From: an uncultured virus (IMG/VR IMGVR_UViG_3300030095_002703)
Taxonomy: Duplodnaviria > Heunggongvirae > Uroviricota > Caudoviricetes
IMG/VR virus record: IMGVR_UViG_3300030095_002703
Direction: 5' to 3' (one strand)
Length of the DNA stretch: 64,000 nucleotides
The notes under the pieces were generated by a model. That model saw only the letters and a program-made list of their open reading frames with translations. It was not told where the DNA came from and ran no database searches. A program made the translations under genes and the position numbers. How positions within the stretch are numbered: position 1 is the first letter of the stretch; each line of letters starts with the position of its first letter. Shown here piece after piece: positions 1-64,000 of the stretch.

Positions 1-316
1 CCCCGCCGTTAATCATATCCTTTAATACTTCGCGGATATGCTCAGATAATTGGTCAGTCTCTAATTTAACGCCAATACGTTCATCGATAAACTTGCATAA
101 CCCCGCCGTCATATCGTAACCAAATGAACCTTTATAGCTATCTACTTCTACGCGCATTTGTGAATTAACACGTTCAAGTTCTTCGACATGTTCTTTTAAG
201 TTTTTAATATCCACCGCCGCCGCTCTAATATCCGCGCCAGTTGAATCGCGTCCGGCTTCGATGCTATCCGCCGCAAGACGGTCCAAGTAATCAATATCTG
301 TTTTTAATTCGATCAT
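1..316 (-). CDS. Early-region hypothetical protein (3' end runs off window)
   Basis: Read manually: MIELKTDIDYLDRLAADSIEAGRD..., open to position 1; ACTACGGAG RBS and sigma70-like promoter upstream. Confidence 0.8.
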   Translation of the reverse strand, partial: MIELKTDIDYLDRLAADSIEAGRDSTGADIRAAAVDIKNLKEHVEELERVNSQMRVEVDSYKGSFGYDMTAGLCKFIDERIGVKLETDQLSEHIREVLKDMINGG

Positions 317-367
317 AGTTATTACTCCGTAGTTTAAAGTTAAACGGCTTGCCCGCCGTTGTATGGG

Positions 368-397
368 ATTATATAAGATAACTTTATAAAAAGTAAA
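368..397 (-). promoter_or_regulatory. sigma70-type promoter TTTACT-N18-TATAAT overlapped by two TATRVGAY boxes
   Basis: Hexamers read directly; boxes at 362-369 and 372-379. Confidence 0.65.
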
Positions 398-404
398 CCC
401 CAGC

Positions 405-431
405 AAAAAAGCCCGCACAATGGCGGGCTTT
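405..431 (-). terminator. Rho-independent terminator after DUF932-like gene
   Basis: AAAGCCCGC-cattgt-GCGGGCTTT plus T-tract on minus strand. Confidence 0.8.
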
Positions 432-452
432 CGTTTTGCGTTGTTGGTTAGT

Positions 453-1643
453 TTATGCGGCTACTTTATCCAGTAACGCGCCCGCCTTCCGTTCAATTTC
501 GATCCGGCTATCTTGGTGCGGAATGTCTCGCGCTATTGCGGTGATGGCTTGCGCGGCGTCCCAAACCGTTTCGACCGGTCGACCTTCTTCTTTCAAGTGT
601 CTAGCGTTCGCGGCTTTCGCCATGCGTCCAGATAATCCGGCGCGTTTGTTTAAAAACTCCAGACGGCTTTCGTCATCGTGCGCAATCTTGGCGGCTTTCG
701 CGGCTTGCACTCCCTCGATGAATGTCGAAGTCGCACCATGCGCAAAGCTTTCCAATGCTGGCCGTGCTTCCATCGCGAAACGATCCGGAGCAAATTTAGT
801 ATGGCGGATTTTAATTTCTTGGAAATTCTCAACGCCCCAAAGGTTTCGATTCATGCAAACCCCGCGCAAATACATGGCGGCAATACCCGCCGTTTTGCTA
901 CCGGTTTCACTGTTCCATGCATAAAACCCGCGAAACATTAAATCGGGCTCCCCGTTCGCAAGCTTGCCCACTTCGATAGGGTTACGATCATCAACCAAGA
1001 AAACAAAAACATCGCGGTCGCTGGCGAATAACGTAGTCGTGTCCATAGTGACGGGTACGTCCGGATCATAAACGGCTAACCCGTTCTCGGTTCCCGTCAT
1101 CATGCCCGGAACTTTCCAACGTCCGCCGGATTGCTCGACTAGGTTTTTAACCGGTTCAAGTATTTCCCAGTCAAATATTCGGCCATAGTCCGGACCCGTT
1201 GCCGCACGTAGTTCGCCGCCTTCGTTCTGGCTACCGTATACCTTAACCAATTCACGGCCACGGTTATAACGCAAACCCCACTGGATACAGTCCGCTGCTA
1301 ATGGTGCAGGCAAGTCCCGAAGATATCCGGCAGGCGCTCCCGATAGCTGGGACAATTGTCCAAAGCTCCAATTTGTTGGGGTGTTCACGTGATCGCGATA
1401 ATTATCGTCTTTGTACTCAACCCGCAAATCCCCATAACTTGGATTATCTTGATCTAGTTCGCCGATAATCTGGATTTTATGAGTATCGACCGTGCGGCTG
1501 GTCATCCGCTGGGCGTCATTCTTTTTAAAAGCCAGCATATTGTCTAGCGTCAAAAACTTTTGATCGTCCGGACGGCTAAACCATTGGCTAGATACTGCGC
1601 TATTTCCTATGCCATGCGCAAAAGCATTAGTTTGATAAGTCAT
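453..1643 (-). CDS. DUF932-family phage/plasmid protein
   Basis: 396 aa; VSSQWFSRPDD N-terminus, YGRIFD, FASDRDVFVFL, WNSETGS, VCMNR, IRHTK motifs recalled for DUF932 proteins. Confidence 0.7.
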   Translation of the reverse strand: MTYQTNAFAHGIGNSAVSSQWFSRPDDQKFLTLDNMLAFKKNDAQRMTSRTVDTHKIQIIGELDQDNPSYGDLRVEYKDDNYRDHVNTPTNWSFGQLSQLSGAPAGYLRDLPAPLAADCIQWGLRYNRGRELVKVYGSQNEGGELRAATGPDYGRIFDWEILEPVKNLVEQSGGRWKVPGMMTGTENGLAVYDPDVPVTMDTTTLFASDRDVFVFLVDDRNPIEVGKLANGEPDLMFRGFYAWNSETGSKTAGIAAMYLRGVCMNRNLWGVENFQEIKIRHTKFAPDRFAMEARPALESFAHGATSTFIEGVQAAKAAKIAHDDESRLEFLNKRAGLSGRMAKAANARHLKEEGRPVETVWDAAQAITAIARDIPHQDSRIEIERKAGALLDKVAA

Positions 1644-1743
1644 ATTGTTTACTCCGTAGTAAATAAAAACGGGGGCGGAATTGCTCCCGTCCCCGATAAT
1701 ATCGCATAAAGTTATATATGATGCAAGTTAATTTTTAAAAAAG

Positions 1744-2457
1744 TTATTCCGCTCCAATATCCCCAGCAACATGGTGACGGATGATCGAACGCGGCGGCAA
1801 TGATTTAGCAAACCTTAAAAGCTTTTGGCCGTCCGTTTCCTCCGGTTGATCGGCTTTGCTAGTCGCTACCCAATGCAGTCGCACGTTTCCGCCATCGGCA
1901 TAACATCCGCCGCGGGTATCTTGGTCCGCTGCTTTTTTCTTAGCTGCACCATGCGCAGTAAATCCAACAATAAAATCCCGGTCTAGACGTGCGCAAAGTG
2001 GATCGCCGTTTCCGCAATCGCGGCAGCTAAACCCGTCACGATATTCCGCCGGACAACGGACAATTTTTTTATTGAATGGTGCGTCCCCGTATTTTTTCCC
2101 TTGCCAGAATTTATCCGGCACAACGCAAACGGATGGAACCCCGTTATAAATAGATGCGGAAGCAGCGCCCAAACTATCGGCGCTAAAATTAATTACCGTT
2201 TTACCTTTACGCAATTTTTTGCCCCAGCCATAAACGTTCGGATCAAAATGCGAATAAGTAAATGATTGACCTTTATTTGGTACGGCATCCAATAACGCGT
2301 CCAGATAATCCCCGTCAATTTTTTTCGAGCCCTTGCCGCTGCAATTCATTTTGCAAGCTGCCGGACAAGTCGCATATTTTTCCCCGTTGCCAGCGCGGTA
2401 GGTTACTGCCATACCTTTAGTTTTTTCGGCCCTGCTTGTTTCTACTGTCTTTAACAT
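1744..2457 (-). CDS. Cys-rich Gp88/DUF7227-like protein, probably Fe-S or Zn binding
   Basis: TCPAAC, CPAE..SCRDC..LC, IVGFTAHG, GCYA..G..HW, RHHVAGD motifs; start placed at MLKTV (2457) behind GGGGGCAACC. Confidence 0.55.
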   Translation of the reverse strand: MLKTVETSRAEKTKGMAVTYRAGNGEKYATCPAACKMNCSGKGSKKIDGDYLDALLDAVPNKGQSFTYSHFDPNVYGWGKKLRKGKTVINFSADSLGAASASIYNGVPSVCVVPDKFWQGKKYGDAPFNKKIVRCPAEYRDGFSCRDCGNGDPLCARLDRDFIVGFTAHGAAKKKAADQDTRGGCYADGGNVRLHWVATSKADQPEETDGQKLLRFAKSLPPRSIIRHHVAGDIGAE

Positions 2458-2505
2458 GGTTGCCCCCATAGTTGTGTATAAGATATATCGCATACCTTAC
2501 ACCAT

Positions 2506-2531
2506 AAAAAAGCCCGGAGTCAACCGGGCTA
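2506..2531 (-). terminator. Terminator hairpin overlapping the -35 (TTGACT) of the next promoter
   Basis: AGCCCGG-ttgact-CCGGGCT followed by T-tract on minus strand. Confidence 0.7.
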
Positions 2532-2535
2532 ATTT

Positions 2536-2673
2536 TTATTTTTTTATAGGCTTTTGTTTTATACGCGGTTGTGGCCTTCGATGCGGTCGCGGTTGCGTTC
2601 GATTGCGTTCAAATTCCTCAACGGCATCCGATCCATGTTTAAGCTTTGCCCACCATTTAAAAATAAAAAACAT
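2536..2673 (-). CDS. 45-aa basic hypothetical protein (below ORF-track cutoff)
   Basis: MFFIFKWWAKLKHGSDAVEEFERNRTQPRPHRRPQPRIKQKPIKK; AACTACGGAGG RBS and its own promoter. Confidence 0.7.
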   Translation of the reverse strand: MFFIFKWWAKLKHGSDAVEEFERNRTQPRPHRRPQPRIKQKPIKK

Positions 2674-2697
2674 TTGTCCTCCGTAGTTTATTAATGA

Positions 2698-3177
2698 CTA
2701 TGGGATTGTATGCGATGTTGTGGGACATATCAAGTTAAAAACTTCAAGCCAGTCAATTGTGCCCGCTACGTGGTGGAACGGTTTAACTTTCAATCCTTCC
2801 AGCTTTAGGTCAACCGCCTCGTTGCCGGGGTAAATAAATAGTTGTTCGGGATGGTTTTTAGTTTTGTGCTTTCTAATCATGACCCATACGCTGGCATGTC
2901 CATGCGTAGTAAGCCACGCTACTTGGTGGGGTCGTAAGTCAACCGCGTTACCTGCGGTCGCTTTTAATTCTACAAAATGAAAGTTACCTAACTCATCACA
3001 TAACACGACGTCCGGCACTCCGGGCATCGCCCAAGTTTCAAGCCGTGTTGCTTTCAAGTTCCTCCCAGTCTTCTCCATCCCCGTCTTCATCTGCCTCCAA
3101 AAGTCGGCTTCTCGCTTTGTCGCGGTTCTGGGGATTGCTCTCTCCTTCGGGAGTAATGTCGATAGTGATCGGGGCAT
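2698..3177 (-). CDS. PD-(D/E)XK nuclease, VRR-NUC/Holliday-junction-resolvase-like (start uncertain)
   Basis: RLE..PGVPD..FVELK..LRPHQVAW motif set. Confidence 0.75.
   Translation of the reverse strand: MPRSLSTLLPKERAIPRTATKREADFWRQMKTGMEKTGRNLKATRLETWAMPGVPDVVLCDELGNFHFVELKATAGNAVDLRPHQVAWLTTHGHASVWVMIRKHKTKNHPEQLFIYPGNEAVDLKLEGLKVKPFHHVAGTIDWLEVFNLICPTTSHTIP
2705..2733 (-). promoter_or_regulatory. sigma70 promoter TTGATA-N17-TACAAT with three operator-like boxes
   Basis: Near-consensus hexamers; boxes at 2699-2706, 2709-2716, 2719-2726. Confidence 0.75.
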
Positions 3178-3661
3178 AGCTTTGTTTTATCTCCTTGAGC
3201 GCCTTCAACACTTCGTCCTTACTCATACTGTCAATGCTGCCAGTGCGAATTTCGCTCTTACTTACATATATGTCACCTTGCGCTTGCCCCCGCCGGTATT
3301 CTGCTTGAACGGCTGCACTATAAGCGCCGTTGTTTAATGCCATATCACGGATAGTTTGAAGGTCCCGTAAATGGCGTTGGTAGTTAACACCAAACTTTTC
3401 ATCTAACTCCGCACGATAAGCTTGAATGGCTGACACAACATGCGGGCTAATATTAGCGTTAGTTAATTCATATGCTCTAGTATGAGCGGACCCCGCAGGG
3501 TATCCAGCATTGATTGCTGCTTCCCGCATTGTGATCTGGCCGTCTTTCGATACAAGTTCTTTTACAAACAGTTCTTGCTTTCGAGTAAGCGGCTGCGCTT
3601 TTGTTGCTTTCGGTCTTCCTACTCGTTTCCTTGCAGTAGGAGCAACACTTTTACTAGGCAT
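3038..3661 (-). CDS. terS: Terminase small subunit-like HTH protein
   Basis: LTRKQELFV..AAINAGY..AHTRAYEL, typical TerS N-terminal HTH. Confidence 0.7.
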   Translation of the reverse strand: MPSKSVAPTARKRVGRPKATKAQPLTRKQELFVKELVSKDGQITMREAAINAGYPAGSAHTRAYELTNANISPHVVSAIQAYRAELDEKFGVNYQRHLRDLQTIRDMALNNGAYSAAVQAEYRRGQAQGDIYVSKSEIRTGSIDSMSKDEVLKALKEIKQSYAPITIDITPEGESNPQNRDKARSRLLEADEDGDGEDWEELESNTA

Positions 3662-3782
3662 ATAGTTCTCCAGTTATTTGGCGATAGTTTGCCATAAACT
3701 AAACCCGTTTGTCATATATATACAAGAAATAAAAATAAATAAAAAAATCATTCAGCGCCCTTATACGCAGTAATCCCCTTTT

Positions 3783-3893
3783 GGTTACATAAACTCTGGT
3801 ACGGTTACATTTTTGTTTTTCACTTATGTAACTGTAAATCTCTATATATAACAAAGCTTTAACTGCTCTGGTTACACGGTTACACCGGTTACA
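3783..3893. repeat. GGTTACA iteron cluster in AT-rich non-coding DNA (origin or packaging-site candidate)
   Basis: GGTTACA at 3783, 3803, 3870, 3878, 3887; inverted TGTAAC at 3827. Confidence 0.7.
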
Positions 3894-3987
3894 CCTATTT
3901 TAACAAAAAATTATTTTTTTTATTTTGCTCTATATATATGTAAATGACGTTTATTTGTGCCGTGGACCGCGAGGCAAGAGGGGTGGG

Positions 3988-4101
3988 TCACCGTCCTCCA
4001 AAAAACCATATGGCAAACCATCCGCCGCCCACGATCAGGAAGAGCAGCACGACGTGCCACCATTCTGTTTCATCTCCACCGTTGTACTCTTTCCAGCCCA
4101 T
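3988..4101 (-). CDS. 37-aa single-pass membrane peptide
   Basis: MGWKEYNGGDETEWWHVVLLFLIVGGGWFAIWFFGGR; extended -10 TGaTAAGAT 6 nt before ATG. Confidence 0.5.
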   Translation of the reverse strand: MGWKEYNGGDETEWWHVVLLFLIVGGGWFAIWFFGGR

Positions 4102-4123
4102 GGGGCCATCTTATCACAGGATG

Positions 4124-4152
4124 AAAAAAAACCCCCGATCCGAAGACCGGGG
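4124..4152 (-). terminator. Rho-independent terminator
   Basis: CCCCGGTC-ttcg-GATCGGGG followed by T8 on minus strand. Confidence 0.85.
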
Positions 4153-4164
4153 GAAAAGGGGTAT

Positions 4165-4467
4165 TCATATCGTCGCGGAAGGATGCACAGAAAAATAATC
4201 CATACGGTCGTCCCATTGAAAAGTGTGCTCTTCCCAAACTGGTGCTTCATCAGCGAGTCGGTTTTCGATAGTGGGAGAGGAGGTCCATGCCTTGAGGTTT
4301 AACTTTAAACTCCACTTTAACTGGTCGGCTTTTTCTTTCCAGTAATCGGCTTCTTTTCTGCCTTCCCACTCGTCTTCTTCTGCCCAGAAAGAACAAAGGT
4401 CGAAACAAGCTTGATCGCTCAATGAGCCGTCTCTCATGCGTAGAATCGCGGGCCTTTTACCATTCAT
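4165..4467 (-). CDS. Hypothetical protein
   Basis: 100 aa; GGAGGA RBS; overlaps upstream gene end. Confidence 0.65.
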   Translation of the reverse strand: MNGKRPAILRMRDGSLSDQACFDLCSFWAEEDEWEGRKEADYWKEKADQLKWSLKLNLKAWTSSPTIENRLADEAPVWEEHTFQWDDRMDYFSVHPSATI

Positions 4468-4768
4468 TTTGTTTATCCTCCGCTAAGTAAACACGCTTCA
4501 TGGTTTTTGTCTTGAAGAAGCCTTTGTAGTCTGGATGCTCGTGCATAAACAGTCGAGCATAAAGCGCGATGAAGTCGTTGGATATTTTGTACTCGTTACC
4601 GGTGGTTACGATCATTGCTTCCCACCGGATGCGATTAACAATAAGCCATGCGGAAAGTTTGCGGTGTCCTTTTCGAATAGCTTGGAAGGTAAACTTTTTA
4701 AATAGCTCATAGAACTCTGGGTTCTCTTTGTGCCAAGTCCACCATTTTGTTTTCAGATCGTCTGTCAT
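4457..4768 (-). CDS. Conserved phage hypothetical protein
   Basis: WHKENP..F..F..A..RIRW..YKISND..YAR pattern recalled from small phage proteins; ATGA coupling. Confidence 0.75.
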   Translation of the reverse strand: MTDDLKTKWWTWHKENPEFYELFKKFTFQAIRKGHRKLSAWLIVNRIRWEAMIVTTGNEYKISNDFIALYARLFMHEHPDYKGFFKTKTMKRVYLAEDKQNEW

Positions 4769-5178
4769 CTAAACAACCAAACCGCGAGTCCGGCAAGTAG
4801 TCCTCCGATGGCAGCCATTACCGCAAAGTGATGTTGGACGTACCATGGTTCGGGGTGCGTGGTGGATTCTTCGTCATCCCCGCGATTTTCAAACTCCTCA
4901 CGAGCAATAACAACTTCTGACACGGCCTCTTGTACTTCTTCTTTTATTTCTTCAGCCATGGCGTTTACTGTTTCAGCCTGCTTATGCAAGTTGTTGCGCA
5001 GACAATAGTCCAGCACTTCGTTTTCGAACCAGCGGTTTACCGTCTTTGGCCCGCGGGTCGCGGTCGTTGGTACTTTGATCGGGGATGGAAACAGACCTTG
5101 CTTTACCTTTCGATAAATAGTCGGTTTACTTACTTGTGTGACTTTGCACACCTCATCAATTGATATTAGTTTTTTCAT
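4765..5178 (-). CDS. alpA: AlpA/excisionase-like winged-HTH regulator with C-terminal transmembrane helix
   Basis: LISIDEVCKVTQVSKPTIYRKVKQGLFPSPIK..RWFENEV; C-terminal FAVMAAIGGLLAGLAVWLF. Confidence 0.7.
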   Translation of the reverse strand: MKKLISIDEVCKVTQVSKPTIYRKVKQGLFPSPIKVPTTATRGPKTVNRWFENEVLDYCLRNNLHKQAETVNAMAEEIKEEVQEAVSEVVIAREEFENRGDDEESTTHPEPWYVQHHFAVMAAIGGLLAGLAVWLFR

Positions 5179-5233
5179 AACGTTCTCCGTGTTGGGTTAC
5201 ATGGAGTAGTGTATGGGATTTTATATAGAAAAG

Positions 5234-5410
5234 TCAACCACGTAGAATGCGCTGCCATGATTTTTCAATCTCAGAGCAGAGTTGTTGTCTCTTCTCTGGT
5301 GTTAAATCTTCATCCATTTCGATTGTTTTTAGTTGATCGTTGACTACACGATTGATGGTTGAGATGGCCCACGACCAGTCTATTTCGCTTATACGCTTTT
5401 CGGCTTCCAT
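5234..5410 (-). CDS. 58-aa hypothetical protein, probable homolog of 56171-56377
   Basis: MEAEKRISEIDWSWAISTINRVV...SWQRILRG; GAGGA RBS. Confidence 0.8.
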   Translation of the reverse strand: MEAEKRISEIDWSWAISTINRVVNDQLKTIEMDEDLTPEKRQQLCSEIEKSWQRILRG

Positions 5411-5421
5411 AATTTTCCTCT

Positions 5422-5495
5422 AAAAGAATGACCCCAGCCGGGGGCAACCGTACTGGGGTCGGGGTCAACTACGGAGAACATGATTACCATGTTCC
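5422..5495 (-). ncRNA. Putative trans-acting sRNA with two anti-RBS seeds
   Basis: Promoter TTGATT-N18-TATACT (5501-5530); 5' hairpin GAACAUG/CAUGUUC; seed CUCCGUAGUU; terminator GACCCCAG/CUGGGGUC with GGUUGCCCCCGG apex and U-tract. Confidence 0.7.
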
Positions 5496-5533
5496 AGCGT
5501 AGTATATACAGTTTGATATGGGATAATCAACAC

Positions 5534-5686
5534 TTAATCGCATATTTCACAAACATTTTCAGGGTATTCTCCACCGTCTAGCGGATCAATAATTGTAAGC
5601 TCACAGTTTTTACATTTACGAATAAGTTGATCTTCGGTCATCGCAATAAACGTTAGGGCTTGTTCACATTTAGGACACGTGTTATT
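5534..5686 (-). CDS. Small Zn-ribbon protein (start uncertain, 5686 or 5734)
   Basis: CPKC...CKNC...CEIC. Confidence 0.6.
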   Translation of the reverse strand, partial: NNTCPKCEQALTFIAMTEDQLIRKCKNCELTIIDPLDGGEYPENVCEICD

Positions 5687-5873
5687 CATTAGGTTTTTGT
5701 GAAAATGTCCCGGTTCCCCCCGGATTGGCTTCATTGTGTGCTGCCTCCATATACCATTCGAAGACTAGCCGAAGCTGCCCACCAATGGTTCTGCCTTCTT
5801 TTTTTGAAAGCTCCTTGATTTCTTCATACACTTCTCGTGGTACGAGAATGCTTTTCCAACGTGTTGTATCCAT
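5682..5873 (-). CDS. Ribbon-helix-helix DNA-binding regulator
   Basis: WKSILVPREVYEEIKELSKKEGRTIGGQLRLV fits the RHH beta-strand/helix/helix pattern; promoter TTGCGT-N17-TATTAT at 5910-5938. Confidence 0.7.
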   Translation of the reverse strand: MDTTRWKSILVPREVYEEIKELSKKEGRTIGGQLRLVFEWYMEAAHNEANPGGTGTFSQKPNE

Positions 5874-5965
5874 TTGTTCTGTCTCCGATGCCCCCGGAAT
5901 ATATCTACGATAATATACTAAGATATATAAGAACGCAAGAAATCACTTCGCCGAAGCGGGGTTGG

Positions 5966-6181
5966 TTAGTCGAGGTAAAAGCTAATACTGTCGCCTTCAC
6001 CAAAATGATGGAAATCTATCGTGGGAGTCCGCCCCGGCTCATCGTAATTATGTTTTACAATCTTCACTTCGGTGAACAAATCGCCGTCAAAATCCTCAAA
6101 ACTAAACTTTGCCTTACACTGTTTGTTAAGGTGCTTTTCCACAATATCCATCAGCTCGTGGTAAAAAATTTCTATTTTCAT
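5966..6181 (-). CDS. Hypothetical protein
   Basis: Start at MKIEIF behind GAGGA; TTGACA at 6232-6237 with two operator boxes. Confidence 0.65.
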   Translation of the reverse strand: MKIEIFYHELMDIVEKHLNKQCKAKFSFEDFDGDLFTEVKIVKHNYDEPGRTPTIDFHHFGEGDSISFYLD

Positions 6182-6238
6182 GTTGCCATCCTCTATAGTT
6201 GAAAGAACGTTATCGCATAATGTCGCATACATGTCAAC

Positions 6239-8134
6239 TTATTTTGCTTCGCCCCATGAAGGACCAATTTCCACGTCACACTTAGATGGGACTTCTAAAG
6301 GCACCGCTTGTTCCATGACTCTAGCGACCGTATTAGCTTCGTCAACATTCTTGACCGACATAGCAATTTCATCGTGTATCTGGAGCATGGGCAGTATTCC
6401 CTGCTTATACAGATCGACCATTGCTTTCTTAGTCATATCCGCAGCAGATGCTTGGATCAGCCTGTTTAAAGCTTTGTAGGTGTATGCACGTTTAAGACGG
6501 GTCGTAGGCCCATATTCGTCTACTGCTTCCCTGTACGGCAGCGCCTTGTTCATAGCAAACGTATCGGGCTCCCACAAATCAAATCGACATTTACGACCAA
6601 GCAGTGAGTGCAGTGATCCGCCAGAGGATTTTTCGTTCAGTCGGTTCATAACGCCAGTCATAAGACCTTTAACAAACGGAACGCGGTCATGGTATTGTTT
6701 GGTCAGACCTTTTGCTTCTTCAACCGATACATCAAGTTGTTCGGATAACTTGTTGACTCCCATGCCATACATCATCCCAAGATTTATTGTCTTGGCCTGT
6801 TTCCGCGGTATGTTAGCCATCTCCGCCACCATTGTATGGAAGTCCGTGTCCGGGTTTTCGTTGTAGGCGCTAACAAAATCCTTGGCACCCTCCAATGCTA
6901 CTCCTCGCATTTTACCGTATACATGCGCATAATGTACCAAAATGCGCGGTTCTTGTTGACTGAAGTCAATGGCCGCCCAATGTTCGCCTTCTTCTGGTAA
7001 GAATAGCGAACGAATCATTGGACCCAGTTCAGGATCGCGGGCCGGGATTTGTTGAAGGTTAGGGTTGGACATTGATATACGTCCCGACACTGTGCCTCCA
7101 TCGTCAGAACGGATTTGATTTATATGGGAGTGTATTCGACCGTCAGCGTGGCAGTGTTTCATGATTGTATTGATGAAAGTGCCGGATGTCTTATTCAGAT
7201 TCCTAGCTTGAGTCACCAACTGCGCGAGTGGATGGTCATGCTCTTGGAGGAAGAGTTTTGTAAAACTAGGTGCGCCCTTTTCAGTACGTGGATAGTTGAC
7301 TCCGATTTTATCGAACGCTTTAGCGAGAGATTGCGCAGCCCATATTTCAACGTTAGCGCCGCTGATACGCTTGATCTCCTTCAGAACGTCCCGTTCTCTC
7401 TTGAGCAAACTATTCCTCGTTCTCTCGACCTTCTCCGTATCGACCCTAACGCCACGCATCGTCATATCAACAAGACATGGGAGGAGATCAAGTTCGAGAT
7501 TGGCGATAGGCCACAAGCCCTCTTTGCCAAGTTGAACGGAGAAATAGTTCCAGAGTTCGAGAGTCAGTTCAGCGTCTCCTTCAGCGTAAGGTCCGACATA
7601 CATCGCGGGCATCTTCCACATTTCAGCTTTAGGATCGACACCAAACTCCCTCGCGGCCTCCACTAAACCTTTCTCAGACTTAACTTTTCCCAAGTGGTCG
7701 TAGGCCAGTGCGTTTAAACTGTAACTAAACCGGTTCTCATCTAATAAAGACGCCACCACCATGGTATCTATGATCCGGCCGTTTACTTGAAAGCCCATGT
7801 GCTTTATCCAACCCAAATCATACTGTGCGTTGTGCATAATCTTATCAGCAGGGCATTCAAAGACTTTCTTCAGCCATTTGTTTACCTGCTTTTCATCAAG
7901 GTTGCCTCCGCCAAAGTGGCGGATAGGTATGTAGCCTGACCAATCATCAACAGCTACGGCATAACCAACTACCTCGCCATCACCTGTCGGCCAGCCGGGA
8001 CCGTTCTGTTTTAGGTTCGGGTCCCGTGTTTCAACATCTATTGCTATCTTTTTAGCTGACGTAATGTCAGGTAATTCCAGCGGGGGTATCCATTCACTTT
8101 TTGGGGCGAACATGCTCATTTGTAGTTTTGCCAT
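6239..8134 (-). CDS. polA: Family A DNA polymerase (3'-5' exonuclease + polymerase), Leu at the E. coli 762 position
   Basis: DVET ExoI, HNAQYD ExoII, YAEGD ExoIII, DFSQQEPR motif A, KTINLGMMYG motif B, QIHDE motif C. Confidence 0.95.
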   Translation of the reverse strand: MAKLQMSMFAPKSEWIPPLELPDITSAKKIAIDVETRDPNLKQNGPGWPTGDGEVVGYAVAVDDWSGYIPIRHFGGGNLDEKQVNKWLKKVFECPADKIMHNAQYDLGWIKHMGFQVNGRIIDTMVVASLLDENRFSYSLNALAYDHLGKVKSEKGLVEAAREFGVDPKAEMWKMPAMYVGPYAEGDAELTLELWNYFSVQLGKEGLWPIANLELDLLPCLVDMTMRGVRVDTEKVERTRNSLLKRERDVLKEIKRISGANVEIWAAQSLAKAFDKIGVNYPRTEKGAPSFTKLFLQEHDHPLAQLVTQARNLNKTSGTFINTIMKHCHADGRIHSHINQIRSDDGGTVSGRISMSNPNLQQIPARDPELGPMIRSLFLPEEGEHWAAIDFSQQEPRILVHYAHVYGKMRGVALEGAKDFVSAYNENPDTDFHTMVAEMANIPRKQAKTINLGMMYGMGVNKLSEQLDVSVEEAKGLTKQYHDRVPFVKGLMTGVMNRLNEKSSGGSLHSLLGRKCRFDLWEPDTFAMNKALPYREAVDEYGPTTRLKRAYTYKALNRLIQASAADMTKKAMVDLYKQGILPMLQIHDEIAMSVKNVDEANTVARVMEQAVPLEVPSKCDVEIGPSWGEAK

Positions 8135-8387
8135 TACCTTCTCCACCTAACGCCGCGTACCCGCAAATATCTAACCAAGAATCTGCGTGGTCGGGTGTTA
8201 CGTTTAGTCGGGCAAGTTTAACAGCAATCATGCACTGATAAACTTGCGCTACGGTTACATCTTTACTAAGAATTACAGACCATAACTTTGCTATGCGCTC
8301 ATGGTTTTCGTAAGCATCGCCATACTCCTTTGCTCGTTTACCATTAAGTATCTTCTCTGCATTTTGCAGTATCTGTTCTCGTTTCAT
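8094..8387 (-). CDS. DUF6378-like protein
   Basis: R..EYGD...NH.RIA.LWS...KLAR...H.DS..D..GYAALG pattern. Confidence 0.75.
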   Translation of the reverse strand: MKREQILQNAEKILNGKRAKEYGDAYENHERIAKLWSVILSKDVTVAQVYQCMIAVKLARLNVTPDHADSWLDICGYAALGGEGNGKTTNEHVRPKK

Positions 8388-8418
8388 TAAATGTACCGCT
8401 CAGTTCTAGTTAGTTTTT

Positions 8419-9936
8419 TCATAAGTCATAACTTCTTGACACGTCTTCTGCATCAACAATGTATAAATTTTTCTTGGCACGAGTAACGCCAACGTAAAAA
8501 ACACGGTGTGTATCATCTGGATTTCTTTGAAACTGCGTATCGGCTGCGGGGCTCAAATCCGTAAACAACACCACATTATCCGCCTCACCACCCTTTGATC
8601 CGTGGATGGTGGACGCTGTAATGCGGGGAATCCCATTAAACTTCTCTCCTCTTCGAAGGAGTGCCGTGACATACGCACGGTCGGTATCGGGTAGTTTGTC
8701 CATGGCGCTGGACCAAATCATGTCTTTTGTTGCTTTCAGGCCGTGGTGTTCGGTAAGTTCATCAAACGTTACCAGATCGCTGTCATCGACTCCCGGCAAC
8801 TTCTTAAAGCCACGGGTTAAGCGTTCACCAATTGCCATATAGCTATATATTATACGGGCAACTTGACCAGATATTTCTTTTCCCTTACGCAACTGCTCCC
8901 AACCATTCACCGCTTCGCTTATCTTTTCGCTAATAGATCGTCTGCCGCGGTAGTTAAAAAGGTATCCACTTGACTTTAAGTCGTGAGCTACGGGTGTCAA
9001 CTGATAACCCGCTTGCGATAGGATCAACCAATCGCCTTGTGCCATGTCTAGTGAGTTGATAGTTGTAATGCGCGTCACATTGCCGGGTTCTTCACGGGGC
9101 TCGTAAGCTTTTGGAAATCTTCTGGTTATGCGGCGCACGACATTTTCTGCAACGTTATGCACGTTCTTTGGTATTCGATAAGATTGCGACAGTGTTTCTG
9201 ACCCACCGGGCAAATTAATAAAATGATCTACATCTGCGCCCGCCCAACGATAGATAGCTTGGTCATCGTCACCCGCGCAATACATCTTCTTTGACTTCTT
9301 ATCTAGTAAGTGTGCAATGTCCCATTGTAATGGTGACAAGTCTTGTGCTTCATCTAAGAAACACAGATCAAACTCAGGACAAAACCTTGCATCGCCGTTG
9401 GCAAAATGTTCAAGCATGTCTGTGAAATCGAAAAGCCCCATAGCTTCTTTGTATTCCTTTAAACTTTTACTTACAAAGTTTACGGTATTCCAATCCTGTT
9501 CTACTTCGCTGATGTTATATTGGTCACGCAGATTTACCTTACGCAATCTAGCCAAGTTAATCAGACCAAGCACTGGATCACTACTGGACACCATACTAGG
9601 TATATCATCATCTATAGCAGTATTCTTCTGGCCGCCAAGGTCCACACCTATAGTGCGACTAAGCTCCCGGTAGTTTTCTTCCTGCATAACCTGCTCTGGT
9701 CTTATGTCAGACATGGTGAGCGCCAGACTATGCAGCGTCCTAAAAAAAACAAGGTCTTCCTTTGGGTCTAAGTTAAAACGTGCTGCTGCTCGTTCTTTAG
9801 CCTCGTTAGCTGCCTTGCGTGTAAAAGCTAAGAATGCAATACGCTCTGGTAGAATGCCGTCTTCAAGGGCTTTATCCACCATGTTCAAAAGAGTTGTTGT
9901 CTTTCCTGTGCCCGGTGGACCAAAGATTCTAAACAT
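8419..9936 (-). CDS. UvrD/Rep-like SF1 DNA helicase
   Basis: GPPGTGKT, AFTRKAA, DEAQD, GDDDQAIY, SYR, TIHGSKGGE, YVGVTRA; start set at MFRIFG. Confidence 0.92.
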   Translation of the reverse strand: MFRIFGPPGTGKTTTLLNMVDKALEDGILPERIAFLAFTRKAANEAKERAAARFNLDPKEDLVFFRTLHSLALTMSDIRPEQVMQEENYRELSRTIGVDLGGQKNTAIDDDIPSMVSSSDPVLGLINLARLRKVNLRDQYNISEVEQDWNTVNFVSKSLKEYKEAMGLFDFTDMLEHFANGDARFCPEFDLCFLDEAQDLSPLQWDIAHLLDKKSKKMYCAGDDDQAIYRWAGADVDHFINLPGGSETLSQSYRIPKNVHNVAENVVRRITRRFPKAYEPREEPGNVTRITTINSLDMAQGDWLILSQAGYQLTPVAHDLKSSGYLFNYRGRRSISEKISEAVNGWEQLRKGKEISGQVARIIYSYMAIGERLTRGFKKLPGVDDSDLVTFDELTEHHGLKATKDMIWSSAMDKLPDTDRAYVTALLRRGEKFNGIPRITASTIHGSKGGEADNVVLFTDLSPAADTQFQRNPDDTHRVFYVGVTRAKKNLYIVDAEDVSRSYDL

Positions 9937-10066
9937 TCTTTTCCTTTCGATATATCTGCTGCACTCTCTGTTTAGTGATACCAAATAGTTTTGCTACCGC
10001 CGTCATGGTCATTCGCTCTTTGTCGATTAACCGAACGATTTCTGCATCACGGTCTTTTTTCGACAT
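9929..10066 (-). CDS. 45-aa HTH protein (below ORF-track cutoff)
   Basis: MSKKDRDAEIVRLIDKERMTMTAVAKLFGITKQRVQQIYRKEKNV; fills gap between primase and helicase. Confidence 0.75.
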   Translation of the reverse strand: MSKKDRDAEIVRLIDKERMTMTAVAKLFGITKQRVQQIYRKEKNV

Positions 10067-10071
10067 ACTAC

Positions 10072-11610
10072 TCAAAATGGTGCCTCCTCTTGGTTAAACG
10101 ATGGTGTCTTTAAATCCACGTCAGCACTCTCAAAAGACGGTATCTTCCATACTCGTACAGATCGACCTTTAATTTTCAAGACCATACTGTCTCCGTTTAT
10201 GTCGCGTAGTCGTTGTGCAATTTTATGCGATTTATATTCAAAAAACTTGTTCTTCTTCAGATAGCTCTCGAAGTCTTTCAAACGGAAATAAGTGACTTCT
10301 TCCTCTTCATCTGTCCATGGGCGGCGGAGCAAGATTTCTTCTTTATCCTGCGCTTGCTGTAAATGACTGCAAAACTCTTCAAGGTAATCGTAAAACTGTC
10401 CGCTAATACTGGCGTCTTGTGCTACTTCAATTATTGCGCTTTCGTTATCACGCATTTCTGTCATCAATGTACTAATGCGGCTTTCCCATTGCAGCTTGGC
10501 TACGGACCGCGGCATAAAGTTCAACTGCTCCATGCAAGATTTTTGGAACATAGGCTGGCTCATCAAAGCTTCTGTGTCTAACTCCAATGGTTCGCCGTTA
10601 ACGTCCATAAACCACACAGGAGGGGTAGAGTTATACTTCCGTAGGTTAGCTACCGTAGCGCCCGCTACAGCGGCTCCTATGCCAAATTTGCGGGTGCGGC
10701 ACAGTTCTTTATTGCAATGTGCGCTAATCGGAGCGTCTGAGCATTTATAAGCGTAGTCTTTACGTTCTAATTGTTTAGCAACTATGTTGACTTCAGGTAG
10801 GGGTAAGGGCGGAGATAAATACTCCATGTTGTATTTTAAAATCTCTGATTCCCAGCTATCAGGGAAAGCTTTGCGTAGATATACACCAATATTAAATAGT
10901 CCATTGTTTCTGCCGCCCTCACTTATGCGCTGCTTACAAAGTATCTGTAAACATGGAGGACCATCACGAGCAATAATATCGCTTTCACTTGTGTCTTCTA
11001 CCTGTAATTTGACTACTTGTTCGGGGGTTTGCGCGTGTTTTTTATGTAAAGCAATAAACTCGTCTAAATCAGCAGACGTGCCATCGTCTAAAAATGCGTA
11101 ACGTAATCCATTTTCATGATCGTAATACGGTAGGTTGAGAAAGTTTCCAACGTCACCACGGTCTAGGTGTAATTTAATTTGCTTTGGAAATATTTCGCTT
11201 TCGCCATAACCAAGGGCCGCGGACATGTGTTGCAGAGACTTCTGCATGTCTTTGGCATCAATCCATTCAGTCGTGAATAAAAAGCAGTGCGCTCCACCTG
11301 ATTTGCTGCGGCACACTACTAAAGGTAATTTTAACTTTCTTATCTTGTTGACCAGCATCTTGTGGTCGAGTGGATACTGATCCACATCAATACAACCCCA
11401 CTTACACTGGTTGTCTTCGTTTATTGGGATGATACCCAATCCATTGCCCTTCCCGGACAGATGGTTCTCCCAAAGCTTCTTCGTTCTGGGCTCACGTGTA
11501 ACGCCCGCCTTACCTTGCGTTTTACCGTTGGCGGCGGTCTTTTCTATTTTGAAGTAGCCGTGGGCTTCCTTCAGGCCATCGAATATGGCCATAAATTTAT
11601 CTACTGACAT
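10072..11610 (-). CDS. AEP-superfamily primase with PriCT-like domain
   Basis: WGCIDVD, RSKSGGAH, NLPY, PPCL..EGGRNNGLF; start set at MSVDKF. Confidence 0.8.
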   Translation of the reverse strand: MSVDKFMAIFDGLKEAHGYFKIEKTAANGKTQGKAGVTREPRTKKLWENHLSGKGNGLGIIPINEDNQCKWGCIDVDQYPLDHKMLVNKIRKLKLPLVVCRSKSGGAHCFLFTTEWIDAKDMQKSLQHMSAALGYGESEIFPKQIKLHLDRGDVGNFLNLPYYDHENGLRYAFLDDGTSADLDEFIALHKKHAQTPEQVVKLQVEDTSESDIIARDGPPCLQILCKQRISEGGRNNGLFNIGVYLRKAFPDSWESEILKYNMEYLSPPLPLPEVNIVAKQLERKDYAYKCSDAPISAHCNKELCRTRKFGIGAAVAGATVANLRKYNSTPPVWFMDVNGEPLELDTEALMSQPMFQKSCMEQLNFMPRSVAKLQWESRISTLMTEMRDNESAIIEVAQDASISGQFYDYLEEFCSHLQQAQDKEEILLRRPWTDEEEEVTYFRLKDFESYLKKNKFFEYKSHKIAQRLRDINGDSMVLKIKGRSVRVWKIPSFESADVDLKTPSFNQEEAPF

Positions 11611-11625
11611 TTGTGCCCCCATACG

Positions 11626-11655
11626 AAAAAAACGGCGGGGCTTCATGCCCCGCCG
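11626..11655 (-). terminator. Terminator/attenuator between SSB-like gene and primase
   Basis: CGGCGGGGC-atgaa-GCCCCGCCG followed by T7. Confidence 0.8.
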
Positions 11656-11664
11656 CATGACTAA

Positions 11665-12441
11665 TTAGAACGGTGTTGAACCGCCTTCTTCGTCATCCGT
11701 ATGTTTCACCACAACATCGCCTGCGGTAATACTCTCTGCAAACCCTTTAGCGCGGGTGTACAAAGCTCCATCCTCAATGACTCCTTCGCAGGACATCTCC
11801 CACCCATGCCATGAGCCTTTCGAGTTTTCTTCGGCTACGGTTTTCAGGTGGTAAATGTGGCTATAACGAGGCGGTGTAAACGGCCCCTTCCTACCACTCA
11901 TTGAGCGAGATGCCATCATACTGTTCCACTTGCGGCTTTTTTTAAGCTGCGTGGACTTCATTGCAATAAGGGCAGTCTCCTGTGACCCATCATCATTGAT
12001 GAGAAGTACGAAATGTTGGTGAGTTTCTTCGATGTAATCACCATCACCTTTCACAACATATTCTTTGTTGTCTTCTGGTGATCGTTCCGTCTTTGGACGT
12101 TCCTGACCCGGCTCGTAAATTGCCATAGGCGCACCGCTACCACTGCCACGTGGAGCCCACTGAATAAACCTACGCTGATAAGCACAAGGGACAACTCGAA
12201 CCCCTTCCTTACCTTTATAAGCCGTTCCAGTAACGGTGTTGTATATATCGCCCTTACGAGCATTGACAGATTCGTCATCCAATACAGGATCGTTGCCAGA
12301 CAAAACTTTTAGAAACGGAAGTGCTAAATCTTCTGTTCCCATGTTGTCCATGCCTGCTCCGGCATCCTGCTCCATCATAGCAATGTCAAACACTGCTACT
12401 TCGTTTTTAGCCGCTTCGGCTACTTCTTTTTTCTTTGTCAT
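11665..12441 (-). CDS. Putative single-stranded DNA-binding protein
   Basis: DLALPFLKVL, MKSTQLKKSRKWN, acidic tail ending PF; replication-cluster position. Confidence 0.6.
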   Translation of the reverse strand: MTKKKEVAEAAKNEVAVFDIAMMEQDAGAGMDNMGTEDLALPFLKVLSGNDPVLDDESVNARKGDIYNTVTGTAYKGKEGVRVVPCAYQRRFIQWAPRGSGSGAPMAIYEPGQERPKTERSPEDNKEYVVKGDGDYIEETHQHFVLLINDDGSQETALIAMKSTQLKKSRKWNSMMASRSMSGRKGPFTPPRYSHIYHLKTVAEENSKGSWHGWEMSCEGVIEDGALYTRAKGFAESITAGDVVVKHTDDEEGGSTPF

Positions 12442-13022
12442 TAGTTTTTTCCTCGCTTAATAACTGCGCGTTGACCCACCCATGCTCCAAACAATTCCAT
12501 TGGAAAATCCTCTCCTGCCTCACAACGTTCTTTTACGAACGCACGAAGCGTTTGAGGGTGAACCTCTGTTTTTTGATCGGGGACATAACCTTGCTGTTGC
12601 GCGAAAGCAGCAAAGGCTCCAGCTTGATCGTCCTCACCACGGCCAAACTGACACGCGACAGTATTCTTAATAATGTCATCGTATCCGTTATCGCGTAGCC
12701 ACTCGTAAGCTTCAGGACGTTTATCTACTAGAATGGAAGCACCATATGTTTGTTTAACCTCTACGGTTGAACCGTCATCTAGTGCAAATGAAGACATGCC
12801 GATCTCTGCAAGCATCGAAGGCATTTCTTCGTCCGTAAGTTTAATCAAAGCTTTCTTCTCTTCTTTGAGCGATTGCTCAAGGTCAGAAATTTTGGCTTCT
12901 TTGTCACGGATTGTTCTGGCCAACGCAGCTACCGAAGTAAGCCCCTGCTGGTCAATTTTTTCGATGGATGCAGCTTTGTCTTCAAAGTCCTGTTCCATCA
13001 ATTTTGCTAGGTCGTCACTCAT
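12441..13022 (-). CDS. Conserved replication-cluster hypothetical protein
   Basis: Coiled-coil N-terminus, WLRDNGYDDIIKN, VHPQTLRAFVKE. Confidence 0.8.
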   Translation of the reverse strand: MSDDLAKLMEQDFEDKAASIEKIDQQGLTSVAALARTIRDKEAKISDLEQSLKEEKKALIKLTDEEMPSMLAEIGMSSFALDDGSTVEVKQTYGASILVDKRPEAYEWLRDNGYDDIIKNTVACQFGRGEDDQAGAFAAFAQQQGYVPDQKTEVHPQTLRAFVKERCEAGEDFPMELFGAWVGQRAVIKRGKN

Positions 13023-13061
13023 CGTGTTTCTCCTTTCGTGGTTAAAGGCACCGTTTGGGCC

Positions 13062-13102
13062 TTGACAATTAAAGATAATATCTTATACAATCTGAATGTC
13101 AA
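13062..13102. promoter_or_regulatory. Overlapping divergent sigma70 promoters
   Basis: Plus: TTGACA-N18-TACAAT; minus: TTGACA-N16-TATTAT; ATCTTATA box at 13080-13087. Confidence 0.75.
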
Positions 13103-13127
13103 GCGTTTTAGAAAAATAGGGGCAACA

Positions 13128-14576
13128 ATGACAAGTTACGATTACGAAACCCAACCATACGACCATCAGCGCACTGCTTTCGAAGACTCGTGGGCCGCGG
13201 AGTTTTACGCGTTACTTATGGAAATGGGAACAGGTAAATCAAAGGTGGCCATAGATACCATGGGCGCTTTGTACGAAGCAGGTAAGGTAAATGCGGCGTT
13301 GATCGTTGCTCCAAAAGGGGTGTATGACAACTGGATCAAAGGTGAAGTGCCTTTACATTTACCCAAGCGTATACCCCGACAAATAATGCGTTGGACCCCT
13401 GCTAAGACTCAACGTTATGAAAAAGAATTAAAAGATTTTATTGTTAACCGTCAACCATTGTTGAAGGTGTTCGTTATTAATATTGAAGCGTTTTCATCAG
13501 AGCGCGGTACAGAAGCAGCAACAGCCTACTTGTACCAGAATCCAGACAACATTGTCATTATTGATGAATCAACTACAATTAAAAACAGGAAAGCTGCGAG
13601 GACAAAAAATGTCATTGCTTTGCAGAAACGGGCTAAATATCGCCGGGTATTGACCGGCTCTCCGATCACAAAGAGCCCTATGGACCTGTTTAGCCAATGT
13701 AATTTTCTTGCTGAAAAGGCGTTAGGCTTCAACAGCTATTATGCCTTCCAAGCGCGTTATGCCAATGTGCAGAAACGCATGATGGGTCACCGCAGCTTCC
13801 AGCAAATTGTAGGTTACCGTCGATTAGAAGAACTTTCTGAAAAGTTAGATCGGTTTAGTAGTCGTGTTCTTAAAGTAGATTGCCTTGATCTACCTGTCAA
13901 AGTTTACATCCGTAGAGAAGTACCGCTCACACCAGAGCAAGTCAAGCTATACATGCAGATGAAAAAATTAGCTTTAGCAAAGTTAGAAAATGGGGAGTTG
14001 GCCACTACTGCAAGCGTACTGACACAGATTATGCGACTTCAACAAATATGCTGCGGACATTTGCAGCCAGATGACGGAGAGATACAGACGGTAAAAAGCA
14101 ACCGTTTGAACGAACTTCTTGACGTTACTGAAGAGTTACAGGGAAAAGCCATCATTTGGGTGACGTATACACACGACATTCAACAGGTGTCTTCGGCCCT
14201 GCGCGACCGCTTTGGGCCCGAAGCGGTTGCAACCTATTATGGTGCCACACCACAAGATGAAAGACAAGAGATAGTCGAAGAGTTTCAGCGTAAAGACAGT
14301 CCATTACGGTTTTTTGTAGGACAACCAAAAACAGGCGGTTATGGGATCACCTTAACTGCTGCTAACACTGTCATTTACTATAGTAACAGCTACGATTTAG
14401 AAATACGATTACAATCTGAAGACCGGGCGCATAGAATTGGTCAAGAAAACAAAGTTACTTACATTGATCTGGTTTCGCCGGGAACAATAGATGAAAAAAT
14501 ATTAGGGGCGTTGCGTAACAAAATAGATATAGCAGGTAAAGTTTTAGGTGAAGAAGTACAAGCTTGGTTGCGTTAA
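13128..14576 (+). CDS. SNF2-family (SF2) helicase
   Basis: PYDHQ, EMGTGKS, DEST, LTGSP, GYGITL, QSEDRAHRIGQ; start set at MTSYDY. Confidence 0.92.
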   Translation: MTSYDYETQPYDHQRTAFEDSWAAEFYALLMEMGTGKSKVAIDTMGALYEAGKVNAALIVAPKGVYDNWIKGEVPLHLPKRIPRQIMRWTPAKTQRYEKELKDFIVNRQPLLKVFVINIEAFSSERGTEAATAYLYQNPDNIVIIDESTTIKNRKAARTKNVIALQKRAKYRRVLTGSPITKSPMDLFSQCNFLAEKALGFNSYYAFQARYANVQKRMMGHRSFQQIVGYRRLEELSEKLDRFSSRVLKVDCLDLPVKVYIRREVPLTPEQVKLYMQMKKLALAKLENGELATTASVLTQIMRLQQICCGHLQPDDGEIQTVKSNRLNELLDVTEELQGKAIIWVTYTHDIQQVSSALRDRFGPEAVATYYGATPQDERQEIVEEFQRKDSPLRFFVGQPKTGGYGITLTAANTVIYYSNSYDLEIRLQSEDRAHRIGQENKVTYIDLVSPGTIDEKILGALRNKIDIAGKVLGEEVQAWLR

Positions 14577-14782
14577 TAAATTTTTGTTTCTTCCGGGTCT
14601 CTCATGGCTGGTACACAGTAAGCTACCACAGGGTGATCGTAAGTACCGTCGCCTTGATTACTCAAAGTATTTGCAAACCAAATGCAATGTCGGAGGTCTT
14701 CCCAAACACCATATTCAGTCAAAGATTGTACCTTTCCGTCTTCCCATATTTCTACCATCAAGGCAAAAACTAATATTTTCAT
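14573..14782 (-). CDS. Small hypothetical protein, last gene of late operon
   Basis: 69 aa, hydrophobic N-terminus, C..FA..L..AYCVP. Confidence 0.6.
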   Translation of the reverse strand: MKILVFALMVEIWEDGKVQSLTEYGVWEDLRHCIWFANTLSNQGDGTYDHPVVAYCVPAMRDPEETKIY

Positions 14783-14788
14783 AAATCA

Positions 14789-15712
14789 TTAGAAAGCAGG
14801 GGGCAGAGTCGTTTTCAAACCCGAAGGCAGTGTGGCGGGCATTGGTTCGAAGGCTATGGAGGCTATGCCGCCACCCATTGATCCGGGGCCCATTGTCTGA
14901 ATTTGTCCACCCATTGATGGTCTTCCATACCCAAAACTTTCTTCAACGCCAAAATGTGCGCGTTCTGCTTGATCTACAAGGTCCACAAATTCTGCCACTT
15001 TTGCCTGCATCTCTTGTGCTTGCGGCGCACTGTACGTTTGGTTGAGATAATTACTATATACATTTAAAGGTGAAGACTGCATCTGGTTCATTTGCTGACC
15101 AAATTGTTGATGCATTTTTTCAAACATACCGCCAATACCGGTATTGCCGGGTTGTTCTTGTCTAATTATGGGCATCTGTGCTGGCCCACCCATTCGATTC
15201 GATTCGAATCGATTCATGCCGGAGTCCCTTTTATTCCCGGAAACGTACCGGTTCCGGGGGTTTGCATAAGGTGAAGTAATCATGCCGCCCTCCGCTTTAT
15301 GTTGTACATTACCACCTCCATCGTCTCTTGGGCCTCCACCGCCACCTTGGTTTTCACCTTGGTCACCAGTGCTTTGTCCCGTTGTTTCTGTAGTTGTTCC
15401 GGCTCCAAATAAACCGGCTAATCCTCCCATGCCACTTAACCCAGAAGTGCCTCCGCTCGTTTGCCCACTATATCCAGCAAAACTAAAGGCGGGGTTCGTG
15501 GCCCCTGTTCCTCTACCCACATAAGAAAATGGGATTGCATCTTGCGCCGCTTCTGCCGCAGCTTGTCGTGAGTCCGCTTTCTTTTGAACCTGTGCAGAAA
15601 AAGCGTCATACGATTCTTGGTCGTAATCGTATTTTTCTGGATTCTGTAAACGGTCGAGTTCGCTTTCTGTGTAATAAGATGACTTGCCGCCAAACTCCCT
15701 AAAAATACTCAT
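14789..15712 (-). CDS. Gly/Gln-rich low-complexity protein, possibly internal virion protein
   Basis: 307 aa; coupled to upstream gene; KAEGG motif. Confidence 0.65.
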   Translation of the reverse strand: MSIFREFGGKSSYYTESELDRLQNPEKYDYDQESYDAFSAQVQKKADSRQAAAEAAQDAIPFSYVGRGTGATNPAFSFAGYSGQTSGGTSGLSGMGGLAGLFGAGTTTETTGQSTGDQGENQGGGGGPRDDGGGNVQHKAEGGMITSPYANPRNRYVSGNKRDSGMNRFESNRMGGPAQMPIIRQEQPGNTGIGGMFEKMHQQFGQQMNQMQSSPLNVYSNYLNQTYSAPQAQEMQAKVAEFVDLVDQAERAHFGVEESFGYGRPSMGGQIQTMGPGSMGGGIASIAFEPMPATLPSGLKTTLPPAF

Positions 15713-18700
15713 CAGACTTGTCCCATCAAACTTCCGATACCCATAAGTTCACGGTCTTCGGGAAATAAAGCTGCAAACCTAGCCCGATCAACCTGTCCAC
15801 CCCCAGCGGGTGCAATTGAACCTTGTTCAAAACGACCGGGGTTATTAAACTGCGGCTGCGGTTGCGGTTGTGGCTGTGGGGCAGGCGGAATAGGGGGCCC
15901 ACTAGGATTGACCGGAACAGTTTGATTGGGTGCCTGAGTTGCAGGCGCAGTCTGGTCAACCGTAGCAGGCGTATTCTTCCCAGCGTCGGTGGGAACGACT
16001 TGGGGAGGAATTTCTTGTCCTTTCACATCACCCTCAAAGGAAAATGTTTCTTGTATTGCTTCACCGCCGACACGTCTTGCCGGGTCTAAACCGTAAGCTT
16101 TTGCGAATGAAGAACCTATTTGACGCAGTAATGTTTCTTTTCCACGTTGGCTTCTGTCCTTTGCCAACACTTGTCTGAGCAAATTTTCGTTTTCTAAAAC
16201 GATTTGTACACGATTAGCTTGCAGTGATTGTGGCAATTCGGCTAAATACTTGTTGGCTAATTGTTCACCAAAACGGGCACCACGTCCGGCTGCGATAAGA
16301 TCACCGGTTCCGCCACCACCAAACATTTGACGTAACTGCGTACCACCAACAGAACCACCCATGGCGGCAAGAATTTTAACACCTTCCCCAATGTCTTTGA
16401 AAAACTCGTCGGTCTGTCCGGGCTTGGCCTTTGTAGTAAATAGCTCGATTTTAGACATTTGTTGCAAGAAATTTTTAGTGTCTTCCAACGTATCTTTGTC
16501 TAACAACTTGTTTGAAAGCATCCAGTCGGCTACGGCTACATCGTTACCATTAGGATGAGGTGCAAACAACCGATTGTAAGCTTCAATAGGACTAAACCGC
16601 TTTCCGTTTGAGGCAACCTCAAAAATAGAATCGTACATAGCTTTACGCATACCATCGCGCAATTCAGCTTGAGTCCACGTTTGACCGTAGTTTTGGCTAT
16701 CTCTAGCAATTACAGTAAAACCATCCTCGCCTACATCATCAATCATCCGCATGTATTTGTTAAGGATGGCAAAAGGTCTAGTCTGCTTATTAGATACGGC
16801 TAACGAAATAACCGTTGCTGCATTAGAAGTTTTGTCTGGCAGCAATTCGTACAAACCAATACCTGCTCGTTCAGAAGCAAGATCAGCAGCGTTTTGTGAC
16901 TTAGTTTGTTTAAGAAGGTACTCTGCTTTTCTAACGTCTTGTAAATCTTCCGCCACACCGGGGAACATCTGCATTAAGCGTTTGTTATCTTCTTGGTTCA
17001 TCCAATTGGACAAGCCTGTGGTGTTTAAGCTTCCATCTGGATTAAGGGCGTCTGCTCTCAAGCTACGTAAAAGCACCTCTTCGGCATCCCGAAGATTGGT
17101 CGCGGTATTCATTGCATCAACTATGCGAGTGTTTAAGCCGGGAACAGACTCAATAAGGTCTTTATTTGCTCCATACCACTGTCGCATTTTTGGAAGGTCA
17201 ATGGTGTCAGTAGCAGGATCAATCGCGTCGTTAAACTGCGCCAATAGAGTTTGACCTGTTTCGGCAAACTCTGGTCCTACCTCTGAAGCAAGGATGTTGG
17301 TTAACGATTGTTGCGCCCCAAACTGAGCAACACTGTCTAACTGCGCAGCACGTAAATAGGCCCCGTCGCCTTTCATCATACGAGAGCGAATTTGATCAAT
17401 AGGTATTTTGGGAGCGCCGTTTTTCTGAGTTCCTAAAACTTCCCCGGCGTAAGCACGGGTAAATACGTCGTTAAACGCACGTGAATAGCTGCGGGCCGTG
17501 TCATACGCTTGGTTAACACCCATACCAAAACTGTTTAAGTCCGCCAAAAGGGCATCGGCTACAGCCCATGCAAAACGTGCTTCATCATCTTTGTTATCCG
17601 CAGATAATCTTTTACCCATAGCCAACGCACGGCTTCTGATTCGGAACAGTTCGTTTGCGTTCAAGCCGATAATTTCTGCCGGTTTAAACTCTTGCTGTTT
17701 GATATCCAGACCTAAGTCGTTGGTTTTACGATCTACAAACTCTTTTAAAAATCGTAGCTCGTCATTTTTTAAAATAGCTTTTTGTACTTCTGGCGGCTCC
17801 TCGTCAATCATCCGCGAAAAAGTAGAAATAAAGTTTGGTATGTCGCTCTCGTTGCCGTTGGCGTCAATAAATCGTGTTACTTCTACGTTGCTTGGAATCT
17901 TTTTCCAAAGCGCACTTTCTTCAGCACGAGCCGCATCGTATTGCGAGTCTAAAGTATCAAAAATAGTTTTGGCGTTATCGCGATCAATACCTTTGCCACC
18001 ACGTACTTTTGTCATTGCAGACATTGCGCGGTCGGTAGCTGCCGCTACTTTAGAATCCAACACCCCTTGAAACAAACCAGTTTGAATGATTGCGGCATCT
18101 TGCAGCGCGGTTTCCGATCCGTCGGCGTAAAGTGCCAACAAACCTCTTCGAAGCGCATCAATACCGGACCTCATACGCGCTTGCGCGTCATTACCGTAAG
18201 CCTGTGGGTTGGCACCAATAAACTGGTTTTGTAGCGACAACAAAGTAACACTTGCAGCCTTGGTGGCTGGGTCAAGTTCTATTTGTCGCCCTGATTCATC
18301 TACCAAAAACTTGTCAAACTTAGGATCGTTTAAAGCAGCAATAATGGCTTCAGGGTTTTCACCGTTCTTTTCAAGCTGGTCAATAATAAAGTTACCAACG
18401 TCATCTAACTCACTTTCGGAGATGTTGTACTGACGCATCAATTCGCTTTTATTACTACCCGTCAAACGGCCCCAAAGGTTTTTAACACCTGTTTCCGCAA
18501 AGTTGTACAACATAGGAACCCTGTTCGCTGCGAGGTCCGCAGCAAACGCGCCGGTCACACTAGTGAGAGCTTCAGCGCCAAAACGAATATAAGGATTGTC
18601 GGGTGCAATACGCTCCGCTTCTCTCGCCCCACCAGTTGTTGCAGCTAATGCACCTCCTTCTACGATACCTGTGGTCACAGCGCCTCTAGTGGTCGTTGGT

Positions 18701-19533
18701 CGTAAACCGCTTATTGCTTTTTCAACACCTGCGACTGCTTTTGCAGAAGATGGCACACGGTTTTGGCCCTGCATAATCGGGCCAATAAATTTTTGCGCGT
18801 TGTTAACGACTAGTTGTCCGCCTATATCAATACCTTCACGTCCAATGGACCACGGTGTCAGAACAAAAGGCAACGTATCTACAAAAGTTTTACCGGCTTC
18901 GTAATTAGCTTTTGTGCCCGGAACAATAATAGGCTCTTCGCCCATCAATACATCTGTGGCTTCTTTACCTAAAAAAGACGTGCCCAAACCGGTCACAATA
19001 CCGCTTACCAGCGGACCGCCAAGACGTAAAATAGCCGTGGGCGGCGTTACGGGAGGGACGCCCGCCAGAGCAATGTTGCCGCCTTTCATACCGGCATAAA
19101 AACCACCGGCAAACCCTAAAGAGGGTAGTGCCTGTCTTTTCATACCTTCAAAAAAAGACGGGTCGGCTACAATAGGTTCGCCTTTATCGTCTTGTGCAAA
19201 AAGCTCAATAATCTGTGCGTCGGTAACCGATTTACCTTCTAAACCAAGTTCAGCAAGAATAGGCGCATTGCCTGTTCTCAGCGAGTTGTAGTCCATTCGA
19301 TCTTTCATATAAGGGTCAAAACGAAGGGTATCTACCAAAGTAGAGGCAAATCCTTGAATGCCGTTAGCAAACTGCGCGTCAGGCTTTTTAGACTCTGCCT
19401 CAAAAGTCTGATAAAGATCGGCAAACTCTTGCTTGCTGAAGGACATCTTGAACGGACCCGTAGTTATAGGGTTCGCGTTTTCGTCAACAACGATCTCTTC
19501 TTTTTCTTCTACGATGATGGGTTCATCGGCCAT
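15712..19533 (-). CDS. Large internal virion/ejection protein
   Basis: 1273 aa, helical, with hydrophobic Gly-rich segments and Pro/Gln tail; position in late operon. Confidence 0.6.
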   Translation of the reverse strand: MADEPIIVEEKEEIVVDENANPITTGPFKMSFSKQEFADLYQTFEAESKKPDAQFANGIQGFASTLVDTLRFDPYMKDRMDYNSLRTGNAPILAELGLEGKSVTDAQIIELFAQDDKGEPIVADPSFFEGMKRQALPSLGFAGGFYAGMKGGNIALAGVPPVTPPTAILRLGGPLVSGIVTGLGTSFLGKEATDVLMGEEPIIVPGTKANYEAGKTFVDTLPFVLTPWSIGREGIDIGGQLVVNNAQKFIGPIMQGQNRVPSSAKAVAGVEKAISGLRPTTTRGAVTTGIVEGGALAATTGGAREAERIAPDNPYIRFGAEALTSVTGAFAADLAANRVPMLYNFAETGVKNLWGRLTGSNKSELMRQYNISESELDDVGNFIIDQLEKNGENPEAIIAALNDPKFDKFLVDESGRQIELDPATKAASVTLLSLQNQFIGANPQAYGNDAQARMRSGIDALRRGLLALYADGSETALQDAAIIQTGLFQGVLDSKVAAATDRAMSAMTKVRGGKGIDRDNAKTIFDTLDSQYDAARAEESALWKKIPSNVEVTRFIDANGNESDIPNFISTFSRMIDEEPPEVQKAILKNDELRFLKEFVDRKTNDLGLDIKQQEFKPAEIIGLNANELFRIRSRALAMGKRLSADNKDDEARFAWAVADALLADLNSFGMGVNQAYDTARSYSRAFNDVFTRAYAGEVLGTQKNGAPKIPIDQIRSRMMKGDGAYLRAAQLDSVAQFGAQQSLTNILASEVGPEFAETGQTLLAQFNDAIDPATDTIDLPKMRQWYGANKDLIESVPGLNTRIVDAMNTATNLRDAEEVLLRSLRADALNPDGSLNTTGLSNWMNQEDNKRLMQMFPGVAEDLQDVRKAEYLLKQTKSQNAADLASERAGIGLYELLPDKTSNAATVISLAVSNKQTRPFAILNKYMRMIDDVGEDGFTVIARDSQNYGQTWTQAELRDGMRKAMYDSIFEVASNGKRFSPIEAYNRLFAPHPNGNDVAVADWMLSNKLLDKDTLEDTKNFLQQMSKIELFTTKAKPGQTDEFFKDIGEGVKILAAMGGSVGGTQLRQMFGGGGTGDLIAAGRGARFGEQLANKYLAELPQSLQANRVQIVLENENLLRQVLAKDRSQRGKETLLRQIGSSFAKAYGLDPARRVGGEAIQETFSFEGDVKGQEIPPQVVPTDAGKNTPATVDQTAPATQAPNQTVPVNPSGPPIPPAPQPQPQPQPQFNNPGRFEQGSIAPAGGGQVDRARFAALFPEDRELMGIGSLMGQV

Positions 19534-22301
19534 TAATTATTACCTCCGGAATTCATCCGCAGTTTTGACTTCATCAAGTCTTGAGCGCCGGTTATATCAA
19601 TCGGACTAGCCGTATTAACCATCGCGGACACCGGACCCAAAAGGTTCTTCAGACGTGCAATCTCGCCAAGTTTCTGTTCGGCAATAGAAAGCTGTGCAGA
19701 ATCTACCGGAGACTCCGAAGCCCTCATCTGTTGTAACCTAATTTCTTCTGCGTCAAGCGCCTTCATCAAGCTTACAATCTTGTTAGCTTCTGTTACCGGG
19801 TTTCCAAAGAAGTTATCGGGGTTCGGGAAAAGTGTTCCAGTAACCTCAAGGTCAGCAATCGCCAAACGTGGGTTAGACGCAAGGGCAGATCGACCCAGCA
19901 CGTAAACCAACTTGGCAAATTGTCTTCCTTCCTCTGTTTCTTTAAACATTGCAGAGAAAGTTTCTGGTGCAATAACGCCACCGATAGTCGCGTTGACGCC
20001 CGCGCGAATCGAGGACCATGGGCCGGTGCCGTTGCGGATTTGTTGAAGAACATCCGTAACCAGCGCCTTATCTTCTTTAGTAATTTCTGGAATAGGCGCA
20101 CCGCCCTCCACCTTACCAAAGTATTGGCTTTTGTTAAGCGTGTTATCGTTTTCGTTAAGAAACTTTTTAGCGTCAGAGCGAACTTTCTCACGACGATAAA
20201 CGTCGTAAGCGATAGTGTCACTGAGTCCAAATGCGTCAGACGGTACAAGTCGGGGCCTACCGTCTGATCCAATGTATGTTTTACCGCCGTCGTAAGACAT
20301 GCGAACGGAAGCGCCGCCTCCGGGCGTATCACCCGGCACAAGAAACGCAGACATACGAGTGCTTTCTGTGCCAATACGTTGCATGGCCGCCGCACCCGGC
20401 ATTGCTTCGTTAATCTCATTAACTTTCGCAACTGTAGCCTGCCCTTCTTTCGTAGAAACATCCACGATTGAAGAAATTTGTATGTTTGGATCATCCGGGC
20501 TTGGCATCGTAATCTTGAAGAAATCAGGATCACCAGCGATGTCGTCTGAGAAAATGCTTACGCCCTTACCTTCTGGGTCGTTCACATCGAACCGAAGAAT
20601 ATCAATGGTTCTGCCATTGTCTATTTTTTCGAATCTGTACTCTGGTTCAATACCCAACAGTCTTTGTCGAGATACTTCCGGCAACGTAAGGTACTCGTTT
20701 TTACCCATTCCAAACTTGTTGAAATACATGGTTTCAGTAATCACCGGCAAGCCTTGCAAGAACCGCTGGTCTTCTTTTGGAAGCGCCTCAAACTGCTCTT
20801 TGGTCATTTTGTACGTTGTTAAATAATCTTTGTCCGTGATAGGCGCTTGATATTCGACAATTATGTCATTTCCGTAAGATTCTATGATCTGTTGCTGTTG
20901 GACCTGACTTAAAAACGGTGATGAACCTGCGGGATACGTTTTGTCCCCGACAGTTATGTCCGCAGTTAAGGTAAATTGTTTACGGTCCGTGATTGCACTA
21001 GCCGGTACATCTCCCGCTGCGGGCGCTCCCGCAGCTACAAGCTGGTTATAACGCGGAGTTCCCGGCACAGCAGACACGATACCGTCACCATATAAGAAGT
21101 TTTCCGCTTTTCCTGCGGCGGTTGGCGCAAAGATTTTTGCAACAGTGACATTAGCCATGCCATGTTTTTCAACGAGGCCCTCGTACTGCCCTTGTGTCAA
21201 CGGTCTTTGAGTTTCCGTCTTGCTACCGTCTTTGTTCGTAATTGTCACCGTAAGCGTTTCGCTGACCGGTTTATCTTGACGCGTCAATTCAGCAGATCGT
21301 TCTGCGCCGTATAGCGAACTTGCACTCTGAAGTGCGCCTAATCGCAATTGACGATCAGCGTCTTTTTGAGACATTTGGAATTTGTTTAGCTCACCGGCCC
21401 GTGCGCCAATATTACCTAATACTGGTTGGAAAGCCGTAGCAAGTTGTTCTGCGGGCGTAGCTCCGGGTCTTCCGGCACCTCCTGCAAAACCCAACGCGCC
21501 CTGTGCAATATCAAACAAGATGCCTGATTTGGTCATGTTACGTTGTTGTTCTAAATCGGCAGCACGTTGCGCAGGGTCGTCAATCTGACTAAACATTGCG
21601 AGTTGTTGGTCATACAACGTTTGCATTTTAGGATCGGCAGCGCCGCCCAAGTTCATATACTGAACCGCACCGCCTTGGTTAAAATTTACAGGAGCAGGCC
21701 CTCCTTGAGCCTGTTCCGGACCGCCCATATTGACGGTGGACATTATACCTTCTGCCATGGCCCCTTCTACTGGGGCGTTCATTTCTTCAGCAGCTAAACC
21801 GCCGATACCTTGATCGACTGCTGCAAGCTGCATGATAGGCTGAACTAAAGTAAGCACTGATTCTGGGGTAGCTTGAGCATCTTCTGGTCCTACCACCGAA
21901 GCTAATTCTTGGTAGCGTTGCTCAATCGGGGCATCATCACCTCTAATACCGTTAATTACTGTTTCGTAATCTTCAGCATTTTCTAAATCTTCTAAACCAG
22001 CCGAATATTCGGTCAACATGCCTTCTAGCATTGCGGGGTCAATGCCTTGTTGCATAGCGCCTTGTGCAGCTTGATTTATATCAACTGAATTAGGGTCAAT
22101 TGGGGGTAAACCGGGAGGGGTCATTTGTGGACCGGGAGCCGCGGGTGCTGGCATAGGAGCCATACCGCCGTCCTGCATGGGTAAAACCCCACGCCCCATC
22201 AAAATGTCTTTTTGCGTCACATTACCGTCACCGCTAAGATCGGGAAACGCCGCACCTCCTTTGGCAAACATCTGTCTGCCCATAACTTCTCTATTCATCA
22301 T
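19533..22301 (-). CDS. Internal virion/ejection protein
   Basis: 922 aa; several [FMY]xxGG motifs; DLSGDGNVTQKD loop. Confidence 0.6.
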   Translation of the reverse strand: MMNREVMGRQMFAKGGAAFPDLSGDGNVTQKDILMGRGVLPMQDGGMAPMPAPAAPGPQMTPPGLPPIDPNSVDINQAAQGAMQQGIDPAMLEGMLTEYSAGLEDLENAEDYETVINGIRGDDAPIEQRYQELASVVGPEDAQATPESVLTLVQPIMQLAAVDQGIGGLAAEEMNAPVEGAMAEGIMSTVNMGGPEQAQGGPAPVNFNQGGAVQYMNLGGAADPKMQTLYDQQLAMFSQIDDPAQRAADLEQQRNMTKSGILFDIAQGALGFAGGAGRPGATPAEQLATAFQPVLGNIGARAGELNKFQMSQKDADRQLRLGALQSASSLYGAERSAELTRQDKPVSETLTVTITNKDGSKTETQRPLTQGQYEGLVEKHGMANVTVAKIFAPTAAGKAENFLYGDGIVSAVPGTPRYNQLVAAGAPAAGDVPASAITDRKQFTLTADITVGDKTYPAGSSPFLSQVQQQQIIESYGNDIIVEYQAPITDKDYLTTYKMTKEQFEALPKEDQRFLQGLPVITETMYFNKFGMGKNEYLTLPEVSRQRLLGIEPEYRFEKIDNGRTIDILRFDVNDPEGKGVSIFSDDIAGDPDFFKITMPSPDDPNIQISSIVDVSTKEGQATVAKVNEINEAMPGAAAMQRIGTESTRMSAFLVPGDTPGGGASVRMSYDGGKTYIGSDGRPRLVPSDAFGLSDTIAYDVYRREKVRSDAKKFLNENDNTLNKSQYFGKVEGGAPIPEITKEDKALVTDVLQQIRNGTGPWSSIRAGVNATIGGVIAPETFSAMFKETEEGRQFAKLVYVLGRSALASNPRLAIADLEVTGTLFPNPDNFFGNPVTEANKIVSLMKALDAEEIRLQQMRASESPVDSAQLSIAEQKLGEIARLKNLLGPVSAMVNTASPIDITGAQDLMKSKLRMNSGGNN

Positions 22302-25300
22302 TAAAATAACCCCGCTGATTTAGCGCCTGCCGCTGCCGACAAGCCTGCTACACCCAAGCCCAAGATTGATTGGGCTGGTGATACGCTTCCGCCAGATGTT
22401 TGTGATATGGCCATCTGACTAGACGGCGCACCTTTGTAAATGTCAGATAAGAAAGCAACACGCTGATAAGGCTCATATTGTTGCTCCACCTGCGTTTTAC
22501 GTTCTGCTTCCAGAACCGCCTGATCTTGTGCCTGTTGTTGTTTACCAACATCGAACAAGAATCCGGCTTCTCTCTGACCCAATTGTTGTTGCAATTCGCC
22601 AAGTGCGCCTTGACGTAGACCCAGTTGGCTAAGTCCTTCAGCTTGCTGTAAATTAAGCTGACCGTATTGCGTACCAAGTCCACCAAGACCTTCTCCCAAC
22701 CGGCCTTGTAGCTCTGATCCTTGTAAACCAAGAGCGCCACCTTGTTGAGAACCTTGCATAGCCATTTGAGCCTGATTTTGACCAAGCTGTCCAGACTGAC
22801 TTGCAAGTTGTCCAGCAAGTTGTTCTGCTGAGATACCCAATTGTGCGGCTCTGTTGGCAATATCTGCCTGCTGGTTTACGCCTTGTAACGCTAAAGCGCC
22901 TGTTTGCTGGTTCATCTGACCCGCCAACTGCGCGGCACTTAGGCCCGTTTGTGATGCAAGCTGCTGTAAATTCATACCGGTCGTTGCCAACGCTTGAGCG
23001 TTTGCAGAAGCCATTTGCTCTGCGTTCATACCTAGCTGACCCGCTTGCTGTAATGCCGCAAGACCCATTTGACCGCCTTGCTGTGCGCTTGACTGTGCTA
23101 ATTGTGCTGCATTTAAGCCCATTTGAGCGCCTTGTTGCGCTCCAGATTGACCTAGTTGCGCTGCCTGCATTCCAAGTTGAGCGCCCTGTTGCGCGGCGGA
23201 TAATCCAGATTGCGTAATAAGCTGTTCAGCCGACAGTCCTGTCTGAGCTTGCTGATTAATTAATTGTCCAGCAAGCTGTTCAGCGGATATGCCCATCTGT
23301 GCAGCTTGTCCGGCTAATTGGCCTTGTAGCTGAGACGCGCTCATGCCCAACTGGCCCGCAAGCTGTTCTGCTGCGATACCTGTTTGAGCCTGCTGTTGTG
23401 CAGTGGATGCTGCTAATTGCTCTGCCGATAGACCAAGCTGACCGGCTTGCTGGGCTGTTTGTGCCAGTAACTGGTTAGCAGATATGCCGGTTTGAGCAGA
23501 TTGATTGAGTAACTGTCCTGCAAGCTGTTCAGTAGAAAGACCAAGCTGTGCCGCTTGTCCCGCCAACTGACCTTGTAACTGTTGTGCGGAGATACCGGCT
23601 TGTGTAGCCAGTTGCTCTGCATTAATGCCCATTGCTCCAGCTTGCTGCGCAGCCTGTGAAACAAGCTGTTGTGCAGAAAGCCCTGTTTGAGCCTGCTGAT
23701 TAATCAACTGACCGGCTAACTGCTCTGTAGAAATACCCATTTGAGCAGCCTGACCCGCAAGTTGTCCTTGCAATTGAGCAGAAGACATACCAAGTTGACC
23801 GGCTAATTGCTCGGCAGATTGACCTAACTGGCCTGATTGAGCTAAATTCGATGCGGCTAATTGCTCTGCTGACAGAGCTTGCTGACCTGCACTTAAAGCG
23901 CCTTGTTGAGCCATCTGTTCGGCAGATAAACCTAATTGACCTGCTTGTGCTAAATTTGATGCGGCTAATTGTTCCGCACTCATACCAAGCTGACCAGCAG
24001 CTTGTGAAGCAGAAAGTCCTAACTGACCTCCTTGTAAAGCACCTTGTTGAGCCAATTGTTCTGCGTTCATACCTGTCTGAGCAGCTAATTGTTCCGCTGA
24101 CAGGCCTAATTGTCCTTGTTGTTGAGCAGTACGTGCGGCTAATTCTTCAGCAGATAAACCAAGTTGTCCGGCTGCTTGTGCCGCCGACATACCCGCCTGT
24201 GACCCTTGAGCCCCCAAAGCACCTGTAAGCTGCGCTGCTTGTTGCGCACGTGCTTGTTGTGATTCAAATGCCTGTTGCGCTCTTTGCGCTGCACTTTCAA
24301 AGCCTTGCTGACGCATACCTGCGGCTGTACGACCTTGTTGCTCTAATATGTTTCTTTGTAATTCTTGTTCCGCTACCGCTTGACGTGATCCACCAAATGC
24401 TCCTGATCCAACTGCTTGTGCGGCTACGCCCTGTTGTTGAATATCGCCTGCACGTTGTATATCAGCTAAAGCCTGCTGTACTGCGGCGTCTTCGTATTGA
24501 TTCATAAATGAACCAGCGGAAGCAGGATCAAATCCTCCTGTTGTACCCGCTAATCCAGCAATACCTTGTTGTGCTGTTTGTGTTCCTAACGCTCCAGCTT
24601 GCTGTAAAGCTTGTGCAGCATCGGATGTGATTCCCCTAGCGCCGGAAATTGCGGCTTGAGTCTGTTGAGCAGCTTGCTGCGCTGCTGTTTGTCCACCCGT
24701 TCTAGCTTGGCCTGCAACATTTCTAGCTGCTTGCGCAATATCGTCAACTCCGCCAATAGCTCTTTCATAAGCACCTAATCCACCGGCGGCTGCATCTTGA
24801 GCCGCGGTCCGTGCTGCTCCGCTAACACCACCTAAACCTTGAGCCGTTTGTTGGGCCGCAAGTCTAGCGGCATCCGTAGCACTGGCTACACCAGCACCTG
24901 TTTGTTGAGCGGCTGCTCTTGCAGCATCACTAACGCCACTTAAATCTTGAGCAGTTCCAGCGGCACCTAATCTTGCACCTAATCCAGCTTGAGACGCTGC
25001 ATCTGCACCAGCCAATCCGGCTGCTGCTAAAGCTTGTTGTCCACCTGCGGCTTGCGCTCTAGCAGCGTCAATTGCTCCAGTAGTGGCGAGTCCAGATTGT
25101 GCGGCAATTTGTTCTGCGCTCAGTCCTGCTCGTGCAAGCTGTTCGGCAGCAGTGGTTGCTGTTCCACGTAACCCTTGTGCGCCAGTAGCGGCTAAATCCG
25201 CCGCAGTTTGTCCCGCAGCACGTAAATCTTCTCCCGTAGTTGCGGCTCTGGCCGCATCAATTACACCCGCAGTTTGACCTTGTAAGCTTTGCGCAGCGTC

Positions 25301-26368
25301 TAATGCGCCAATTCCTGCTTGTGTTAAACCTTGTCCAGCGCCTTGTACGGCACCTCTTGCAGCTTGAATTGCAGCCGCAGTATCTGTTCCGGCCTGTTGA
25401 GCCGCGGTCCGCGCTCCGGTGCCCGCCTCAGTAGCAAAACCTTGCCCCAATCCGGCAGCCGTGCCTAAATCAGTTTGTCCTGTAAGAGCTTGTTGTCTAG
25501 CGTTAGCCGCTACCGCTTCTAAATCCTGACCGCTTCGTTGAGCAAGGGCCCTAGCATTTAAAGCTTCTTGAGCGGCAGCATCAAGCCCTGTTTGTCCGGC
25601 AGTAGCCGTTTGTTGTCCGGCTAAAGTGGCCGCATCAAGCCCTGTTTGTCCGGCGGTTGCGGCTTGTTGCGCGGCTAAAGCCGCTGCATCTAAACCTGCT
25701 TGTGTAGTACCCGCTTGATCTCTCCCGGCTTGTCCAAGAGTAGAAGCCAAGTCTCGTGAAGCAGCATCTGCCGTTGCTAATTGTTCTCCTAAAGTATCTA
25801 CCCTTCCGGTTGCAGCAGCATCGGCAGCCGCTTTTGCAGCTAATTGATTAGCCGCCGCTGTACCCGTGGTTACGTCATCAATGACACCCGGTATGCTTGC
25901 GCTCGCGTCTCCTAGTGCGTCTTGTCCGGCTGCCGCGGCAGTTCTAGCACCCGTTGCAGCAGTATCTAATGCGCCTTGGGCCGCGCCTGTTGACGCAGCG
26001 CCCGCATCAATTGCGCTTTGTATACCGGTTTGAGCCGCTGAAACCTGTCCGGGTATATTATCCAAACCGGCTTGCATAGCATCGGCAGCCCGCTGTTGAA
26101 AGGGTAAAGCTCCTTCCATCGTAGCGCCAAAAGCTTGTTGAGCATCACCTAGTGTATAACCAGCTTCTTGTAAGTAAGGTTGGTATCCGCCAATTCCAGC
26201 TTCTGCTAATTCAGTAGCCTTAATCTGTAGACCAGACATTTCCGCGACCATATAGGGCGGAATTGTTTGTCCTTGGTCAGCAAGAGCTTTAGCAGATTGT
26301 AAAAGGCCTAGTTTATAAGCCTCTATTTCCGGAGCTTCGCGGACGATTTGTGTGGATTGTTCAGCCAT
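22301..26368 (-). CDS. Ala/Gln/Gly-rich coiled-coil DNA-pilot/ejection protein
   Basis: 1355 aa; GLSAEQLA repeats at 11- and 18-residue spacing; GSGAFGGSRQ motif; hydrophobic C-terminus. Confidence 0.65.
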   Translation of the reverse strand: MAEQSTQIVREAPEIEAYKLGLLQSAKALADQGQTIPPYMVAEMSGLQIKATELAEAGIGGYQPYLQEAGYTLGDAQQAFGATMEGALPFQQRAADAMQAGLDNIPGQVSAAQTGIQSAIDAGAASTGAAQGALDTAATGARTAAAAGQDALGDASASIPGVIDDVTTGTAAANQLAAKAAADAAATGRVDTLGEQLATADAASRDLASTLGQAGRDQAGTTQAGLDAAALAAQQAATAGQTGLDAATLAGQQTATAGQTGLDAAAQEALNARALAQRSGQDLEAVAANARQQALTGQTDLGTAAGLGQGFATEAGTGARTAAQQAGTDTAAAIQAARGAVQGAGQGLTQAGIGALDAAQSLQGQTAGVIDAARAATTGEDLRAAGQTAADLAATGAQGLRGTATTAAEQLARAGLSAEQIAAQSGLATTGAIDAARAQAAGGQQALAAAGLAGADAASQAGLGARLGAAGTAQDLSGVSDAARAAAQQTGAGVASATDAARLAAQQTAQGLGGVSGAARTAAQDAAAGGLGAYERAIGGVDDIAQAARNVAGQARTGGQTAAQQAAQQTQAAISGARGITSDAAQALQQAGALGTQTAQQGIAGLAGTTGGFDPASAGSFMNQYEDAAVQQALADIQRAGDIQQQGVAAQAVGSGAFGGSRQAVAEQELQRNILEQQGRTAAGMRQQGFESAAQRAQQAFESQQARAQQAAQLTGALGAQGSQAGMSAAQAAGQLGLSAEELAARTAQQQGQLGLSAEQLAAQTGMNAEQLAQQGALQGGQLGLSASQAAGQLGMSAEQLAASNLAQAGQLGLSAEQMAQQGALSAGQQALSAEQLAASNLAQSGQLGQSAEQLAGQLGMSSAQLQGQLAGQAAQMGISTEQLAGQLINQQAQTGLSAQQLVSQAAQQAGAMGINAEQLATQAGISAQQLQGQLAGQAAQLGLSTEQLAGQLLNQSAQTGISANQLLAQTAQQAGQLGLSAEQLAASTAQQQAQTGIAAEQLAGQLGMSASQLQGQLAGQAAQMGISAEQLAGQLINQQAQTGLSAEQLITQSGLSAAQQGAQLGMQAAQLGQSGAQQGAQMGLNAAQLAQSSAQQGGQMGLAALQQAGQLGMNAEQMASANAQALATTGMNLQQLASQTGLSAAQLAGQMNQQTGALALQGVNQQADIANRAAQLGISAEQLAGQLASQSGQLGQNQAQMAMQGSQQGGALGLQGSELQGRLGEGLGGLGTQYGQLNLQQAEGLSQLGLRQGALGELQQQLGQREAGFLFDVGKQQQAQDQAVLEAERKTQVEQQYEPYQRVAFLSDIYKGAPSSQMAISQTSGGSVSPAQSILGLGVAGLSAAAGAKSAGLF

Positions 26369-28134
26369 TACGCCATCGCCCTCCCACGACTCTCAAGATT
26401 GCGCATAACTGAGTACATATTCTTGATGCCGTTGTTAAGATTTCCGTTACCCAAGCCGCGTACTGCATCGGTAGTCATTACAAACTCACCGGGCATTAAC
26501 ATGGCTCGAACGCTATCTTGATCCGGAGTACCCTCAGTTGGAGCTATGCCGCCTGTGCGGCGCGGAAAGATCGGTCCACCCTCGGCAACAGGTTGATAAC
26601 CTTGTGTTACATAAGGTCTTTCAAAAGGTCCGCCGGGGTTGCTGGCCATAAGATAATTAGCTTGATTAGTTTGTGCAGTGCTTTGAACAGGCTGCATAAG
26701 AGGAGGCAAGTACGAAGCTTGCTGGTCATCCTCAATCGTTGTGTCTTGTCCTACGGTTTCATATTCGCCTGTTTCTTCATTAAGTCTTATTTGACCTAAA
26801 TCTTTGACTAAAAACTTACCGGGATCAGCATCAATTAAGTCACGACCAGTAGTCGGGGTTCCGTCTGAATTGTAATCTAAAAAGTTAGCTTGCTCTGTTT
26901 CTGGAACATCAAAGAAACCCGCACCACCTGCTGCAACCGTACCCGCTGCTGCTAGTGGACCGAAACGTCTAAGCACACCCGGTGTAACATTTGCCGCTAT
27001 TTGTGCGGCCCCTGTTTGTTGGGCAGTGGTTGCAGTTAAAGGATCAATGCCTCTAGCCTCCAAAACGTCGATAGCCGTTGTAGTTTTGGGAAAAAACGCA
27101 TCTCTCATGCCTTGTCCGAAAGATACATCATCACTCGGATTGACTGCTGACCGCACACTTTCAAAAAAGCCCGGAGGTTCTGCAATTTCTGTCGCCGTAG
27201 TTCCCCCAACGTTTTCAACAACTGTAGTTTCTGCGCCTGCGCCGGCTACATCTGTACCTTGTGCTGGTTCAAATGGTCCGCTTGTATTAACTGTTTCACT
27301 TACATTGGCATCTACGTTAGCTGGCGTTTGGGCCGCGGCTAACTCAGCAGTTGGGGTATACGCTTGGAAAAAGCTGTCTTTAAAACCACCAAGGCTTCCA
27401 CTAGACAAACCTTCTGTAAATCCAGTAGCAGTTTGACTTACACGCGCTCCAAATCCAGAGGCAGCTTCACCAATATTACCTGTGAAAGAGCCTGTGTTTC
27501 CTGTAAATCCAGCAGTTACACCACCAATGGCACCAGAAATAAGTGCAGATTTCAACGCATCTTTGATACTGCCGCCCTGTATAAGTGTTCCAATACCAGA
27601 GCCCAAAGCAGCACCGTAAATAGGTCCAAGAGGCGTGAACGCCAGTGCAATAGGTAAAATAATTGGTGCAACTTTCTTAACAACTTTAACAACAGCTTTA
27701 ACTACTTTCTTGATGCCTTTAACTACTTTCTTAAATAGTTTTTTAAGGAAAAACTCAGGTAGACCCGTTGTAGGGTTCAAATCGTTGGTTTCTGCACCAA
27801 CAACATAAGCTTCAGGGTCTTCAACCCCGGCTTCTGTAAGAATATCGTAAATACGTTGCTTAATTACCTCGTCTTCAAGGAATTGTGCCGGGATGACTAA
27901 TTCACCCTCTGCAACGTGGGCCAGCATATTATCTTCATTGCGGCCATACTTAGCCATGCGCTCTGCCAGCGCAGGAAACTGGGCTATACCTTCATCACCA
28001 AAGTCAGAGGCTTTTTCGGAATAAACCTCATCAGCTTCGTCATCTTCCATGACAAAATCACCAATACCACCGGTCGGGACTTCCAGTTCTTCCAGTTCTT
28101 CCGTTTCTTCAATTTTTAACGCTTCTTCTGCCAT
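26368..28134 (-). CDS. Internal virion/ejection protein with cationic amphipathic helix
   Basis: 588 aa; acidic N-domain, NPTTGLPEF, KKLFKKVVKGIKKVVK, C-terminal DSVRAMLMPGEFV. Confidence 0.65.
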   Translation of the reverse strand: MAEEALKIEETEELEELEVPTGGIGDFVMEDDEADEVYSEKASDFGDEGIAQFPALAERMAKYGRNEDNMLAHVAEGELVIPAQFLEDEVIKQRIYDILTEAGVEDPEAYVVGAETNDLNPTTGLPEFFLKKLFKKVVKGIKKVVKAVVKVVKKVAPIILPIALAFTPLGPIYGAALGSGIGTLIQGGSIKDALKSALISGAIGGVTAGFTGNTGSFTGNIGEAASGFGARVSQTATGFTEGLSSGSLGGFKDSFFQAYTPTAELAAAQTPANVDANVSETVNTSGPFEPAQGTDVAGAGAETTVVENVGGTTATEIAEPPGFFESVRSAVNPSDDVSFGQGMRDAFFPKTTTAIDVLEARGIDPLTATTAQQTGAAQIAANVTPGVLRRFGPLAAAGTVAAGGAGFFDVPETEQANFLDYNSDGTPTTGRDLIDADPGKFLVKDLGQIRLNEETGEYETVGQDTTIEDDQQASYLPPLMQPVQSTAQTNQANYLMASNPGGPFERPYVTQGYQPVAEGGPIFPRRTGGIAPTEGTPDQDSVRAMLMPGEFVMTTDAVRGLGNGNLNNGIKNMYSVMRNLESRGRAMA

Positions 28135-28367
28135 TATCCCGCTCCGCCAGTTATGCTTTCAGGCATAGTTACCTGTATCATTGTACTTCTGTTCTCGCCT
28201 CCAGTCCATGAAGAACCACATTCTGGACAATTTCCGTTAGGATAAGAGGCTATTTCCTCTGGAGTATCTACTTTATTATCACAATTAGCACAATGAACAG
28301 TGTCTGTGCTAGTAGCCGGTTTCCACTTACTGCCATCCGGCATGTTTATTACTGTTCCATCACTCAT
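28134..28367 (-). CDS. Small Zn-finger protein
   Basis: CANC...CPECG; TAATG coupling. Confidence 0.75.
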   Translation of the reverse strand: MSDGTVINMPDGSKWKPATSTDTVHCANCDNKVDTPEEIASYPNGNCPECGSSWTGGENRSTMIQVTMPESITGGAG

Positions 28368-28660
28368 TACGTTGTTACCGTGACACTACCCACGGCCCCC
28401 GTTGCTGCTGATCCTCTTGGATAAGGCATGTTTGGGACCGTAATACGCAATTGATCGCCGTGTTGAAAAATACCGCCAACAGGAAGGTTAAAATTATCGG
28501 TCTGCAAGTTAGGCAAAGTTAGTGCGGATGCCTGCCAAGGACCGGGATTATTTACTTGTTGAAGAAAAATAGAGAAAGCACGAACAACTTCTGCCATATA
28601 CTCTGAATTATATTCAGGAGGGGCATTTGGAAATAATGGTTGTACTAATCCTCTACTCAT
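28367..28660 (-). CDS. Conserved virion-associated hypothetical protein
   Basis: 97 aa; coupled stop/start; ends GSVTVTT. Confidence 0.75.
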   Translation of the reverse strand: MSRGLVQPLFPNAPPEYNSEYMAEVVRAFSIFLQQVNNPGPWQASALTLPNLQTDNFNLPVGGIFQHGDQLRITVPNMPYPRGSAATGAVGSVTVTT

Positions 28661-30582
28661 CTACGCCCATCCGGTCTTATATCAACACGTGGAGTACCTA
28701 GTCTCCACTCAACACCTGTGGTGTCTGATTCAATTTTGAAAGCAAATGATCGACCACGCATACGAAGTCGTACTTGGTCAGTAAATTGCTCTACGGGTAC
28801 AGTAGAGCTTCTAATAACGTTGTTTTGCACTGTTTGACTGTAATCCGTGCCCGGAAAACGTCTTGTTTCTAGCGTAAAATCAACATTGGGAGAAGGTGAA
28901 GTAGACCCGTCAAATGTTACGTCTGGTATCAACTTGCTTAAAAATACAAAATTATCGCCCGCCCCAATCGACATCTGACTACTTTCAATATAAGAGCTTA
29001 TTGCTGCTGGCGGGTTAACGCTGCCGTCATCTGTACCAATTTCATGATAATACAAGTAACCATCAGTGCTTGCGGCAACAGGATATTGACTGATACCACG
29101 GTCTATCCATGCTGTTCTGTTTAAATTACCGTAATACCAAACTTGCTCTGCGTAATTATAAATTACATACCTGTCTACAGTGTTCGAACTAGCAGACGGA
29201 TAAAACCACCATATTTCTGAATATGAAGAGTTTACCGCAGCGGTAACTTTTTCAGCTTGATCTTGGTTAAAGTCATTAAACACATACGCTTTAACGGAAC
29301 ACGGTAAGTTTTGTACCTGACCAGTGTAGATATAAAACTCTTGTTCTCCCATCCACATAACCATGTCATCCACCGCAATTGCAGATAGCGGGCTGGCAAT
29401 AGTAATGTTTTCGGAAATCATAGAAATACCGAAAGTAAATGGGGGTCCTAAGAATTGCATGGAATGCAACGATTTATCGGTCCAAACCAGTATTTGCTGT
29501 CTTGTTTCGAGGGCCGTGATTATTTCAGAGCCTGTACCTATTCGAAGATCACCTGCCGTATTAGTGGCCTGTGCAGACCAAACTAGAGGGTTTTCTTGGT
29601 CGGAAAAACGTATAAGAAGGGGGTCTTGAACACCTATATTGTCTTGCGCATCACAACCAAACACAATTACGTGCCGGTCACGATCAGAAATCATAACTTG
29701 TTTAGCAATTGTAGGCGTAGTCGCATCCGCGCCAGCAAGGCTTTGTAGTTCTACTGCACGAGCAAAAGGTAATGCACTGGTCGATTTATCCCAGTAGTAA
29801 ATACCGCCATCCCGCACATTGATAATAAGGTCTTCACCAAAATTGTCATGGCTCCAAATACGCAGAATGTCTCCAACCGCAGTCAAACTAGAAGCAGAGC
29901 CCCATGTTCCACGTCCCCATGTACTTGAGCCCCAACCGGTTCCTGCTACTGTTGTATCTAAACCAGTTTGAATTTGATACGTGCCAACTATTGATCCGCC
30001 GCCGTTGCCAGTGTCTGATCCGTTAGCCAATACAGGCGTAGGCGTATAAGCGCCATCAATCGTAATGTCAACGAGAGAAGCAACTTCTCTAGCTACGACT
30101 TCATACGAAGAAAGACTTACGATTCGCGCTATTTGGTATTCTTGATTTAACACGGCTGCTGTTAGGTTACCGCCTAATGATGCCGCGCCACTAAAAGTAA
30201 CAAAGTCGTTTTCTAACGCTCCGTGGTTACTATCGTTAACGGTCAGGGTAGATGATCCGTTGACCGCGGCAAACGTAACGTCACCCGCAGTAGTAGTCGC
30301 ACGAATAGGGGTTATGTCATTATAACCACCACCTTCGTTTATGTAGTATTTGAGATGCGTTCCGACACCCAAGTAACTTTCGCCCGCAAGGGCTACAAAA
30401 GGATGTAATGCACGGCAAGTGCCTAAAAAACTTTGGCCTGAATATTTTTCCCACCCTCCTATTTTTTCGGGGGTGCCAAAACGAAACCTTACTTTGTCAC
30501 AGTCAAACCATCCGCCCTCGTTTGTATACGAAGTGGTTTCACGATTTACTCCGGGTTTAAACTGTAACTTTTGTAAAGGCAT
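28657..30582 (-). CDS. Tail nozzle / packaged-DNA stabilisation-like beta-rich protein
   Basis: 641 aa; MPLQKLQFKPGVNRE..GGW N-terminus, repeated beta-propeller-like strands, ends DGRR. Confidence 0.65.
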   Translation of the reverse strand: MPLQKLQFKPGVNRETTSYTNEGGWFDCDKVRFRFGTPEKIGGWEKYSGQSFLGTCRALHPFVALAGESYLGVGTHLKYYINEGGGYNDITPIRATTTAGDVTFAAVNGSSTLTVNDSNHGALENDFVTFSGAASLGGNLTAAVLNQEYQIARIVSLSSYEVVAREVASLVDITIDGAYTPTPVLANGSDTGNGGGSIVGTYQIQTGLDTTVAGTGWGSSTWGRGTWGSASSLTAVGDILRIWSHDNFGEDLIINVRDGGIYYWDKSTSALPFARAVELQSLAGADATTPTIAKQVMISDRDRHVIVFGCDAQDNIGVQDPLLIRFSDQENPLVWSAQATNTAGDLRIGTGSEIITALETRQQILVWTDKSLHSMQFLGPPFTFGISMISENITIASPLSAIAVDDMVMWMGEQEFYIYTGQVQNLPCSVKAYVFNDFNQDQAEKVTAAVNSSYSEIWWFYPSASSNTVDRYVIYNYAEQVWYYGNLNRTAWIDRGISQYPVAASTDGYLYYHEIGTDDGSVNPPAAISSYIESSQMSIGAGDNFVFLSKLIPDVTFDGSTSPSPNVDFTLETRRFPGTDYSQTVQNNVIRSSTVPVEQFTDQVRLRMRGRSFAFKIESDTTGVEWRLGTPRVDIRPDGRR

Positions 30583-30583
30583 A

Positions 30584-30820
30584 TCATCCGTCTATTACTT
30601 GAGCTTCTTCAGTGTTTTCTTTCACAGCAAGTGAATCAGTTAACATCTTGAAAAAAGCTTCACGACCGACATTTAGTTGATCTAAATTAAATCGTAAGCT
30701 TCCCATTTTCTTGTCCAAGTCAGATATGTGGTTAACCATAGCTACTTGTTGTTCTGTTAAATCATCAATGTTGTGTTCTACTTCATTGACAGTAATGGTT
30801 TTCTTTTCATTTTTCGCCAT
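30584..30820 (-). CDS. Small coiled-coil protein downstream of tail fibre
   Basis: 78 aa; AAGGAG RBS. Confidence 0.75.
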   Translation of the reverse strand: MAKNEKKTITVNEVEHNIDDLTEQQVAMVNHISDLDKKMGSLRFNLDQLNVGREAFFKMLTDSLAVKENTEEAQVIDG

Positions 30821-30843
30821 TATAAGTCTCCTTTAGTTTAAAA

Positions 30844-31152
30844 TTAAAACGGTTTGCCCCATGCTGTTGAGGGGGTTTTTGCTTCGTTAAGTTTTGCTGT
30901 TGCTTGTGCTTCAACTTCTGATACTCCATCAGAACCCAAAGTTGTTTTCACCCATCCAGTAATTGTAGACTCATCAAGTGAATCCCAAGCCACATAACCG
31001 CTATCGCTAGGATCAGGTGTATAGGACTCCATGCCAGATACTGTACCTGAGTAATCACCATCGGTATCTGTTGCAGACCATGCGGCATGAACCACACCTT
31101 TGTCTGAGTCGTTTGTGTATTCACAATTTGTAATGCTCCACACTACTGCCAT
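30844..31152 (-). CDS. Putative tail-fibre assembly protein, paralog of 31178-31525
   Basis: W.I...D.GV....W......Y..L.E.....WV.......G.P[FW] shared with neighbour. Confidence 0.6.
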   Translation of the reverse strand: MAVVWSITNCEYTNDSDKGVVHAAWSATDTDGDYSGTVSGMESYTPDPSDSGYVAWDSLDESTITGWVKTTLGSDGVSEVEAQATAKLNEAKTPSTAWGKPF

Positions 31153-31177
31153 GATATTTCTCCTTTATTAATAAATA

Positions 31178-31525
31178 TTATTCCCAAGGCAATCCTGTTG
31201 CTTGGCTTGCCGCCCTATCTATTTGACCTTGAACTTTTGCGGTTCGGTCATCTTCGATTCGTTTTTTTGCTTCATCAGCAGTTTCTTCGCCTTCAATCAA
31301 GCTATTGTACACCCATCCCAATACATCGCTTTCTTTTAAATCATCATAACTAATAAATGATGATGAGGAAGCATCATAAGTAAGCTTTAATTTACCGCCC
31401 TCTTGAGCAGTGTACGAGGGAGTGCCATCACTATTCGCAGTCAATGACCAATAGACAAGGATTACTCCTCCGTCTGAGTCCATATGCGTCATGTCGTTGA
31501 CGCTCCAAGTTGTTGTTATTGCCAT
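31178..31525 (-). CDS. Putative tail-fibre assembly protein
   Basis: Same pattern as 30844-31152; directly downstream of fibre. Confidence 0.6.
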   Translation of the reverse strand: MAITTTWSVNDMTHMDSDGGVILVYWSLTANSDGTPSYTAQEGGKLKLTYDASSSSFISYDDLKESDVLGWVYNSLIEGEETADEAKKRIEDDRTAKVQGQIDRAASQATGLPWE

Positions 31526-31538
31526 GTTTCTTTCTCCT

Positions 31539-34500
31539 TTAAGTTTTTTCGGGTTCTACAATTACTTTACCGTTGCTATCAGTCCAATCAGTATCCTTCA
31601 TGTGCTGATCATGACGCTCACCTACCACCATCCATGAGATTGTGTCGGTGCAAGAGTTGTCCTGTGCTGTAATTGTTAAAGTGTTACCAGACACAGAACC
31701 TTTAATTGCAGTCCACCCTGATTCATTTGATGTAAAGCATTGTACATTCGTATTCAACAGAACAAAGGTTCCGTCCGTCATACCTGCCGCTGTATCAATG
31801 TTTACAGTCGCAACGCCATCCACCAGATCAACGCTGCCACGATAAATATTGTCGGCCTGTGGTGCTTCCACAAACGAGTGAACAAGGTGATGGGTATCTG
31901 TTTTGGCGGGTAGAGGATGGTCAATCTTAAATGATCCAGAACCTTTAGAAATAGAACCTGAAAAGGTCACGCCACTAGCTGTTACATGAACATAAGCCGT
32001 GCCTCCTCCCGCAGGGCCAATTGCTAATTCTTGGGCAGTTCCACCATTTTGAGGAAGAATTTCCAAAGCACCAGAACCCACGCCACTCAATGTAGATGTA
32101 TTTCCAATAGAAAAATCCCACTCAGAAACACCGGCTCTGTTTAATCTTAGTTTAGTTCCATCTGCTGATTCTCCTATCGTGAACAATTTTCCGGGGCTAC
32201 TCGTCCCGATACCGACTCGGTCATTACCCGCATCAACAAACAGCATATTAGCGTTGCCGCTAGACTCAACGCGGAAGTCACGGTCTATACCTGCATTATT
32301 AATAACTAACTCAGCAGGAATAATGTCTAAGGCGTTGACGGCATTCCCCGCAGTCATTATTTGAATGTCCATTTTAAAATCTTCAGTGCCGTCAGTAACA
32401 TCAGCTATATGAGTACGAACTTTCATATAATCTTTTGTTGAACCTGCACTATTTTTACCTTGATAAAAAATAGTTGATAAAGCGTCATCATCAGCAGGAC
32501 TTGTCGAATCTCTGAAAAGAATTATGTCTGGCCCAGAAGCATTATTTGCCTGTGTGCTATGTAAAGTTAGGTATGTTCCGTCAACAGTATTTTTTATTAT
32601 TGCATCACCAAGAACGGACAATGTTTTAGTTGGTGTTGACTCGCCTATACCGACTCTATCATTGCCACCATCAACCCTTATCATATTAGCATTGCCATTA
32701 GACTCAACGCGGAAGTCAACGTCAGCAGAATCTTCGTTAAAAACTGCTCCGCTATGAAAATGAGAAAACCCAGCAACCTCAAAGGTTTGACTTGTGGGTA
32801 CTCTGCCAATTCCAACGCGGTCATTACCCGCATCCACAAACAACATATTAGCGTTGCCGTTAGACTCAACGCGGAAGTCTAAATCTGCTGAGTCTTCATT
32901 GATTACTGTTTCAGTAGCACCCATAAGAATACGAGACACGTTTTCTGTGGTAGCGACACTCGTAGCAAACTCAAGAGTTCCATCTTCTGTGGCGTTGCTT
33001 GCATCTGTAATTGTGGCGGATATTCTCGCGAAGCTGTGTTCTTCTGCGGCATCGTTATTAGCAACAAAACTTATTCTACCTAGATTATCGCCATCAGCAG
33101 GACTGCTTGAGTTTCTAAAAAATTTAACATTAGGTCCAGAGTTTGCATCTGCGTCTGTACATATAAGTGTAAGGACGTTTGAGTTATCGGCTGTGGTAAA
33201 TGTTGTTGCACCTGCCGCTATTGTAGAATTAAACGTAGCCGCACCTGCATCTGACATATCAAGGGTAAGGGCTGTTATGGTAGAGCCGCCATCGTTGCCT
33301 TTGAATATTATATCTTGGTCGCTAACAGCCGCTTGTATTATGTTTTCACTGCTTGAATGAACAATAACAAAATCGTTTGAATTACCTAGACGTATATATT
33401 TATCATCACCCATCGTTAGGTTATTTGCTGTTACAGTTCCGTTGACATTGATGCCATCATTAAAAGTAGCGTACCCTGCGGCACTCATGTCTATAGTAAG
33501 GGCTGTAATAATACTTCCACCATCGTTGCCTCTAAAAACAATGTCTCCATCCTGTATGCCTTGATTTATTCGCATATCATTACTGGACTTTGCTATATTT
33601 CCGAAAGTTGTTCCACCGTCTTTAAATTCTATTTCGCCTCCATCAGCATCAAGAATAATGTTACCTGCACCATCTACTGTTAGGTCACCAATAGGAGATT
33701 CAAGTGTTGCGGTATTTGCTCCGTTGTCGTATAAAAGATTGATACCTGTATTACCGCTTTCATCCTGAACCTTATAACCTGCTATTCTGTTATTAGTAGT
33801 ATTTTGCACAACTACATGAACGTCAGAACCACTATTATCTTTGTTTTTAACATGAAGACTTCCTGTTCCGTCACTACCGCCTATTGTAATTCTGTCATTA
33901 CCACCATCCACAAACAACATATGAGTGTTGTTGTTAGACTCAACACGGAAGTCTACATCTGCGCTACCCTCGTTTATCACCACGCTTCCAGAGGCTAAAT
34001 CAAGCGTTTGCGTACCACCTGCAAAAAATGTTTGTGTATCAGTTCCAAAATCTAAAGACGTATTGGAATCGCCTTGATGAACAATAGACGTTCCAACATA
34101 AGCGATTGTTGGGATAGTCACAGAATCGTTAAACGTAGCGGCTCCTGCTTCAGACATATCAAAAGTACAAGCAGTAATAGCAGAACCACCATCGTTACCT
34201 CTTATAAGTACATCTTTATCTTGAACTATAGACCTAAATACAAAATCGCTACTATTATTAATAATACTACCAATATGTGTTCCACCATCTTTAAATGCTA
34301 CTTCTGCTCCATCTGCATCAAGATTTATAACACCTGCCACATCTAATGTTAAATCACCAGAAGATAAATCTATTTCAGTGCCATCTATTGTAATGTTGTC
34401 TACTACTACACCTGCGTTGGCTGTGAGGACTCCAGAAACTCCTAACGTGCTAGATATGTCTGCCTTACCATTTACATCTAACGCTAATCCTGTACCTGCG

Positions 34501-36608
34501 TGGTCTATTTGAAGTCCCGTAAAAGGACAGTTACTGTCAGTTATGTTAATTCTGGCTAAACCATTTGTAATCGCATCATTACGAGGGGTTGTTATCAATA
34601 ATGCTTGGTCTCCTGCGGCTAACCCAGATATGTCTATTGCCGCGGCAGGACTTGCGGTTCCTATCGCTAAATGGCTTGATGCTCCTAATTTTACATCAGA
34701 ATTAAACGTAGCGGCTCCTGCGGCACTCATATCAAGGGTGAGGGCTGTAATTTCTGAACCGCCATCATTGCCCCTAAATAACATATCTTTATCAGAGACT
34801 GCTGACTTAATTACTAAATCTGTAGAAGAGTTTAATATTCTTCCAAATTCAGTGCCTCCATCTTTAAATTGGAATCCTCCACTATCAGAATCAAATATTA
34901 TGTCTGACGCTACGTCAAAAGTTAAAGTCCCAGAACTTACATCTATCTCATTACCATCTATAGTAATGTTATCAGCCACTACACCTGCGTTGGCTGTGAG
35001 GACTCCAGTGGCAGATAAAGCACCCACTACCTGAAGGCCGCCACTGTTAAAAGCACCTCTAGTCGTTCCACCCGCAGTAAATGCAACGCTATCTGCTCCA
35101 TCAAAATACATACCTGTATTAGTATCACCTGCATTTGTAATAGAAGGTGCGGAGGTTGAACCGTCACTTACTGTTACCACGCCACCAACCGCTAGAGTGC
35201 TTGCCATATCCACAGCACCATCAATGTCTACAACATCAAGATTAGTCGTGCCGTCTACGTCTATATCACCACTAATATCTAGGGAAGCCGCAATAATCTC
35301 ACCGCTTGCGTTGATCGCACCATTAATATCAATCGTTGTCGCTGCTATTTGAATTTCAGTGTCTGCAACAATGTCTAGCTGTCCATCAGTACTTGAGTTT
35401 ATGTAAATAGCTGAATCACGAAACTGGACTTTCTGTGCGGAAGTTACTTCTATATCAGTTGATCCGGTGGTATTACCATTAGCCAAAACCTCAGCTAGGG
35501 TATCAACCGTTCCAACCTGTGAATCTACATAAGCCTTAATAGACTGTTGAGTAGCAAGTTTAGTTGCGCTGTTAGAAGACATGTTATCTTCATCAGCAAT
35601 ATCTGTAACCGCAACAGATCCTGTACCAGATAGAGCATCAAACTCTATTGTTCCGTCTACATCTAAATCACCATTAAAGTCTGCATTGCCCGCTAAAGTT
35701 AACGTAGAAGCCATATCCACAGCGCCATCTATATCTACAACATCAAGATTTGTAGTGCCGTCAACATCTATATCCCCACTAATATCTAAACTAGCTGCAA
35801 TAATTTCACCACTAGCGTTAATTGCGCCATTAATATCAATGGTTGTAGCGGCTATTTGAATTTCTGTATCTGCAACAATATCTAGTTGTCCATCAGTGCT
35901 AGAGTTTATATAGATAGCTGAGTCACGAAACTGTACTTTGTCATCTGTAGAAACCGCTACATCTGTCCCACCAGTAGTATTACCATTAGCAAGGACTTCA
36001 GGTAAAGTATCTGAAGTAGCAACCTGTGAGTCTACATAAGCCTTAATTGATTGTTGAGTAGCAAGTTTAACATTACTGTTGCTTGCCATATTATCTTCGT
36101 CGAGTATACCTGTTACTGTAGTCGAATCGGCTCCTTTTAAAGAAGCAAATGTAGTAAGTCCAGTTATGGTAAGAGTACCCGCAGACATAGTAACTACATG
36201 ATCTACAGCCTCAACTACGTTAGTTCCATCACAAAATAACAACATAGTTTTACCGTTAGGTACGGCGATACCAGTTCCACTTGCTGTTTTTAACGTTGCT
36301 GCTTGACCACAAGAATTTTTTACAATGTAAGTTTTAGTAGCTGCGGGGCATACTACAGAAGCTGCTCCGCTTAATGAGCTTCCTGTGTCAGTTAAAGACA
36401 GCATTGCGCAACGCGATTCAGAAGTAGTGCCGTTAGCGGTAGTTAATGTGTGAGCGTTAGTTGACCAACTATTAATAGTAGCTAGGCCAGCGATAGACTC
36501 TTCAACCATCTGAGTAATGTTGTCGTTTACTACTGTGCCCCATGTTCCGCTAAGTTCGCCCTGTACAGGTAAGGCTAGTTTTAATATTGTAGTGAATCCA
36601 GTTGCCAT
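31539..36608 (-). CDS. Long modular tail fibre with C-terminal intramolecular-chaperone-like domain
   Basis: 1689 aa; GELSGTWG N-terminal anchor; three repeat families; C-terminal GSFKIDHP..HSFVE.P..YRG..GERHD. Confidence 0.85.
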   Translation of the reverse strand: MATGFTTILKLALPVQGELSGTWGTVVNDNITQMVEESIAGLATINSWSTNAHTLTTANGTTSESRCAMLSLTDTGSSLSGAASVVCPAATKTYIVKNSCGQAATLKTASGTGIAVPNGKTMLLFCDGTNVVEAVDHVVTMSAGTLTITGLTTFASLKGADSTTVTGILDEDNMASNSNVKLATQQSIKAYVDSQVATSDTLPEVLANGNTTGGTDVAVSTDDKVQFRDSAIYINSSTDGQLDIVADTEIQIAATTIDINGAINASGEIIAASLDISGDIDVDGTTNLDVVDIDGAVDMASTLTLAGNADFNGDLDVDGTIEFDALSGTGSVAVTDIADEDNMSSNSATKLATQQSIKAYVDSQVGTVDTLAEVLANGNTTGSTDIEVTSAQKVQFRDSAIYINSSTDGQLDIVADTEIQIAATTIDINGAINASGEIIAASLDISGDIDVDGTTNLDVVDIDGAVDMASTLAVGGVVTVSDGSTSAPSITNAGDTNTGMYFDGADSVAFTAGGTTRGAFNSGGLQVVGALSATGVLTANAGVVADNITIDGNEIDVSSGTLTFDVASDIIFDSDSGGFQFKDGGTEFGRILNSSTDLVIKSAVSDKDMLFRGNDGGSEITALTLDMSAAGAATFNSDVKLGASSHLAIGTASPAAAIDISGLAAGDQALLITTPRNDAITNGLARINITDSNCPFTGLQIDHAGTGLALDVNGKADISSTLGVSGVLTANAGVVVDNITIDGTEIDLSSGDLTLDVAGVINLDADGAEVAFKDGGTHIGSIINNSSDFVFRSIVQDKDVLIRGNDGGSAITACTFDMSEAGAATFNDSVTIPTIAYVGTSIVHQGDSNTSLDFGTDTQTFFAGGTQTLDLASGSVVINEGSADVDFRVESNNNTHMLFVDGGNDRITIGGSDGTGSLHVKNKDNSGSDVHVVVQNTTNNRIAGYKVQDESGNTGINLLYDNGANTATLESPIGDLTVDGAGNIILDADGGEIEFKDGGTTFGNIAKSSNDMRINQGIQDGDIVFRGNDGGSIITALTIDMSAAGYATFNDGINVNGTVTANNLTMGDDKYIRLGNSNDFVIVHSSSENIIQAAVSDQDIIFKGNDGGSTITALTLDMSDAGAATFNSTIAAGATTFTTADNSNVLTLICTDADANSGPNVKFFRNSSSPADGDNLGRISFVANNDAAEEHSFARISATITDASNATEDGTLEFATSVATTENVSRILMGATETVINEDSADLDFRVESNGNANMLFVDAGNDRVGIGRVPTSQTFEVAGFSHFHSGAVFNEDSADVDFRVESNGNANMIRVDGGNDRVGIGESTPTKTLSVLGDAIIKNTVDGTYLTLHSTQANNASGPDIILFRDSTSPADDDALSTIFYQGKNSAGSTKDYMKVRTHIADVTDGTEDFKMDIQIMTAGNAVNALDIIPAELVINNAGIDRDFRVESSGNANMLFVDAGNDRVGIGTSSPGKLFTIGESADGTKLRLNRAGVSEWDFSIGNTSTLSGVGSGALEILPQNGGTAQELAIGPAGGGTAYVHVTASGVTFSGSISKGSGSFKIDHPLPAKTDTHHLVHSFVEAPQADNIYRGSVDLVDGVATVNIDTAAGMTDGTFVLLNTNVQCFTSNESGWTAIKGSVSGNTLTITAQDNSCTDTISWMVVGERHDQHMKDTDWTDSNGKVIVEPEKT

Positions 36609-36618
36609 TTAATTAACC

Positions 36619-37053
36619 TCAAGCTATCCGTATAATAGCGGTATTTTTATCCGCCGTAGGAAAAGTTATTGTAAAAGTACTATTATTAGTTTGTTTATCG
36701 ACCCCAAAATCTAATACTGCCACAGCATTATTACCAGTGCCTGATGACCTATATATTAACGCGCCTCGCGCAGTTATAGTTGAACTAGGCCATGATACTG
36801 TTGAAAACCCTATATATGCTGTTGTGTCTGTAGATGTAGGGTTAGTATCTATACTAAGTGTTTTTCCACCTGCTGTATACCCTGTACCCGAAACTTCATT
36901 AGCACTGGAATATGCAGTAGTGGTAGCGTCTAGAGACGCGGTAGAAGTAAACAAAGCTATTTTAAATACATTATTTGTATCAGCACTAAAGTCCATTTCC
37001 CCATCAAAAAGGGATACTTTAAACGAAGTACATAATGTTTGCGTTAATGCCAT
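36619..37053 (-). CDS. Virion structural protein (tail region)
   Basis: FKIALFT..TTAYS..EVSGTGYTAGG..ARGALIY..VLDFG. Confidence 0.75.
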   Translation of the reverse strand: MALTQTLCTSFKVSLFDGEMDFSADTNNVFKIALFTSTASLDATTTAYSSANEVSGTGYTAGGKTLSIDTNPTSTDTTAYIGFSTVSWPSSTITARGALIYRSSGTGNNAVAVLDFGVDKQTNNSTFTITFPTADKNTAIIRIA

Positions 37054-37063
37054 CTATGCTGCC

Positions 37064-37696
37064 TTATGTTGGAGAAACTCTGTATTGTCCAGAACGATAC
37101 ACATCTTCTCGTAGTTTGCCATCACCCATATTTTTAAGTAATCCCATAGATAAAGCATACATTTTTTCGTAATTAGCTATTATATCTGGCTCACCTTTCA
37201 TAAATCTTATAGCTTCTACTAATGCCCCATTTAATAGCGCAGAGTCAAAGTTTGTACCTAACCAAGTAGTGCTAGCTGTAACTATAGACGTAGGATAATA
37301 TCCGTAAACATGTTCTATTTCATAATTAGCATCGGGTGTTGGAGCAAATTCTAATTTAGTATCACTATAATAAGCGTAAAATTTGGGTGTTCCGTAATGA
37401 GCATTGGTATTAATTGGGTATGCTTCACGTAAAAAATTAACATCTTTGTTTAATAAATAAGTGTAAGTACCACTACTTATAATAGCTAGGCTGTATGTAT
37501 ATAAATAATCGCTAGGTAAAGTATATAACTTATTTGTTTGAACCACTGGCCCTTCATCTACTTTACGAAGTGCGGGTAGTTGCACACCGGTATATATTTT
37601 TTGTTCCGCCTGTTGAGTAAACATAGCAAGCTGGTCGTTTGTAAAACTAGTCTCACAAATATCTTGAATGTTAGTTTTTAACTCAGTGTAATTCAT
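37064..37696 (-). CDS. Head-tail adaptor / tail tubular A-like protein
   Basis: MNYTELK..AE.KI..LP.D..G.PK.YA..APTPD..Y..LL.G.L.EA. Confidence 0.65.
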   Translation of the reverse strand: MNYTELKTNIQDICETSFTNDQLAMFTQQAEQKIYTGVQLPALRKVDEGPVVQTNKLYTLPSDYLYTYSLAIISSGTYTYLLNKDVNFLREAYPINTNAHYGTPKFYAYYSDTKLEFAPTPDANYEIEHVYGYYPTSIVTASTTWLGTNFDSALLNGALVEAIRFMKGEPDIIANYEKMYALSMGLLKNMGDGKLREDVYRSGQYRVSPT

Positions 37697-37699
37697 ACG

Positions 37700-37888
37700 T
37701 TAGCCCATTGGCCCTCTAGAAAAAATACCTTTAGTTGCTGCTCCAATACCACGCATTTTAACTTTACGGTTAGTAGCCGCTTTAACTGGGCCACCGTTTT
37801 TGTATTTAGACATTTTTTTAAAATCCTCACCAGAAATTTTACCGTCTTTATTTTTATCTAGCTTATATTGTTTACCTTTAAGTGCCAT
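37700..37888 (-). CDS. 62-aa basic protein with EF-hand-like loop
   Basis: LDKNKDGKISGEDF, YKNGG, RGIGAATKG. Confidence 0.75.
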   Translation of the reverse strand: MALKGKQYKLDKNKDGKISGEDFKKMSKYKNGGPVKAATNRKVKMRGIGAATKGIFSRGPMG

Positions 37889-37899
37889 ATTATTCTTCC

Positions 37900-38265
37900 T
37901 TATGAAGTTGTTACAGTTACGTCCCCTACAGCTCCAACAGCTTGAAGAGGATTAGGTGTTAAATTATAGGGATTTGCGCCCCCACCAACAGGGTTCCAAC
38001 CCCAATATATGTCTCTACTACTATTATCTCCCGATGCTCCCAAACTTCGGTCTGGTCTAGGATCACGTATTGCTTGCGGATCATCTACTGGAAACTCTCC
38101 TAATTTTAATTGGGGATGGTCAGGCTCCCAACATTCAATACACGCTTTTAAGTTTGTATCTCTATCTTTAACAATTAAATTACGTAACTCTCGTAATTTG
38201 TACTGAAATCCACAAATATCACATTCAGCTATGGCTATTTTATTAGAAGCAAATCTGTTACTCAT
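37900..38265 (-). CDS. Zn-binding head-completion-region protein
   Basis: ECDICG..CIECWEPDHPQL..DPQA..PRP. Confidence 0.75.
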   Translation of the reverse strand: MSNRFASNKIAIAECDICGFQYKLRELRNLIVKDRDTNLKACIECWEPDHPQLKLGEFPVDDPQAIRDPRPDRSLGASGDNSSRDIYWGWNPVGGGANPYNLTPNPLQAVGAVGDVTVTTS

Positions 38266-38954
38266 TATTGATAACTCATACGAGGTACAAACCTAGCAGA
38301 AGTTTTTTCTCTATCTTCTGCTGCGGCTAATTCAAATTGTTCTTCATACATTGCTTTTAGCATAGGTACGCGCTCTACAGCTTCAGGCAGTTTAAGAGAT
38401 ATATAGTAAGCTAACCCTGCTACTAAACAAGGAAAAAACCTAAAATTCATGTCTGCGGTTTGCACACCACTACCGGCATCTTCAATACGTCTCATTCTCC
38501 AATAATATAGTTTGTAGTCATTATTGTCTGGTAAAGGCCATACATGAAACTTAGGACGATCACGAAGCCTTTCTATATAAATTTGAATTGGTCTACCTTG
38601 TGTTAACTTGTTAGGGATTGAAGCGTATGTACTTACACTTATACGACTTATAGTAAGATCAGACTGAGTAGCTGTATTGCCTTGATTAGTTCGTATTTGG
38701 TGTTCTAACAAGTCTACTGTATCTGTAGGAAGGTCATAAGCAGTAGTTTGGCCTTTTACAAGATCTACAGTTCCATTATCTATAGTCCACATATTAATTC
38801 CACGATTTTGCCACTCTATAGTTAACAAATTCATAGACCTTCTAGCAGTTCTTAGATCATACCCTGAACGCATTTCACGCCCTGCGCGTTCAAATGCCTC
38901 TTCAGCAATTTCTGTAAACTCCATGTTAAATGCAGTAGTACCTGATGTAGTCAT
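38265..38954 (-). CDS. Head-tail connector/adaptor-like protein
   Basis: EEAFER.G..GYDL.TARRS.NL...W.NRG.N.W..GRP..WP.P. Confidence 0.65.
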   Translation of the reverse strand: MTTSGTTAFNMEFTEIAEEAFERAGREMRSGYDLRTARRSMNLLTIEWQNRGINMWTIDNGTVDLVKGQTTAYDLPTDTVDLLEHQIRTNQGNTATQSDLTISRISVSTYASIPNKLTQGRPIQIYIERLRDRPKFHVWPLPDNNDYKLYYWRMRRIEDAGSGVQTADMNFRFFPCLVAGLAYYISLKLPEAVERVPMLKAMYEEQFELAAAEDREKTSARFVPRMSYQ

Positions 38955-39127
38955 TATTTACCTACTTTTTTCATAGCGTCTTTGTGGGCTTGATTAAAAG
39001 TCTTTCCTAATTGCATAGCTTTTTTCATTTTAGACATATGTTTTTTGCTATGACGTACAGAATGTTTTTTAAGTGTTTCTTTCTGCCGTTTAGTTATTTC
39101 TTTAGTCTTACCGTATTTTTTACGCAT
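38954..39127 (-). CDS. 57-aa Lys/His-rich protein (below ORF-track cutoff)
   Basis: MRKKYGKTKEITKRQKETLKKHSVRHSKKHMSKMKKAMQLGKTFNQAHKDAMKKVGK; TAATG coupling. Confidence 0.75.
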   Translation of the reverse strand: MRKKYGKTKEITKRQKETLKKHSVRHSKKHMSKMKKAMQLGKTFNQAHKDAMKKVGK

Positions 39128-39137
39128 TGTTTATACC

Positions 39138-39467
39138 TTAAACATAAAGTGTTTTTTTACGTCTGTTGCTCATTACTTGTCCACACCCTTTAGCAATAGA
39201 CCGTTTGCCTCTAGCAAGCCCACCTCTGCGCAATTTAACAGTAGCGGGTTTTGTATTTTTTACTACCGTTTTTCCTTTTGCTCCTGCGCGTTTCTTTTTT
39301 TTGGCTGTAGACGCTCTTTCGCTTTTACTAAGCGATTGCGCTTTACTTCTAGGTAAACATCTGTCTGGGTTTTTTTTATCTTTAGACGTACCACACTTAC
39401 CTTTAATATTACCGTCTGTACCGATTCTAACCCAGTCTTGGTCTACCCATTTTTTAAGGTCGCCCAT
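39138..39467 (-). CDS. Small basic protein
   Basis: 109 aa; LKKW..QDW..CG..RCLP..KA; LRRGG. Confidence 0.8.
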   Translation of the reverse strand: MGDLKKWVDQDWVRIGTDGNIKGKCGTSKDKKNPDRCLPRSKAQSLSKSERASTAKKKKRAGAKGKTVVKNTKPATVKLRRGGLARGKRSIAKGCGQVMSNRRKKTLYV

Positions 39468-39625
39468 TACTTCTTACCTTTTGACCCCTTTGCATAATTA
39501 GGATCTTTACAGTATTTTGAAGCTGCCATGTTTGCATATGCAGAAGGATATGTATCAAAAGTTCGTTTGGCCCAAGCCTTACCTTTAGCACATATTTTTC
39601 CGCCAGATTTATAATACCTACGCAT
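39467..39625 (-). CDS. 52-aa basic protein (below ORF-track cutoff)
   Basis: MRRYYKSGGKICAKGKAWAKRTFDTYPSAYANMAASKYCKDPNYAKGSKGKK; TAATG coupling on both sides. Confidence 0.8.
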   Translation of the reverse strand: MRRYYKSGGKICAKGKAWAKRTFDTYPSAYANMAASKYCKDPNYAKGSKGKK

Positions 39626-40191
39626 TATGAACCCTTCATTGTTACCATTTTAGCCTTACGGACACCTTGTTTTGCTATACCACATCCGCGAACTTTACCG
39701 CCGTGCTTCATCATAGGCATCTTGCTACCTCGGCCTCGGCCTCTACCCGTAGGAGCGCGTTTTTTCTTTGGGGGCATTGGGCCACCCATTGGAGGCTTTG
39801 GCCCTGTACCTAATCCAGTTCCAGAGTCATCATAAGGAGCTGGCCCTTTAGGGTTTTTCCTTCGAGGTACTCCCAAACCTCTAATAGGGCCAGACTCTGG
39901 TGCGTCAGCTTCCCTAATCTCTTTTCTTCCTCCGACCATCATCCCTCGTTGATACTTAGGCATCCCGCCTTTTTTCATCTTGGGCATAGCCTTGGGCATT
40001 TTTTTGTCTTTCATTTTCATTTCTTGCTCCTGTTTCTTTTTAGCCGCTTTTTCTTTAGGGCTGAGGTTTAAGTTTTGAGTCATAATATCAAATTCAAATT
40101 TAGCCTGTTCTTCAGGGGTCATTTTTGAATAATCTTTTGATTTTTTACCAGTACTCACTTGTTTTGACATTGCACTTCTACTATTAGTCAC
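39625..40191 (-). CDS. Lys/Met/Pro-rich basic protein
   Basis: 188 aa; MKKGG, MKHGG, RGCGIA..G. Confidence 0.75.
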   Translation of the reverse strand: MTNSRSAMSKQVSTGKKSKDYSKMTPEEQAKFEFDIMTQNLNLSPKEKAAKKKQEQEMKMKDKKMPKAMPKMKKGGMPKYQRGMMVGGRKEIREADAPESGPIRGLGVPRRKNPKGPAPYDDSGTGLGTGPKPPMGGPMPPKKKRAPTGRGRGRGSKMPMMKHGGKVRGCGIAKQGVRKAKMVTMKGS

Positions 40192-40200
40192 GATATTCTC

Positions 40201-40503
40201 CTAGCATTTCCACCGTCTCCTAGCTTGCCGCAACCTTGAATTAGGGTTTTTAGCTGCTTTAGGAAACTTTTTCATTTGTCCAGCAGAACGAGCGCAATAA
40301 GACTTTCGTCTACTTGCTCGCTTGCCAGTTGGTTTGTCTTCAGTAACCGCGGTTTGTAACTTAGATCCGGGGTTGTTCCTTCTATACTTAGCTACGCCTT
40401 TTTTGGTCATACCCGCGCCAGATTTAGTGGGGCGCTTATCACCACTTTTAATGGACATACCTTTCATGCCCACTCCGCCACCTTTTCTATAATACTTACG
40501 CAT
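40201..40503 (-). CDS. Small basic protein
   Basis: GAGMT.KG...YR..NPGSKL..RRKSYCARS.GQ..RWKC. Confidence 0.8.
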   Translation of the reverse strand: MRKYYRKGGGVGMKGMSIKSGDKRPTKSGAGMTKKGVAKYRRNNPGSKLQTAVTEDKPTGKRASRRKSYCARSAGQMKKFPKAAKNPNSRLRQARRRWKC

Positions 40504-40792
40504 AAAACACAGTTACTTGAGTTATTCCATCACCCAAAACTAACTGTGGATCGTCTGTACAACGTATACCATCTGCGGGTATGTTAATAGAATGCACTGT
40601 GGCTGCGGATGTAGGAATTGTCATAGTAAGAACAGTAGAACCACCTGCGCCATCTTTAACAACAAGACTTCCTGTACCGCTAGCAGCGCCAACTATCTGT
40701 ATCTGACGTATACGAGCGGGGCCTACACCCAACACTACAGTTTGGTTTCCAGCTTTTGTTATAGCCTGTACATCGGAGCTAAATGATCCCAT
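40496..40792 (-). CDS. Small beta-rich virion protein
   Basis: 98 aa; IPADGI..VTVFY. Confidence 0.7.
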   Translation of the reverse strand: MGSFSSDVQAITKAGNQTVVLGVGPARIRQIQIVGAASGTGSLVVKDGAGGSTVLTMTIPTSAATVHSINIPADGIRCTDDPQLVLGDGITQVTVFYA

Positions 40793-40804
40793 GATAGTCT
40801 CCTA

Positions 40805-41434
40805 TTATGCAAAGATTGCTGCGCCAGTAGAATTGTCGTCTGCTGTACCCATAGAACCTGTTACTAACCAAGCCAACTTAGCTCCACCACCTGCGCCAGT
40901 ATTACCTGTAAGCACGGCTGTTAGAGTTACAGTAGAGCCTAAAGAACCTGCACCGTTAGCTAGATTATCATCAAACTTAATAGTTGTGTCAGTTCCACCT
41001 GTTGGAATAAAACCTTTAGCTCCATTTTCTGCGGCTGTAGTACCTAGTTGCACACCACCAACAAAATAATCATTGTCATAAGCAGTAACAACAGACCTTA
41101 GGTTGTCAGAAGCCACAGTTTCAACAAAAATAAATTGCACACCGATGTCAGAAGCAGTAACTGCTGGTAGTGTGACTGTAGTAGCCTCATCTTTATCAAA
41201 TAAAATTACTGCTCCGTTTGCAGAAGTAGTAAGTGTAAGAGCAGCATCGTTCCAGTCAGTGTAGGTTGTTTGACGAATTACTTGTTTATGGTCAGCGACT
41301 GCGCCATCAGTAGTAAAGTTACCGCTAGAGTCAATAGTTGATTTTGTAGTCTCCACGCCAGTATCAGCGGCTTTAGAAATTACTTGGAAACCGTTTTCGG
41401 AGCGTACTGCTCCATTAAATGTAGTATTAGCCAT
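40805..41434 (-). CDS. Virion structural protein (head fibre/decoration-like)
   Basis: MANTTFNGAVRSENGF N-terminus; TLPA beta-rich body; follows the capsid gene. Confidence 0.65.
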   Translation of the reverse strand: MANTTFNGAVRSENGFQVISKAADTGVETTKSTIDSSGNFTTDGAVADHKQVIRQTTYTDWNDAALTLTTSANGAVILFDKDEATTVTLPAVTASDIGVQFIFVETVASDNLRSVVTAYDNDYFVGGVQLGTTAAENGAKGFIPTGGTDTTIKFDDNLANGAGSLGSTVTLTAVLTGNTGAGGGAKLAWLVTGSMGTADDNSTGAAIFA

Positions 41435-41522
41435 AATATAGTTCTCACATGTGAGTTAAAGCAAATCTGTCTACATGTCGTCAGTCGGGCCTGTCAGATT
41501 CACCGGATTGTTTCCCGATATA
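41435..41522 (-). ncRNA. Candidate structured (pseudoknotted) 5' leader RNA
   Basis: UCGGG/CCCGA, AAUCUG/CAGAUU and ACAUGU/ACAUGU pairings; promoter TTGACG-N18-TATGTT at 41529-41558. Confidence 0.45.
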
Positions 41523-41562
41523 AAAAAGAACATATCACAGTATCTGTCTTTACGTCAAACAT

Positions 41563-41586
41563 AAAAAAGGGAGCCGAAGCTCCCTT
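41563..41586 (-). terminator. Terminator after major capsid gene
   Basis: AAGGGAGC-ttcg-GCTCCCTT followed by T-tract. Confidence 0.9.
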
Positions 41587-41602
41587 AGTAAAACACGTTA
41601 CC

Positions 41603-42508
41603 TTACGCCCCCGGAGATCCGAAGATACCCAGTGGATCAGAAACGCCAAATGAATAACGCTCACGAGCTTTATAACGACTGTTACCAGTGTCAAAGTCTG
41701 CATCCATAGATGTAGCCATTGGGGAACGAGTAAAGTGCTTTAAGCCGTTAGGCACGTCAGTCATCAAGAACCACGCATCAGTATCGGTTAGATAATGATT
41801 AATCGCGTATCCTTGTGGGATAGCGCCGTTGTTGCGTAGAGCATTGATGTCGTTGTCCGCAGTGGCAACACGCCCCTCAGTCTCAAGCAAACGAGTTGCA
41901 ACAAATTGCAAGTTTGATGGGATAATGAGTTTTTTAGGCTGTGCAGCGATCTTCAAACCACGCTCATCAGTCCAAGCGCCAATCTGAATAACAGAAGCTT
42001 CTAAAGAAGTTTCGTTAAGGTCAGATGCAACCGTTGGACGGTTTGAGTTAGTTCCGCCGCTAACTAGAGGGTGATCGGTAGCACAAAGTACTTTTCCGTC
42101 TCCATAGGTAGTAGTAGCAAAAGCATTATTTAGAACTGTAGCCGCTTTAACTTGCTTGGTGTAAGCCATAGCGCGAGCTAATGCTTTAGTGTAACGAGCA
42201 GATAAGGAGTCATACAAATTATCTTCGATTGCTTCCTCAGTAATTGCAAAACCCATAGCAACAGTTTCATGCGTGTATCGTGCAGTGAAAGCTTCTTGCG
42301 CGTTATCGTACTCAATTGCAGAACCTTCTGACTTGGTTGGGGCAGAGCCAAAACCAGACAGTTTAGTTTCTTCTTCAAAAGAACGGTCAGAGTTTTCAGT
42401 CTCGAAAATCTCTTTGTGCTCTTCGCCATATTTAGCGTACTCCAAACCAAACAATGCGTTTAATCCGGGGAGTAGCTCTTTAAGTAATTGACTTCTCGAA
42501 ATAGCCAT
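41603..42508 (-). CDS. Major capsid protein
   Basis: MAISRSQLLKELLPGLNALFGLEY.., ITEEAIEDNLY, GDGKVLCATDHP, KARERYSFG; strong terminator follows. Confidence 0.9.
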   Translation of the reverse strand: MAISRSQLLKELLPGLNALFGLEYAKYGEEHKEIFETENSDRSFEEETKLSGFGSAPTKSEGSAIEYDNAQEAFTARYTHETVAMGFAITEEAIEDNLYDSLSARYTKALARAMAYTKQVKAATVLNNAFATTTYGDGKVLCATDHPLVSGGTNSNRPTVASDLNETSLEASVIQIGAWTDERGLKIAAQPKKLIIPSNLQFVATRLLETEGRVATADNDINALRNNGAIPQGYAINHYLTDTDAWFLMTDVPNGLKHFTRSPMATSMDADFDTGNSRYKARERYSFGVSDPLGIFGSPGA

Positions 42509-42512
42509 ATAA

Positions 42513-43127
42513 TTATTCTCCTACAATGCCGGTACCCATTTGATGGTACGGTAGGTTAAATTTAACTAAAACATCAGTCTTAGCGTCTCCAATGGCAGAA
42601 CCAGTCTTGGTTACAAAACCAATTACTTTAAATGCCTTAGTAGCGGTAGCAGTAGTAGCATCCAATGCAACATTAGACTTACCAGTAGTCGTATTTACAG
42701 AAGTAGTTGCATGCTGTGCGCCAGTCAAAGGAGCGTTATGTCCCAAAGCAGTCTGAGCAATAGCTCCATCAGCCTGTACTTGGAAGGTTACACCGGGGTC
42801 AGTTACCACGTAAGCAGTAGCGTTAGCAGTGCCTGAGGGGTAATACTGAGCAAAAATCAACTGCCCTTCAGAATTGACGTATTCACAACCAACAAACACA
42901 CCTAGAGCGCCAATACTGCTGCCCCCCAAATTGTTAGTAGTTGCATCTGCGCCAGTACCAGAAGCGAGTTGCACATATCCTGCATTTATTTCAACAATAG
43001 AACCGTAGCCAATGTTCTGAGCTACACCAGCAGGAGTAATAAGAAAAGCATCACGGGCACCTGCATAAGGTGTACCGTCAGCTTTACGTACGGGGACAAG
43101 CCCGTATGGGGAAGCTGTAGCAGCCAT
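42513..43127 (-). CDS. Capsid-associated (cement/decoration-like) protein
   Basis: PYGL.PV..GVFVGCEY..DP...F.VQ; directly upstream of capsid gene. Confidence 0.6.
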   Translation of the reverse strand: MAATASPYGLVPVRKADGTPYAGARDAFLITPAGVAQNIGYGSIVEINAGYVQLASGTGADATTNNLGGSSIGALGVFVGCEYVNSEGQLIFAQYYPSGTANATAYVVTDPGVTFQVQADGAIAQTALGHNAPLTGAQHATTSVNTTTGKSNVALDATTATATKAFKVIGFVTKTGSAIGDAKTDVLVKFNLPYHQMGTGIVGE

Positions 43128-43153
43128 AATATCTATCCTTTATAAAAATTAAA

Positions 43154-43603
43154 TTAAGTTCCTTTACCAAAGGTAACTTTCGTTTTCCGCTCATTAAACA
43201 GCGGCATACGAGCATCACTCTCTCGCATAAGGTTGTTATCTACAGATTCTATTTGAGACTTAGCTTGTCCCTCATAATATTCTGTACGTTCGTCAACCAT
43301 TTCGCTAGGAGCTTTACATAACATTAATCCACCAATAATTACATTATCTTTAAATCGATCATTTTCAATTGTAACTAAAGTAATTTCTGGGTGGTTTGAC
43401 GCTTTTACAGGCTCCCAACCTTCACGTAACTTTGAAGAAACATTAGTGGCATCGGCACTGCCTTGTGTAGCTACTCGAATCCAACGGTAAGCGTATCCAG
43501 CTTCAGGTGTAGGGGAAGGTAATACTTCTGGTCTACTCCAAGCTTGTTTACGCGTTGTTTTTTCACGGGTTTCTAATTCACGGTTTAATCTGTTCTCAGC
43601 CAT
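43154..43603 (-). CDS. Conserved head-module hypothetical protein
   Basis: YRWIR..D..N....REGWEPV..GGL.LC. Confidence 0.8.
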   Translation of the reverse strand: MAENRLNRELETREKTTRKQAWSRPEVLPSPTPEAGYAYRWIRVATQGSADATNVSSKLREGWEPVKASNHPEITLVTIENDRFKDNVIIGGLMLCKAPSEMVDERTEYYEGQAKSQIESVDNNLMRESDARMPLFNERKTKVTFGKGT

Positions 43604-44607
43604 TATATTTTCCTCATCTCTTCAGCAACCTTTTTGGCGTATAAATCCAGTGGAACTCCAAGTTTTTTAGCAATAGCTACTTGTGTCTGCGTTAATTTCA
43701 CCTTTTTAGGTGAGGTGCTCCGCGTAGCGGGTGCAACCACATTTGCTTGCCGTTTCGTCTTTGTTACTGGCTCATCCCCGAAATTTTCGGGAAACACTTT
43801 CTGCATACGAGTATTAATAGTCTCGTAGTATTCATCACTAGCAGGGTCTACACCCTCTTCAACAAGTCGTTCATGCAGCCCCATAGCAAAACCTGTCATT
43901 TCTTTATCAGAACCAAACCACGGGTTATTTTCTGCCCATTCTGAGGCTCTAGAGTCAACAACAGTTTTGGGGGCGGACTCTTGTGTAGGTATTTGTACCT
44001 CATTCTTTTCTTCTTGTAAAGGCTCAGCTTTAAAATTAGATAACTTATCTGCTTTTATTTTGGCATTAGTTAGTTTTTCTTGCGCCTCTATTAATTTATC
44101 TGCGTCTCCAGCTTCATACGCTTGTTTGTATGAACGTTTGGCAGAAAGCATTTCTATAGCTGAGTTTTTCTTAGCTTGTTCAAGCAACGCTTCCTGATTT
44201 TTTTCTACATTGCTTTTTAGGTTTTTGTTTTCATCAACTAACTTTTTAGCAAAACTTTCTAGCTCTTGTCGTTCACGTAAAGCCTGTTCTTTAGCCCTAC
44301 GTTCATCGTGATAACCTTTGCTAAAATGTTTAATACGATTTTGAACTTTTTCAGAATAATCTTCTAACTCTTCGTCCGTAACATCTTCAGGAGGTTTAGA
44401 AGGTGTACGATTTCTATCTGCTTTCGGAGTATCATCTACAACTTCAATTTCCAACTCTTCTTCCTTAGGTGTTTTTTCGACAAGTTTTTCTTTAGGTTGT
44501 TTACCAGATAAATCAATCTCTACCGCAGTAGATTTTTCTACTTCAATTTCTGGTTTCTTATCCTCAATTTCATCAGGAAAACTATACTCAACTTTTTGAA
44601 ATCCCAT
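43603..44607 (-). CDS. Putative scaffold protein
   Basis: Acidic/coiled-coil, WAENNPWFG, C-terminal LT..Q..IA.KLGV...YA; start set at MGFQK behind AAGGAG. Confidence 0.65.
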   Translation of the reverse strand: MGFQKVEYSFPDEIEDKKPEIEVEKSTAVEIDLSGKQPKEKLVEKTPKEEELEIEVVDDTPKADRNRTPSKPPEDVTDEELEDYSEKVQNRIKHFSKGYHDERRAKEQALRERQELESFAKKLVDENKNLKSNVEKNQEALLEQAKKNSAIEMLSAKRSYKQAYEAGDADKLIEAQEKLTNAKIKADKLSNFKAEPLQEEKNEVQIPTQESAPKTVVDSRASEWAENNPWFGSDKEMTGFAMGLHERLVEEGVDPASDEYYETINTRMQKVFPENFGDEPVTKTKRQANVVAPATRSTSPKKVKLTQTQVAIAKKLGVPLDLYAKKVAEEMRKI

Positions 44608-44617
44608 GTTATTCTCC

Positions 44618-45007
44618 TTACACTCGTGTAACGCCACGAGGATCGTTAACTATTGCTTCAACCGAGTCATCATTCATTAACCGATACTCGACACCACCTA
44701 CTTTAAATCTTGTTCCTGTGTTAGCACGAAACATGACATAATCTCCTACCTTGCACCAAGGGCCATCAGGGAAACGGTCTTTATCCGAATAAGCTTGTCC
44801 ACCTATATCTAATACAAGTCCAATAGTAGACATAATATAATCGTGATGCATTTCCTTACTTGATTTGATAATTCCGCTATCGCCGTAAGTATCTTCTACT
44901 TCAGGCATTGCTATCAAAATCCTATAACCTACAGGAATAGGTATTTGATGTTCTAACTCTTCTTCAATTACTTCAGGGTTTGGTGTTAAATCAGTCATTG
45001 TCATCAT
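44618..45007 (-). CDS. groES: GroES/Cpn10-like co-chaperonin
   Basis: PVGYRILI..SGII..G.V..G..KVGDYV.F..G......YRLMNDD.V.A.V. Confidence 0.85.
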   Translation of the reverse strand: MMTMTDLTPNPEVIEEELEHQIPIPVGYRILIAMPEVEDTYGDSGIIKSSKEMHHDYIMSTIGLVLDIGGQAYSDKDRFPDGPWCKVGDYVMFRANTGTRFKVGGVEYRLMNDDSVEAIVNDPRGVTRV

Positions 45008-45188
45008 CCATATAATTTCGCGAAAGGTCTTTTACGAAAGATAAGCTAGTTTGAAGACCTCGTATCAAACCAACCACTTCTCGATAGTTCGCGTAATCTG
45101 TAGCCGAACCATTTTCAAGAAACTCTTTTGCTGAGAATGTAGCATCCTCGATTTGTTTTGTTAGCACGTCAAAGACGGTAGTAGCCAT
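44991..45188 (-). CDS. Small conserved head-module protein
   Basis: G.A.DY..Y...VG.IRGL. Confidence 0.75.
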   Translation of the reverse strand: MATTVFDVLTKQIEDATFSAKEFLENGSATDYANYREVVGLIRGLQTSLSFVKDLSRNYMDDDND

Positions 45189-45190
45189 AC

Positions 45191-47653
45191 TTATTCCTTA
45201 CGTTTGTTAGTAACCTCTCTCATAAGATCAAGGTCAAGTTTATTGCTAGCCACTCTTCTGTCCGCAGCTAGTTTTGCGCCCGCTTTCTGGGCATCTATTT
45301 CCAACTCTTGCCTATCAAGCTTGAGTTGTTCTAGATCTATAGTTGCATCAGCTTGATCCTTTTGGGTCTTTCGCTGAAGTTCTGCTTGTTTAACTTGCAT
45401 ATCGGCTTGATCTTTCTGAGCCTTACGTTGTACTTCTTGTTGCTTAACCTGTAGTTCTGCTTGTTGTAGCTGGAACATAGGATCTTGCTGTTGTGCTTGC
45501 GCTTGTTTTTGCGCTGCTTCTTGTTGATGTTGTTGAGTAAGCTGCTTGCCACCTTCGGCAACGAGCCGTGCTAATTGAATCTCAATTTCTTCTGGCAACT
45601 CTTCGTTTGGTGGTGGTAATGTAGCGCCTAACTTTTCTTCCATTTGTTTACGGTATCTAAACCCAAGATGCTCTGCGATATGCGCATTTAGAGATGCCAT
45701 AATCTGTTGTGCTTGTGGGTTTTGTCCAATAGTTTGTGCAACCATAGGGTCTTGCATAAACGCTTGGTGCGTAGCAATGTGTGCTTCGTGGTCTTGATAT
45801 AAGAACGCTTTTATGGGGGTACCAGTTAGCGCGTTCATATTTTCGCTTACAGGATCTGTAGGTGCTGTATCGTCTTTTGTAGGTACAAGTTTGTCTGCGT
45901 TCTTTATACCCATGACTTCTATCATTTGACGATGCAGTTGCGGCAGATTATATATCTGCGGAGCTTGTTGAGACATCTGCAATACAGCTTGATACTGTAC
46001 TACACGTTGAGCCATAGTAGAGCTGTTAGGATCACTAACAGGTATTACATCAACCATCATATAGTCTGCTTGACGCGCAGATATTTCACCTCGTGAAGGC
46101 TGGTAATCATATTCTTCAGGAGCGTATTCCGCCATTATATTTTTAAGCATTTTAAACTCTTGCTTCATGGCATAATGGACACGAGCTTGTACCGCAGCCA
46201 TAGGTTTTAGAGTTCTTTCTAACAACGCTAGTGTAGTTCCCACAGGAGCATTAGCAGACATATCAGATATGTCCATATCACTAATAGCACCTAGACGGCG
46301 GCCTTCAGTAGTTATTTGATTAAGTAACGCAAGTAATGTTTGGCTTGGTTCTTTGTATGGAAGCGGCATTATATTCTCTCTAATGCTGCCAGATGGTACG
46401 TCTACATCTTTCCACTCTCCCGGCTCTATAGGAGTATCATCGCCTTTAATTCGTAGTCCGCGAGCCTTCAGACCCCCCGGAAGATTTGACAATGTACCAG
46501 CATCTACTAGCTGTCGTATGAGCGAGGTTCCTGCTCTAGCATACCCACCAATTATGTGGATCAGACCAAGACCGTAGAAACCAAATCCGGGAATATATAC
46601 ATAATGTACAAAGTGTTGACGCTTTAACATCAACTCGTCATCTTCGTTCCAATTACGTCTTATAGACAATATTTCGTTAGATCCACGCTCCATAGTAACA
46701 ATGTAAGGTTTAGCTACATCATCGCCATCATCTAACCCATCAATAGTTAAATCTGCATGTATCTCATATAAAGAATAACGATCATCATCTGTTAAAGAAA
46801 AACCACCGTCTTCAGCTTTCTTTTCTTCAATGTCAGTATGAAATGATTCTGGTTCACCTAAATCTATATCGCGGTAAAAACCACTTAATTGTAGCTTACG
46901 TATGTCGTTTTTAGTCTTACGCATGACATGAGTTACACGTTCGGCAGACTCTATATTAGAAGCCCCATAAGGCACAATAACGTCTTCTGCTGGAACGTAT
47001 ACAGCTACTTGCCTACCAATGTTAGGGTCAAAATAAACCTTCTTAAACGCTGATCCTGCAAGTCCTAGACTATACAACATACGCTCATGTTCAGGACGAT
47101 ACTCAACCATTTCTTCAGTTAGTTGGTAATTCATGTCAGCTTTAACGCGGTTAGCAGCTTCTTCTTTTTCTTTTGTTTCTTCGCCTAGTATTTTTACTCT
47201 TACAGGGCCAGATGAGGGAAATGTCTCACTCATAGTCTCCGCTTGAAAACGGATAACTGCTTCAGATAGCACAGTAGAGTTTACTCCACAAGCACCATCC
47301 CAAGGTTCAGTACGCTCTTCGTACTTAAATCCTACAATATCCAACCCTTTGACGTATGTGTCAGCCCAATCTTTTCGACTATCTACATCAGAAGATACCA
47401 TTCCTGATAAATCATCAGCTAACACAGCTAGTACATCTTCATCTAACTCTTCAGCAATATTACTACTAAAACTTCCCATGATGTTATTTGTAGGTAAAAT
47501 AGTAATTTCTACAGAACCATCATCTAAAGTAACCATGTCGGGATTTACAATTTCAATTTCTAGTTCTTGATCGACCGTTTTATCTGCCGATGCTATATCT
47601 ATTTCTTCTTCTATTCCTTTGGGAGCAGAATATATACCTTTTTCAATCGCCAT
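45191..47653 (-). CDS. Portal protein
   Basis: 820 aa after TerL; GSAFKKVY.D, GFYGLG, DAGTLSNLPGG; Gln-rich C-terminal coiled coil. Confidence 0.88.
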   Translation of the reverse strand: MAIEKGIYSAPKGIEEEIDIASADKTVDQELEIEIVNPDMVTLDDGSVEITILPTNNIMGSFSSNIAEELDEDVLAVLADDLSGMVSSDVDSRKDWADTYVKGLDIVGFKYEERTEPWDGACGVNSTVLSEAVIRFQAETMSETFPSSGPVRVKILGEETKEKEEAANRVKADMNYQLTEEMVEYRPEHERMLYSLGLAGSAFKKVYFDPNIGRQVAVYVPAEDVIVPYGASNIESAERVTHVMRKTKNDIRKLQLSGFYRDIDLGEPESFHTDIEEKKAEDGGFSLTDDDRYSLYEIHADLTIDGLDDGDDVAKPYIVTMERGSNEILSIRRNWNEDDELMLKRQHFVHYVYIPGFGFYGLGLIHIIGGYARAGTSLIRQLVDAGTLSNLPGGLKARGLRIKGDDTPIEPGEWKDVDVPSGSIRENIMPLPYKEPSQTLLALLNQITTEGRRLGAISDMDISDMSANAPVGTTLALLERTLKPMAAVQARVHYAMKQEFKMLKNIMAEYAPEEYDYQPSRGEISARQADYMMVDVIPVSDPNSSTMAQRVVQYQAVLQMSQQAPQIYNLPQLHRQMIEVMGIKNADKLVPTKDDTAPTDPVSENMNALTGTPIKAFLYQDHEAHIATHQAFMQDPMVAQTIGQNPQAQQIMASLNAHIAEHLGFRYRKQMEEKLGATLPPPNEELPEEIEIQLARLVAEGGKQLTQQHQQEAAQKQAQAQQQDPMFQLQQAELQVKQQEVQRKAQKDQADMQVKQAELQRKTQKDQADATIDLEQLKLDRQELEIDAQKAGAKLAADRRVASNKLDLDLMREVTNKRKE

Positions 47654-47664
47654 GACCTAGCCTC

Positions 47665-49218
47665 TTAATAGTAGCCGCCTCTTCGCTGCTTAAAATATTG
47701 AATATCTTCTGGCTCATCCGTAGGTAAACGTACAAACCCACCTTGTCTAAACCTCATTAATGCCATTACAGTAGAATCTACCAAGTCATCGTGACTCATA
47801 AACGGAAACCCCGCTATCTCTTCTACCACTTCTTCTGCCCATCTAGAGGGCGGAACCCAAACTAACCCTGATTGCACCATGTCAGATACGGAGTTTAAAC
47901 GTGCTAACTTATCCCCCGACCCTCTATGAGGAGTGTACTCCGACACAGGTAATCCCATTCGTCGCATTTCTTGATACAATGCAACACCAGAACTCTTTTT
48001 TTCTACTATAAACGAGTCTGGTTCCCAATCTGTATACTCTTGCATAGCCAGTTCTTTTAGCTCATGGAACTCTATACGCTCTTTTATACTGTTTAGCAAT
48101 ATTATATTATACGCAGAAGTCTCCTCATTTAGGAATACCCCCCACGTAGTTAATGCTGTATAATCCGCTCGGTTGTGTTTTTCTGCCGCCGCATCTAAAG
48201 ACATTATAATATATTCACAAGACGGTGGCCTATCTTGTTCCCATATATTCCACCACTCTCTTTTTACTAAAGCAGCCTCTTCGGCGGTGGGTTGCTGTTG
48301 GTATTGTGCGTTCCATTGAAATACAGGCATTGACGCTTTTGTGCGTTTTAGTGCCTCTAAATCAAAAAACTCAGGCCATAACGGTTTCTCCACAGGTTTT
48401 TTAGTTTTTTTGTCTTCTACTTCTAATATAGCAGGAAATTCAATTACTTCAAACTGATCAGATCTCTCATTTTGCGCCATATCTTTAACAACACGTCCCG
48501 TCAGGTCGTCCATATGCCAACGAGTTTGTATTATTGCTACTTTACCTGCGGGCATTAGTCGTGTCCGAGCACCGAACGTGTACCACTCGTATGCTTTCTC
48601 AAATACCGAAAAGTTTCCGTTAATCACGTCTTGCTCAGAGTGCGGATCATCCACAAGTAATAAATCTGCTCCCCTACCAGCTAGCGCAGAGCCAACACCA
48701 CAGGCATAATACTCTCCACCTGAGTTTGTATTCCACCTTCCTGCTGATTTAGAGTCTACAGCAAGGGCTACAGTAGGAAATATGGTCTTATAATCAGCGG
48801 TAGAGATAAGATTACGCACTTTTCGTCCAAAATCTACAGCTAAATCTGTTGTGTGAGACACCATCATCACTTTTTTGTCGGGATTTCTGCCTAAATACCA
48901 TGCAGGAAAGAAAATAGATACTAATTGAGACTTGCCATGACGTGGTGGTATGTTTACACATACCCTGTCTTTGTTTCCCTGTTCTATAGACATTAACATG
49001 TTAGCTAATATCCTGTGGTGCTTGCCTACTAAGAATTCTGGCATCATTCTTTTACAAAATTCAATTAAATCATTGTATGCCAAAGCGTTTTCTCTGCGAA
49101 TAGCTAGTTCATCTACCAAGCGGTTAATCTCTATTACCTCTTCTTGGCTAAAAGCATCCAGATTGTCTAACATTCTTTGTATTTCTTCTTCAGAAAATTC
49201 TTTACTATGTTTAGTCAT
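47665..49218 (-). CDS. terL: Terminase large subunit
   Basis: PPRHGKS, GRGADLLLVDDP, IQTRWH, LDAA, IVEKKSSG, HDDLVDS. Confidence 0.95.
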   Translation of the reverse strand: MTKHSKEFSEEEIQRMLDNLDAFSQEEVIEINRLVDELAIRRENALAYNDLIEFCKRMMPEFLVGKHHRILANMLMSIEQGNKDRVCVNIPPRHGKSQLVSIFFPAWYLGRNPDKKVMMVSHTTDLAVDFGRKVRNLISTADYKTIFPTVALAVDSKSAGRWNTNSGGEYYACGVGSALAGRGADLLLVDDPHSEQDVINGNFSVFEKAYEWYTFGARTRLMPAGKVAIIQTRWHMDDLTGRVVKDMAQNERSDQFEVIEFPAILEVEDKKTKKPVEKPLWPEFFDLEALKRTKASMPVFQWNAQYQQQPTAEEAALVKREWWNIWEQDRPPSCEYIIMSLDAAAEKHNRADYTALTTWGVFLNEETSAYNIILLNSIKERIEFHELKELAMQEYTDWEPDSFIVEKKSSGVALYQEMRRMGLPVSEYTPHRGSGDKLARLNSVSDMVQSGLVWVPPSRWAEEVVEEIAGFPFMSHDDLVDSTVMALMRFRQGGFVRLPTDEPEDIQYFKQRRGGYY

Positions 49219-49816
49219 CGTATTCTTCGCCGTTAGAATCTAGTTCCGTGTCTACGTCAAGAGGTTCACCATCAATAATTATAGCTTCCTCTATTTCTTC
49301 AGGAGGGTTTACTAACTTTTCTAACTTATCACGTAACTTTGCCTTTAAATCATCCGTTGATTGGTGTGTTATTACCATTTCTGACTTCTCTGCAAACAAA
49401 CCAACATCAGAAACTTTACCTAAAAGCTCTAATGCGCGGATTCTTACCCGTGGATCAGGGTTTTCTGTCTCTAATAACAACTTATTAGTCACTAAATGGC
49501 GTACTTGTAGGGCACTATCTACCACTGATTGCCCAAACTCTTGCAAAATATTGTTAGTTAACACCAATGAGGCAGGTGTTAGGGTAGAAGCACGGGTATT
49601 GTTTACCTTTTTAGAGGTAGTTTCGGGGTCGTCTGCATAAGCTATAGCTAATTTAGCAGCTACATCTTTATCATCCTTAGTAGGTTCTAGATCTAAGTCG
49701 TGTTCTGCTAGTTCTAAAGAGGTGTTAGCCGCTGATTTTACGCGTTCTTTTAGATCGACACGTAAAATTTTATCTGAAATAGGTACACCTAACTCTGGTT
49801 CTAGTTGTAAAGTCAT
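49211..49816 (-). CDS. Putative terminase small subunit
   Basis: Directly upstream of and overlapping TerL; RIRALELLGK..GLF oligomerisation-like motif. Confidence 0.6.
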   Translation of the reverse strand: MTLQLEPELGVPISDKILRVDLKERVKSAANTSLELAEHDLDLEPTKDDKDVAAKLAIAYADDPETTSKKVNNTRASTLTPASLVLTNNILQEFGQSVVDSALQVRHLVTNKLLLETENPDPRVRIRALELLGKVSDVGLFAEKSEMVITHQSTDDLKAKLRDKLEKLVNPPEEIEEAIIIDGEPLDVDTELDSNGEEYDD

Positions 49817-49870
49817 ATTTTATTTGCAGGTTATTCACCGTAAGCGCATTTGTACCATATCCTTTTATAC

Positions 49871-50290
49871 TTAGCGAGCATTTTCCTTTGTAAAGTTCCA
49901 AAGAGTTTCCATACCACCTGCTTGGGACTCTGCATTAAATAGGTTTGGGTGTAGTTGAATAGACTTTTTACATCCTAGTTCTTCTGTACTTCTAACTAGT
50001 AATTTTTCTATATCTAAAGCTACAAACACATAAAAGTCGGCTATTTTTTTAGATCGTAAATTGTACACGTATCTAAGTTTGTTACCTCTATTAGTGTTCA
50101 TAATACATACGTTGGCTGCTTTCACTTGTACTGTAAACATAGCATCGTTATAAGACTGACACCACAAATCTATGCCGGATCTATCGACATGGTGACACTC
50201 TATACCATTTTTTTCTAGTATGTACATGGCAAAAAACTCGCCTATACGTCCTACATGGCTAGAGTTACTAGTTCTATCAATACCGTTCAT
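49871..50290 (-). CDS. PD-(D/E)XK endonuclease
   Basis: G.IGE...DL...VQVK...DFYVFV. Confidence 0.7.
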   Translation of the reverse strand: MNGIDRTSNSSHVGRIGEFFAMYILEKNGIECHHVDRSGIDLWCQSYNDAMFTVQVKAANVCIMNTNRGNKLRYVYNLRSKKIADFYVFVALDIEKLLVRSTEELGCKKSIQLHPNLFNAESQAGGMETLWNFTKENAR

Positions 50291-50508
50291 AGCAGCTCCT
50301 GAACCTAGAATAACTGTACAAAAAATTTTTTACAATTGTGTTTCAAAAACAAGGTGGGGGGTTTCTTATATAGAGGGGGTGGGGGTCTGAACTCATAAAA
50401 ATACGATTTGTTTGTGTGAATTAGTAATATATAGACTGACAGAGTCCCATATGTGTTGCGCGGGGGGTGGGGAGGGGGTAGGTATCGAATAGTGTCAGAT
50501 TGTCGATT

Positions 50509-50527
50509 GTTATAACAATGTTATAAC
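50509..50527. promoter_or_regulatory. Tandem palindromic GTTATAAC operator-like site (also 51316-51333, 51884-51901, 53825-53842)
   Basis: GTTATAAC-N2/3-GTTATAAC read at four positions, at or near gene boundaries. Confidence 0.7.
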
Positions 50528-50625
50528 TTTTGTAAGCTATCTATTGTATTTATGTGTAAACTTGTTATTATGTGACCATCTTCAGCAATAACGTTGAAGT
50601 GTAAATAACTAAAGAGTATATAAAC

Positions 50626-51228
50626 ATGAGTACATATATAAATGAAGTAAGAGCAGTACCTACGCGCCTGACTAACAAAGGCAAGGAATCAATAAGTAAC
50701 GCAGTTAAATTAGCTATCAAGTCTGAAGGTATACAGACCAAGGCAGTTGATCAGTTGATTGCTGATGGTATGTTTTGGACAGACTTTATCAGTCCCAATG
50801 GTAAATCTGGCGAATCTACAGCTACCACCGAACTGTATGACGCATTGAAAGATGCCGTGGTGTCAGGGTTTAGTGCTACTAAACGCAATCTATTGGGCGC
50901 ATCTACTAAGGCGCTAAGTGATCAAGGTAAGATAGACAAACGCGAGGTTCAACAATCCATCGGTGCTTATATGTCAGCGTTTAAACGCGATCTAAAGAAT
51001 AGGCAGATCCCAAAGCCCAAAACAGAGAGAGCACCACAGCAACCATCTATGCCAAAGACTGGCGATAAGGTAGTTGATGAGGCGAATGCACTAGCGATGA
51101 AGGCAATCAAGAAAGAGACCGACCTCCAGAATTGGTGTCTTAACAATCTGCCAGAAGATACCGCTCTGGAGATTAGCAAGTTAAGAGCTAAGATTGTCGC
51201 ACTACTTCAACCAGATCCAATTCACTAA
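50626..51228 (+). CDS. First early gene of right-hand module, hypothetical
   Basis: 200 aa, followed by strong terminator. Confidence 0.8.
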   Translation: MSTYINEVRAVPTRLTNKGKESISNAVKLAIKSEGIQTKAVDQLIADGMFWTDFISPNGKSGESTATTELYDALKDAVVSGFSATKRNLLGASTKALSDQGKIDKREVQQSIGAYMSAFKRDLKNRQIPKPKTERAPQQPSMPKTGDKVVDEANALAMKAIKKETDLQNWCLNNLPEDTALEISKLRAKIVALLQPDPIH

Positions 51229-51236
51229 CCAAATAT

Positions 51237-51262
51237 GCCCCACTTCGGTGGGGCTTTTTTTT
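51237..51262 (+). terminator. Rho-independent terminator
   Basis: GCCCCAC-ttcg-GTGGGGC followed by T8. Confidence 0.92.
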
Positions 51263-51283
51263 CGCCCATCAAAAAGTACCTAC

Positions 51284-51378
51284 GATACCAGTTCCTAGTC
51301 CGCGTTGAGCCTTTTGTTATAACACGTTATAACATTGTGATACCAGTTCCAGCTTCGCGTTGAGCCTTTTGTTACAAC
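51284..51378. repeat. Two ~40-bp direct repeats, 55-bp period
   Basis: GATACCAGTTCC-N5-CGCGTTGAGCCTTTTGTTAYAAC at 51284 and 51339. Confidence 0.85.
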
Positions 51379-51755
51379 GTAAGTCGTTGATAAATATACA
51401 ATGTTACAAAATACCCCCCCTAATGTTACATAATGTTACAAAATTTAAGGGCAAAATGTAACATTATATTTTAGTGCGTTATCGTATCAGATAATGTGCA
51501 GGTTTGTGCAGGTTTGCCATAGTCAAAGTATCAGATCTTATCTATTTATATGTTTTTATTAATACATACTTATAATGTTACATTTTCAAAATAGTATTTA
51601 ACTCTCATAGAATTTTCTACATTGTTACAAATTTATTTGGGGGTGATCGAGCGACCTATTTTCCCCTGTAAAATGTAACTTTGTAACATTGTAGATATAT
51701 CAATGACTTACCGACCACAACTATGTAACATTACATTACAATACATTACAATACA
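51370..51755. repeat. TGTTACA/TGTAACA iteron array with two inverted IHF-consensus sites (origin or packaging-site candidate)
   Basis: About ten heptamer copies in AT-rich DNA; WATCAANNNNTTR at 51380-51392 (minus) and 51698-51710 (plus). Confidence 0.7.
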
Positions 51756-51789
51756 CTTCTCCCCACTTCCTGACACGTATACCCATAAC

Positions 51790-51817
51790 TTGACATAAGC
51801 TGTCACTCCTGTATAAT
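51790..51817 (+). promoter_or_regulatory. sigma70 promoter TTGACA-N16-TATAAT
   Basis: Consensus hexamers upstream of early operon. Confidence 0.8.
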
Positions 51818-51922
51818 GGTAATGTGGCTGAGAGATTTATCCTGTCCACTTTTACACGGTAACTTGTTACCACAACTCAAAATGTTATAACGTGTTATAA
51901 CAAAACGACAAGGAATATAGAC

Positions 51923-52087
51923 ATGAGCAATGAATGGCAAACCTTTGTAGAAGAACGAGCGCGAGAACTCGCTATGGAAAAAGAAGAAGTCCCATATGGA
52001 TATCACAACTTGAGAGAGATCGCCACCTCAGAGCTAGACGCTCAACTCAAACACTACTGGAGACAAACGCAAGGAGGAGAGAAGTGA
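51923..52087 (+). CDS. 54-aa hypothetical protein
   Basis: MSNEWQTFVEERARELAMEKEEVPYGYHNLREIATSELDAQLKHYWRQTQGGEK; AAGGA RBS. Confidence 0.7.
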   Translation: MSNEWQTFVEERARELAMEKEEVPYGYHNLREIATSELDAQLKHYWRQTQGGEK

Positions 52088-52251
52088 GAGACATCAGACT
52101 GTGGGACAGACAAGCCAAGATAGTAACCAAGCGCGAGATGCGTAAGGCAGAGTTTTGGCGAGCCTTTAAACAAGTGGGCACTGAGTTGATTGTAATACTA
52201 GGTTGCGTTACTAGCCTATGGGCAATCATATACCTTTTACTAACACGATAA
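52084..52251 (+). CDS. 55-aa membrane protein
   Basis: GTG start behind AGGAGGAG with GTGA coupling; C-terminal hydrophobic helix. Confidence 0.65.
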   Translation: MRDIRLWDRQAKIVTKREMRKAEFWRAFKQVGTELIVILGCVTSLWAIIYLLLTR

Positions 52252-52261
52252 GGAGAAGAAG

Positions 52262-53158
52262 ATGAACGATACAACTGCAACACCTAAAGTCGAAGCACCA
52301 TCTATCGGGTCTAGCGCCATGCTAGTAGAGTTACAGGTTAGCCAATGGACAGGTCGCAAGAAGGACAAGACAGCATCAGTCGAAGTGACTGATCAAAACT
52401 GGGCAGAGAAAGGTACGGCATCAGTCAATAAGAAGTTACTAGGTAACTGTGACGAGCTGACTGCCATACACAAATTCACCGCCAACTCACGCAACATACA
52501 CTACAAATCCACAATGCCGTGGAGCGATACAGGTATGCGGTTACTACCGACAGAGTCATATTTCAAATATCACCAACAGATGACTGAGCTACAAAACGAG
52601 TTCGAGCGTATGGCACAGTCATTTATCAGCAACTATGATTGGGAGATCAGCAGGGCGCAAGCACGGCTAGGTAATCTGTTTGTACGTGATGATTACCCGA
52701 CCACAGAATCTATCTCTCGCAAGTTCGCGTTCAACATATCTTACATACCATTGCCAGATGCGGGTGACTTTCGTGTGGATGTAGGCAACGACCAGAAGCA
52801 AGTACTCGAAGATCATTACAATGAGTACTACAACAGGCAACTGCACTCTGCTATGAATGACGTATGGCAACGCACTTACAAAGTGCTGAGTAATATGTCT
52901 GAGCGTTTAGACTACGCCAAGGGTGATACTAAGAAGATCTTTCGTGATACTTTGGTTGACAACGTGACCGACATAGTAGAACTACTTAACGTGTGTAATG
53001 TTACAAATGACGGGCAGATGACCGCGATGGCTATGAAGCTAGAGGATACGCTACGTGGAATAACGCCTGACGCATTGCGTGAAGATGCGTTTCTCCGTGC
53101 CGAAACCAAACGTGCGGTGGACAAAGTTATCGCAACACTACCATCATTGGAGATGTAA
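52262..53158 (+). CDS. Conserved early protein, DUF3150-like
   Basis: SSAMLVEL..SQWTGRKKD, T.PW.D.G.RLLP, DYP, FRDTLV, LN.CNVT.D. Confidence 0.55.
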   Translation: MNDTTATPKVEAPSIGSSAMLVELQVSQWTGRKKDKTASVEVTDQNWAEKGTASVNKKLLGNCDELTAIHKFTANSRNIHYKSTMPWSDTGMRLLPTESYFKYHQQMTELQNEFERMAQSFISNYDWEISRAQARLGNLFVRDDYPTTESISRKFAFNISYIPLPDAGDFRVDVGNDQKQVLEDHYNEYYNRQLHSAMNDVWQRTYKVLSNMSERLDYAKGDTKKIFRDTLVDNVTDIVELLNVCNVTNDGQMTAMAMKLEDTLRGITPDALREDAFLRAETKRAVDKVIATLPSLEM

Positions 53159-53160
53159 TC

Positions 53161-53475
53161 ATGGACATTGAAGAAGTACTCTTAGAATGCAACGTTATGC
53201 GTGAAAACGAAGAAGGTATCGGGCTATCTGACGCATTACTTAAGATAGTTGAGTTTGCTTACTATAAAGGATACGCCCAAAACAAAGATGAAGTAATAAG
53301 TATATGTTCGATGGCTATTTCTGATCAAGTTAAAATAATAGACGATGTCATAACAAGAGAGGTTGAGTTTGCAGATGAGCCAACAGATGATATCCAAAAT
53401 GCGTGGATGGATATAAAAATGTTTATTATTGTTCAAGAAGCTCTCAGAAAATATGAGGAGATTAATCATGGCTAA
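53161..53475 (+). CDS. Hypothetical protein
   Basis: 104 aa in operon order. Confidence 0.7.
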   Translation: MDIEEVLLECNVMRENEEGIGLSDALLKIVEFAYYKGYAQNKDEVISICSMAISDQVKIIDDVITREVEFADEPTDDIQNAWMDIKMFIIVQEALRKYEEINHG

Positions 53476-53671
53476 GATAATGTACGCGAGAGTAAAGCTG
53501 ACTGTAAAAGATAATGCCGATACAGAGTGCATAGTGGGTGAGGCTGTCTATGATTTCGACCACCCAGATATTATGGATACAGAGTGGGTGGAGTGTGAAG
53601 AAGAAACGCCACTAACTGAACAGTGTACTTTTGACTGGACACGTAAGGGATGTGTCGATTGTCAAGACTAA
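53468..53671 (+). CDS. Small acidic Cys-containing protein
   Basis: Start at MAKIM behind GAGGAG. Confidence 0.65.
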   Translation: MAKIMYARVKLTVKDNADTECIVGEAVYDFDHPDIMDTEWVECEEETPLTEQCTFDWTRKGCVDCQD

Positions 53672-53682
53672 GGAGAGAGTCG

Positions 53683-53841
53683 GTGAATAGTTACGGTCAA
53701 GCGGTGTTACGTGTGCGCAACTACAAACGCACCAAACACTACAAAGAAATGCGGATACCGAAGGGTCGAACCCCTCGCGTAGCGTATTACCAAGTCGTGA
53801 CTCGCAAGGGTCGCATATTAGAAAGTTATAACATGTTATAA
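53683..53841 (+). CDS. 52-aa basic protein
   Basis: GTG start behind AAGGAGAG. Confidence 0.55.
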   Translation: MNSYGQAVLRVRNYKRTKHYKEMRIPKGRTPRVAYYQVVTRKGRILESYNML

Positions 53842-53859
53842 CAAAACGATAAGGAGTAA

Positions 53860-54942
53860 ATGATGAAAGCAAGTAAAATGTATGAAATGGGGCTTACCCA
53901 GATAGCTCAAGCTATTGGTGCGGTAGGTCACAAGCGATGTGTGCTAGTCGAAGGGCATATGGGTAATGGTAAGACATCACTACTAAAGATGTTATCGGAT
54001 AAGTTCCCTAACCATGTACCCTGTTACTTCAACTGTGTTACCAAAGATCTGGGTGACTTGAGCATACCATCACTCAACACCACCGAGGGGTACGTCACAT
54101 ACTTACCCAATGAAGAGTTCGGTATTCACCACGGCAAGCCGTTGATTATTATGTGGGATGAATGGTCAAAGGCTAACCAATCAGTCAAGAACGGTACACT
54201 TGTTACTATGCTAGAGCGCACAGTGGGCACGAAGAAATTGCCAGAAGGTAGCATACAGTTTGCTACGGCTAACCTCGGTGGAGAGGGTGTTGGCGATACT
54301 ATTCCACCTCATGCACGTAATCGCATGGTCATACTACGTGCGCGTAAGTCTACCAGTGACGAGTTGATTGAGTATGGTATCAATCACGAATGGGAGCCTA
54401 GTGTATTGGGATTCGTACGTGAGTTCCCTCAGATACTACAGGGCTTTGAGGATGTGAAGAACCCCGATGACAATCCATACATCAACCATCCCCTAGCACA
54501 GCGTACAGCTTTTGTTACGCCAAGATCATTGGAAGCCGCTAGTGACATACTCAAGGAGAGGCACATGTTTGATGATCACAGCCTAACAGCTTTACTCATG
54601 GGTACTATCGGTGATCGTGGTGCTATGGACTTGGTGGCATTCGTCAAGTTGGCTGATCAACTACCATCATGGGAATCTATCAAGCAAGATCCAACCAACG
54701 CCAAAGTACCTGACTCTGCCTCGGCAGTATGTATGGTGGTGTATCGTGCGCTAGGTAACATGGCTAAAGATACGATCACGCCATTCATGCAATACCTACC
54801 CCGACTAAGTAAGGAAGCGCAAGGTATGTTTGCCAACGGTGTACGTGCTAATACCTACGCGCATCGGTCACTGGTGATGAGTAACAAACTATTCACCGAA
54901 TGGGCTATGCAAAACAATTACATGTTTTCTGCTGACAAGTAA
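53860..54942 (+). CDS. MoxR-like AAA+ ATPase
   Basis: GHMGNGKT Walker A, IIMWDE Walker B, ATAN, RNR, TPRS. Confidence 0.85.
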   Translation: MMKASKMYEMGLTQIAQAIGAVGHKRCVLVEGHMGNGKTSLLKMLSDKFPNHVPCYFNCVTKDLGDLSIPSLNTTEGYVTYLPNEEFGIHHGKPLIIMWDEWSKANQSVKNGTLVTMLERTVGTKKLPEGSIQFATANLGGEGVGDTIPPHARNRMVILRARKSTSDELIEYGINHEWEPSVLGFVREFPQILQGFEDVKNPDDNPYINHPLAQRTAFVTPRSLEAASDILKERHMFDDHSLTALLMGTIGDRGAMDLVAFVKLADQLPSWESIKQDPTNAKVPDSASAVCMVVYRALGNMAKDTITPFMQYLPRLSKEAQGMFANGVRANTYAHRSLVMSNKLFTEWAMQNNYMFSADK

Positions 54943-54953
54943 GGAGAGTAACA

Positions 54954-56174
54954 ATGCTTACACTTAATGGAGTGTTGACTGAGGAGCAACGGCTAGAGAA
55001 AGCTATAGTCGCTATTATCAGCGAACAAAAGTACACAGCGTTAGCAGGGGTATTAATGATCGGTGACAAGGTTATTGATGAGAGCATACCCACCGCGTGT
55101 ACCAATGGGCGTGATGAGAAGTATGGGCGTGAGTTTGTCAAGAGTATCAATGATGCTAAGTTACGTGGTTTGGCTCTTCACGAGAACAAACACAAGATGT
55201 ATCGACATCTTCATACGTGGAAACACTTATGGGAGATTGACGCTCAACTTGCAAACATGGCTATGGACTATGTTATCAACCTTGAAATCTTAGACGAGAA
55301 CCCACCCGATGAAAGGGGTGTACGGTTTGCCGAACTACCCGAAGGTGGGCTAGTCGATGAGCAGTACCGAGGTATGGATACAGCTCAAGTGTTCAAGATA
55401 CTACGCAAGAAGAAACAGGATAACGAGTCAGGAGGTGATACCGACAGCGGTGTTTTAGATACCAATGGTGGTTTCGATGAGCACGATTTTGAAGGTGCGC
55501 AAGAACTATCCGCTGATGAACAGCGTGATCTAGCTAGAGATATTGACGAGGCTATACGTCAGGGTGCTATGTCAGCAGGTAAGATGGGCGCAAATCAAGC
55601 AAGGTCACTCGATGAACTGTTACAGCCTCAAGTCGATTGGCGTGAGGTGTTGCGTGAGTTTATTTATGCTACGTGTGTGGGTAATGACTACTCTACATAC
55701 TCTCGACCTAACCGTAGGCTAATGAGTCAGGGTATCTATATGCCAAGTGGTGTTAGTGAAAAGGTCAATGAGTTGGTACTAGCTATTGATACATCAGGTT
55801 CGGTGGAGCAACGCGCTCTGACAGCCATGCTTACTGAGGTCAAATGTATATGTGACACGGTAAGACCCGACAAGGTGCGCATACTGTATTGGGGTTGTAC
55901 GGTAGTACGCGATGAAGTGTACGGTATGCACGAACTAGATCAGCTAATACAGTCTACCAAGCCGCGTGGAGGTGGTGGCACGGACGTTGTATGTGTTACC
56001 GAATACATGAAAGAGAACAACATCAAACCACAAGCGACCATTGTATTGACAGACGGTTACTTGTTTGGTAGTTGGGGTGATTGGGAATGTCCAGTATTGT
56101 GGGCAATCTTAGATCACAAGGAAGCTGTGCCAAGCACAGGTAAAGCAGTACACATAAGAGTGGAGGATATGTGA
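54954..56174 (+). CDS. Putative metallopeptidase + vWA-like protein (DUF2201-type)
   Basis: TACTNG, HENKH (HExxH), A.DY.IN, IDTSGS MIDAS, GGGGTD, LTDG. Confidence 0.85.
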   Translation: MLTLNGVLTEEQRLEKAIVAIISEQKYTALAGVLMIGDKVIDESIPTACTNGRDEKYGREFVKSINDAKLRGLALHENKHKMYRHLHTWKHLWEIDAQLANMAMDYVINLEILDENPPDERGVRFAELPEGGLVDEQYRGMDTAQVFKILRKKKQDNESGGDTDSGVLDTNGGFDEHDFEGAQELSADEQRDLARDIDEAIRQGAMSAGKMGANQARSLDELLQPQVDWREVLREFIYATCVGNDYSTYSRPNRRLMSQGIYMPSGVSEKVNELVLAIDTSGSVEQRALTAMLTEVKCICDTVRPDKVRILYWGCTVVRDEVYGMHELDQLIQSTKPRGGGGTDVVCVTEYMKENNIKPQATIVLTDGYLFGSWGDWECPVLWAILDHKEAVPSTGKAVHIRVEDM

Positions 56175-56377
56175 TGGATGACTTTGATAGTTTTTTGAAA
56201 CGCCGAATGGAGTGGGATACAGCAGTAGAGGAAGTGGAGAAAGCTGTGAAGTACAAATTAGACAGTATGAACTCTGGAGCCTCACATGCTAGTGCAGAAG
56301 CTCGAAAGCAATTTGCTTGGATAGACGATGACAGAGAACGCCTAGCGCAAGCGTGGGCAAGAATATTACAAGGATAA
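56171..56377 (+). CDS. 68-aa hypothetical protein, probable homolog of 5234-5410
   Basis: W..A...V...V ... AWARILQG C-terminus. Confidence 0.75.
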   Translation: MMDDFDSFLKRRMEWDTAVEEVEKAVKYKLDSMNSGASHASAEARKQFAWIDDDRERLAQAWARILQG

Positions 56378-56389
56378 GGAGATAAAGAT

Positions 56390-57313
56390 ATGGCTATGTA
56401 TGACGTTAAGTTTAAAAGTTTTAAACATGTAGAAGCGCATTGGGAAAGCATAAAACCTATACGTGGTAGGAAAGAAGATGTGCGACCTATAGCAGACCGC
56501 GCTAGAACTTTCGAGCGCATTAGTAAGTTATCAGATACTTGCTATTCTTTAAACATAACCGATTGGGGTGACAGACGTGAGGACATTATCACATGGGAAC
56601 TGGTCTCAGGTTATGAAGTTGTGACTATTAAAAATGGTGTAGGTCAGTGGGCGCACACATCCATATATTCATTCTTAGATAGGTTTTTACCGCAAAATGT
56701 AGGCTTTGTAGGTAAATCAGGCAAGCAGTTTATTGAAATACCGAACAGAGATGTAAAACCCTTTGAATGGGTAGAAAGATATTTACCTAAACGCACAGAC
56801 TTGAAGGATGAACGTGGTATACAGATAACTAGACCTAGCCCTTTACATGATTGGATTTGGGTGGGCGATGAACATATCATACCGCTACCAAGAGTGGATA
56901 AAGAAGCCAAAAAAGCACACAAAGAAGTTATTAATAACTTTTGTGAGTGGATGTGGAATATGTTGCCTTTGTTAGAGGATAACACCCCGACTAACTGGCA
57001 AGAGCGTAGGGATAAGTGTGTGATTTTGGGTATAAGTGCGCCACACCATTCATATTGGCAAGACTTAAAGACTCAAAAAGCTGCTCAAACAAACTTTTTG
57101 AAGTTATTGCACACCCCCGATGACCCCCTGTATGTTGATCTAGCCATTGAGTGTATAGCGCAACTTCAAGATAACGGCCAACGAACTTATGATCGCGAAA
57201 TACATGCTTGGGTAGAGCATAAATTAAGCGATGATGCGAAGGCTTTTAGGAGAAAGGTAAATACGTGGGTCAACAAGCATGGTGGGTTTACTACTATAAC
57301 AACAGATTACTAG
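56390..57313 (+). CDS. Hypothetical protein
   Basis: 307 aa; AAGGAG RBS. Confidence 0.8.
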   Translation: MAMYDVKFKSFKHVEAHWESIKPIRGRKEDVRPIADRARTFERISKLSDTCYSLNITDWGDRREDIITWELVSGYEVVTIKNGVGQWAHTSIYSFLDRFLPQNVGFVGKSGKQFIEIPNRDVKPFEWVERYLPKRTDLKDERGIQITRPSPLHDWIWVGDEHIIPLPRVDKEAKKAHKEVINNFCEWMWNMLPLLEDNTPTNWQERRDKCVILGISAPHHSYWQDLKTQKAAQTNFLKLLHTPDDPLYVDLAIECIAQLQDNGQRTYDREIHAWVEHKLSDDAKAFRRKVNTWVNKHGGFTTITTDY

Positions 57314-57320
57314 GAGAGTA

Positions 57321-58286
57321 GTGATGAATCAGAGAAAACAAGTAAGGGTGAGTGAGATAGGTGATATGGTTGATGGTAGGGGTATACGTGAGTTTACTGA
57401 GGATGAACTAAGCCAAGACGGTAACAACCAATACGTTATTATGTTTATGAAAGAGGTACGTAAAGCATTTCCTTATATCAAGTTTGCAGGGAAGGTTTTT
57501 AATCCACGAGATGGTGTGACCTACGCAAAGAATAACCTACGTCCCGATAGGATATATGTGTATACAGACACAGATGAATGGTGTTGGGGTTGGATAGCCT
57601 ATGGAGATTACAAAGTAGATGGTGATGGCAAAAATATGTATTGCGTTTATTCACGCAAAATACGAAACAACAAGTATGATTATCTCAGAGAACAACATTA
57701 TATAGCTATGACAAGTAAGCTAGACATAGCGGTGCGTAATGCCAAGCGATATTTGTCACCATTTAATGCCAAAGAGATAATAGACTTCAGTAAGGAGGGA
57801 GTGACGGAGGGTGTTAAAAGCCATGAGGATACTCTCAGACGTGCTTTACACGAAGCAACGAAACCGTTTACGGAAAGTGTTGGGCACTATAAAAACCTAC
57901 CTCAATTATTTACTGAGTTGTTTCATTTAGCTGATTCTGAATATCAGTTTTTATCGGAAGAGTTTTCTAACCAACTAAGCACTATGCGTAACGTCTACGA
58001 ACCGTACATGGAGCACCATAAAAACCCTGTAACTTTTTACTGTGTATGTATCCATGAGCGCAGGGGGAAGCAATTATTTGATGTAACACCTACCAGAGAT
58101 CTTAATGCTAGTCCGTGGGATTCAAATGCCAATAACCTAGATGGAGATCTTACTACTTATACAGATGATACTTTGCCAATAGATATTAAGGGTAAATTAT
58201 CTGTGCTTTCTATAACCGATCTAGGTGAGTATGTACACAATGTTGGTTATCGTTACAGCAAAGGTATATTTTATGTTACACAGTGA
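57321..58286 (+). CDS. Hypothetical protein
   Basis: 321 aa; AGGAG RBS. Confidence 0.8.
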   Translation: MMNQRKQVRVSEIGDMVDGRGIREFTEDELSQDGNNQYVIMFMKEVRKAFPYIKFAGKVFNPRDGVTYAKNNLRPDRIYVYTDTDEWCWGWIAYGDYKVDGDGKNMYCVYSRKIRNNKYDYLREQHYIAMTSKLDIAVRNAKRYLSPFNAKEIIDFSKEGVTEGVKSHEDTLRRALHEATKPFTESVGHYKNLPQLFTELFHLADSEYQFLSEEFSNQLSTMRNVYEPYMEHHKNPVTFYCVCIHERRGKQLFDVTPTRDLNASPWDSNANNLDGDLTTYTDDTLPIDIKGKLSVLSITDLGEYVHNVGYRYSKGIFYVTQ

Positions 58287-58551
58287 CAGCTTTACATATA
58301 AATATGGTTCTAATGTTACTGTACATCGCGTGTGTATACATAGTGACAACAATACCGTTGAAATATCATGTTTAGGTATGGATTGTGTTGACTCACCAGA
58401 CAATGGTGTGTACGATTCTATAGACAAATTACCTGATTGGATACAAGATAGGTTAGCGGTGTTGTTTTTATGCGACCCAAATCCTCCTACTAAAGAGGTA
58501 GGTGGTATAGGAAGGAGGATTGACGCTAATGTTTTTTGGATAAATAAATAA
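58273..58551 (+). CDS. Hypothetical protein
   Basis: LP.W.Q..LAVL...V.G.G.R pattern resembles the C-terminus of the upstream protein. Confidence 0.7.
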   Translation: MLHSDSFTYKYGSNVTVHRVCIHSDNNTVEISCLGMDCVDSPDNGVYDSIDKLPDWIQDRLAVLFLCDPNPPTKEVGGIGRRIDANVFWINK

Positions 58552-58564
58552 GAGAGGGTTAATT

Positions 58565-58741
58565 ATGTTAGAGGAAATAATAAATATAATATTTAGCATA
58601 GTATTTTTAGGTTTTTTGGGTTTTATCTGTCATGGCGTTGTGCTCGTAATAAATGACAAGCAAAAAATTTGGGAACAAAAACAAAGAGGTAACTATTATG
58701 GCAATGACTCCCGAAGCGAAAGTAAAGAGCAAAGTAGTTAA
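58565..58741 (+). CDS. 58-aa membrane protein (below ORF-track cutoff)
   Basis: MLEEIINIIFSIVFLGFLGFICHGVVLVIND...; GAGG RBS. Confidence 0.55.
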   Translation: MLEEIINIIFSIVFLGFLGFICHGVVLVINDKQKIWEQKQRGNYYGNDSRSESKEQSS

Positions 58742-59048
58742 GCACTTAAAAAACATGGGGGCATACTACTTTTTCCCTGCTACTGGTGGTTATGGTAAGA
58801 GCGGAGTGCCTGACATAGTTGGGTGTTACAATGGTTTGTTTTTTGGTATCGAATGTAAAGCAGGAAATAACAAAGCTACTGCATTACAACTAAAGAACTT
58901 ATCAGAAATAACACAAGCAGGAGGCATTGCTTCCATAATAAACGAGGACAACGCGCACACTGTGCCTGACATTCTTGTAAACAAGGAACTGGTCTCAAGT
59001 AGTGGTGGTTGGGAACAATTAGAATTTGACTTTGAGGATATGCAATGA
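58698..59048 (+). CDS. VRR-NUC family nuclease
   Basis: TPEAKVK..SGVPDIV..GIECKAG..TALQ..GG. Confidence 0.85.
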   Translation: MAMTPEAKVKSKVVKHLKNMGAYYFFPATGGYGKSGVPDIVGCYNGLFFGIECKAGNNKATALQLKNLSEITQAGGIASIINEDNAHTVPDILVNKELVSSSGGWEQLEFDFEDMQ

Positions 59049-59353
59049 GCATAGATGAAGCAAACTCTGATAACTTGGATAAAGACTATATGAGAATGTC
59101 TAAAGATATAAAGACTACAATTATAGATCAAAGTCCTAAGGATATGGTAAACAGTCCTAGCCACTATACGGCAGGGAGTATTGAGTGTATTGACGCTATA
59201 GAAGCATCAATGACACCCGAAGCGTTTAAAGGGTATTGCAAAGGGGCATGTATGAAATACTTGTGGAGGTATGAGCACAAGGGTAAGTCGTTAGAAGATT
59301 TGAAAAAGGCTAGGTGGTACTTAAATAAGCTGATGACTAAAGTGGAGGGTTGA
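59045..59353 (+). CDS. DUF3310 (SaV-like) protein
   Basis: DMVNSPSHY..IECIDAI..KY.WR..K..EDL.KA.WY. Confidence 0.85.
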   Translation: MSIDEANSDNLDKDYMRMSKDIKTTIIDQSPKDMVNSPSHYTAGSIECIDAIEASMTPEAFKGYCKGACMKYLWRYEHKGKSLEDLKKARWYLNKLMTKVEG

Positions 59354-61194
59354 TGGACCTAATAACAGTAGATTTTGAAACTTATTATGATAAAGAATAC
59401 TCATTACGAAAAATGACAACAGAATCCTACGTACGCGACCCTAGATTTGAGGTGGTGGGTGTAGGAGTAAAAGTAAACAACGGAAATACGGAGTGGGCCA
59501 GTGGATCACATGAAGAACTTAAGCGGTACTTACACACTTTTAATTGGGCGGATAGTGTCTTACTCGCTCACAACACTATGTTTGATGGTGCCATTCTTAA
59601 TTGGCGTTTCGATGTTCATCCTCGCCGCTATACCGATACTCTTTGCATTGCCCGTGCTTTACATGGGGTCGAAGTTGGGGGCAGTCTCCATGCGTTATCT
59701 CAAAGGTATGACATTGGACTTAAGGGAACAGAGGTACTCGACGCTATCGGAAAAAGACGTGACTCCTTTTCAGAAGAAGCCTTAGACAAGTACGGCGATT
59801 ATTGCGTTAATGATGTAGAGCTGACCTACAAACTGTTTAAGATCATGGGTAAGAACTTCCCTAGACAAGAACTTAGAGTTATTGATACTACGTTGCGTAT
59901 GTTTATTGAACCTATGCTAGACCTAGACTTAGGGTTGTTAGAACAACATCTTGAAAGTATTAAGGCAGTTAAGGATGACCTGATAACTTCTTGTGGTGCA
60001 GATAAGTCAGAACTGATGAGCAATCCTAAGTTTGCTGAGTTGCTAGAAGGCTTGGATGTAGCACCTCCTATGAAGATAAGCCCTACTACAGGTAAGAGTA
60101 CATTCGCCTTTGCTAAGTCAGATGATGGATTCAAACAGTTACTTGATCATCCTAATTATAAGGTTCAAGCGTTAGCAAATGCACGGTTAGGTAATAAAAG
60201 TACGTTGGAAGAAACTCGTACACAAAGGTTTATAGATATATGTAAGCGAGGACTACTACCTGTACCTGTAAGGTATTACGCCGCTCACACTGGTAGGTGG
60301 GGTGGGGATGATAAGATTAATTTACAGAACTTACCTAGTAGAGGGCCACATGGTAAGAAGTTAAAGAGAAGTATAATTGCTCCAGAAGGTTATACAATAA
60401 TAGATTGCGATTCATCTCAGATCGAGGCTCGTGTGCTTGCATGGTTAGCAGGGCAAGACGATTTAGTAGCGGCGTTTGCAAACAAAGAAGATGTATATAT
60501 AAAAATGGCATCTATTATCTATGGCGTACCTGAGGACGAGGTAACAAAAGAACAAAGATTTGTTGGTAAGACCACCATACTTGGCGCAGGATATGGTATG
60601 GGCGCAGTGAGATTTACTGAGCAGTTAAAAGGTATGGGAGTTCACATGGACATTGCCGAGGCTCGTAGGGTAATAAAAATATACCGCGAGACTAATTGGA
60701 AGATAAACGTGTTATGGCGTAACTGTCAGAACATGCTACTGGAGTTGGTTCGTGCTCGGACACAGAATTTTGGAACTAATGATATAATAAAGCCTGTTGT
60801 CACGAATCAGTATGGTGGGATAAGATTACCCTCTGGACTCATTATGAAGTATGGTGACTTACGGTGGCAACAAAATGAAAAGGGCGTAGAGTTTACTTAT
60901 AAAACAAGACGAGGCCGAACTAGGATATACGGTGGCAAGGTAGTAGAGAATGTATGTCAAGCCATAGCCCGATGTGTGATTGCTGAACAGATGTTAGCTA
61001 TTGCTAAGAAATACCGTCCTGTCTTAACAGTACACGATTCGATAGCGTGTTGTGTGCCAATAGAAGAAGCAAAGGAAGCGCAAATATATATTGAAGCGTG
61101 TATGCGAAAAACCCCTACTTGGGCAGAAGGGCTACCTTTAGATTGCGAGTCTGGTGTAGCTAAAGCCTACGGAGATTGTGAACCTGATGGGTAA
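59350..61194 (+). CDS. polA: Second family A DNA polymerase, Leu at the 762 position
   Basis: DFET, HNTMFD, YCVND, HTGRWGG, DSSQIEAR, KTTILGAGYG, TVHDS. Confidence 0.95.
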   Translation: MMDLITVDFETYYDKEYSLRKMTTESYVRDPRFEVVGVGVKVNNGNTEWASGSHEELKRYLHTFNWADSVLLAHNTMFDGAILNWRFDVHPRRYTDTLCIARALHGVEVGGSLHALSQRYDIGLKGTEVLDAIGKRRDSFSEEALDKYGDYCVNDVELTYKLFKIMGKNFPRQELRVIDTTLRMFIEPMLDLDLGLLEQHLESIKAVKDDLITSCGADKSELMSNPKFAELLEGLDVAPPMKISPTTGKSTFAFAKSDDGFKQLLDHPNYKVQALANARLGNKSTLEETRTQRFIDICKRGLLPVPVRYYAAHTGRWGGDDKINLQNLPSRGPHGKKLKRSIIAPEGYTIIDCDSSQIEARVLAWLAGQDDLVAAFANKEDVYIKMASIIYGVPEDEVTKEQRFVGKTTILGAGYGMGAVRFTEQLKGMGVHMDIAEARRVIKIYRETNWKINVLWRNCQNMLLELVRARTQNFGTNDIIKPVVTNQYGGIRLPSGLIMKYGDLRWQQNEKGVEFTYKTRRGRTRIYGGKVVENVCQAIARCVIAEQMLAIAKKYRPVLTVHDSIACCVPIEEAKEAQIYIEACMRKTPTWAEGLPLDCESGVAKAYGDCEPDG

Positions 61195-61456
61195 AGTTAT
61201 TAACATAGATAGAACTCCTTATATACAAGATGATATTGATGATTTTGATAAAGATGGTGTGTCTACTAAAATATTTATAGCTCAAAGTAGCGATTGTGAT
61301 TATGCTTTAGTCTTTGAACAGTCTAGATTTTTAGATGGCAAAGAGATTGATACACAAGAAATTGTAATACCTTATGAGAATTTGAGGCAAGTATTACCCA
61401 ACATACTTAGCGCCACTAAAGAAGTATTAAGGCTTACGGAGGAGAGTAAGGAGTGA
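61187..61456 (+). CDS. Hypothetical protein
   Basis: Acidic, about 89 aa, coupled to neighbours. Confidence 0.65.
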   Translation: MGKVINIDRTPYIQDDIDDFDKDGVSTKIFIAQSSDCDYALVFEQSRFLDGKEIDTQEIVIPYENLRQVLPNILSATKEVLRLTEESKE

Positions 61457-62124
61457 GTATAAAACCTTGGTCATTCTCTAAAATAAAATCTTTTGAGCAA
61501 TGCCCTAAAAAGTTTTATCACCTTAAAATATTAAAAGATTACAAGGAGCCTGAGACTGAGGCTATGTATTACGGCACAGCTTTTCATTTAGCCGCCGAAG
61601 AATATATACGTGATGGTACACCACTCCCTGAGAAGTTTATGTATGGTAAGGCAGTACTTGATTCTCTTGCCGCCAAAAAAGGTGATAAGCTATGTGAGTT
61701 AAAGATGGGGCTTACAGAAAATTTAGAACCATGCGGATTCTTTGATGATAATGTATGGTGGAGAGGCATAGCAGATTTAGTTATATTAAACGAAGAAGAT
61801 AAGGTAGCATGGGCTATAGATTATAAAACAAGTAAGAGCACTAGGTATGCAGATAAAGGTCAGTTAGAATTAATGGCTATGGCATTGTTTAAACATTTTC
61901 CTAATATAGAGACAGTGCGTGGTGGCTTAGTATTTGTAGTGTGTGATGAGTTAGTTAAAGAAGAGTATGAACATACAGTTGCATCGAGCCTGTGGACTAA
62001 GTGGCTAACCGATTATAGTCGTATGGAGAAAGCGCAAGAAAAGAATGTATGGAATGCAAACCAAAGTGGCCTGTGTAAACGTCACTGTGTGGTGACTGAG
62101 TGTGTATATAACGGGAGGAACTAA
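61453..62124 (+). CDS. Cas4/RecB-like PD-(D/E)XK exonuclease with 4-Cys cluster
   Basis: WSFS..QCP, GTAFH, GIAD, IDYKT, QL..MA, LC..C....C. Confidence 0.85.
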   Translation: MSIKPWSFSKIKSFEQCPKKFYHLKILKDYKEPETEAMYYGTAFHLAAEEYIRDGTPLPEKFMYGKAVLDSLAAKKGDKLCELKMGLTENLEPCGFFDDNVWWRGIADLVILNEEDKVAWAIDYKTSKSTRYADKGQLELMAMALFKHFPNIETVRGGLVFVVCDELVKEEYEHTVASSLWTKWLTDYSRMEKAQEKNVWNANQSGLCKRHCVVTECVYNGRN

Positions 62125-62393
62125 TGCCGTACAAAAATAAAGCAGATCGCAAGAAACAAACCAATGCTCCTAAGGGTACTAAAGAGCATAAGGCTCGTAT
62201 GGAAAGACAACGAGCTAGACGTAAGATGGATAAGAAAGGTAAAGATGTTAACAAGAACGGTAAGGCTGATAAGCGTGAAGGTAAAGATGTAAGCCATAAT
62301 AAAGCTTTGAGTCGTGGGGGTAGTAATAAAGATGGTGTTAGAGTAGAAAGTAGATCAGCTAATCGAAGTCGTAATTACAAAAAGAAAAAATAA
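62124..62393 (+). CDS. Small HNH-like endonuclease
   Basis: GKDVSH..ALSRGGSN......S.NRSRN. Confidence 0.7.
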   Translation: MPYKNKADRKKQTNAPKGTKEHKARMERQRARRKMDKKGKDVNKNGKADKREGKDVSHNKALSRGGSNKDGVRVESRSANRSRNYKKKK

Positions 62394-62404
62394 TTTTTTG
62401 TGTG

Positions 62405-62607
62405 GACGCTTACCTAGATGCGTCAATAAATAGTTTGGGACGATCTCTACCCCTAGATTGTTTTGGAGTTTATATATTCTCTCCTTTAACCCAACAAAAT
62501 CAGGTAGCTTGAGGTGCTTATCCTATCATCCCGACCTAGCCCTATCGGGAAGCGAAGCAGGGCTATTAACTTTTCGTGTGACGTGGACACCCATTTCACA
62601 CTTTTTT
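62405..62607 (+). ncRNA. Putative structured RNA with anti-RBS loop, pseudoknot and terminator
   Basis: Hairpins 62405-62424 and 62447-62507 (apex GUUUAUAUAUUCUCUCCUUU), H-type pseudoknot 62529-62565, hairpin plus U6 at 62576-62607. Confidence 0.6.
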
Positions 62608-62622
62608 GCATCGGAGAAATAA

Positions 62623-64000
62623 ATGAAAATAGTAGATAACAAGGCGTTATTGTTAAGATTACGTAGTCCAAAACAAGTTACCACAGTAATACCTAAAAGC
62701 AAAGAATTAGAAAATAATAAAGTATTAGTTAATTGGGGTATAGAAGAAGCGCACGTACTTAGGAACTTAAATATAAAAGCGCCCTCTCCCATAGAACGCA
62801 CATACCAATGGACAGGACAACACGCGCCATTTGATCACCAAAAAACAACGTCCTCATTTTTAACACTTAACCGAAAGTCTTTTTGTTTTAACGAACAGGG
62901 TACAGGCAAAACAGCTAGTGCTATATGGGCATCTGATTTTTTATTAGACAAAGGTTTAATAAACAGAGTGTTAGTGATATGTCCATTATCAATTATGGAT
63001 TCAGCATGGCGTAATGATTTATTTACATTTGCTATGCACCGTACGGTAGATGTAGCTTATGGATCTGCTAAAAAACGTGAGGAGATTATAAACAACGGTT
63101 CTGAGTATGTAATAATAAATTATGATGGATTAGCCATAGTAGAGAAAACTATAATAAATGGAGGCTTTGACTTAATAATAGTAGACGAAGCTACGCATTA
63201 CAAAAATCCACAAACTAACAGGTGGAAAACTCTTAATAGGGTTATAAATTCTAACACTTGGTTGTGGATGATGACAGGTACTCCTGCGGCGCAGAGTCCT
63301 ATAGACGCGTACGGTTTAGCTAAGTTAGTAAACCCTAACAAAGTACCTAGATTTTTAGGGTCATTTCGTGATCAAGTAATGCGTAAAGTAACTAACTTCA
63401 AATGGGTTCCCAAAGATACAGCTACCGAGACCGTACATAGAGTATTGCAACCTGCTATAAGGTTTACTAAAGAAGAATGTTTAGACCTACCTCCTATGGT
63501 ATATGTCAAACGTCAAGTAGAAATGACTCGGCAACAAAATAAATACTACAAAGAACTAAAAAGTAAGATGGTAATGCAAGCGGCAGGAGAACAAATATCA
63601 GCGGCAAATGCGGCTGTTAACATGAATAAATTATTACAAATATCAGCAGGTGCAGTGTACACCGACAAAGGAGATGCATTAGAGTTTGATATAAAACACC
63701 GCTATAAAGTATTAAAAGAAGTAATGGATGAGTCTAGTAAAAAAGTATTAATATTTGTACCTTTTAAACATGTAATCGACATACTGACAGATAAATTACG
63801 TAGCGAAGGCATAACAACAGAAATCATACGTGGGGACGTATCAGCACCAAAACGTACTGACATATTTAAAAGGTTTCAAGAACAAGACAATCCTAAAGTG
63901 TTAGTTATACAGCCGCAAGCCGCCGCGCATGGGGTCACTTTAACAGCCGCAAACACTGTGGTGTGGTGGGGGCCAACTAGTTCTCTTGAAACATATGCTC
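62623..64000 (+). CDS. Second SNF2-family helicase (3' end runs off window)
   Basis: Read manually: MKIVDNKALL.., PFDHQ, NEQGTGKT, VDEATHYKN, MTGTP, AAAHGVTLTAA; GGAG RBS. Confidence 0.92.
   Translation, partial: MKIVDNKALLLRLRSPKQVTTVIPKSKELENNKVLVNWGIEEAHVLRNLNIKAPSPIERTYQWTGQHAPFDHQKTTSSFLTLNRKSFCFNEQGTGKTASAIWASDFLLDKGLINRVLVICPLSIMDSAWRNDLFTFAMHRTVDVAYGSAKKREEIINNGSEYVIINYDGLAIVEKTIINGGFDLIIVDEATHYKNPQTNRWKTLNRVINSNTWLWMMTGTPAAQSPIDAYGLAKLVNPNKVPRFLGSFRDQVMRKVTNFKWVPKDTATETVHRVLQPAIRFTKEECLDLPPMVYVKRQVEMTRQQNKYYKELKSKMVMQAAGEQISAANAAVNMNKLLQISAGAVYTDKGDALEFDIKHRYKVLKEVMDESSKKVLIFVPFKHVIDILTDKLRSEGITTEIIRGDVSAPKRTDIFKRFQEQDNPKVLVIQPQAAAHGVTLTAANTVVWWGPTSSLETYA

Follow-up and report, generated by a model that had tools for sequence, protein, structure and literature searches.

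A stretch of 64,000 nucleotides from an uncultured marine phage (IMG/VR record IMGVR_UViG_3300030095_002703), here called the window, carries on its minus strand a short unit (5422–5495) with two motifs complementary to leaders of the phage's own genes. The question raised by this locus is whether it encodes a small RNA that regulates these genes by base pairing, or whether it is a leader of the next gene, a set of protein-binding sites in the DNA, or a small protein gene. We consider it likely that the locus is the gene of a phage base-pairing RNA of ~74 nt that addresses the phage's own early and replication leaders, most probably lowering their translation. Features lie on the minus strand unless the plus strand is named.

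The minus-strand unit and its promoter

A sequence-only reading of the window had proposed an RNA of about 75 nt running from a promoter to a terminator (5422–5495), and all the sequence features it named are present where it had placed them. The promoter-like element (5501–5530) is of the sigma-70 type, TTGATT-N18-TATACT, with the −35 hexamer at 5530–5525 and the −10 hexamer at 5506–5501; judged at the consensus level only, it has 9 of 12 consensus matches. The predicted RNA of ~74 nt would start ~7 nt past the −10 hexamer and would finish at the end of the U-tract AUUCUUUU (5422–5429), which was identified by sequence inspection. Promoter and U-tract were found on the minus strand only. The RNA folds into exactly two hairpins (−30.0 kcal/mol), and a 90-nt version has z = −2.55, with 3 of 200 shuffles folding equally well. 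The 5' hairpin GAACAUG-GUAAU-CAUGUUC occupies 5476–5494. Seed 1, CUCCGUAGUU, is at 5467–5476, and its conserved core CUCCGUAG (5476–5469) is part of a single-stranded CUCCGUAG(UU) between the two hairpins. The first C of seed 1 also takes part in the closing pair of the 5' hairpin. The terminator hairpin (5430–5460) has its stem at 5460–5453/5437–5430, with a 7-bp outer part, a 3-bp inner part CGG/CCG, and the hexaloop UUGCCC (5447–5442). Seed 2 had been described as a 12-nt open apex, which has to be corrected to this hexaloop, closed by covarying pairs. Pairing past the hexaloop requires the inner stem to open. The predicted RNA has a U-tail at its 3' end, which Hfq-dependent sRNAs combine with Hfq binding, and it would accumulate as a discrete species. 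The region or part of it was found in 20 sequencing runs from 11 studies, of which 19 were DNA or of unknown type and one was RNA (share 0.09). The single RNA run gave one 227-nt contig at 5093–5312, outside the unit, and contigs cannot show transcript ends.

An operator-like inverted repeat is present at the promoter. Its left half-site TATGCGAT (5537–5544) overlaps the last codons and the stop (5536–5534) of the upstream zinc-ribbon ORF, and its right half-site ATCCCATA (5517–5524) is immediately past the −35 hexamer. The arrangement TATGCGAT-N10-ATC(C/G)CATA is kept upstream of the unit in relatives, and the 8-mer TATGCGAT marks further promoters in the region. There are six exact copies of ATCCCATA in the window (1.59 ± 1.24 expected; none of 100 shuffles reached six), and four of them are at minus-strand promoters (362, 2699, 5212, and 5517). 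The neighbouring RHH and zinc-ribbon genes are candidates for encoding a protein that binds TATGCGAT/ATCGCATA.

Related units in uncultured viral contigs

Both seeds were matched in 79 viral contigs, and the number of contigs that carry the unit is well above 100; for this phage group, IMG/VR contains more than 596 primase relatives. When only the upstream operator was used, in an independent retrieval, 49 distinct sequences were obtained (41 with the unit, three with another RNA, and five unrelated). G007–G009 share the operator and have a different RNA, and the sole primase start seen there (n = 1) does not have GGGGCA.

We aligned 48 distinct versions of the unit from uncultured viral contigs. 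The −10 hexamer is TATAAT in 18 of them and TATACT in 16, and the remaining 14 have a different, TAnnnT-like hexamer; in this region of the alignment A19 never varies, and conservation is 90% or more at T18, T20, A21, and T23. Covariation is seen in both stems, in contrast to the two unpaired motifs CUCCGUAG and UUGCCC, which stay fixed. In the terminator stem 97.3% of 480 cells are paired, compared with 83.1 ± 0.9 after shuffling (reached by none of 500 shuffles) and 38–57% when the stem is slid, and compensatory changes are found in 7 of its 10 pairs. The terminator loop TTGCCC is invariant in the 48 sequences, as are seed 1 positions C48, T49, C50, T53, A54, and G55; where seed 1 varies, it has C-to-U changes or takes the UCCCGUAG form. 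A 5' hairpin of at least 5 bp is folded in 46 of the 48 relatives, from 39 distinct sequences, and many of these hairpins contain G-U pairs (GAGCAUG/CAUGUUC). In 36 of 48 units, folding is better for the sense strand than for the antisense strand (Wilcoxon p = 1.1e-5), and the terminator has 12 U-G cells versus 2 A-C/C-A cells. The proposed minus-strand unit was supported as an RNA gene that is conserved across the relatives and has a promoter and a terminator of its own.

The unit had been said to belong to no described family, and this was borne out: no Rfam family matched at the gathering score in the whole window, and at E up to 10 the sole match in 5380–5560 was an 11-bit DUF805b fragment, with the C4 antisense RNA model unmatched. 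Among GenBank phages the unit was unmatched at E up to 1. By primase the closest cultured relative is Phage DSL-LC04 (51.7% identity), and the nearest record (G001) showed no match to positions 5200–5760 or 1–16000 of the window. The operator-plus-core pattern was found in none of the genomes of a 185,579-species set. The two-seed pattern in four MAG contigs was rejected as chance matches, all inside coding sequence, and the loose pattern TCCCGTAG-N10-35-TTGCCC gave chance matches only. No integrase and no prophage copy were found. None of the papers listed by our literature search describes this RNA; the seed sequences appeared, among the matches listed, in unrelated contexts such as primers.

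Downstream of the unit, GAGG and an ATG (5410) come directly after the U-tract, and promoter, short RNA, terminator, and next ribosome-binding site succeed one another within 12 nt. Such an order would also fit if the unit were a regulated leader, or an attenuator, for the genes behind it. Read-through would then be limited by the promoter-proximal terminator, the two motifs would be antiterminator or RNA-binding-protein sites, and the match to other leaders would be incidental or due to the same protein. An automatic count gave at least five T in the 9 nt past the stem in 35 of 48 units; most of the other 13 were miscounts, and about 5 of the 48 have truly weak U-tracts, so that in these the RNA may mainly be the 5' leader of the next gene. 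Leaders in relatives, where a hairpin is followed by an rrn-boxA-like sequence, likewise hint at antitermination in these phages. However, the gene behind the unit varies in relatives (at least four kinds), while the unit and its upstream neighbour are constant. Moreover, a protein specific for GGGCAA loops would fail to recognise their complement, UUGCCC, and an attenuator leaves the covariation of seeds and leaders (described below) unexplained. As for an alternative (antiterminator) pairing, none that is conserved was seen: CCGUA/UACGG can pair in the window but is not kept in relatives, and therefore this pairing was dropped, as was a resemblance to the 3' end of 16S rRNA, which had been considered beside it. 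We regard an attenuator as an unlikely explanation of the unit.

The plus strand contains an ORF of 33 codons with its ATG at 5479 and a ribosome-binding site AACTACGGAG, and the locus could be read as a small protein gene. Both the window and L001 have this ORF, and with the same starting point G002 and G006 have longer antisense ORFs, of 87 and 141 aa, respectively. However, the gap from GGAG to ATG is only 3 nt, there is no start codon at this place in L023, L025, L026, and G003, and the hairpin covariation freely alters the putative codons. A protein gene here is hardly credible.

Leaders complementary to the two motifs

Nine sites complementary to the RNA had been listed in the window, and all of them are as described. 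Duplex energies (in kcal/mol) were compared with 200 shuffled targets per leader. For seed 1, the leader AACUACGGAG (325–334) is 8 nt before the ATG (316) of a gene (MIELK...) that runs off the window (−16.1, 1/200). The same mRNA carries a leader hairpin AACGGC-GGGCAA-GCCGUU (343–360), the loop of which (349–354) is complementary to the sRNA hexaloop; the loop-segment duplex has −21.6 kcal/mol, reached by 0/200 shuffles, and homologues of this hairpin keep GGGCAA on different stems (CGACGGG/CCCGUCG). The leader of the DUF932 gene (start 1643) has ACUACGGAG at 1652–1660 (−14.6, 2/200), and that of a 45-aa ORF (start 2673) has AACUACGGAG(G) at 2679–2688 (−18.8, 1/200). At the leader of an HTH_17 ('alpA-like') gene, CAAC-ACGGAGAAC (5182–5194) forms 4 + 9 pairs with one bulged base (−16.6, 0/200). 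Pairing at this leader requires the 3' arm of the sRNA 5' hairpin to open. The terS-like leader AACUGGAGAAC (3665–3675; −11.8, 17/200) is a doubtful target. The names 'alpA' and 'terS' given to the last two genes come from family matches that are weak.

For seed 2, the DUF7227 leader forms a hairpin UAUGG-GGGCAA-CCAUG (2455–2470) that includes both its GGGGG ribosome-binding site and its start codon (−24.0, 0/200). Within this leader GGGGGCAACC (2467–2458) is complementary to the sRNA apex, and in G004 the stem is UAUGA/UCAUA. The RHH gene leader CCGGGGGCA (5889–5897) is 16 nt upstream of the ATG (5873), with a separate GGAG between them (−23.5, 0/200). The primase ribosome-binding site GGGGGCA (11614–11620; start 11610) is weak in the window (27/200), and the SNF2 helicase ribosome-binding site GGGGCAAC is on the plus strand (13119–13126; start 13128; −16.8, 0/200). 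Seven of the nine targets thus stand out from shuffled targets for at least one seed (at most 2/200), while the terS-like and primase sites do not. In eight of the nine, the paired bases are Shine-Dalgarno or ribosome-binding bases. The control leaders of polA, UvrD, and the 58-aa gene after the unit did not stand out against shuffled targets.

The sequence-only reading had also expected seed matches to be enriched at start regions of the window, which was found for seed 1 at strict energy thresholds but neither at lenient thresholds nor for seed 2. With the 11-nt seed 1, nine leaders reach −12 kcal/mol or below (2.33 ± 1.50 expected; 4 of 300 permutations reach this), and four reach −14 kcal/mol or below (0.41 expected). 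At lenient thresholds, 20 leaders were found for a 20-nt segment versus 18.2 ± 5.0 (117 of 300 shuffles reach this) and 26 for the apex segment versus 33.1 ± 5.0 (283 of 300), and segments of 17–20 nt gave no signal of energy enrichment in the window. The 10-nt seed 2 was not significant in the window at any energy threshold (28/300 at −14 and 32/300 at −16). In counts of matches in the window, CTCCGTAGTT with at most one mismatch occurs 7 times versus 3.11 ± 2.01 expected; 8 of 100 shuffles reach 7, and therefore this count alone is not significant. The 12-mer apex with at most two mismatches occurs 8 times versus 2.22 ± 1.45 (0 of 100 shuffles).

In six genomes, 13 of the 17 non-self CUACGGAG sites are on the strand of the sRNA and precede a start codon by 5–10 nt. 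The 4-mer most often found before GGAG at gene starts is CUAC (15 of 219, including two that are the antisense of the unit itself), and CUACGGAG is over-represented in early leaders as an extended Shine-Dalgarno. Among 60 hexamers of the same composition, GGGCAA has the top rank in leaders (26 of 361 versus 5.19 ± 3.72). It is conserved at the start sites of primase, SNF2, and DUF7227, with the SNF2 site kept in G005 and G006. GGGCAA is also found in the hexaloops of covarying leader hairpins with at least 12 different stems, suggesting loop-loop kissing with the sRNA. In agreement with the earlier proposal, each of the two conserved unpaired motifs of the RNA has a complement that is enriched at the sites where translation of early and replication genes starts. 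The unusual primase start site GGGGGCA is present in five of five genomes with the unit. Among 17 primase loci with the unit, 14 are of the GGGGCA type, two have GGGGGU, and one is other, whereas of six primase loci that lack the unit and span at least 14 kb, one is of the GGGGCA type and five have an ordinary Shine-Dalgarno. In L264 the unit is present and the primase start site is ordinary.

The same motifs might act in the DNA, if the locus were an inverted promoter-leader cassette whose motifs are double-stranded sites for a regulator, without RNA pairing. Its plus strand is indeed leader-like, with a GGGCAA-loop hairpin, then AACTACGGAG, then ATG, and the region is rich in common 8-bp operator-like motifs. 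However, only the two short motifs are shared and the spacers differ, and the stems covary in the manner of RNA, with the G-U asymmetry. GGGCAA is always on the coding strand of the leaders and UUGCCC always on the transcribed strand of the unit, and the C-to-U seed variants fit wobble pairing. A DNA-level feature is very improbable, and pairing between the RNA and the leaders is the reading we prefer.

Joint change of RNA and leaders, and comparison with known systems

It had been suggested that seeds and leaders should be compared for co-variation in relatives, and they do co-vary in a sister lineage. In the lineage with the UCCCGUAG seed, 18 leaders (12 distinct, from at least seven genes) have ACGGGAG versus three with ACGGAG, whereas in the canonical lineage (66 loci) 84 leaders (46 distinct) have ACGGAG and none has ACGGGAG. 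The association between seed type and leader type has a Fisher value of 6.5e-11 on distinct leaders, which is not phylogeny-corrected. Two adjacent pairs switch between the lineages, from C-G and U-A to U-A and C-G (CUCC/GGAG to UCCC/GGGA). Since this covariation comes from one lineage split, it represents one evolutionary event, though one seen in many leaders. A search with the 18-mer of the UCCC lineage gave 10 matches, of which L397, L399, and L402 were chance matches and contributed no leaders. Seed variants at the CUCC positions are C-to-U changes (CUCU and CUUC), with the pairing to G kept as wobble. The CUCUGUAG-seed lineage (G005, G010, and G011) provided no informative leaders, as its contigs end too soon; its only CUACAGAG site was rejected, being within a coding region (codons 6–8 of an HTH gene).

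We regard this covariation of RNA and target, as read from the sequences, as the decisive evidence. Since the RNA and the leaders changed together in the sister lineage, the unit is most likely a new phage-encoded regulatory RNA. From its anatomy, its family, the intramolecular covariation, the enrichment of both motifs, and the RNA-leader covariation, we conclude that it probably represents a real, new family of phage sRNAs, two-site and antisense-like, whose regulon would be the phage's own early leaders.

In the mechanism that we propose, host polymerase would start at the near-consensus promoter, which overlaps the operator-like inverted repeat, and would stop at the intrinsic terminator. 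The RNA would then display two motifs, the linear CUCCGUAG(UU) between the hairpins and the UUGCCC hexaloop of the terminator. In vivo, the first would presumably pair with the leader sequence CUACGGAG, which contains the Shine-Dalgarno GGAG, and the second with GGGCAA, either in a ribosome-binding site (GGGGGCAA-N-AUG; primase, SNF2 helicase, and DUF7227) or in a leader hexaloop by kissing. In leaders with both motifs, the order of the motifs fits a two-site antiparallel complex. Because the pairing would cover the ribosome-binding site, translation of the whole set would most likely be lowered, and the RNA would be a limiter or a shut-off of early expression.

The direction of regulation might also be the opposite one: the RNA may pair with the leaders and activate or stabilise them, for example by opening the start-codon hairpin of DUF7227, or it may alter elongation through nut-like hairpins. 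Some leader hairpins do enclose the start codon, some leaders in relatives combine a hairpin with a boxA-like sequence, and a precedent is given in a passage of a preprint, where lambda PreS exposes the ribosome-binding site of dnaN (bioRxiv 10.1101/2024.10.31.621285). However, the pairing at Shine-Dalgarno or ribosome-binding bases in eight of the nine window targets would normally block 30S binding, and the window is without a boxA-like element. With the rrnB boxA sequence of an oligonucleotide in PMC2176067 as query, the two one-mismatch matches in the window are not beyond chance (1.59 expected) and neither is at a leader; a boxA-like sequence next to a hairpin is found only in some relatives' leaders. 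Activation or altered elongation is quite improbable, and lowered translation is the outcome that we favour.

A wider role is possible, and we put it forward tentatively. The RNA may be the hub of a timing circuit of the early regulon, made together with its targets, with an operator-controlled promoter and a shared leader 'address' (GGGCAA kissing plus the extended Shine-Dalgarno), that closes both translation and antiterminated transcription at nut-like (hairpin plus boxA) leaders, and the lock-and-key of seed and address might separate lineages. A single small RNA encoded here may reach many early and replication mRNAs of its own phage by way of a leader code that they share, which would make it the RNA counterpart of protein translational repressors. 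The natural compensatory variants of seed and leader are ready-made controls for reporter assays. Where phage genomes conserve a non-canonical ribosome-binding site such as GGGGGCAA, it may be the footprint of an RNA regulator.

In T4, a single phage protein, RegA, occupies the initiation regions of many early mRNAs and so reduces their translation. The function proposed here is similar, but RegA is a protein, whereas here an RNA would recognise its targets by base pairing. In E. coli, the action of OxyS on fhlA, through a two-site kissing complex, resembles the one proposed for the phage RNA: two exposed elements of OxyS, including the loop of its Rho-independent terminator, pair at and near the ribosome-binding site and block translation. 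There is, however, no sequence or family relation between them (no Rfam match). Unlike OxyS, the RNA is phage-encoded with the phage's own genes as proposed targets, and it has a linear seed over the Shine-Dalgarno and a conserved hexaloop in several leaders as the partner.

Phage-encoded regulatory RNAs are few, to our knowledge. The c4 RNA of P1/P7 (immI operon) uses two complementary loop pairs, and P4 CI RNA is a c4-like phage antisense RNA. As would be the case for the RNA described here, c4 is a small phage RNA that pairs near a ribosome-binding site, blocks phage genes, and shares a transcription unit with its targets. A passage in PMC8198154 states that full repression of ant requires the C4 antisense RNA, with a C4 binding site upstream of icd/ant. 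However, c4 has a single target region in its own operon and acts in lysogenic immunity, while here at least seven separate leaders carry the motifs.

DicF is a short phage-borne base-pairing RNA. Lambda PreS/LPR1 and StxS are likewise short, terminator-ended, phage-borne RNAs that act by base pairing, and RNAs of this type have mainly host genes or a single phage transcript as targets, as far as the preprint describes them in the part cited (bioRxiv 10.1101/2024.10.31.621285). In contrast, the RNA described here has conserved seeds that fit a group of leaders in its own phage, and seeds and leaders co-evolve. The loop of the intrinsic terminator has also been implicated in the regulation of fepA by SdsR, RseX, and ArrS, where it is needed for regulation through the 5' UTR structure of the target and acts 'likely without base-pairing', in the wording of a passage of PMC11979758. 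Unlike these loops, the loop of the phage RNA is exactly complementary to leader loops and ribosome-binding sites.

Organization of the predicted RNA gene and its genome

The predicted RNA gene lies in a 123-nt intergenic gap (5411-5533) between two minus-strand ORFs, one for a 66-aa zinc-ribbon-like protein on its upstream side (5734-5534) and one for a 58-aa protein on its downstream side (5410-5234). Reading along the minus strand, we identified a putative promoter (TTGATT-N18-TATACT, 5530-5501, 9 of 12 consensus matches), a 7-bp 5' hairpin (5494-5476), the stretch CUCCGUAGUU (seed 1, 5476-5467) followed by a short linker, a GC-rich hairpin (5460-5430), and the U-tract AUUCUUUU (5429-5422), which is followed by GAGG and ATG of the downstream gene. 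These two hairpins are exactly the ones predicted in the fold of the 74-nt RNA (5495-5422; -30.0 kcal/mol), and a 90-nt version gave a folding z of -2.55 against shuffles. On the plus strand, a 33-codon ORF (5479-5580) runs antisense to the RNA gene, its start lying 3 nt past AACTACGGAG; in G002 and G006, two relatives' genomes, the antisense ORFs from the equivalent start have 87 and 141 codons, respectively. Several relatives lack the start codon of the 33-codon ORF, however, and it is scarcely credible that this ORF is what the locus encodes.

The inverted repeat TATGCGAT-N10-ATC(C/G)CATA overlaps the promoter, with TATGCGAT-N10-ATCGCATA spanning the -35 ahead of the RNA gene. Its half-sites are also found at target promoters; thus the RNA and its targets are probably co-regulated, which would suit a limiter or a timed shut-off. 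The 8-bp motif ATC(C/G)CATA / TATGCGAT marks early-region promoters, with six copies in the window against 1.59 expected (minus strand, 362-369, 2699-2706, 5212-5219, and 5517-5524; as TATGCGAT, 5537-5544 and near 2486), and in the complete relative G003 it recurs 12 times in the 7.4-19.6 kb interval. Genes for an RHH and a zinc-ribbon protein adjoin this motif, which is probably the operator of a phage regulator.

The window, from marine metagenomes, encodes DNA polymerase A, an AEP primase, UvrD- and SNF2-type helicases, a portal protein, a large terminase, and a major head protein, and is a phage genome. In the primase, identity to the closest cultured relative is only 51.7%. The nearest record, G001, has 42% of the window's 31-mers in common and none with 1-16000. 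Past the large terminase (47665-49218) there is a second replication module on the opposite, plus strand (50626-64000), with a second family-A DNA polymerase (59350-61194), an exonuclease, a nucleotide kinase, an ATPase, and an HNH endonuclease; two phage genomes, or contigs that were joined, may thus be present in the window. CTACGGAG occurs again in this module (61167-61174, plus), 3 nt 5' of the GTG of a 92-codon ORF (61178-61456). The 'small terminase' call at 3038-3661, within the early region, is weak (Pfam 25.5 bits, cut-off 26.1), and an unannotated 201-aa ORF immediately upstream of the large terminase (49211-49816) may be the true small subunit. For the primase, the longest ORF begins at 11658, and a terminator followed by a conserved GGGGGCA-N3-ATG favours a start at 11610; the resulting 512 aa equal the length in relatives. 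The sole contig of the sole RNA library (metatranscriptome run X20; 227 nt, 97% alike) lies outside the RNA gene, on 5093-5312 (the leader of the HTH gene and the end of the 58-aa gene), at a depth of 2.4; it may stem from DNA carry-over.

Conservation and structure of the predicted RNA

The RNA gene was present in four relatives reached through the neighbouring HTH protein (75-81% identity), and a pattern with both seeds retrieved 79 viral contigs, 43 of them distinct. Since this pattern fixes the seeds by construction, retrieval was repeated with the 17-nt operator/-35 sequence upstream of the gene as the query and no seeds. Among the resulting 95 loci (49 distinct sequences), 41 distinct sequences contained the RNA (both seeds exact in 25, variants in 16), three had a different RNA behind an identical promoter, and five were unrelated occurrences of the 17-mer. 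In L128, L153, and L136 (contigs G007-G009), the operator and promoter would drive a different, longer structured RNA without CUCCGUAG and UUGCCC, and the primase start site of G007 is of the ordinary AGGA type, not GGGGGCA. L012 and L039 also have the RNA, complete with both seeds and a good terminator, in a different upstream context that lacks the usual operator and promoter.

When 48 distinct units were aligned, the invariant unpaired positions were the CUCCGUAG core and TTGCCC. In the terminator, a UUGCCC hexaloop is carried on a 3-bp inner and a 7-bp outer stem. Pairing was kept in 97.3% of 480 terminator cells, compared to 83.1 +/- 0.9 in column shuffles (0 of 500 as high), fell to 38-57% when the partner was slid, and included compensatory changes in 7 of 10 pairs. 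The pairs closing the hexaloop covary (GG/CC, GC/GC, CUC/GAG), and thus seed 2, which the sequence-only reading had taken as a 12-nt apex, is a 6-nt loop. Of the 48 units, 46 fold a 5' hairpin with 5 bp or more, from 39 different sequences, and 34 have TATAAT or TATACT as their -10 hexamer. In the terminator, 12 U-G cells were found against two A-C/C-A cells, and the sense fold was better than the antisense fold in 36 units (Wilcoxon p = 1.1e-5). Promoter and U-tract position, the U-G asymmetry, and sense folding support the minus strand as the predicted transcribed strand. A cassette acting at the DNA level is very improbable, because the stems covary as RNA, the G-U cells are asymmetric, and orientation is strictly linked to type. 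About five of the 48 units have poor U-tracts, and therefore the RNA may stay joined to the downstream mRNA in some phages.

No Rfam family matched the RNA, none of the GenBank phages contained it, and no genuine copy was found in 185,579 prokaryote species genomes; in the literature, the seed sequences matched 60 papers, and in the 15 matches listed they were only unrelated primers and the like. By these searches the RNA is outside every described family; the sequence-only reading had not recognised it as a described one.

Candidate target leaders and their covariation with the RNA

All nine complementary leader sites proposed by the sequence-only reading were found, and seven stood out against their own shuffles, while the terS-like and primase leaders showed no excess. 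With 17-20-nt segments and lenient thresholds, pairing with the window's leaders did not exceed that of shuffled segments (20 vs 18.2 +/- 5.0; 26 vs 33.1 +/- 5.0). The proposed enrichment at start regions held for the 11-nt seed 1 at strict thresholds only (9 vs 2.33 at <= -12; 4 vs 0.41 at <= -14; each reached in 4 of 300 permutations, with only 60 distinct permutations in existence, the true seed among them), and the 10-nt seed 2 was not enriched within the window alone.

Six sequences of the group, genomes or contigs, were surveyed: the window itself and G002-G006. CUACGGAG occurs 21 times, four being the units' own antisense, and 13 of the 17 non-self sites lie on the unit's strand 5-10 nt 5' of a start codon (ORF of at least 40 codons). 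Among all 4-mers 5' of GGAG at candidate start sites, CUAC is the most frequent (15 of 219; two of these are the unit's antisense). CUAC is not known to pair with the 3' end of 16S rRNA, and it would therefore lie outside the ordinary Shine-Dalgarno sequence. GGGCAA, the hexaloop complement, ranked first of 60 same-composition hexamers in leader regions (-50..+3; 26 of 361 leaders, 5.19 +/- 3.72 expected), and the runner-up was the other target motif, ACGGAG (19). GGGCAA is itself the ribosome-binding site, conserved from genome to genome, at the primase (5/5, GGGGGCA or GGGCAA), the SNF2 helicase (3/3), and DUF7227 (4/4).

GGGCAA also forms the hexaloop of leader hairpins upstream of CUACGGAG, as at 343-360 (loop 349-354) for the gene at 316. 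These hairpins have at least 12 different stems and are spread over at least four gene-leader families. The DUF7227 leader hairpin (UAUGG-GGGCAA-CCAUG, 2455-2470, minus) contains both the G-run that binds the ribosome and the start codon, and its stem covaries (UAUGA/UCAUA in G004). Hairpin leaders read loop, spacer, CUACGGAG, and the RNA reads CUCCGUAG, linker, loop; this mirrored order would make an antiparallel two-site complex possible. The two motifs alone are in common and the spacers are non-complementary, which argues against mere inverted duplication. In the relatives L021/G006 (~42,880-42,945), L028, L032, L042, L053, L061, L067, and L073, the GGGCAA-loop hairpin in the leader of an 'MSE...'/'MKKFTFEP' gene is followed by CGCTCTTT(A/G)ACAATTTAA. 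This element, not found in the window, is close to the E. coli rrnB boxA region (oligonucleotide in PMC2176067) and may be a nut-/rrn-like antitermination signal or an S1-binding enhancer.

Among primase relatives, 79 of 80 listed loci were analysed (L277 was dropped because its match begins at residue 38). They include a sister lineage, here the UCCC lineage (seven loci; 10 matches, three chance ones excluded), whose unit reads AUCCCGUAGUUGG with loop UUUGCCCCC in an unchanged neighbourhood of RHH gene, zinc-ribbon gene, and unit. Its leaders have ACGGGAG 18 times (12 distinct, at least seven genes) and ACGGAG three times (two distinct), whereas the 66 canonical loci (364 kb) have ACGGAG 84 times (46 distinct) and ACGGGAG never. 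Seed and leaders thus change together, the covariation that the sequence-only reading had proposed to look for. The association (Fisher 6.5e-11 on distinct leaders) rests on one lineage split and therefore not on many independent events; still, each leader had to change on its own. The duplex CUCCGUAG:CUACGGAG becomes UCCCGUAG:CUACGGGA, with two adjacent pairs swapped through changes on both sides, a pattern that recurs in many individual leaders. In some of these the U of CUAC is absent, and pairing would need one bulged base. CUCU and CUUC, further seed variants, differ by C-to-U changes, and pairing with G is retained as wobble. The UCCC-lineage primase start site GGGGGGCAAAC (four loci) matches the loop GUUUGCCCCC over one base more than the canonical pair, which is only a hint. 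The primase start site is GGGGCA-type in 14, GGGGGU in two, and ordinary in one (L264) of 17 loci with the unit; in six loci of at least 14 kb without it, five are ordinary and one is GGGGCA (L234, possibly truncated). The remaining 56 loci were too short for a presence call.

A regulated attenuator of the downstream genes is an unlikely explanation, since the downstream gene changes among relatives and the RNA covaries with leaders.

Proposed mode of action and known systems

We consider it probable that the unit acts in trans as a base-pairing RNA and occupies the initiation regions of a group of early and replication mRNAs. The linear seed would cover the Shine-Dalgarno sequence of target leaders, and the terminator loop would serve as a second site, pairing with GGGGCAA ribosome-binding sites or kissing the leader hairpin. 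Since the bases that pair are those that bind the ribosome, the effect would be repression; an activating or transcription-level outcome of this pairing is improbable. For the repressor proposed here, the T4 RegA protein is a functional parallel, and P1 c4, with its complementary loop pairs, and P4 CI are parallels as phage-encoded RNAs.

In published work, the terminator loop of OxyS likewise pairs at the ribosome-binding site of fhlA (PMC5793797), a likeness to the two-site complex proposed for the unit, and the P1 c4 antisense RNA blocks icd/ant (PMC8198154), an action like that proposed here. For fepA, sRNA terminator loops are reported to play a role, 'likely' without base-pairing (PMC11979758). 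The recently described lambda PreS and StxS phage sRNAs are reported to target mainly host genes (bioRxiv 10.1101/2024.10.31.621285), whereas the unit's candidate targets are its own phage's leaders. We regard the unit as a new RNA family, with a proposed regulon of many leaders in its own phage and a seed/leader code that co-evolves.

Follow-up and report, generated by a model that had tools for sequence, protein, structure and literature searches.

A predicted small RNA co-varying with early-gene leader tags in a clade of marine phages, and a separate structured RNA, in a probably chimeric virus record

The window analysed here, i.e., the whole stretch of 64,000 nucleotides of the uncultured virus record IMGVR_UViG_3300030095_002703, contains two replication modules, and a first-pass annotation proposed that both independently carry the same regulatory logic, namely an array of repeated operators together with a small RNA complementary to ribosome-binding sites (RBSs). 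Whether the two modules share such anti-RBS control, and whether it is widespread in Leu762-PolA/SNF2 phages, was investigated by comparison with related loci. Since the test in relatives of the left module (clade A) was positive and the pairing of the right-hand RNA (RNA-B) was not significant in a general test, the same logic could be established for the phage A module only, and for the phage B module, with its different architecture, it is just suggested. The whole best explanation, which comprises an anti-RBS RNA in clade A, a separate RNA-B and a chimeric join, is given a probability of roughly two in three (0.68).

Two marine Leu762-PolA/SNF2 phages (A and B) have very probably been fused into one chimeric window, the join lying in the tail region at about 30.8-35.6 kb, as judged from the limits of the matches to relatives. 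Contig G003 covers mainly the left part (14000-31541, at approximately 80%), and G001/G002 (57,950 bp, 93% complete) match the right part only, at 99% in both 35636-52000 and 51475-64000. The right part was also found near-exactly in three studies in which 24-30.5 kb is absent, a comparison of contigs only, and no contig spanning the join was found among the related contigs, absent cover being weak evidence. One genome with two replication modules, as first annotated, is unlikely and probably wrong, since relatives match either the left or the right part; a true recombinant is the alternative reading that a comparison of contigs still allows. As the window appears chimeric, its two modules would represent two phage lineages, and both RNA systems would stand in one window because of the join. 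The PolA of phage A is 57% identical to that of DSL-LC04 and 51% to that of HTVC023P, a long outgroup branch whose type has a similar gene order; clade A ranges from 63 to 100% identity to the window PolA. MAG labels on A-like contigs disagree as to the host. The positions of all features are given in Table 1.

Table 1. Positions of the features discussed, in window coordinates.
Feature	Position	Strand	Remark
Target leader AACUACGGAG, gene starting at 316	325..334	-	sequence
TATRVGAY pair over promoter 397-368	362..379	.	
Target leader ACUACGGAG, DUF932-like gene (start 1643)	1652..1660	-	
Target leader AACUACGGAG, 45-aa ORF (start 2673)	2679..2688	-	duplex -23.2 kcal/mol
Target leader CAACACGGAGAAC, AlpA-like HTH gene (start 5178)	5182..5194	-	duplex -21.7 kcal/mol
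RNA-A, predicted small RNA of ~74 nt	5422..5495	-	5' hairpin 5495-5475, exposed seed, intrinsic terminator
RNA-A terminator	5422..5460	-	stem 5460-5430 and U tract
RNA-A seed CUCCGUAGUUG	5466..5476	-	complement of ACUACGGAG leader tag
RNA-A sigma70-like promoter, TTGATT-18-TATACT	5501..5530	-	sequence
Inverted TATRVGAY half-site pair	5517..5544	.	around -35 box of RNA-A promoter
Weaker target leader CAACUAUAGAGG (start 6181)	6190..6201	-	first gene of operon upstream of RNA-A
Phage A family-A DNA polymerase, Leu762 type	6239..8146	-	motif KTINL
More promoter-linked TATRVGAY sites	1701, 2477/2487, 2699/2709, 5212, 6212/6222, 13080		
Probable phage A/phage B junction	30800..35636	.	tail-gene region; relatives' match limits
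Four GTTATAAC palindrome pairs	50509..53842	.	50509/50520, 51316/51326, 51884/51894, 53825/53835
Phage B family-A DNA polymerase, Leu762 type	59353..61194	+	motif KTTIL
Small basic HNH-like ORF directly upstream of RNA-B	62124..62393	+	HNH by eye; PHROG 4590, unknown function
RNA-B pseudoknot 1	62405..62506	+	stem 62405-62424; loop pairs with 62499-62506; encloses variable stem P2
CU-rich anti-Shine-Dalgarno stretch in RNA-B P2	62475..62489	+	proposed anti-RBS of the first-pass annotation
RNA-B pseudoknot 2, compact H-type	62529..62565	+	
Hairpin and U-run before SNF2 start (62623)	62577..62607	+	moves with next gene's leader, not RNA-B

Each module was found to have its own repeated operator, as had been claimed, with TATRVGAY enriched on the left only and GTTATAAC on the right; by this enrichment both arrays are real, and the binding protein is putative. 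Counted on both strands, 17 TATRVGAY sites occur in 1-14576 (4.3 ± 2.1 in shuffles), 12 of which lie outside CDS calls although CDS fill 90% of the region, and elsewhere the motif stays at chance level (middle, 11 vs 12.4; right, 5 vs 6.4). The eight copies of GTTATAAC in 50291-64000 (0.4 expected) form four pairs with a spacing of 10-11 bp, two of which are located directly before a ribosome-binding site, and B relatives have either GTTATAAC or different palindromes at the same place. The claim of an own intergenic RNA in each module was likewise borne out, RNA-A and RNA-B both being conserved structures. To judge from model searches, the two are unrelated (0 hits of the RNA-A model in 228 B loci and of the RNA-B model in 286 A loci).

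RNA-A is strongly supported by comparative evidence as a promoter-to-terminator small RNA unit of phage A, and its family is present in 77 of 150 related loci. Its start site was taken from the position of the promoter; the predicted fold has a z of -3.58, and the seed is unpaired with a start at 5495 and partly occluded with a start at 5500. Among 40 curated members, a sigma70-like promoter precedes 38 (9.7/40 in random windows), a TATRVGAY half-site is located upstream of 25 (3.2 at random), and the distal part of the seed is predicted to be open in 22. Terminators of -10 kcal/mol or lower occur in all 40 units, which had been selected as terminator-linked, and 6 of 11 pairs of the terminator stem change on both sides; across the 24 sequences compared, 94.8% of cells are paired. 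An antisense ORF of 30-41 aa is found in five curated units and none in the other 35, and the idea that the seed serves an antisense gene as its RBS was rejected. The features of trans-encoded sRNAs come together in this predicted RNA: its own promoter, an intrinsic terminator, a length of 50-150 nt, no conserved ORF, and a seed that is complementary to the translation-initiation regions of its targets and co-varies with them. Searches with the window and five relatives gave no Rfam match at the gathering score and nothing related at E<=10. Three motifs were absent from six supplementary files of the Fremin 2023 catalogue (PMC10690425), three others, including the two largest, lying outside the scope of the search, and RNA-A and RNA-B may stand in that catalogue as unannotated candidates.

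Within the window, the tag ACTACGGAG has four copies on the left (three leaders and the complement of RNA-A) against 0.03 expected, and none elsewhere. Perfect matches of at least 9 nt to RNA-A are present in 4/13 A-early leaders, in one case via the terminator stem, and in 0/6 A-replication, 0/29 structural and 0/18 B leaders. The predicted targets are DUF932-like, AlpA-like HTH and unknown early genes, none of which is an antirepressor (ant) transcript, and across relatives they concentrate in early cassettes (DUF932-like, 7/11; terminase small subunit, 1/21).

A blind comparison of cognate and non-cognate pairing was conducted with 100,000 permutations on 43 clade-A genomes, the other 28 of the 71 representatives (mostly pelagiphage-like, PolA identity 49-54%) having been omitted because they lacked a terminator unit, offered too few leaders or were of low identity. 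The cognate advantage was -1.85 kcal/mol (permutation sd 0.24), a value reached by 0/100,000 permutations, and the own genome ranked among the top five for 21 of the 43 RNAs; the RNA-A of the window ranked 10th of 43, its seed being common to many relatives. Neither control was significant, whether with decoy Shine-Dalgarno (SD) sites (-0.33, p=0.086) or with shuffled leader flanks (-0.12, p=0.28). In the 40 curated genomes, whose seeds were picked with the leaders already in view, 21 seed classes could be distinguished, each tracking its own early-gene leader tag, and on the tree the seed has changed many times between close relatives. Of the own leaders 25.7% were targeted, compared with 6.0% for other classes, and seven genomes lack any leader satisfying the strict target rule. 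In 13 of 13 hand-picked pairs of close relatives the cognate match was better. Cognate pairs include CACCUCAUAAAAA/UUUUUAUGAGGUG (L068), the CUCCGUAAUAAA/UUUAUUACGGAG type (L258=L057) and, in nine genomes, UCCCGUAG/CUACGGGA. In a test of wobble asymmetry as a sign of pairing at the RNA level, G.U made up 37/217, but U.G 5/233 and A.C mismatches 16/203. Covariation in trans that extends over about 20 seed classes provides unusually strong support for a predicted RNA.

As the seed changes whenever the early-gene tag changes, one RNA-A, itself a predicted transcript, probably turns several tagged early genes off together. The stand-alone RNA would be transcribed from a host-sigma70 promoter under an operator that, by its sequence, is common to early promoters. 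Its single-stranded seed would then pair over the Shine-Dalgarno sequence, together with 5-7 preceding bases, of variable early genes of the same phage, the co-evolution being observed and the pairing predicted, and, following known anti-RBS sRNAs, this pairing would stop 30S loading and silence the tagged genes as a group once RNA-A builds up. Because RNA-A and its targets are apparently under one operator, a brief pulse of early protein synthesis is likely. The leader tag, absent from replication and structural genes, would serve as an address label, which, if true, would amount to a regulon-level translational switch without the need for a protein.

Several other explanations were weighed. 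The one that survives best, unlikely as we consider it, is that the RNA would mainly silence the early genes of superinfecting or co-infecting relatives and define RNA immunity groups, its own timing role being secondary. Fast seed turnover is what such silencing would produce, and the 21 seed classes with their frequent changes agree with it, as does the c4 antisense RNA, the basis of the heteroimmunity of P1 and P7 in the account of PMC12197685 drawn on here; on the other hand, no integrase is seen in the window, and HTVC027P, a phage of related type, is lytic according to the relevant part of PMC12753301. An action in cis, by which the seed would belong to the upstream operon (genes 6181-5534, promoter near 6222) as its 3' tail and pair with that operon's own first leader in the manner of the icaR 5'/3'-UTRs, the other matches being a by-product of a common leader style, appears improbable. 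That leader, CAACUAUAGAGG, does pair at -16 to -19 kcal/mol, and in many clade-A loci another anti-SD stretch follows shortly after the PolA stop codon, but a conserved promoter with operator belongs to the RNA-A unit itself, strict targets number 0/12 in the gene family immediately preceding it, and the best matches lie in distant early cassettes.

Slightly less probable still is that the tag is a protein site, bound as RNA by a CsrA-like or phage factor or as DNA, or a repeat homogenised by recombination, so that its inverted copy would be a non-pairing decoy, DNA site or by-product. The CsrA motif is ANGGA, which the ACGGA of the tag fits, and cassette shuffling in phages spreads leader repeats. 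A protein decoy should copy the tag, whereas RNA-A has its complement, always antisense and between promoter and terminator; moreover, the seed tracks widely different tags (UUUUUAUGAGG, ACUUUGGGAG, AGGAGUC), and in L014/L219 it pairs with the leader via G-U without any exact copy. Chance pairing of any CU-rich hairpin linker with Shine-Dalgarno sequences, which would fit the generic CUCCUUU of the window's RNA-B, is refuted for clade A by a significant real test beside two non-significant controls and is very improbable overall.

On the evidence of covariation in its two H-type pseudoknots, RNA-B (62405-62565) is a real and uncatalogued RNA that represents a new structured RNA family. Both sides change in 6 of 9 loop-helix pairs of pseudoknot 1 and in 3/5 and 4/7 pairs of pseudoknot 2; an earlier model with a GUY/GAC helix was dropped in favour of the second pseudoknot, which has the stronger covariation (13 vs 10 pairs). 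In 102 of 122 loci the start of RNA-B lies no more than 60 nt from the HNH-like ORF, which gave no Pfam hit, and no promoter of its own was found for RNA-B. No Rfam match supports a reading as ribozyme, group I intron, SRP RNA or tmRNA. HDV-like, pistol, hammerhead and twister ribozymes were rejected for want of such a match and of a complete catalytic core (compared by eye with the consensus, pseudoknot 2 lacks an HDV-like P3/L3 element, and the CUGAUGA-like letters vary), group I intron and SRP RNA rested on by-eye likeness to a consensus, and ARAGORN detected no tRNA-like domain of tmRNA or tRNA type.

The case for an anti-RBS role of RNA-B is weak, its loop being a generic anti-Shine-Dalgarno CUCCUUU. 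Of 56 unique P2 regions, 42 contain a CU-rich 5-mer and 14 lack it. The general cognate test gave p=0.07 (n=20), so that the cognate enrichment expected by the first-pass annotation was obtained in clade A and fell short of significance in clade B; a post hoc test of the AAA-gene leader alone gave p=0.008 and 0.038 (n=16), and the window's RNA-B has a 6-nt match to this leader (non-cognate, 6.3), hence no advantage. The notion that each module has its own leader style stood for the left tag, whereas the right-module leaders have only the generic (T)AAGGAG Shine-Dalgarno. Similarly, the longest matches fall on own leaders for RNA-A, whereas RNA-B matches 2/18 B and 4/29 structural leaders perfectly, the longest match (10 nt, TTAAAGGAGA) falling on the leader of a tail gene at 31525, close to the junction. 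As for the supposed wide spread, it applies within clade A, and no clear RNA-A-like unit was seen in the intergenic regions of the cultured pelagiphages HTVC023P and HTVC027P inspected by eye; RNA-B is missing from 31 of 153 B loci spanning exonuclease-SNF2. RNA-B would be a separate, probably processed RNA of phage B, capped by two nuclease-resistant pseudoknots, and it is conceivable, at somewhat less than even odds, that in some lineages its variable, often anti-SD loop represses a single early gene or a small number of them. The bacterial anti-SD sRNAs RNAIII, RsaE and the cuckoo RNAs have C/U-rich loops, and P2 resembles them in a generic CUCC loop able to occlude a Shine-Dalgarno sequence; RNA-B is set apart from them by its two H-type pseudoknots, by its place in a phage replication operon and by the absence of any Rfam match.

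Compared with known systems, RNA-A is, on comparative evidence, a new multi-target variant of the P1 c4-like anti-RBS RNAs. As far as it is described in the part of PMC12197685 used here, c4 is phage-encoded, trans-acting and about 77 nt long, its exposed segments pair around a phage RBS, and sequence changes confer specificity; it controls one antirepressor transcript of temperate phages, whereas RNA-A matches several unlinked early genes via a common leader tag and has its own promoter and terminator. Membership of Rfam C4 was rejected, there being no covariance-model match and no ant target. The sar RNA of P22 (about 68 nt), in the same partial account (PMC12197685), likewise pairs with a phage mRNA so that its translation is not initiated, and it differs in having one target (ant) and no genome-wide leader tag. 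Known phage anti-RBS RNAs (c4, sar) thus concern one gene each in temperate phages, and RNA-A apparently co-evolves with a tag on a whole gene class in abundant marine phages, whose seeds and leaders would form a natural set of orthogonal sRNA-leader pairs.

A further likeness is to the start-associated sequences (SAS/ESAS) of cluster K mycobacteriophages, a repeated extended-SD tag on non-structural genes that, in the sections of PMC3203893 concerned, is adjoined by operator-like inverted repeats as in clade A and has one opposite-orientation copy in four genomes; these sections leave the function of SAS open and propose no RNA for the reverse copy. Sequence and host are unrelated to those of clade A. 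In Anaya the reverse copy (at 59870) is displayed by an intergenic hairpin as its loop, and 182 phage records match the region; some cluster K phages have this loop in degenerate form or not at all, and no such loop turned up in the parts of the Pixie and TM4 genomes examined. Many phages might, as a rather unlikely generalisation, share a private RNA address system, in which a fast-evolving early RBS tag and a small RNA with its complement, arisen on unrelated scaffolds, would time the early-to-late switch and define RNA-based exclusion groups. If true, the scaffolds would be promoter-hairpin-terminator (clade A), double-pseudoknot RNA (clade B) and long hairpin (cluster K), and start-associated sequences, open since 2011, would be explained. 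RNA-A may in any case provide a testable hypothesis for these sequences of cluster K in a tractable laboratory system.

RNA-A, a small RNA of ~74 nt predicted in the left replication module, is a promoter-terminator unit that carries the early-gene tag in antisense; this antisense copy and the tag co-evolve. By iterated nhmmer searches, the unit was found in 77 of 150 PolA-related loci, a count that includes one weak off-site hit and many near-duplicate loci, and many of the loci without a hit stop less than 1 kb from PolA. Genuine hits are situated 0.24-2.2 kb 3' of PolA. Covariation was detected in 6 of 11 terminator pairs (24 sequences); the first hairpin is freely variable, the seed is the conserved unpaired portion, and predicted accessibility gave a mixed result. 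The terminator loop GGUUGCCCCC (5433-5452, minus strand) is kept across one sub-clade beyond the needs of a terminator and might serve as a further site for pairing or for a protein. Moreover, a second anti-SD stretch (CUCCC/CUCCU) occurs in many phages of clade A, the left module and its relatives, 40-130 nt past the PolA stop and just 5' of the PolA-operon terminator (loci L041, L046, L051, L057, L059, L068, L075, L174, L180, and L023); it is absent in the window and is possibly a 3'-UTR regulator. L180 also contains two successive terminator-ended units (16830-16944), each by eye complementary to a different leader of its own.

Modules of the window and elements of the RNA-A unit
Feature	Position	Strand	Content or placement	Source
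Left replication module	1-14.6 kb		primase, helicase, PolA, SNF2	PHROG scans
Structural block, single	14.6-50.3 kb			PHROG scans
Right replication module	50.6-64 kb		PolA, exonuclease, SNF2	PHROG scans
RNA-A promoter	5530-5501	minus	upstream of hairpin	
RNA-A seed CUCCGUAGUUG	5476-5466	minus	between hairpin and terminator	
RNA-A terminator	5460-5422	minus	3' of seed	

Perfect RNA-A matches of at least 9 nt were found in 4 of the 13 early leaders of the window, one of them spurious (via the terminator), and in 0 of its 53 other leaders; the leader of the gene at 316, which is truncated by the window edge, likewise bears the tag. For a blind test, 286 loci were narrowed to the 137 in which 3 kb or more follow PolA and then to 71 at <93% PolA identity; 43 of these passed the final filter (a terminator unit in non-coding sequence, no fewer than 6 leaders and an identity of 56% or higher), the units being chosen without viewing the seeds. 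The comparison of cognate with non-cognate leaders proposed in the first-pass annotation revealed clear enrichment in these genomes (-1.85 kcal/mol, double-centred; permutation sd 0.24; 0/100,000 permutations, which ignore relatedness). The own genome ranked first in 8, in the top 3 in 15 and in the top 5 in 21 cases, with the window 10th of 43. Neither decoy SD sites (-0.33, p=0.086) nor leaders whose flanks had been shuffled (-0.12, p=0.28) gave a significant signal.

Because the permutation ignores relatedness, 40 seeds were curated by eye, a choice that was not blind; they form 21 classes scattered over the PolA tree (quick IQ-TREE). These seeds target 25.7% of own leaders, 29% in same-class genomes and 6.0% in others, and the cognate match was favoured in all 13 hand-picked pairs, which do not overlap and each consist of relatives whose seeds differ. 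The seed follows diverse tags, including CUACGGAG, CUACGGGAG, UUAUUACGGAG, ACACGGAG, UUUGGAG, UUUUAUGAGG, CAAUGGAG, ACUUUGGGAG, and AGGAGUC. The tag extension 5' of GGAG has no complementarity to the 16S tail, so host ribosomes are no explanation for it. Strict targets comprised 132 of 506 leaders, including those of DUF932-like (7/11) and AlpA-like (4/10) families, four families missing from the leader set of the window (9/15, 7/10, 6/8, and 6/7) and 70 in rare families; terminase small subunit leaders were strict targets in only 1 of 21 cases, and 7 of the 40 curated genomes had no strict target.

Each module was also claimed to have its own repeated operator, which was borne out: TATRVGAY exceeds expectation in the left module alone (17 copies vs 4.3), and GTTATAAC, arranged as four pairs, does so in the right module alone (8 copies vs 0.4). 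The left sites, 12 of 17 of which fall outside CDS calls, coincide with sigma70-like promoters, including that of RNA-A, and a TATRVGAY half-site lies 5' of 25 of 40 related RNA-A units (3.2 at random). Pairs of GTTATAAC were also detected in L493 and L139 of clade B (the right module and its relatives), and other clade-B lineages have different palindromes at this position. Both motifs are putative repressor sites. An AAA ATPase and DUF2201 metallopeptidase/VWA pair (53860-56174) directly follows the last GTTATAAC pair.

RNA-A would be transcribed, pair with early leaders and thereby block 30S binding. The operators common to RNA-A and its targets suggest a joint switch-on, which could generate a self-limiting pulse of early proteins. 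A second, compatible role might be the silencing of superinfecting phages with the same tag; if true, this would explain the fast seed turnover.

The same anti-RBS RNA logic had been proposed for both modules. For the left one it is strongly supported, beyond the original case, whereas the right one carries a structured RNA of uncertain role. RNA-B, which is unrelated to RNA-A, is a real, new structured RNA: of the 153 loci spanning exonuclease-SNF2, 122 share a conserved region 3' of the HNH-like ORF, and a model of two H-type pseudoknots (39 sequences) paired 94.4% of cells vs 34-40% when slid, with both sides changed in 13 of 26 pairs. The pseudoknots may shield the ends of a processed RNA. 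Of 56 unique sequences, 42 have a CU-rich 5-mer in the loop of the variable stem inside the first pseudoknot and 14 lack one. Clade-B loci without RNA-B (L464, L402, L410, and L462) have a related compact pseudoknot with the loop GGUCGAA, often preceded on its 5' side by a CU-rich hairpin and present three times in tandem in L464 (11098-11280). An apparently structured, conserved element of ~150 nt lies between the HNH-like gene and RNA-B in L090, L091, L095, L096, L098, L105, and L123.

It is rather doubtful that RNA-B acts as an anti-RBS RNA. Longest matches to leaders of the own module, as claimed for both RNAs, hold for RNA-A and fail for RNA-B, whose loop in the window is a generic anti-SD with its longest match in a tail-gene leader. 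When cognate leaders were tested in general, RNA-B scored -0.47 (p=0.07); 20 of 28 representatives entered this test, and the window ranked 6th. For the AAA-ATPase leader only, picked after the matches had been seen, p was 0.008 by length and 0.038 by energy (16 genomes); 7-10-nt matches were present in 6 of 16 genomes, the window type having 6 nt only, and within this 7-10-nt group the loop and the leader changed together in the L403/L489 pair. This leader is the best candidate target in some relatives. The AAA-gene leader has no clear Shine-Dalgarno in L415, L493, and L129, and the CU-rich loop is missing too in L415.

Both polymerases of the window are of the Leu762 type; the left PolA shares 57% identity with that of DSL-LC04 and 51% with that of pelagiphage HTVC023P, and the right one 36% with its best cultured match. 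The two modules had been assigned to one genome, which is probably an assembly artefact: with a probability of about 85%, two phages, A and B, are fused in the tail region. One virus record (G003) aligns to 14000-31541 at ~80%, and two others (G001/G002; 57,950 bp, 93% complete) align to 35636-64000 at 99% with little match left of ~30.8 kb. A mean genome of 58.8 kb is given for HTVC023P-type phages in PMC9599517. Three further studies have runs with a nearly unchanged right part in which 24-30.5 kb is missing or divergent; in the best-holding run, depth was ~14 on the left vs 19-27 on the right, and none of the listed pieces spanned the join stretch. A real recombinant may be the alternative, the basis of comparison being contigs. 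The probable junction has tandem phrog_7802 paralogues (30844-31152 and 31178-31525) at its left edge, and G003 seems to carry a single copy vs two in the window. GTTACA/TGTAAC, with 49 copies across the whole window, forms one non-coding cluster per module (6 in 251 bp at 3700-3950; 10 in 441 bp at 51340-51780), and these clusters are probably replication-origin or packaging sites.

No Rfam family was matched by RNA-A or RNA-B. A phage sRNA that has several targets and tracks their leaders was not found in the literature covered, which was mostly from outside subscription journals and did not extend to the large supplements of PMC10690425. PMC3203893 describes extended-SD tags with adjoining inverted repeats in cluster K mycobacteriophages, where non-structural genes bear them; four genomes have a single reverse tag copy, and the function is left open in that paper. 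The reverse copy of Anaya (L533 29871; Anaya 59870) forms the loop of a hairpin, and 182 records match the intergenic region around it; this hairpin is conserved and intergenic (L533; L536-L540), 3' of a promoter-like TTGACG...TAGACT. Its loop is kept in two, degenerate in two and absent in one of five further phages, and the reverse copy was not found in the examined parts of Pixie and TM4. In its proposed mode of action, RNA-A resembles c4 of P1/P7 and sar of P22, as portrayed in PMC12197685, but it does not belong to c4. RNA-A may be regarded as a new variant beside these known phage anti-RBS RNAs, and RNA-B as a new structured RNA.
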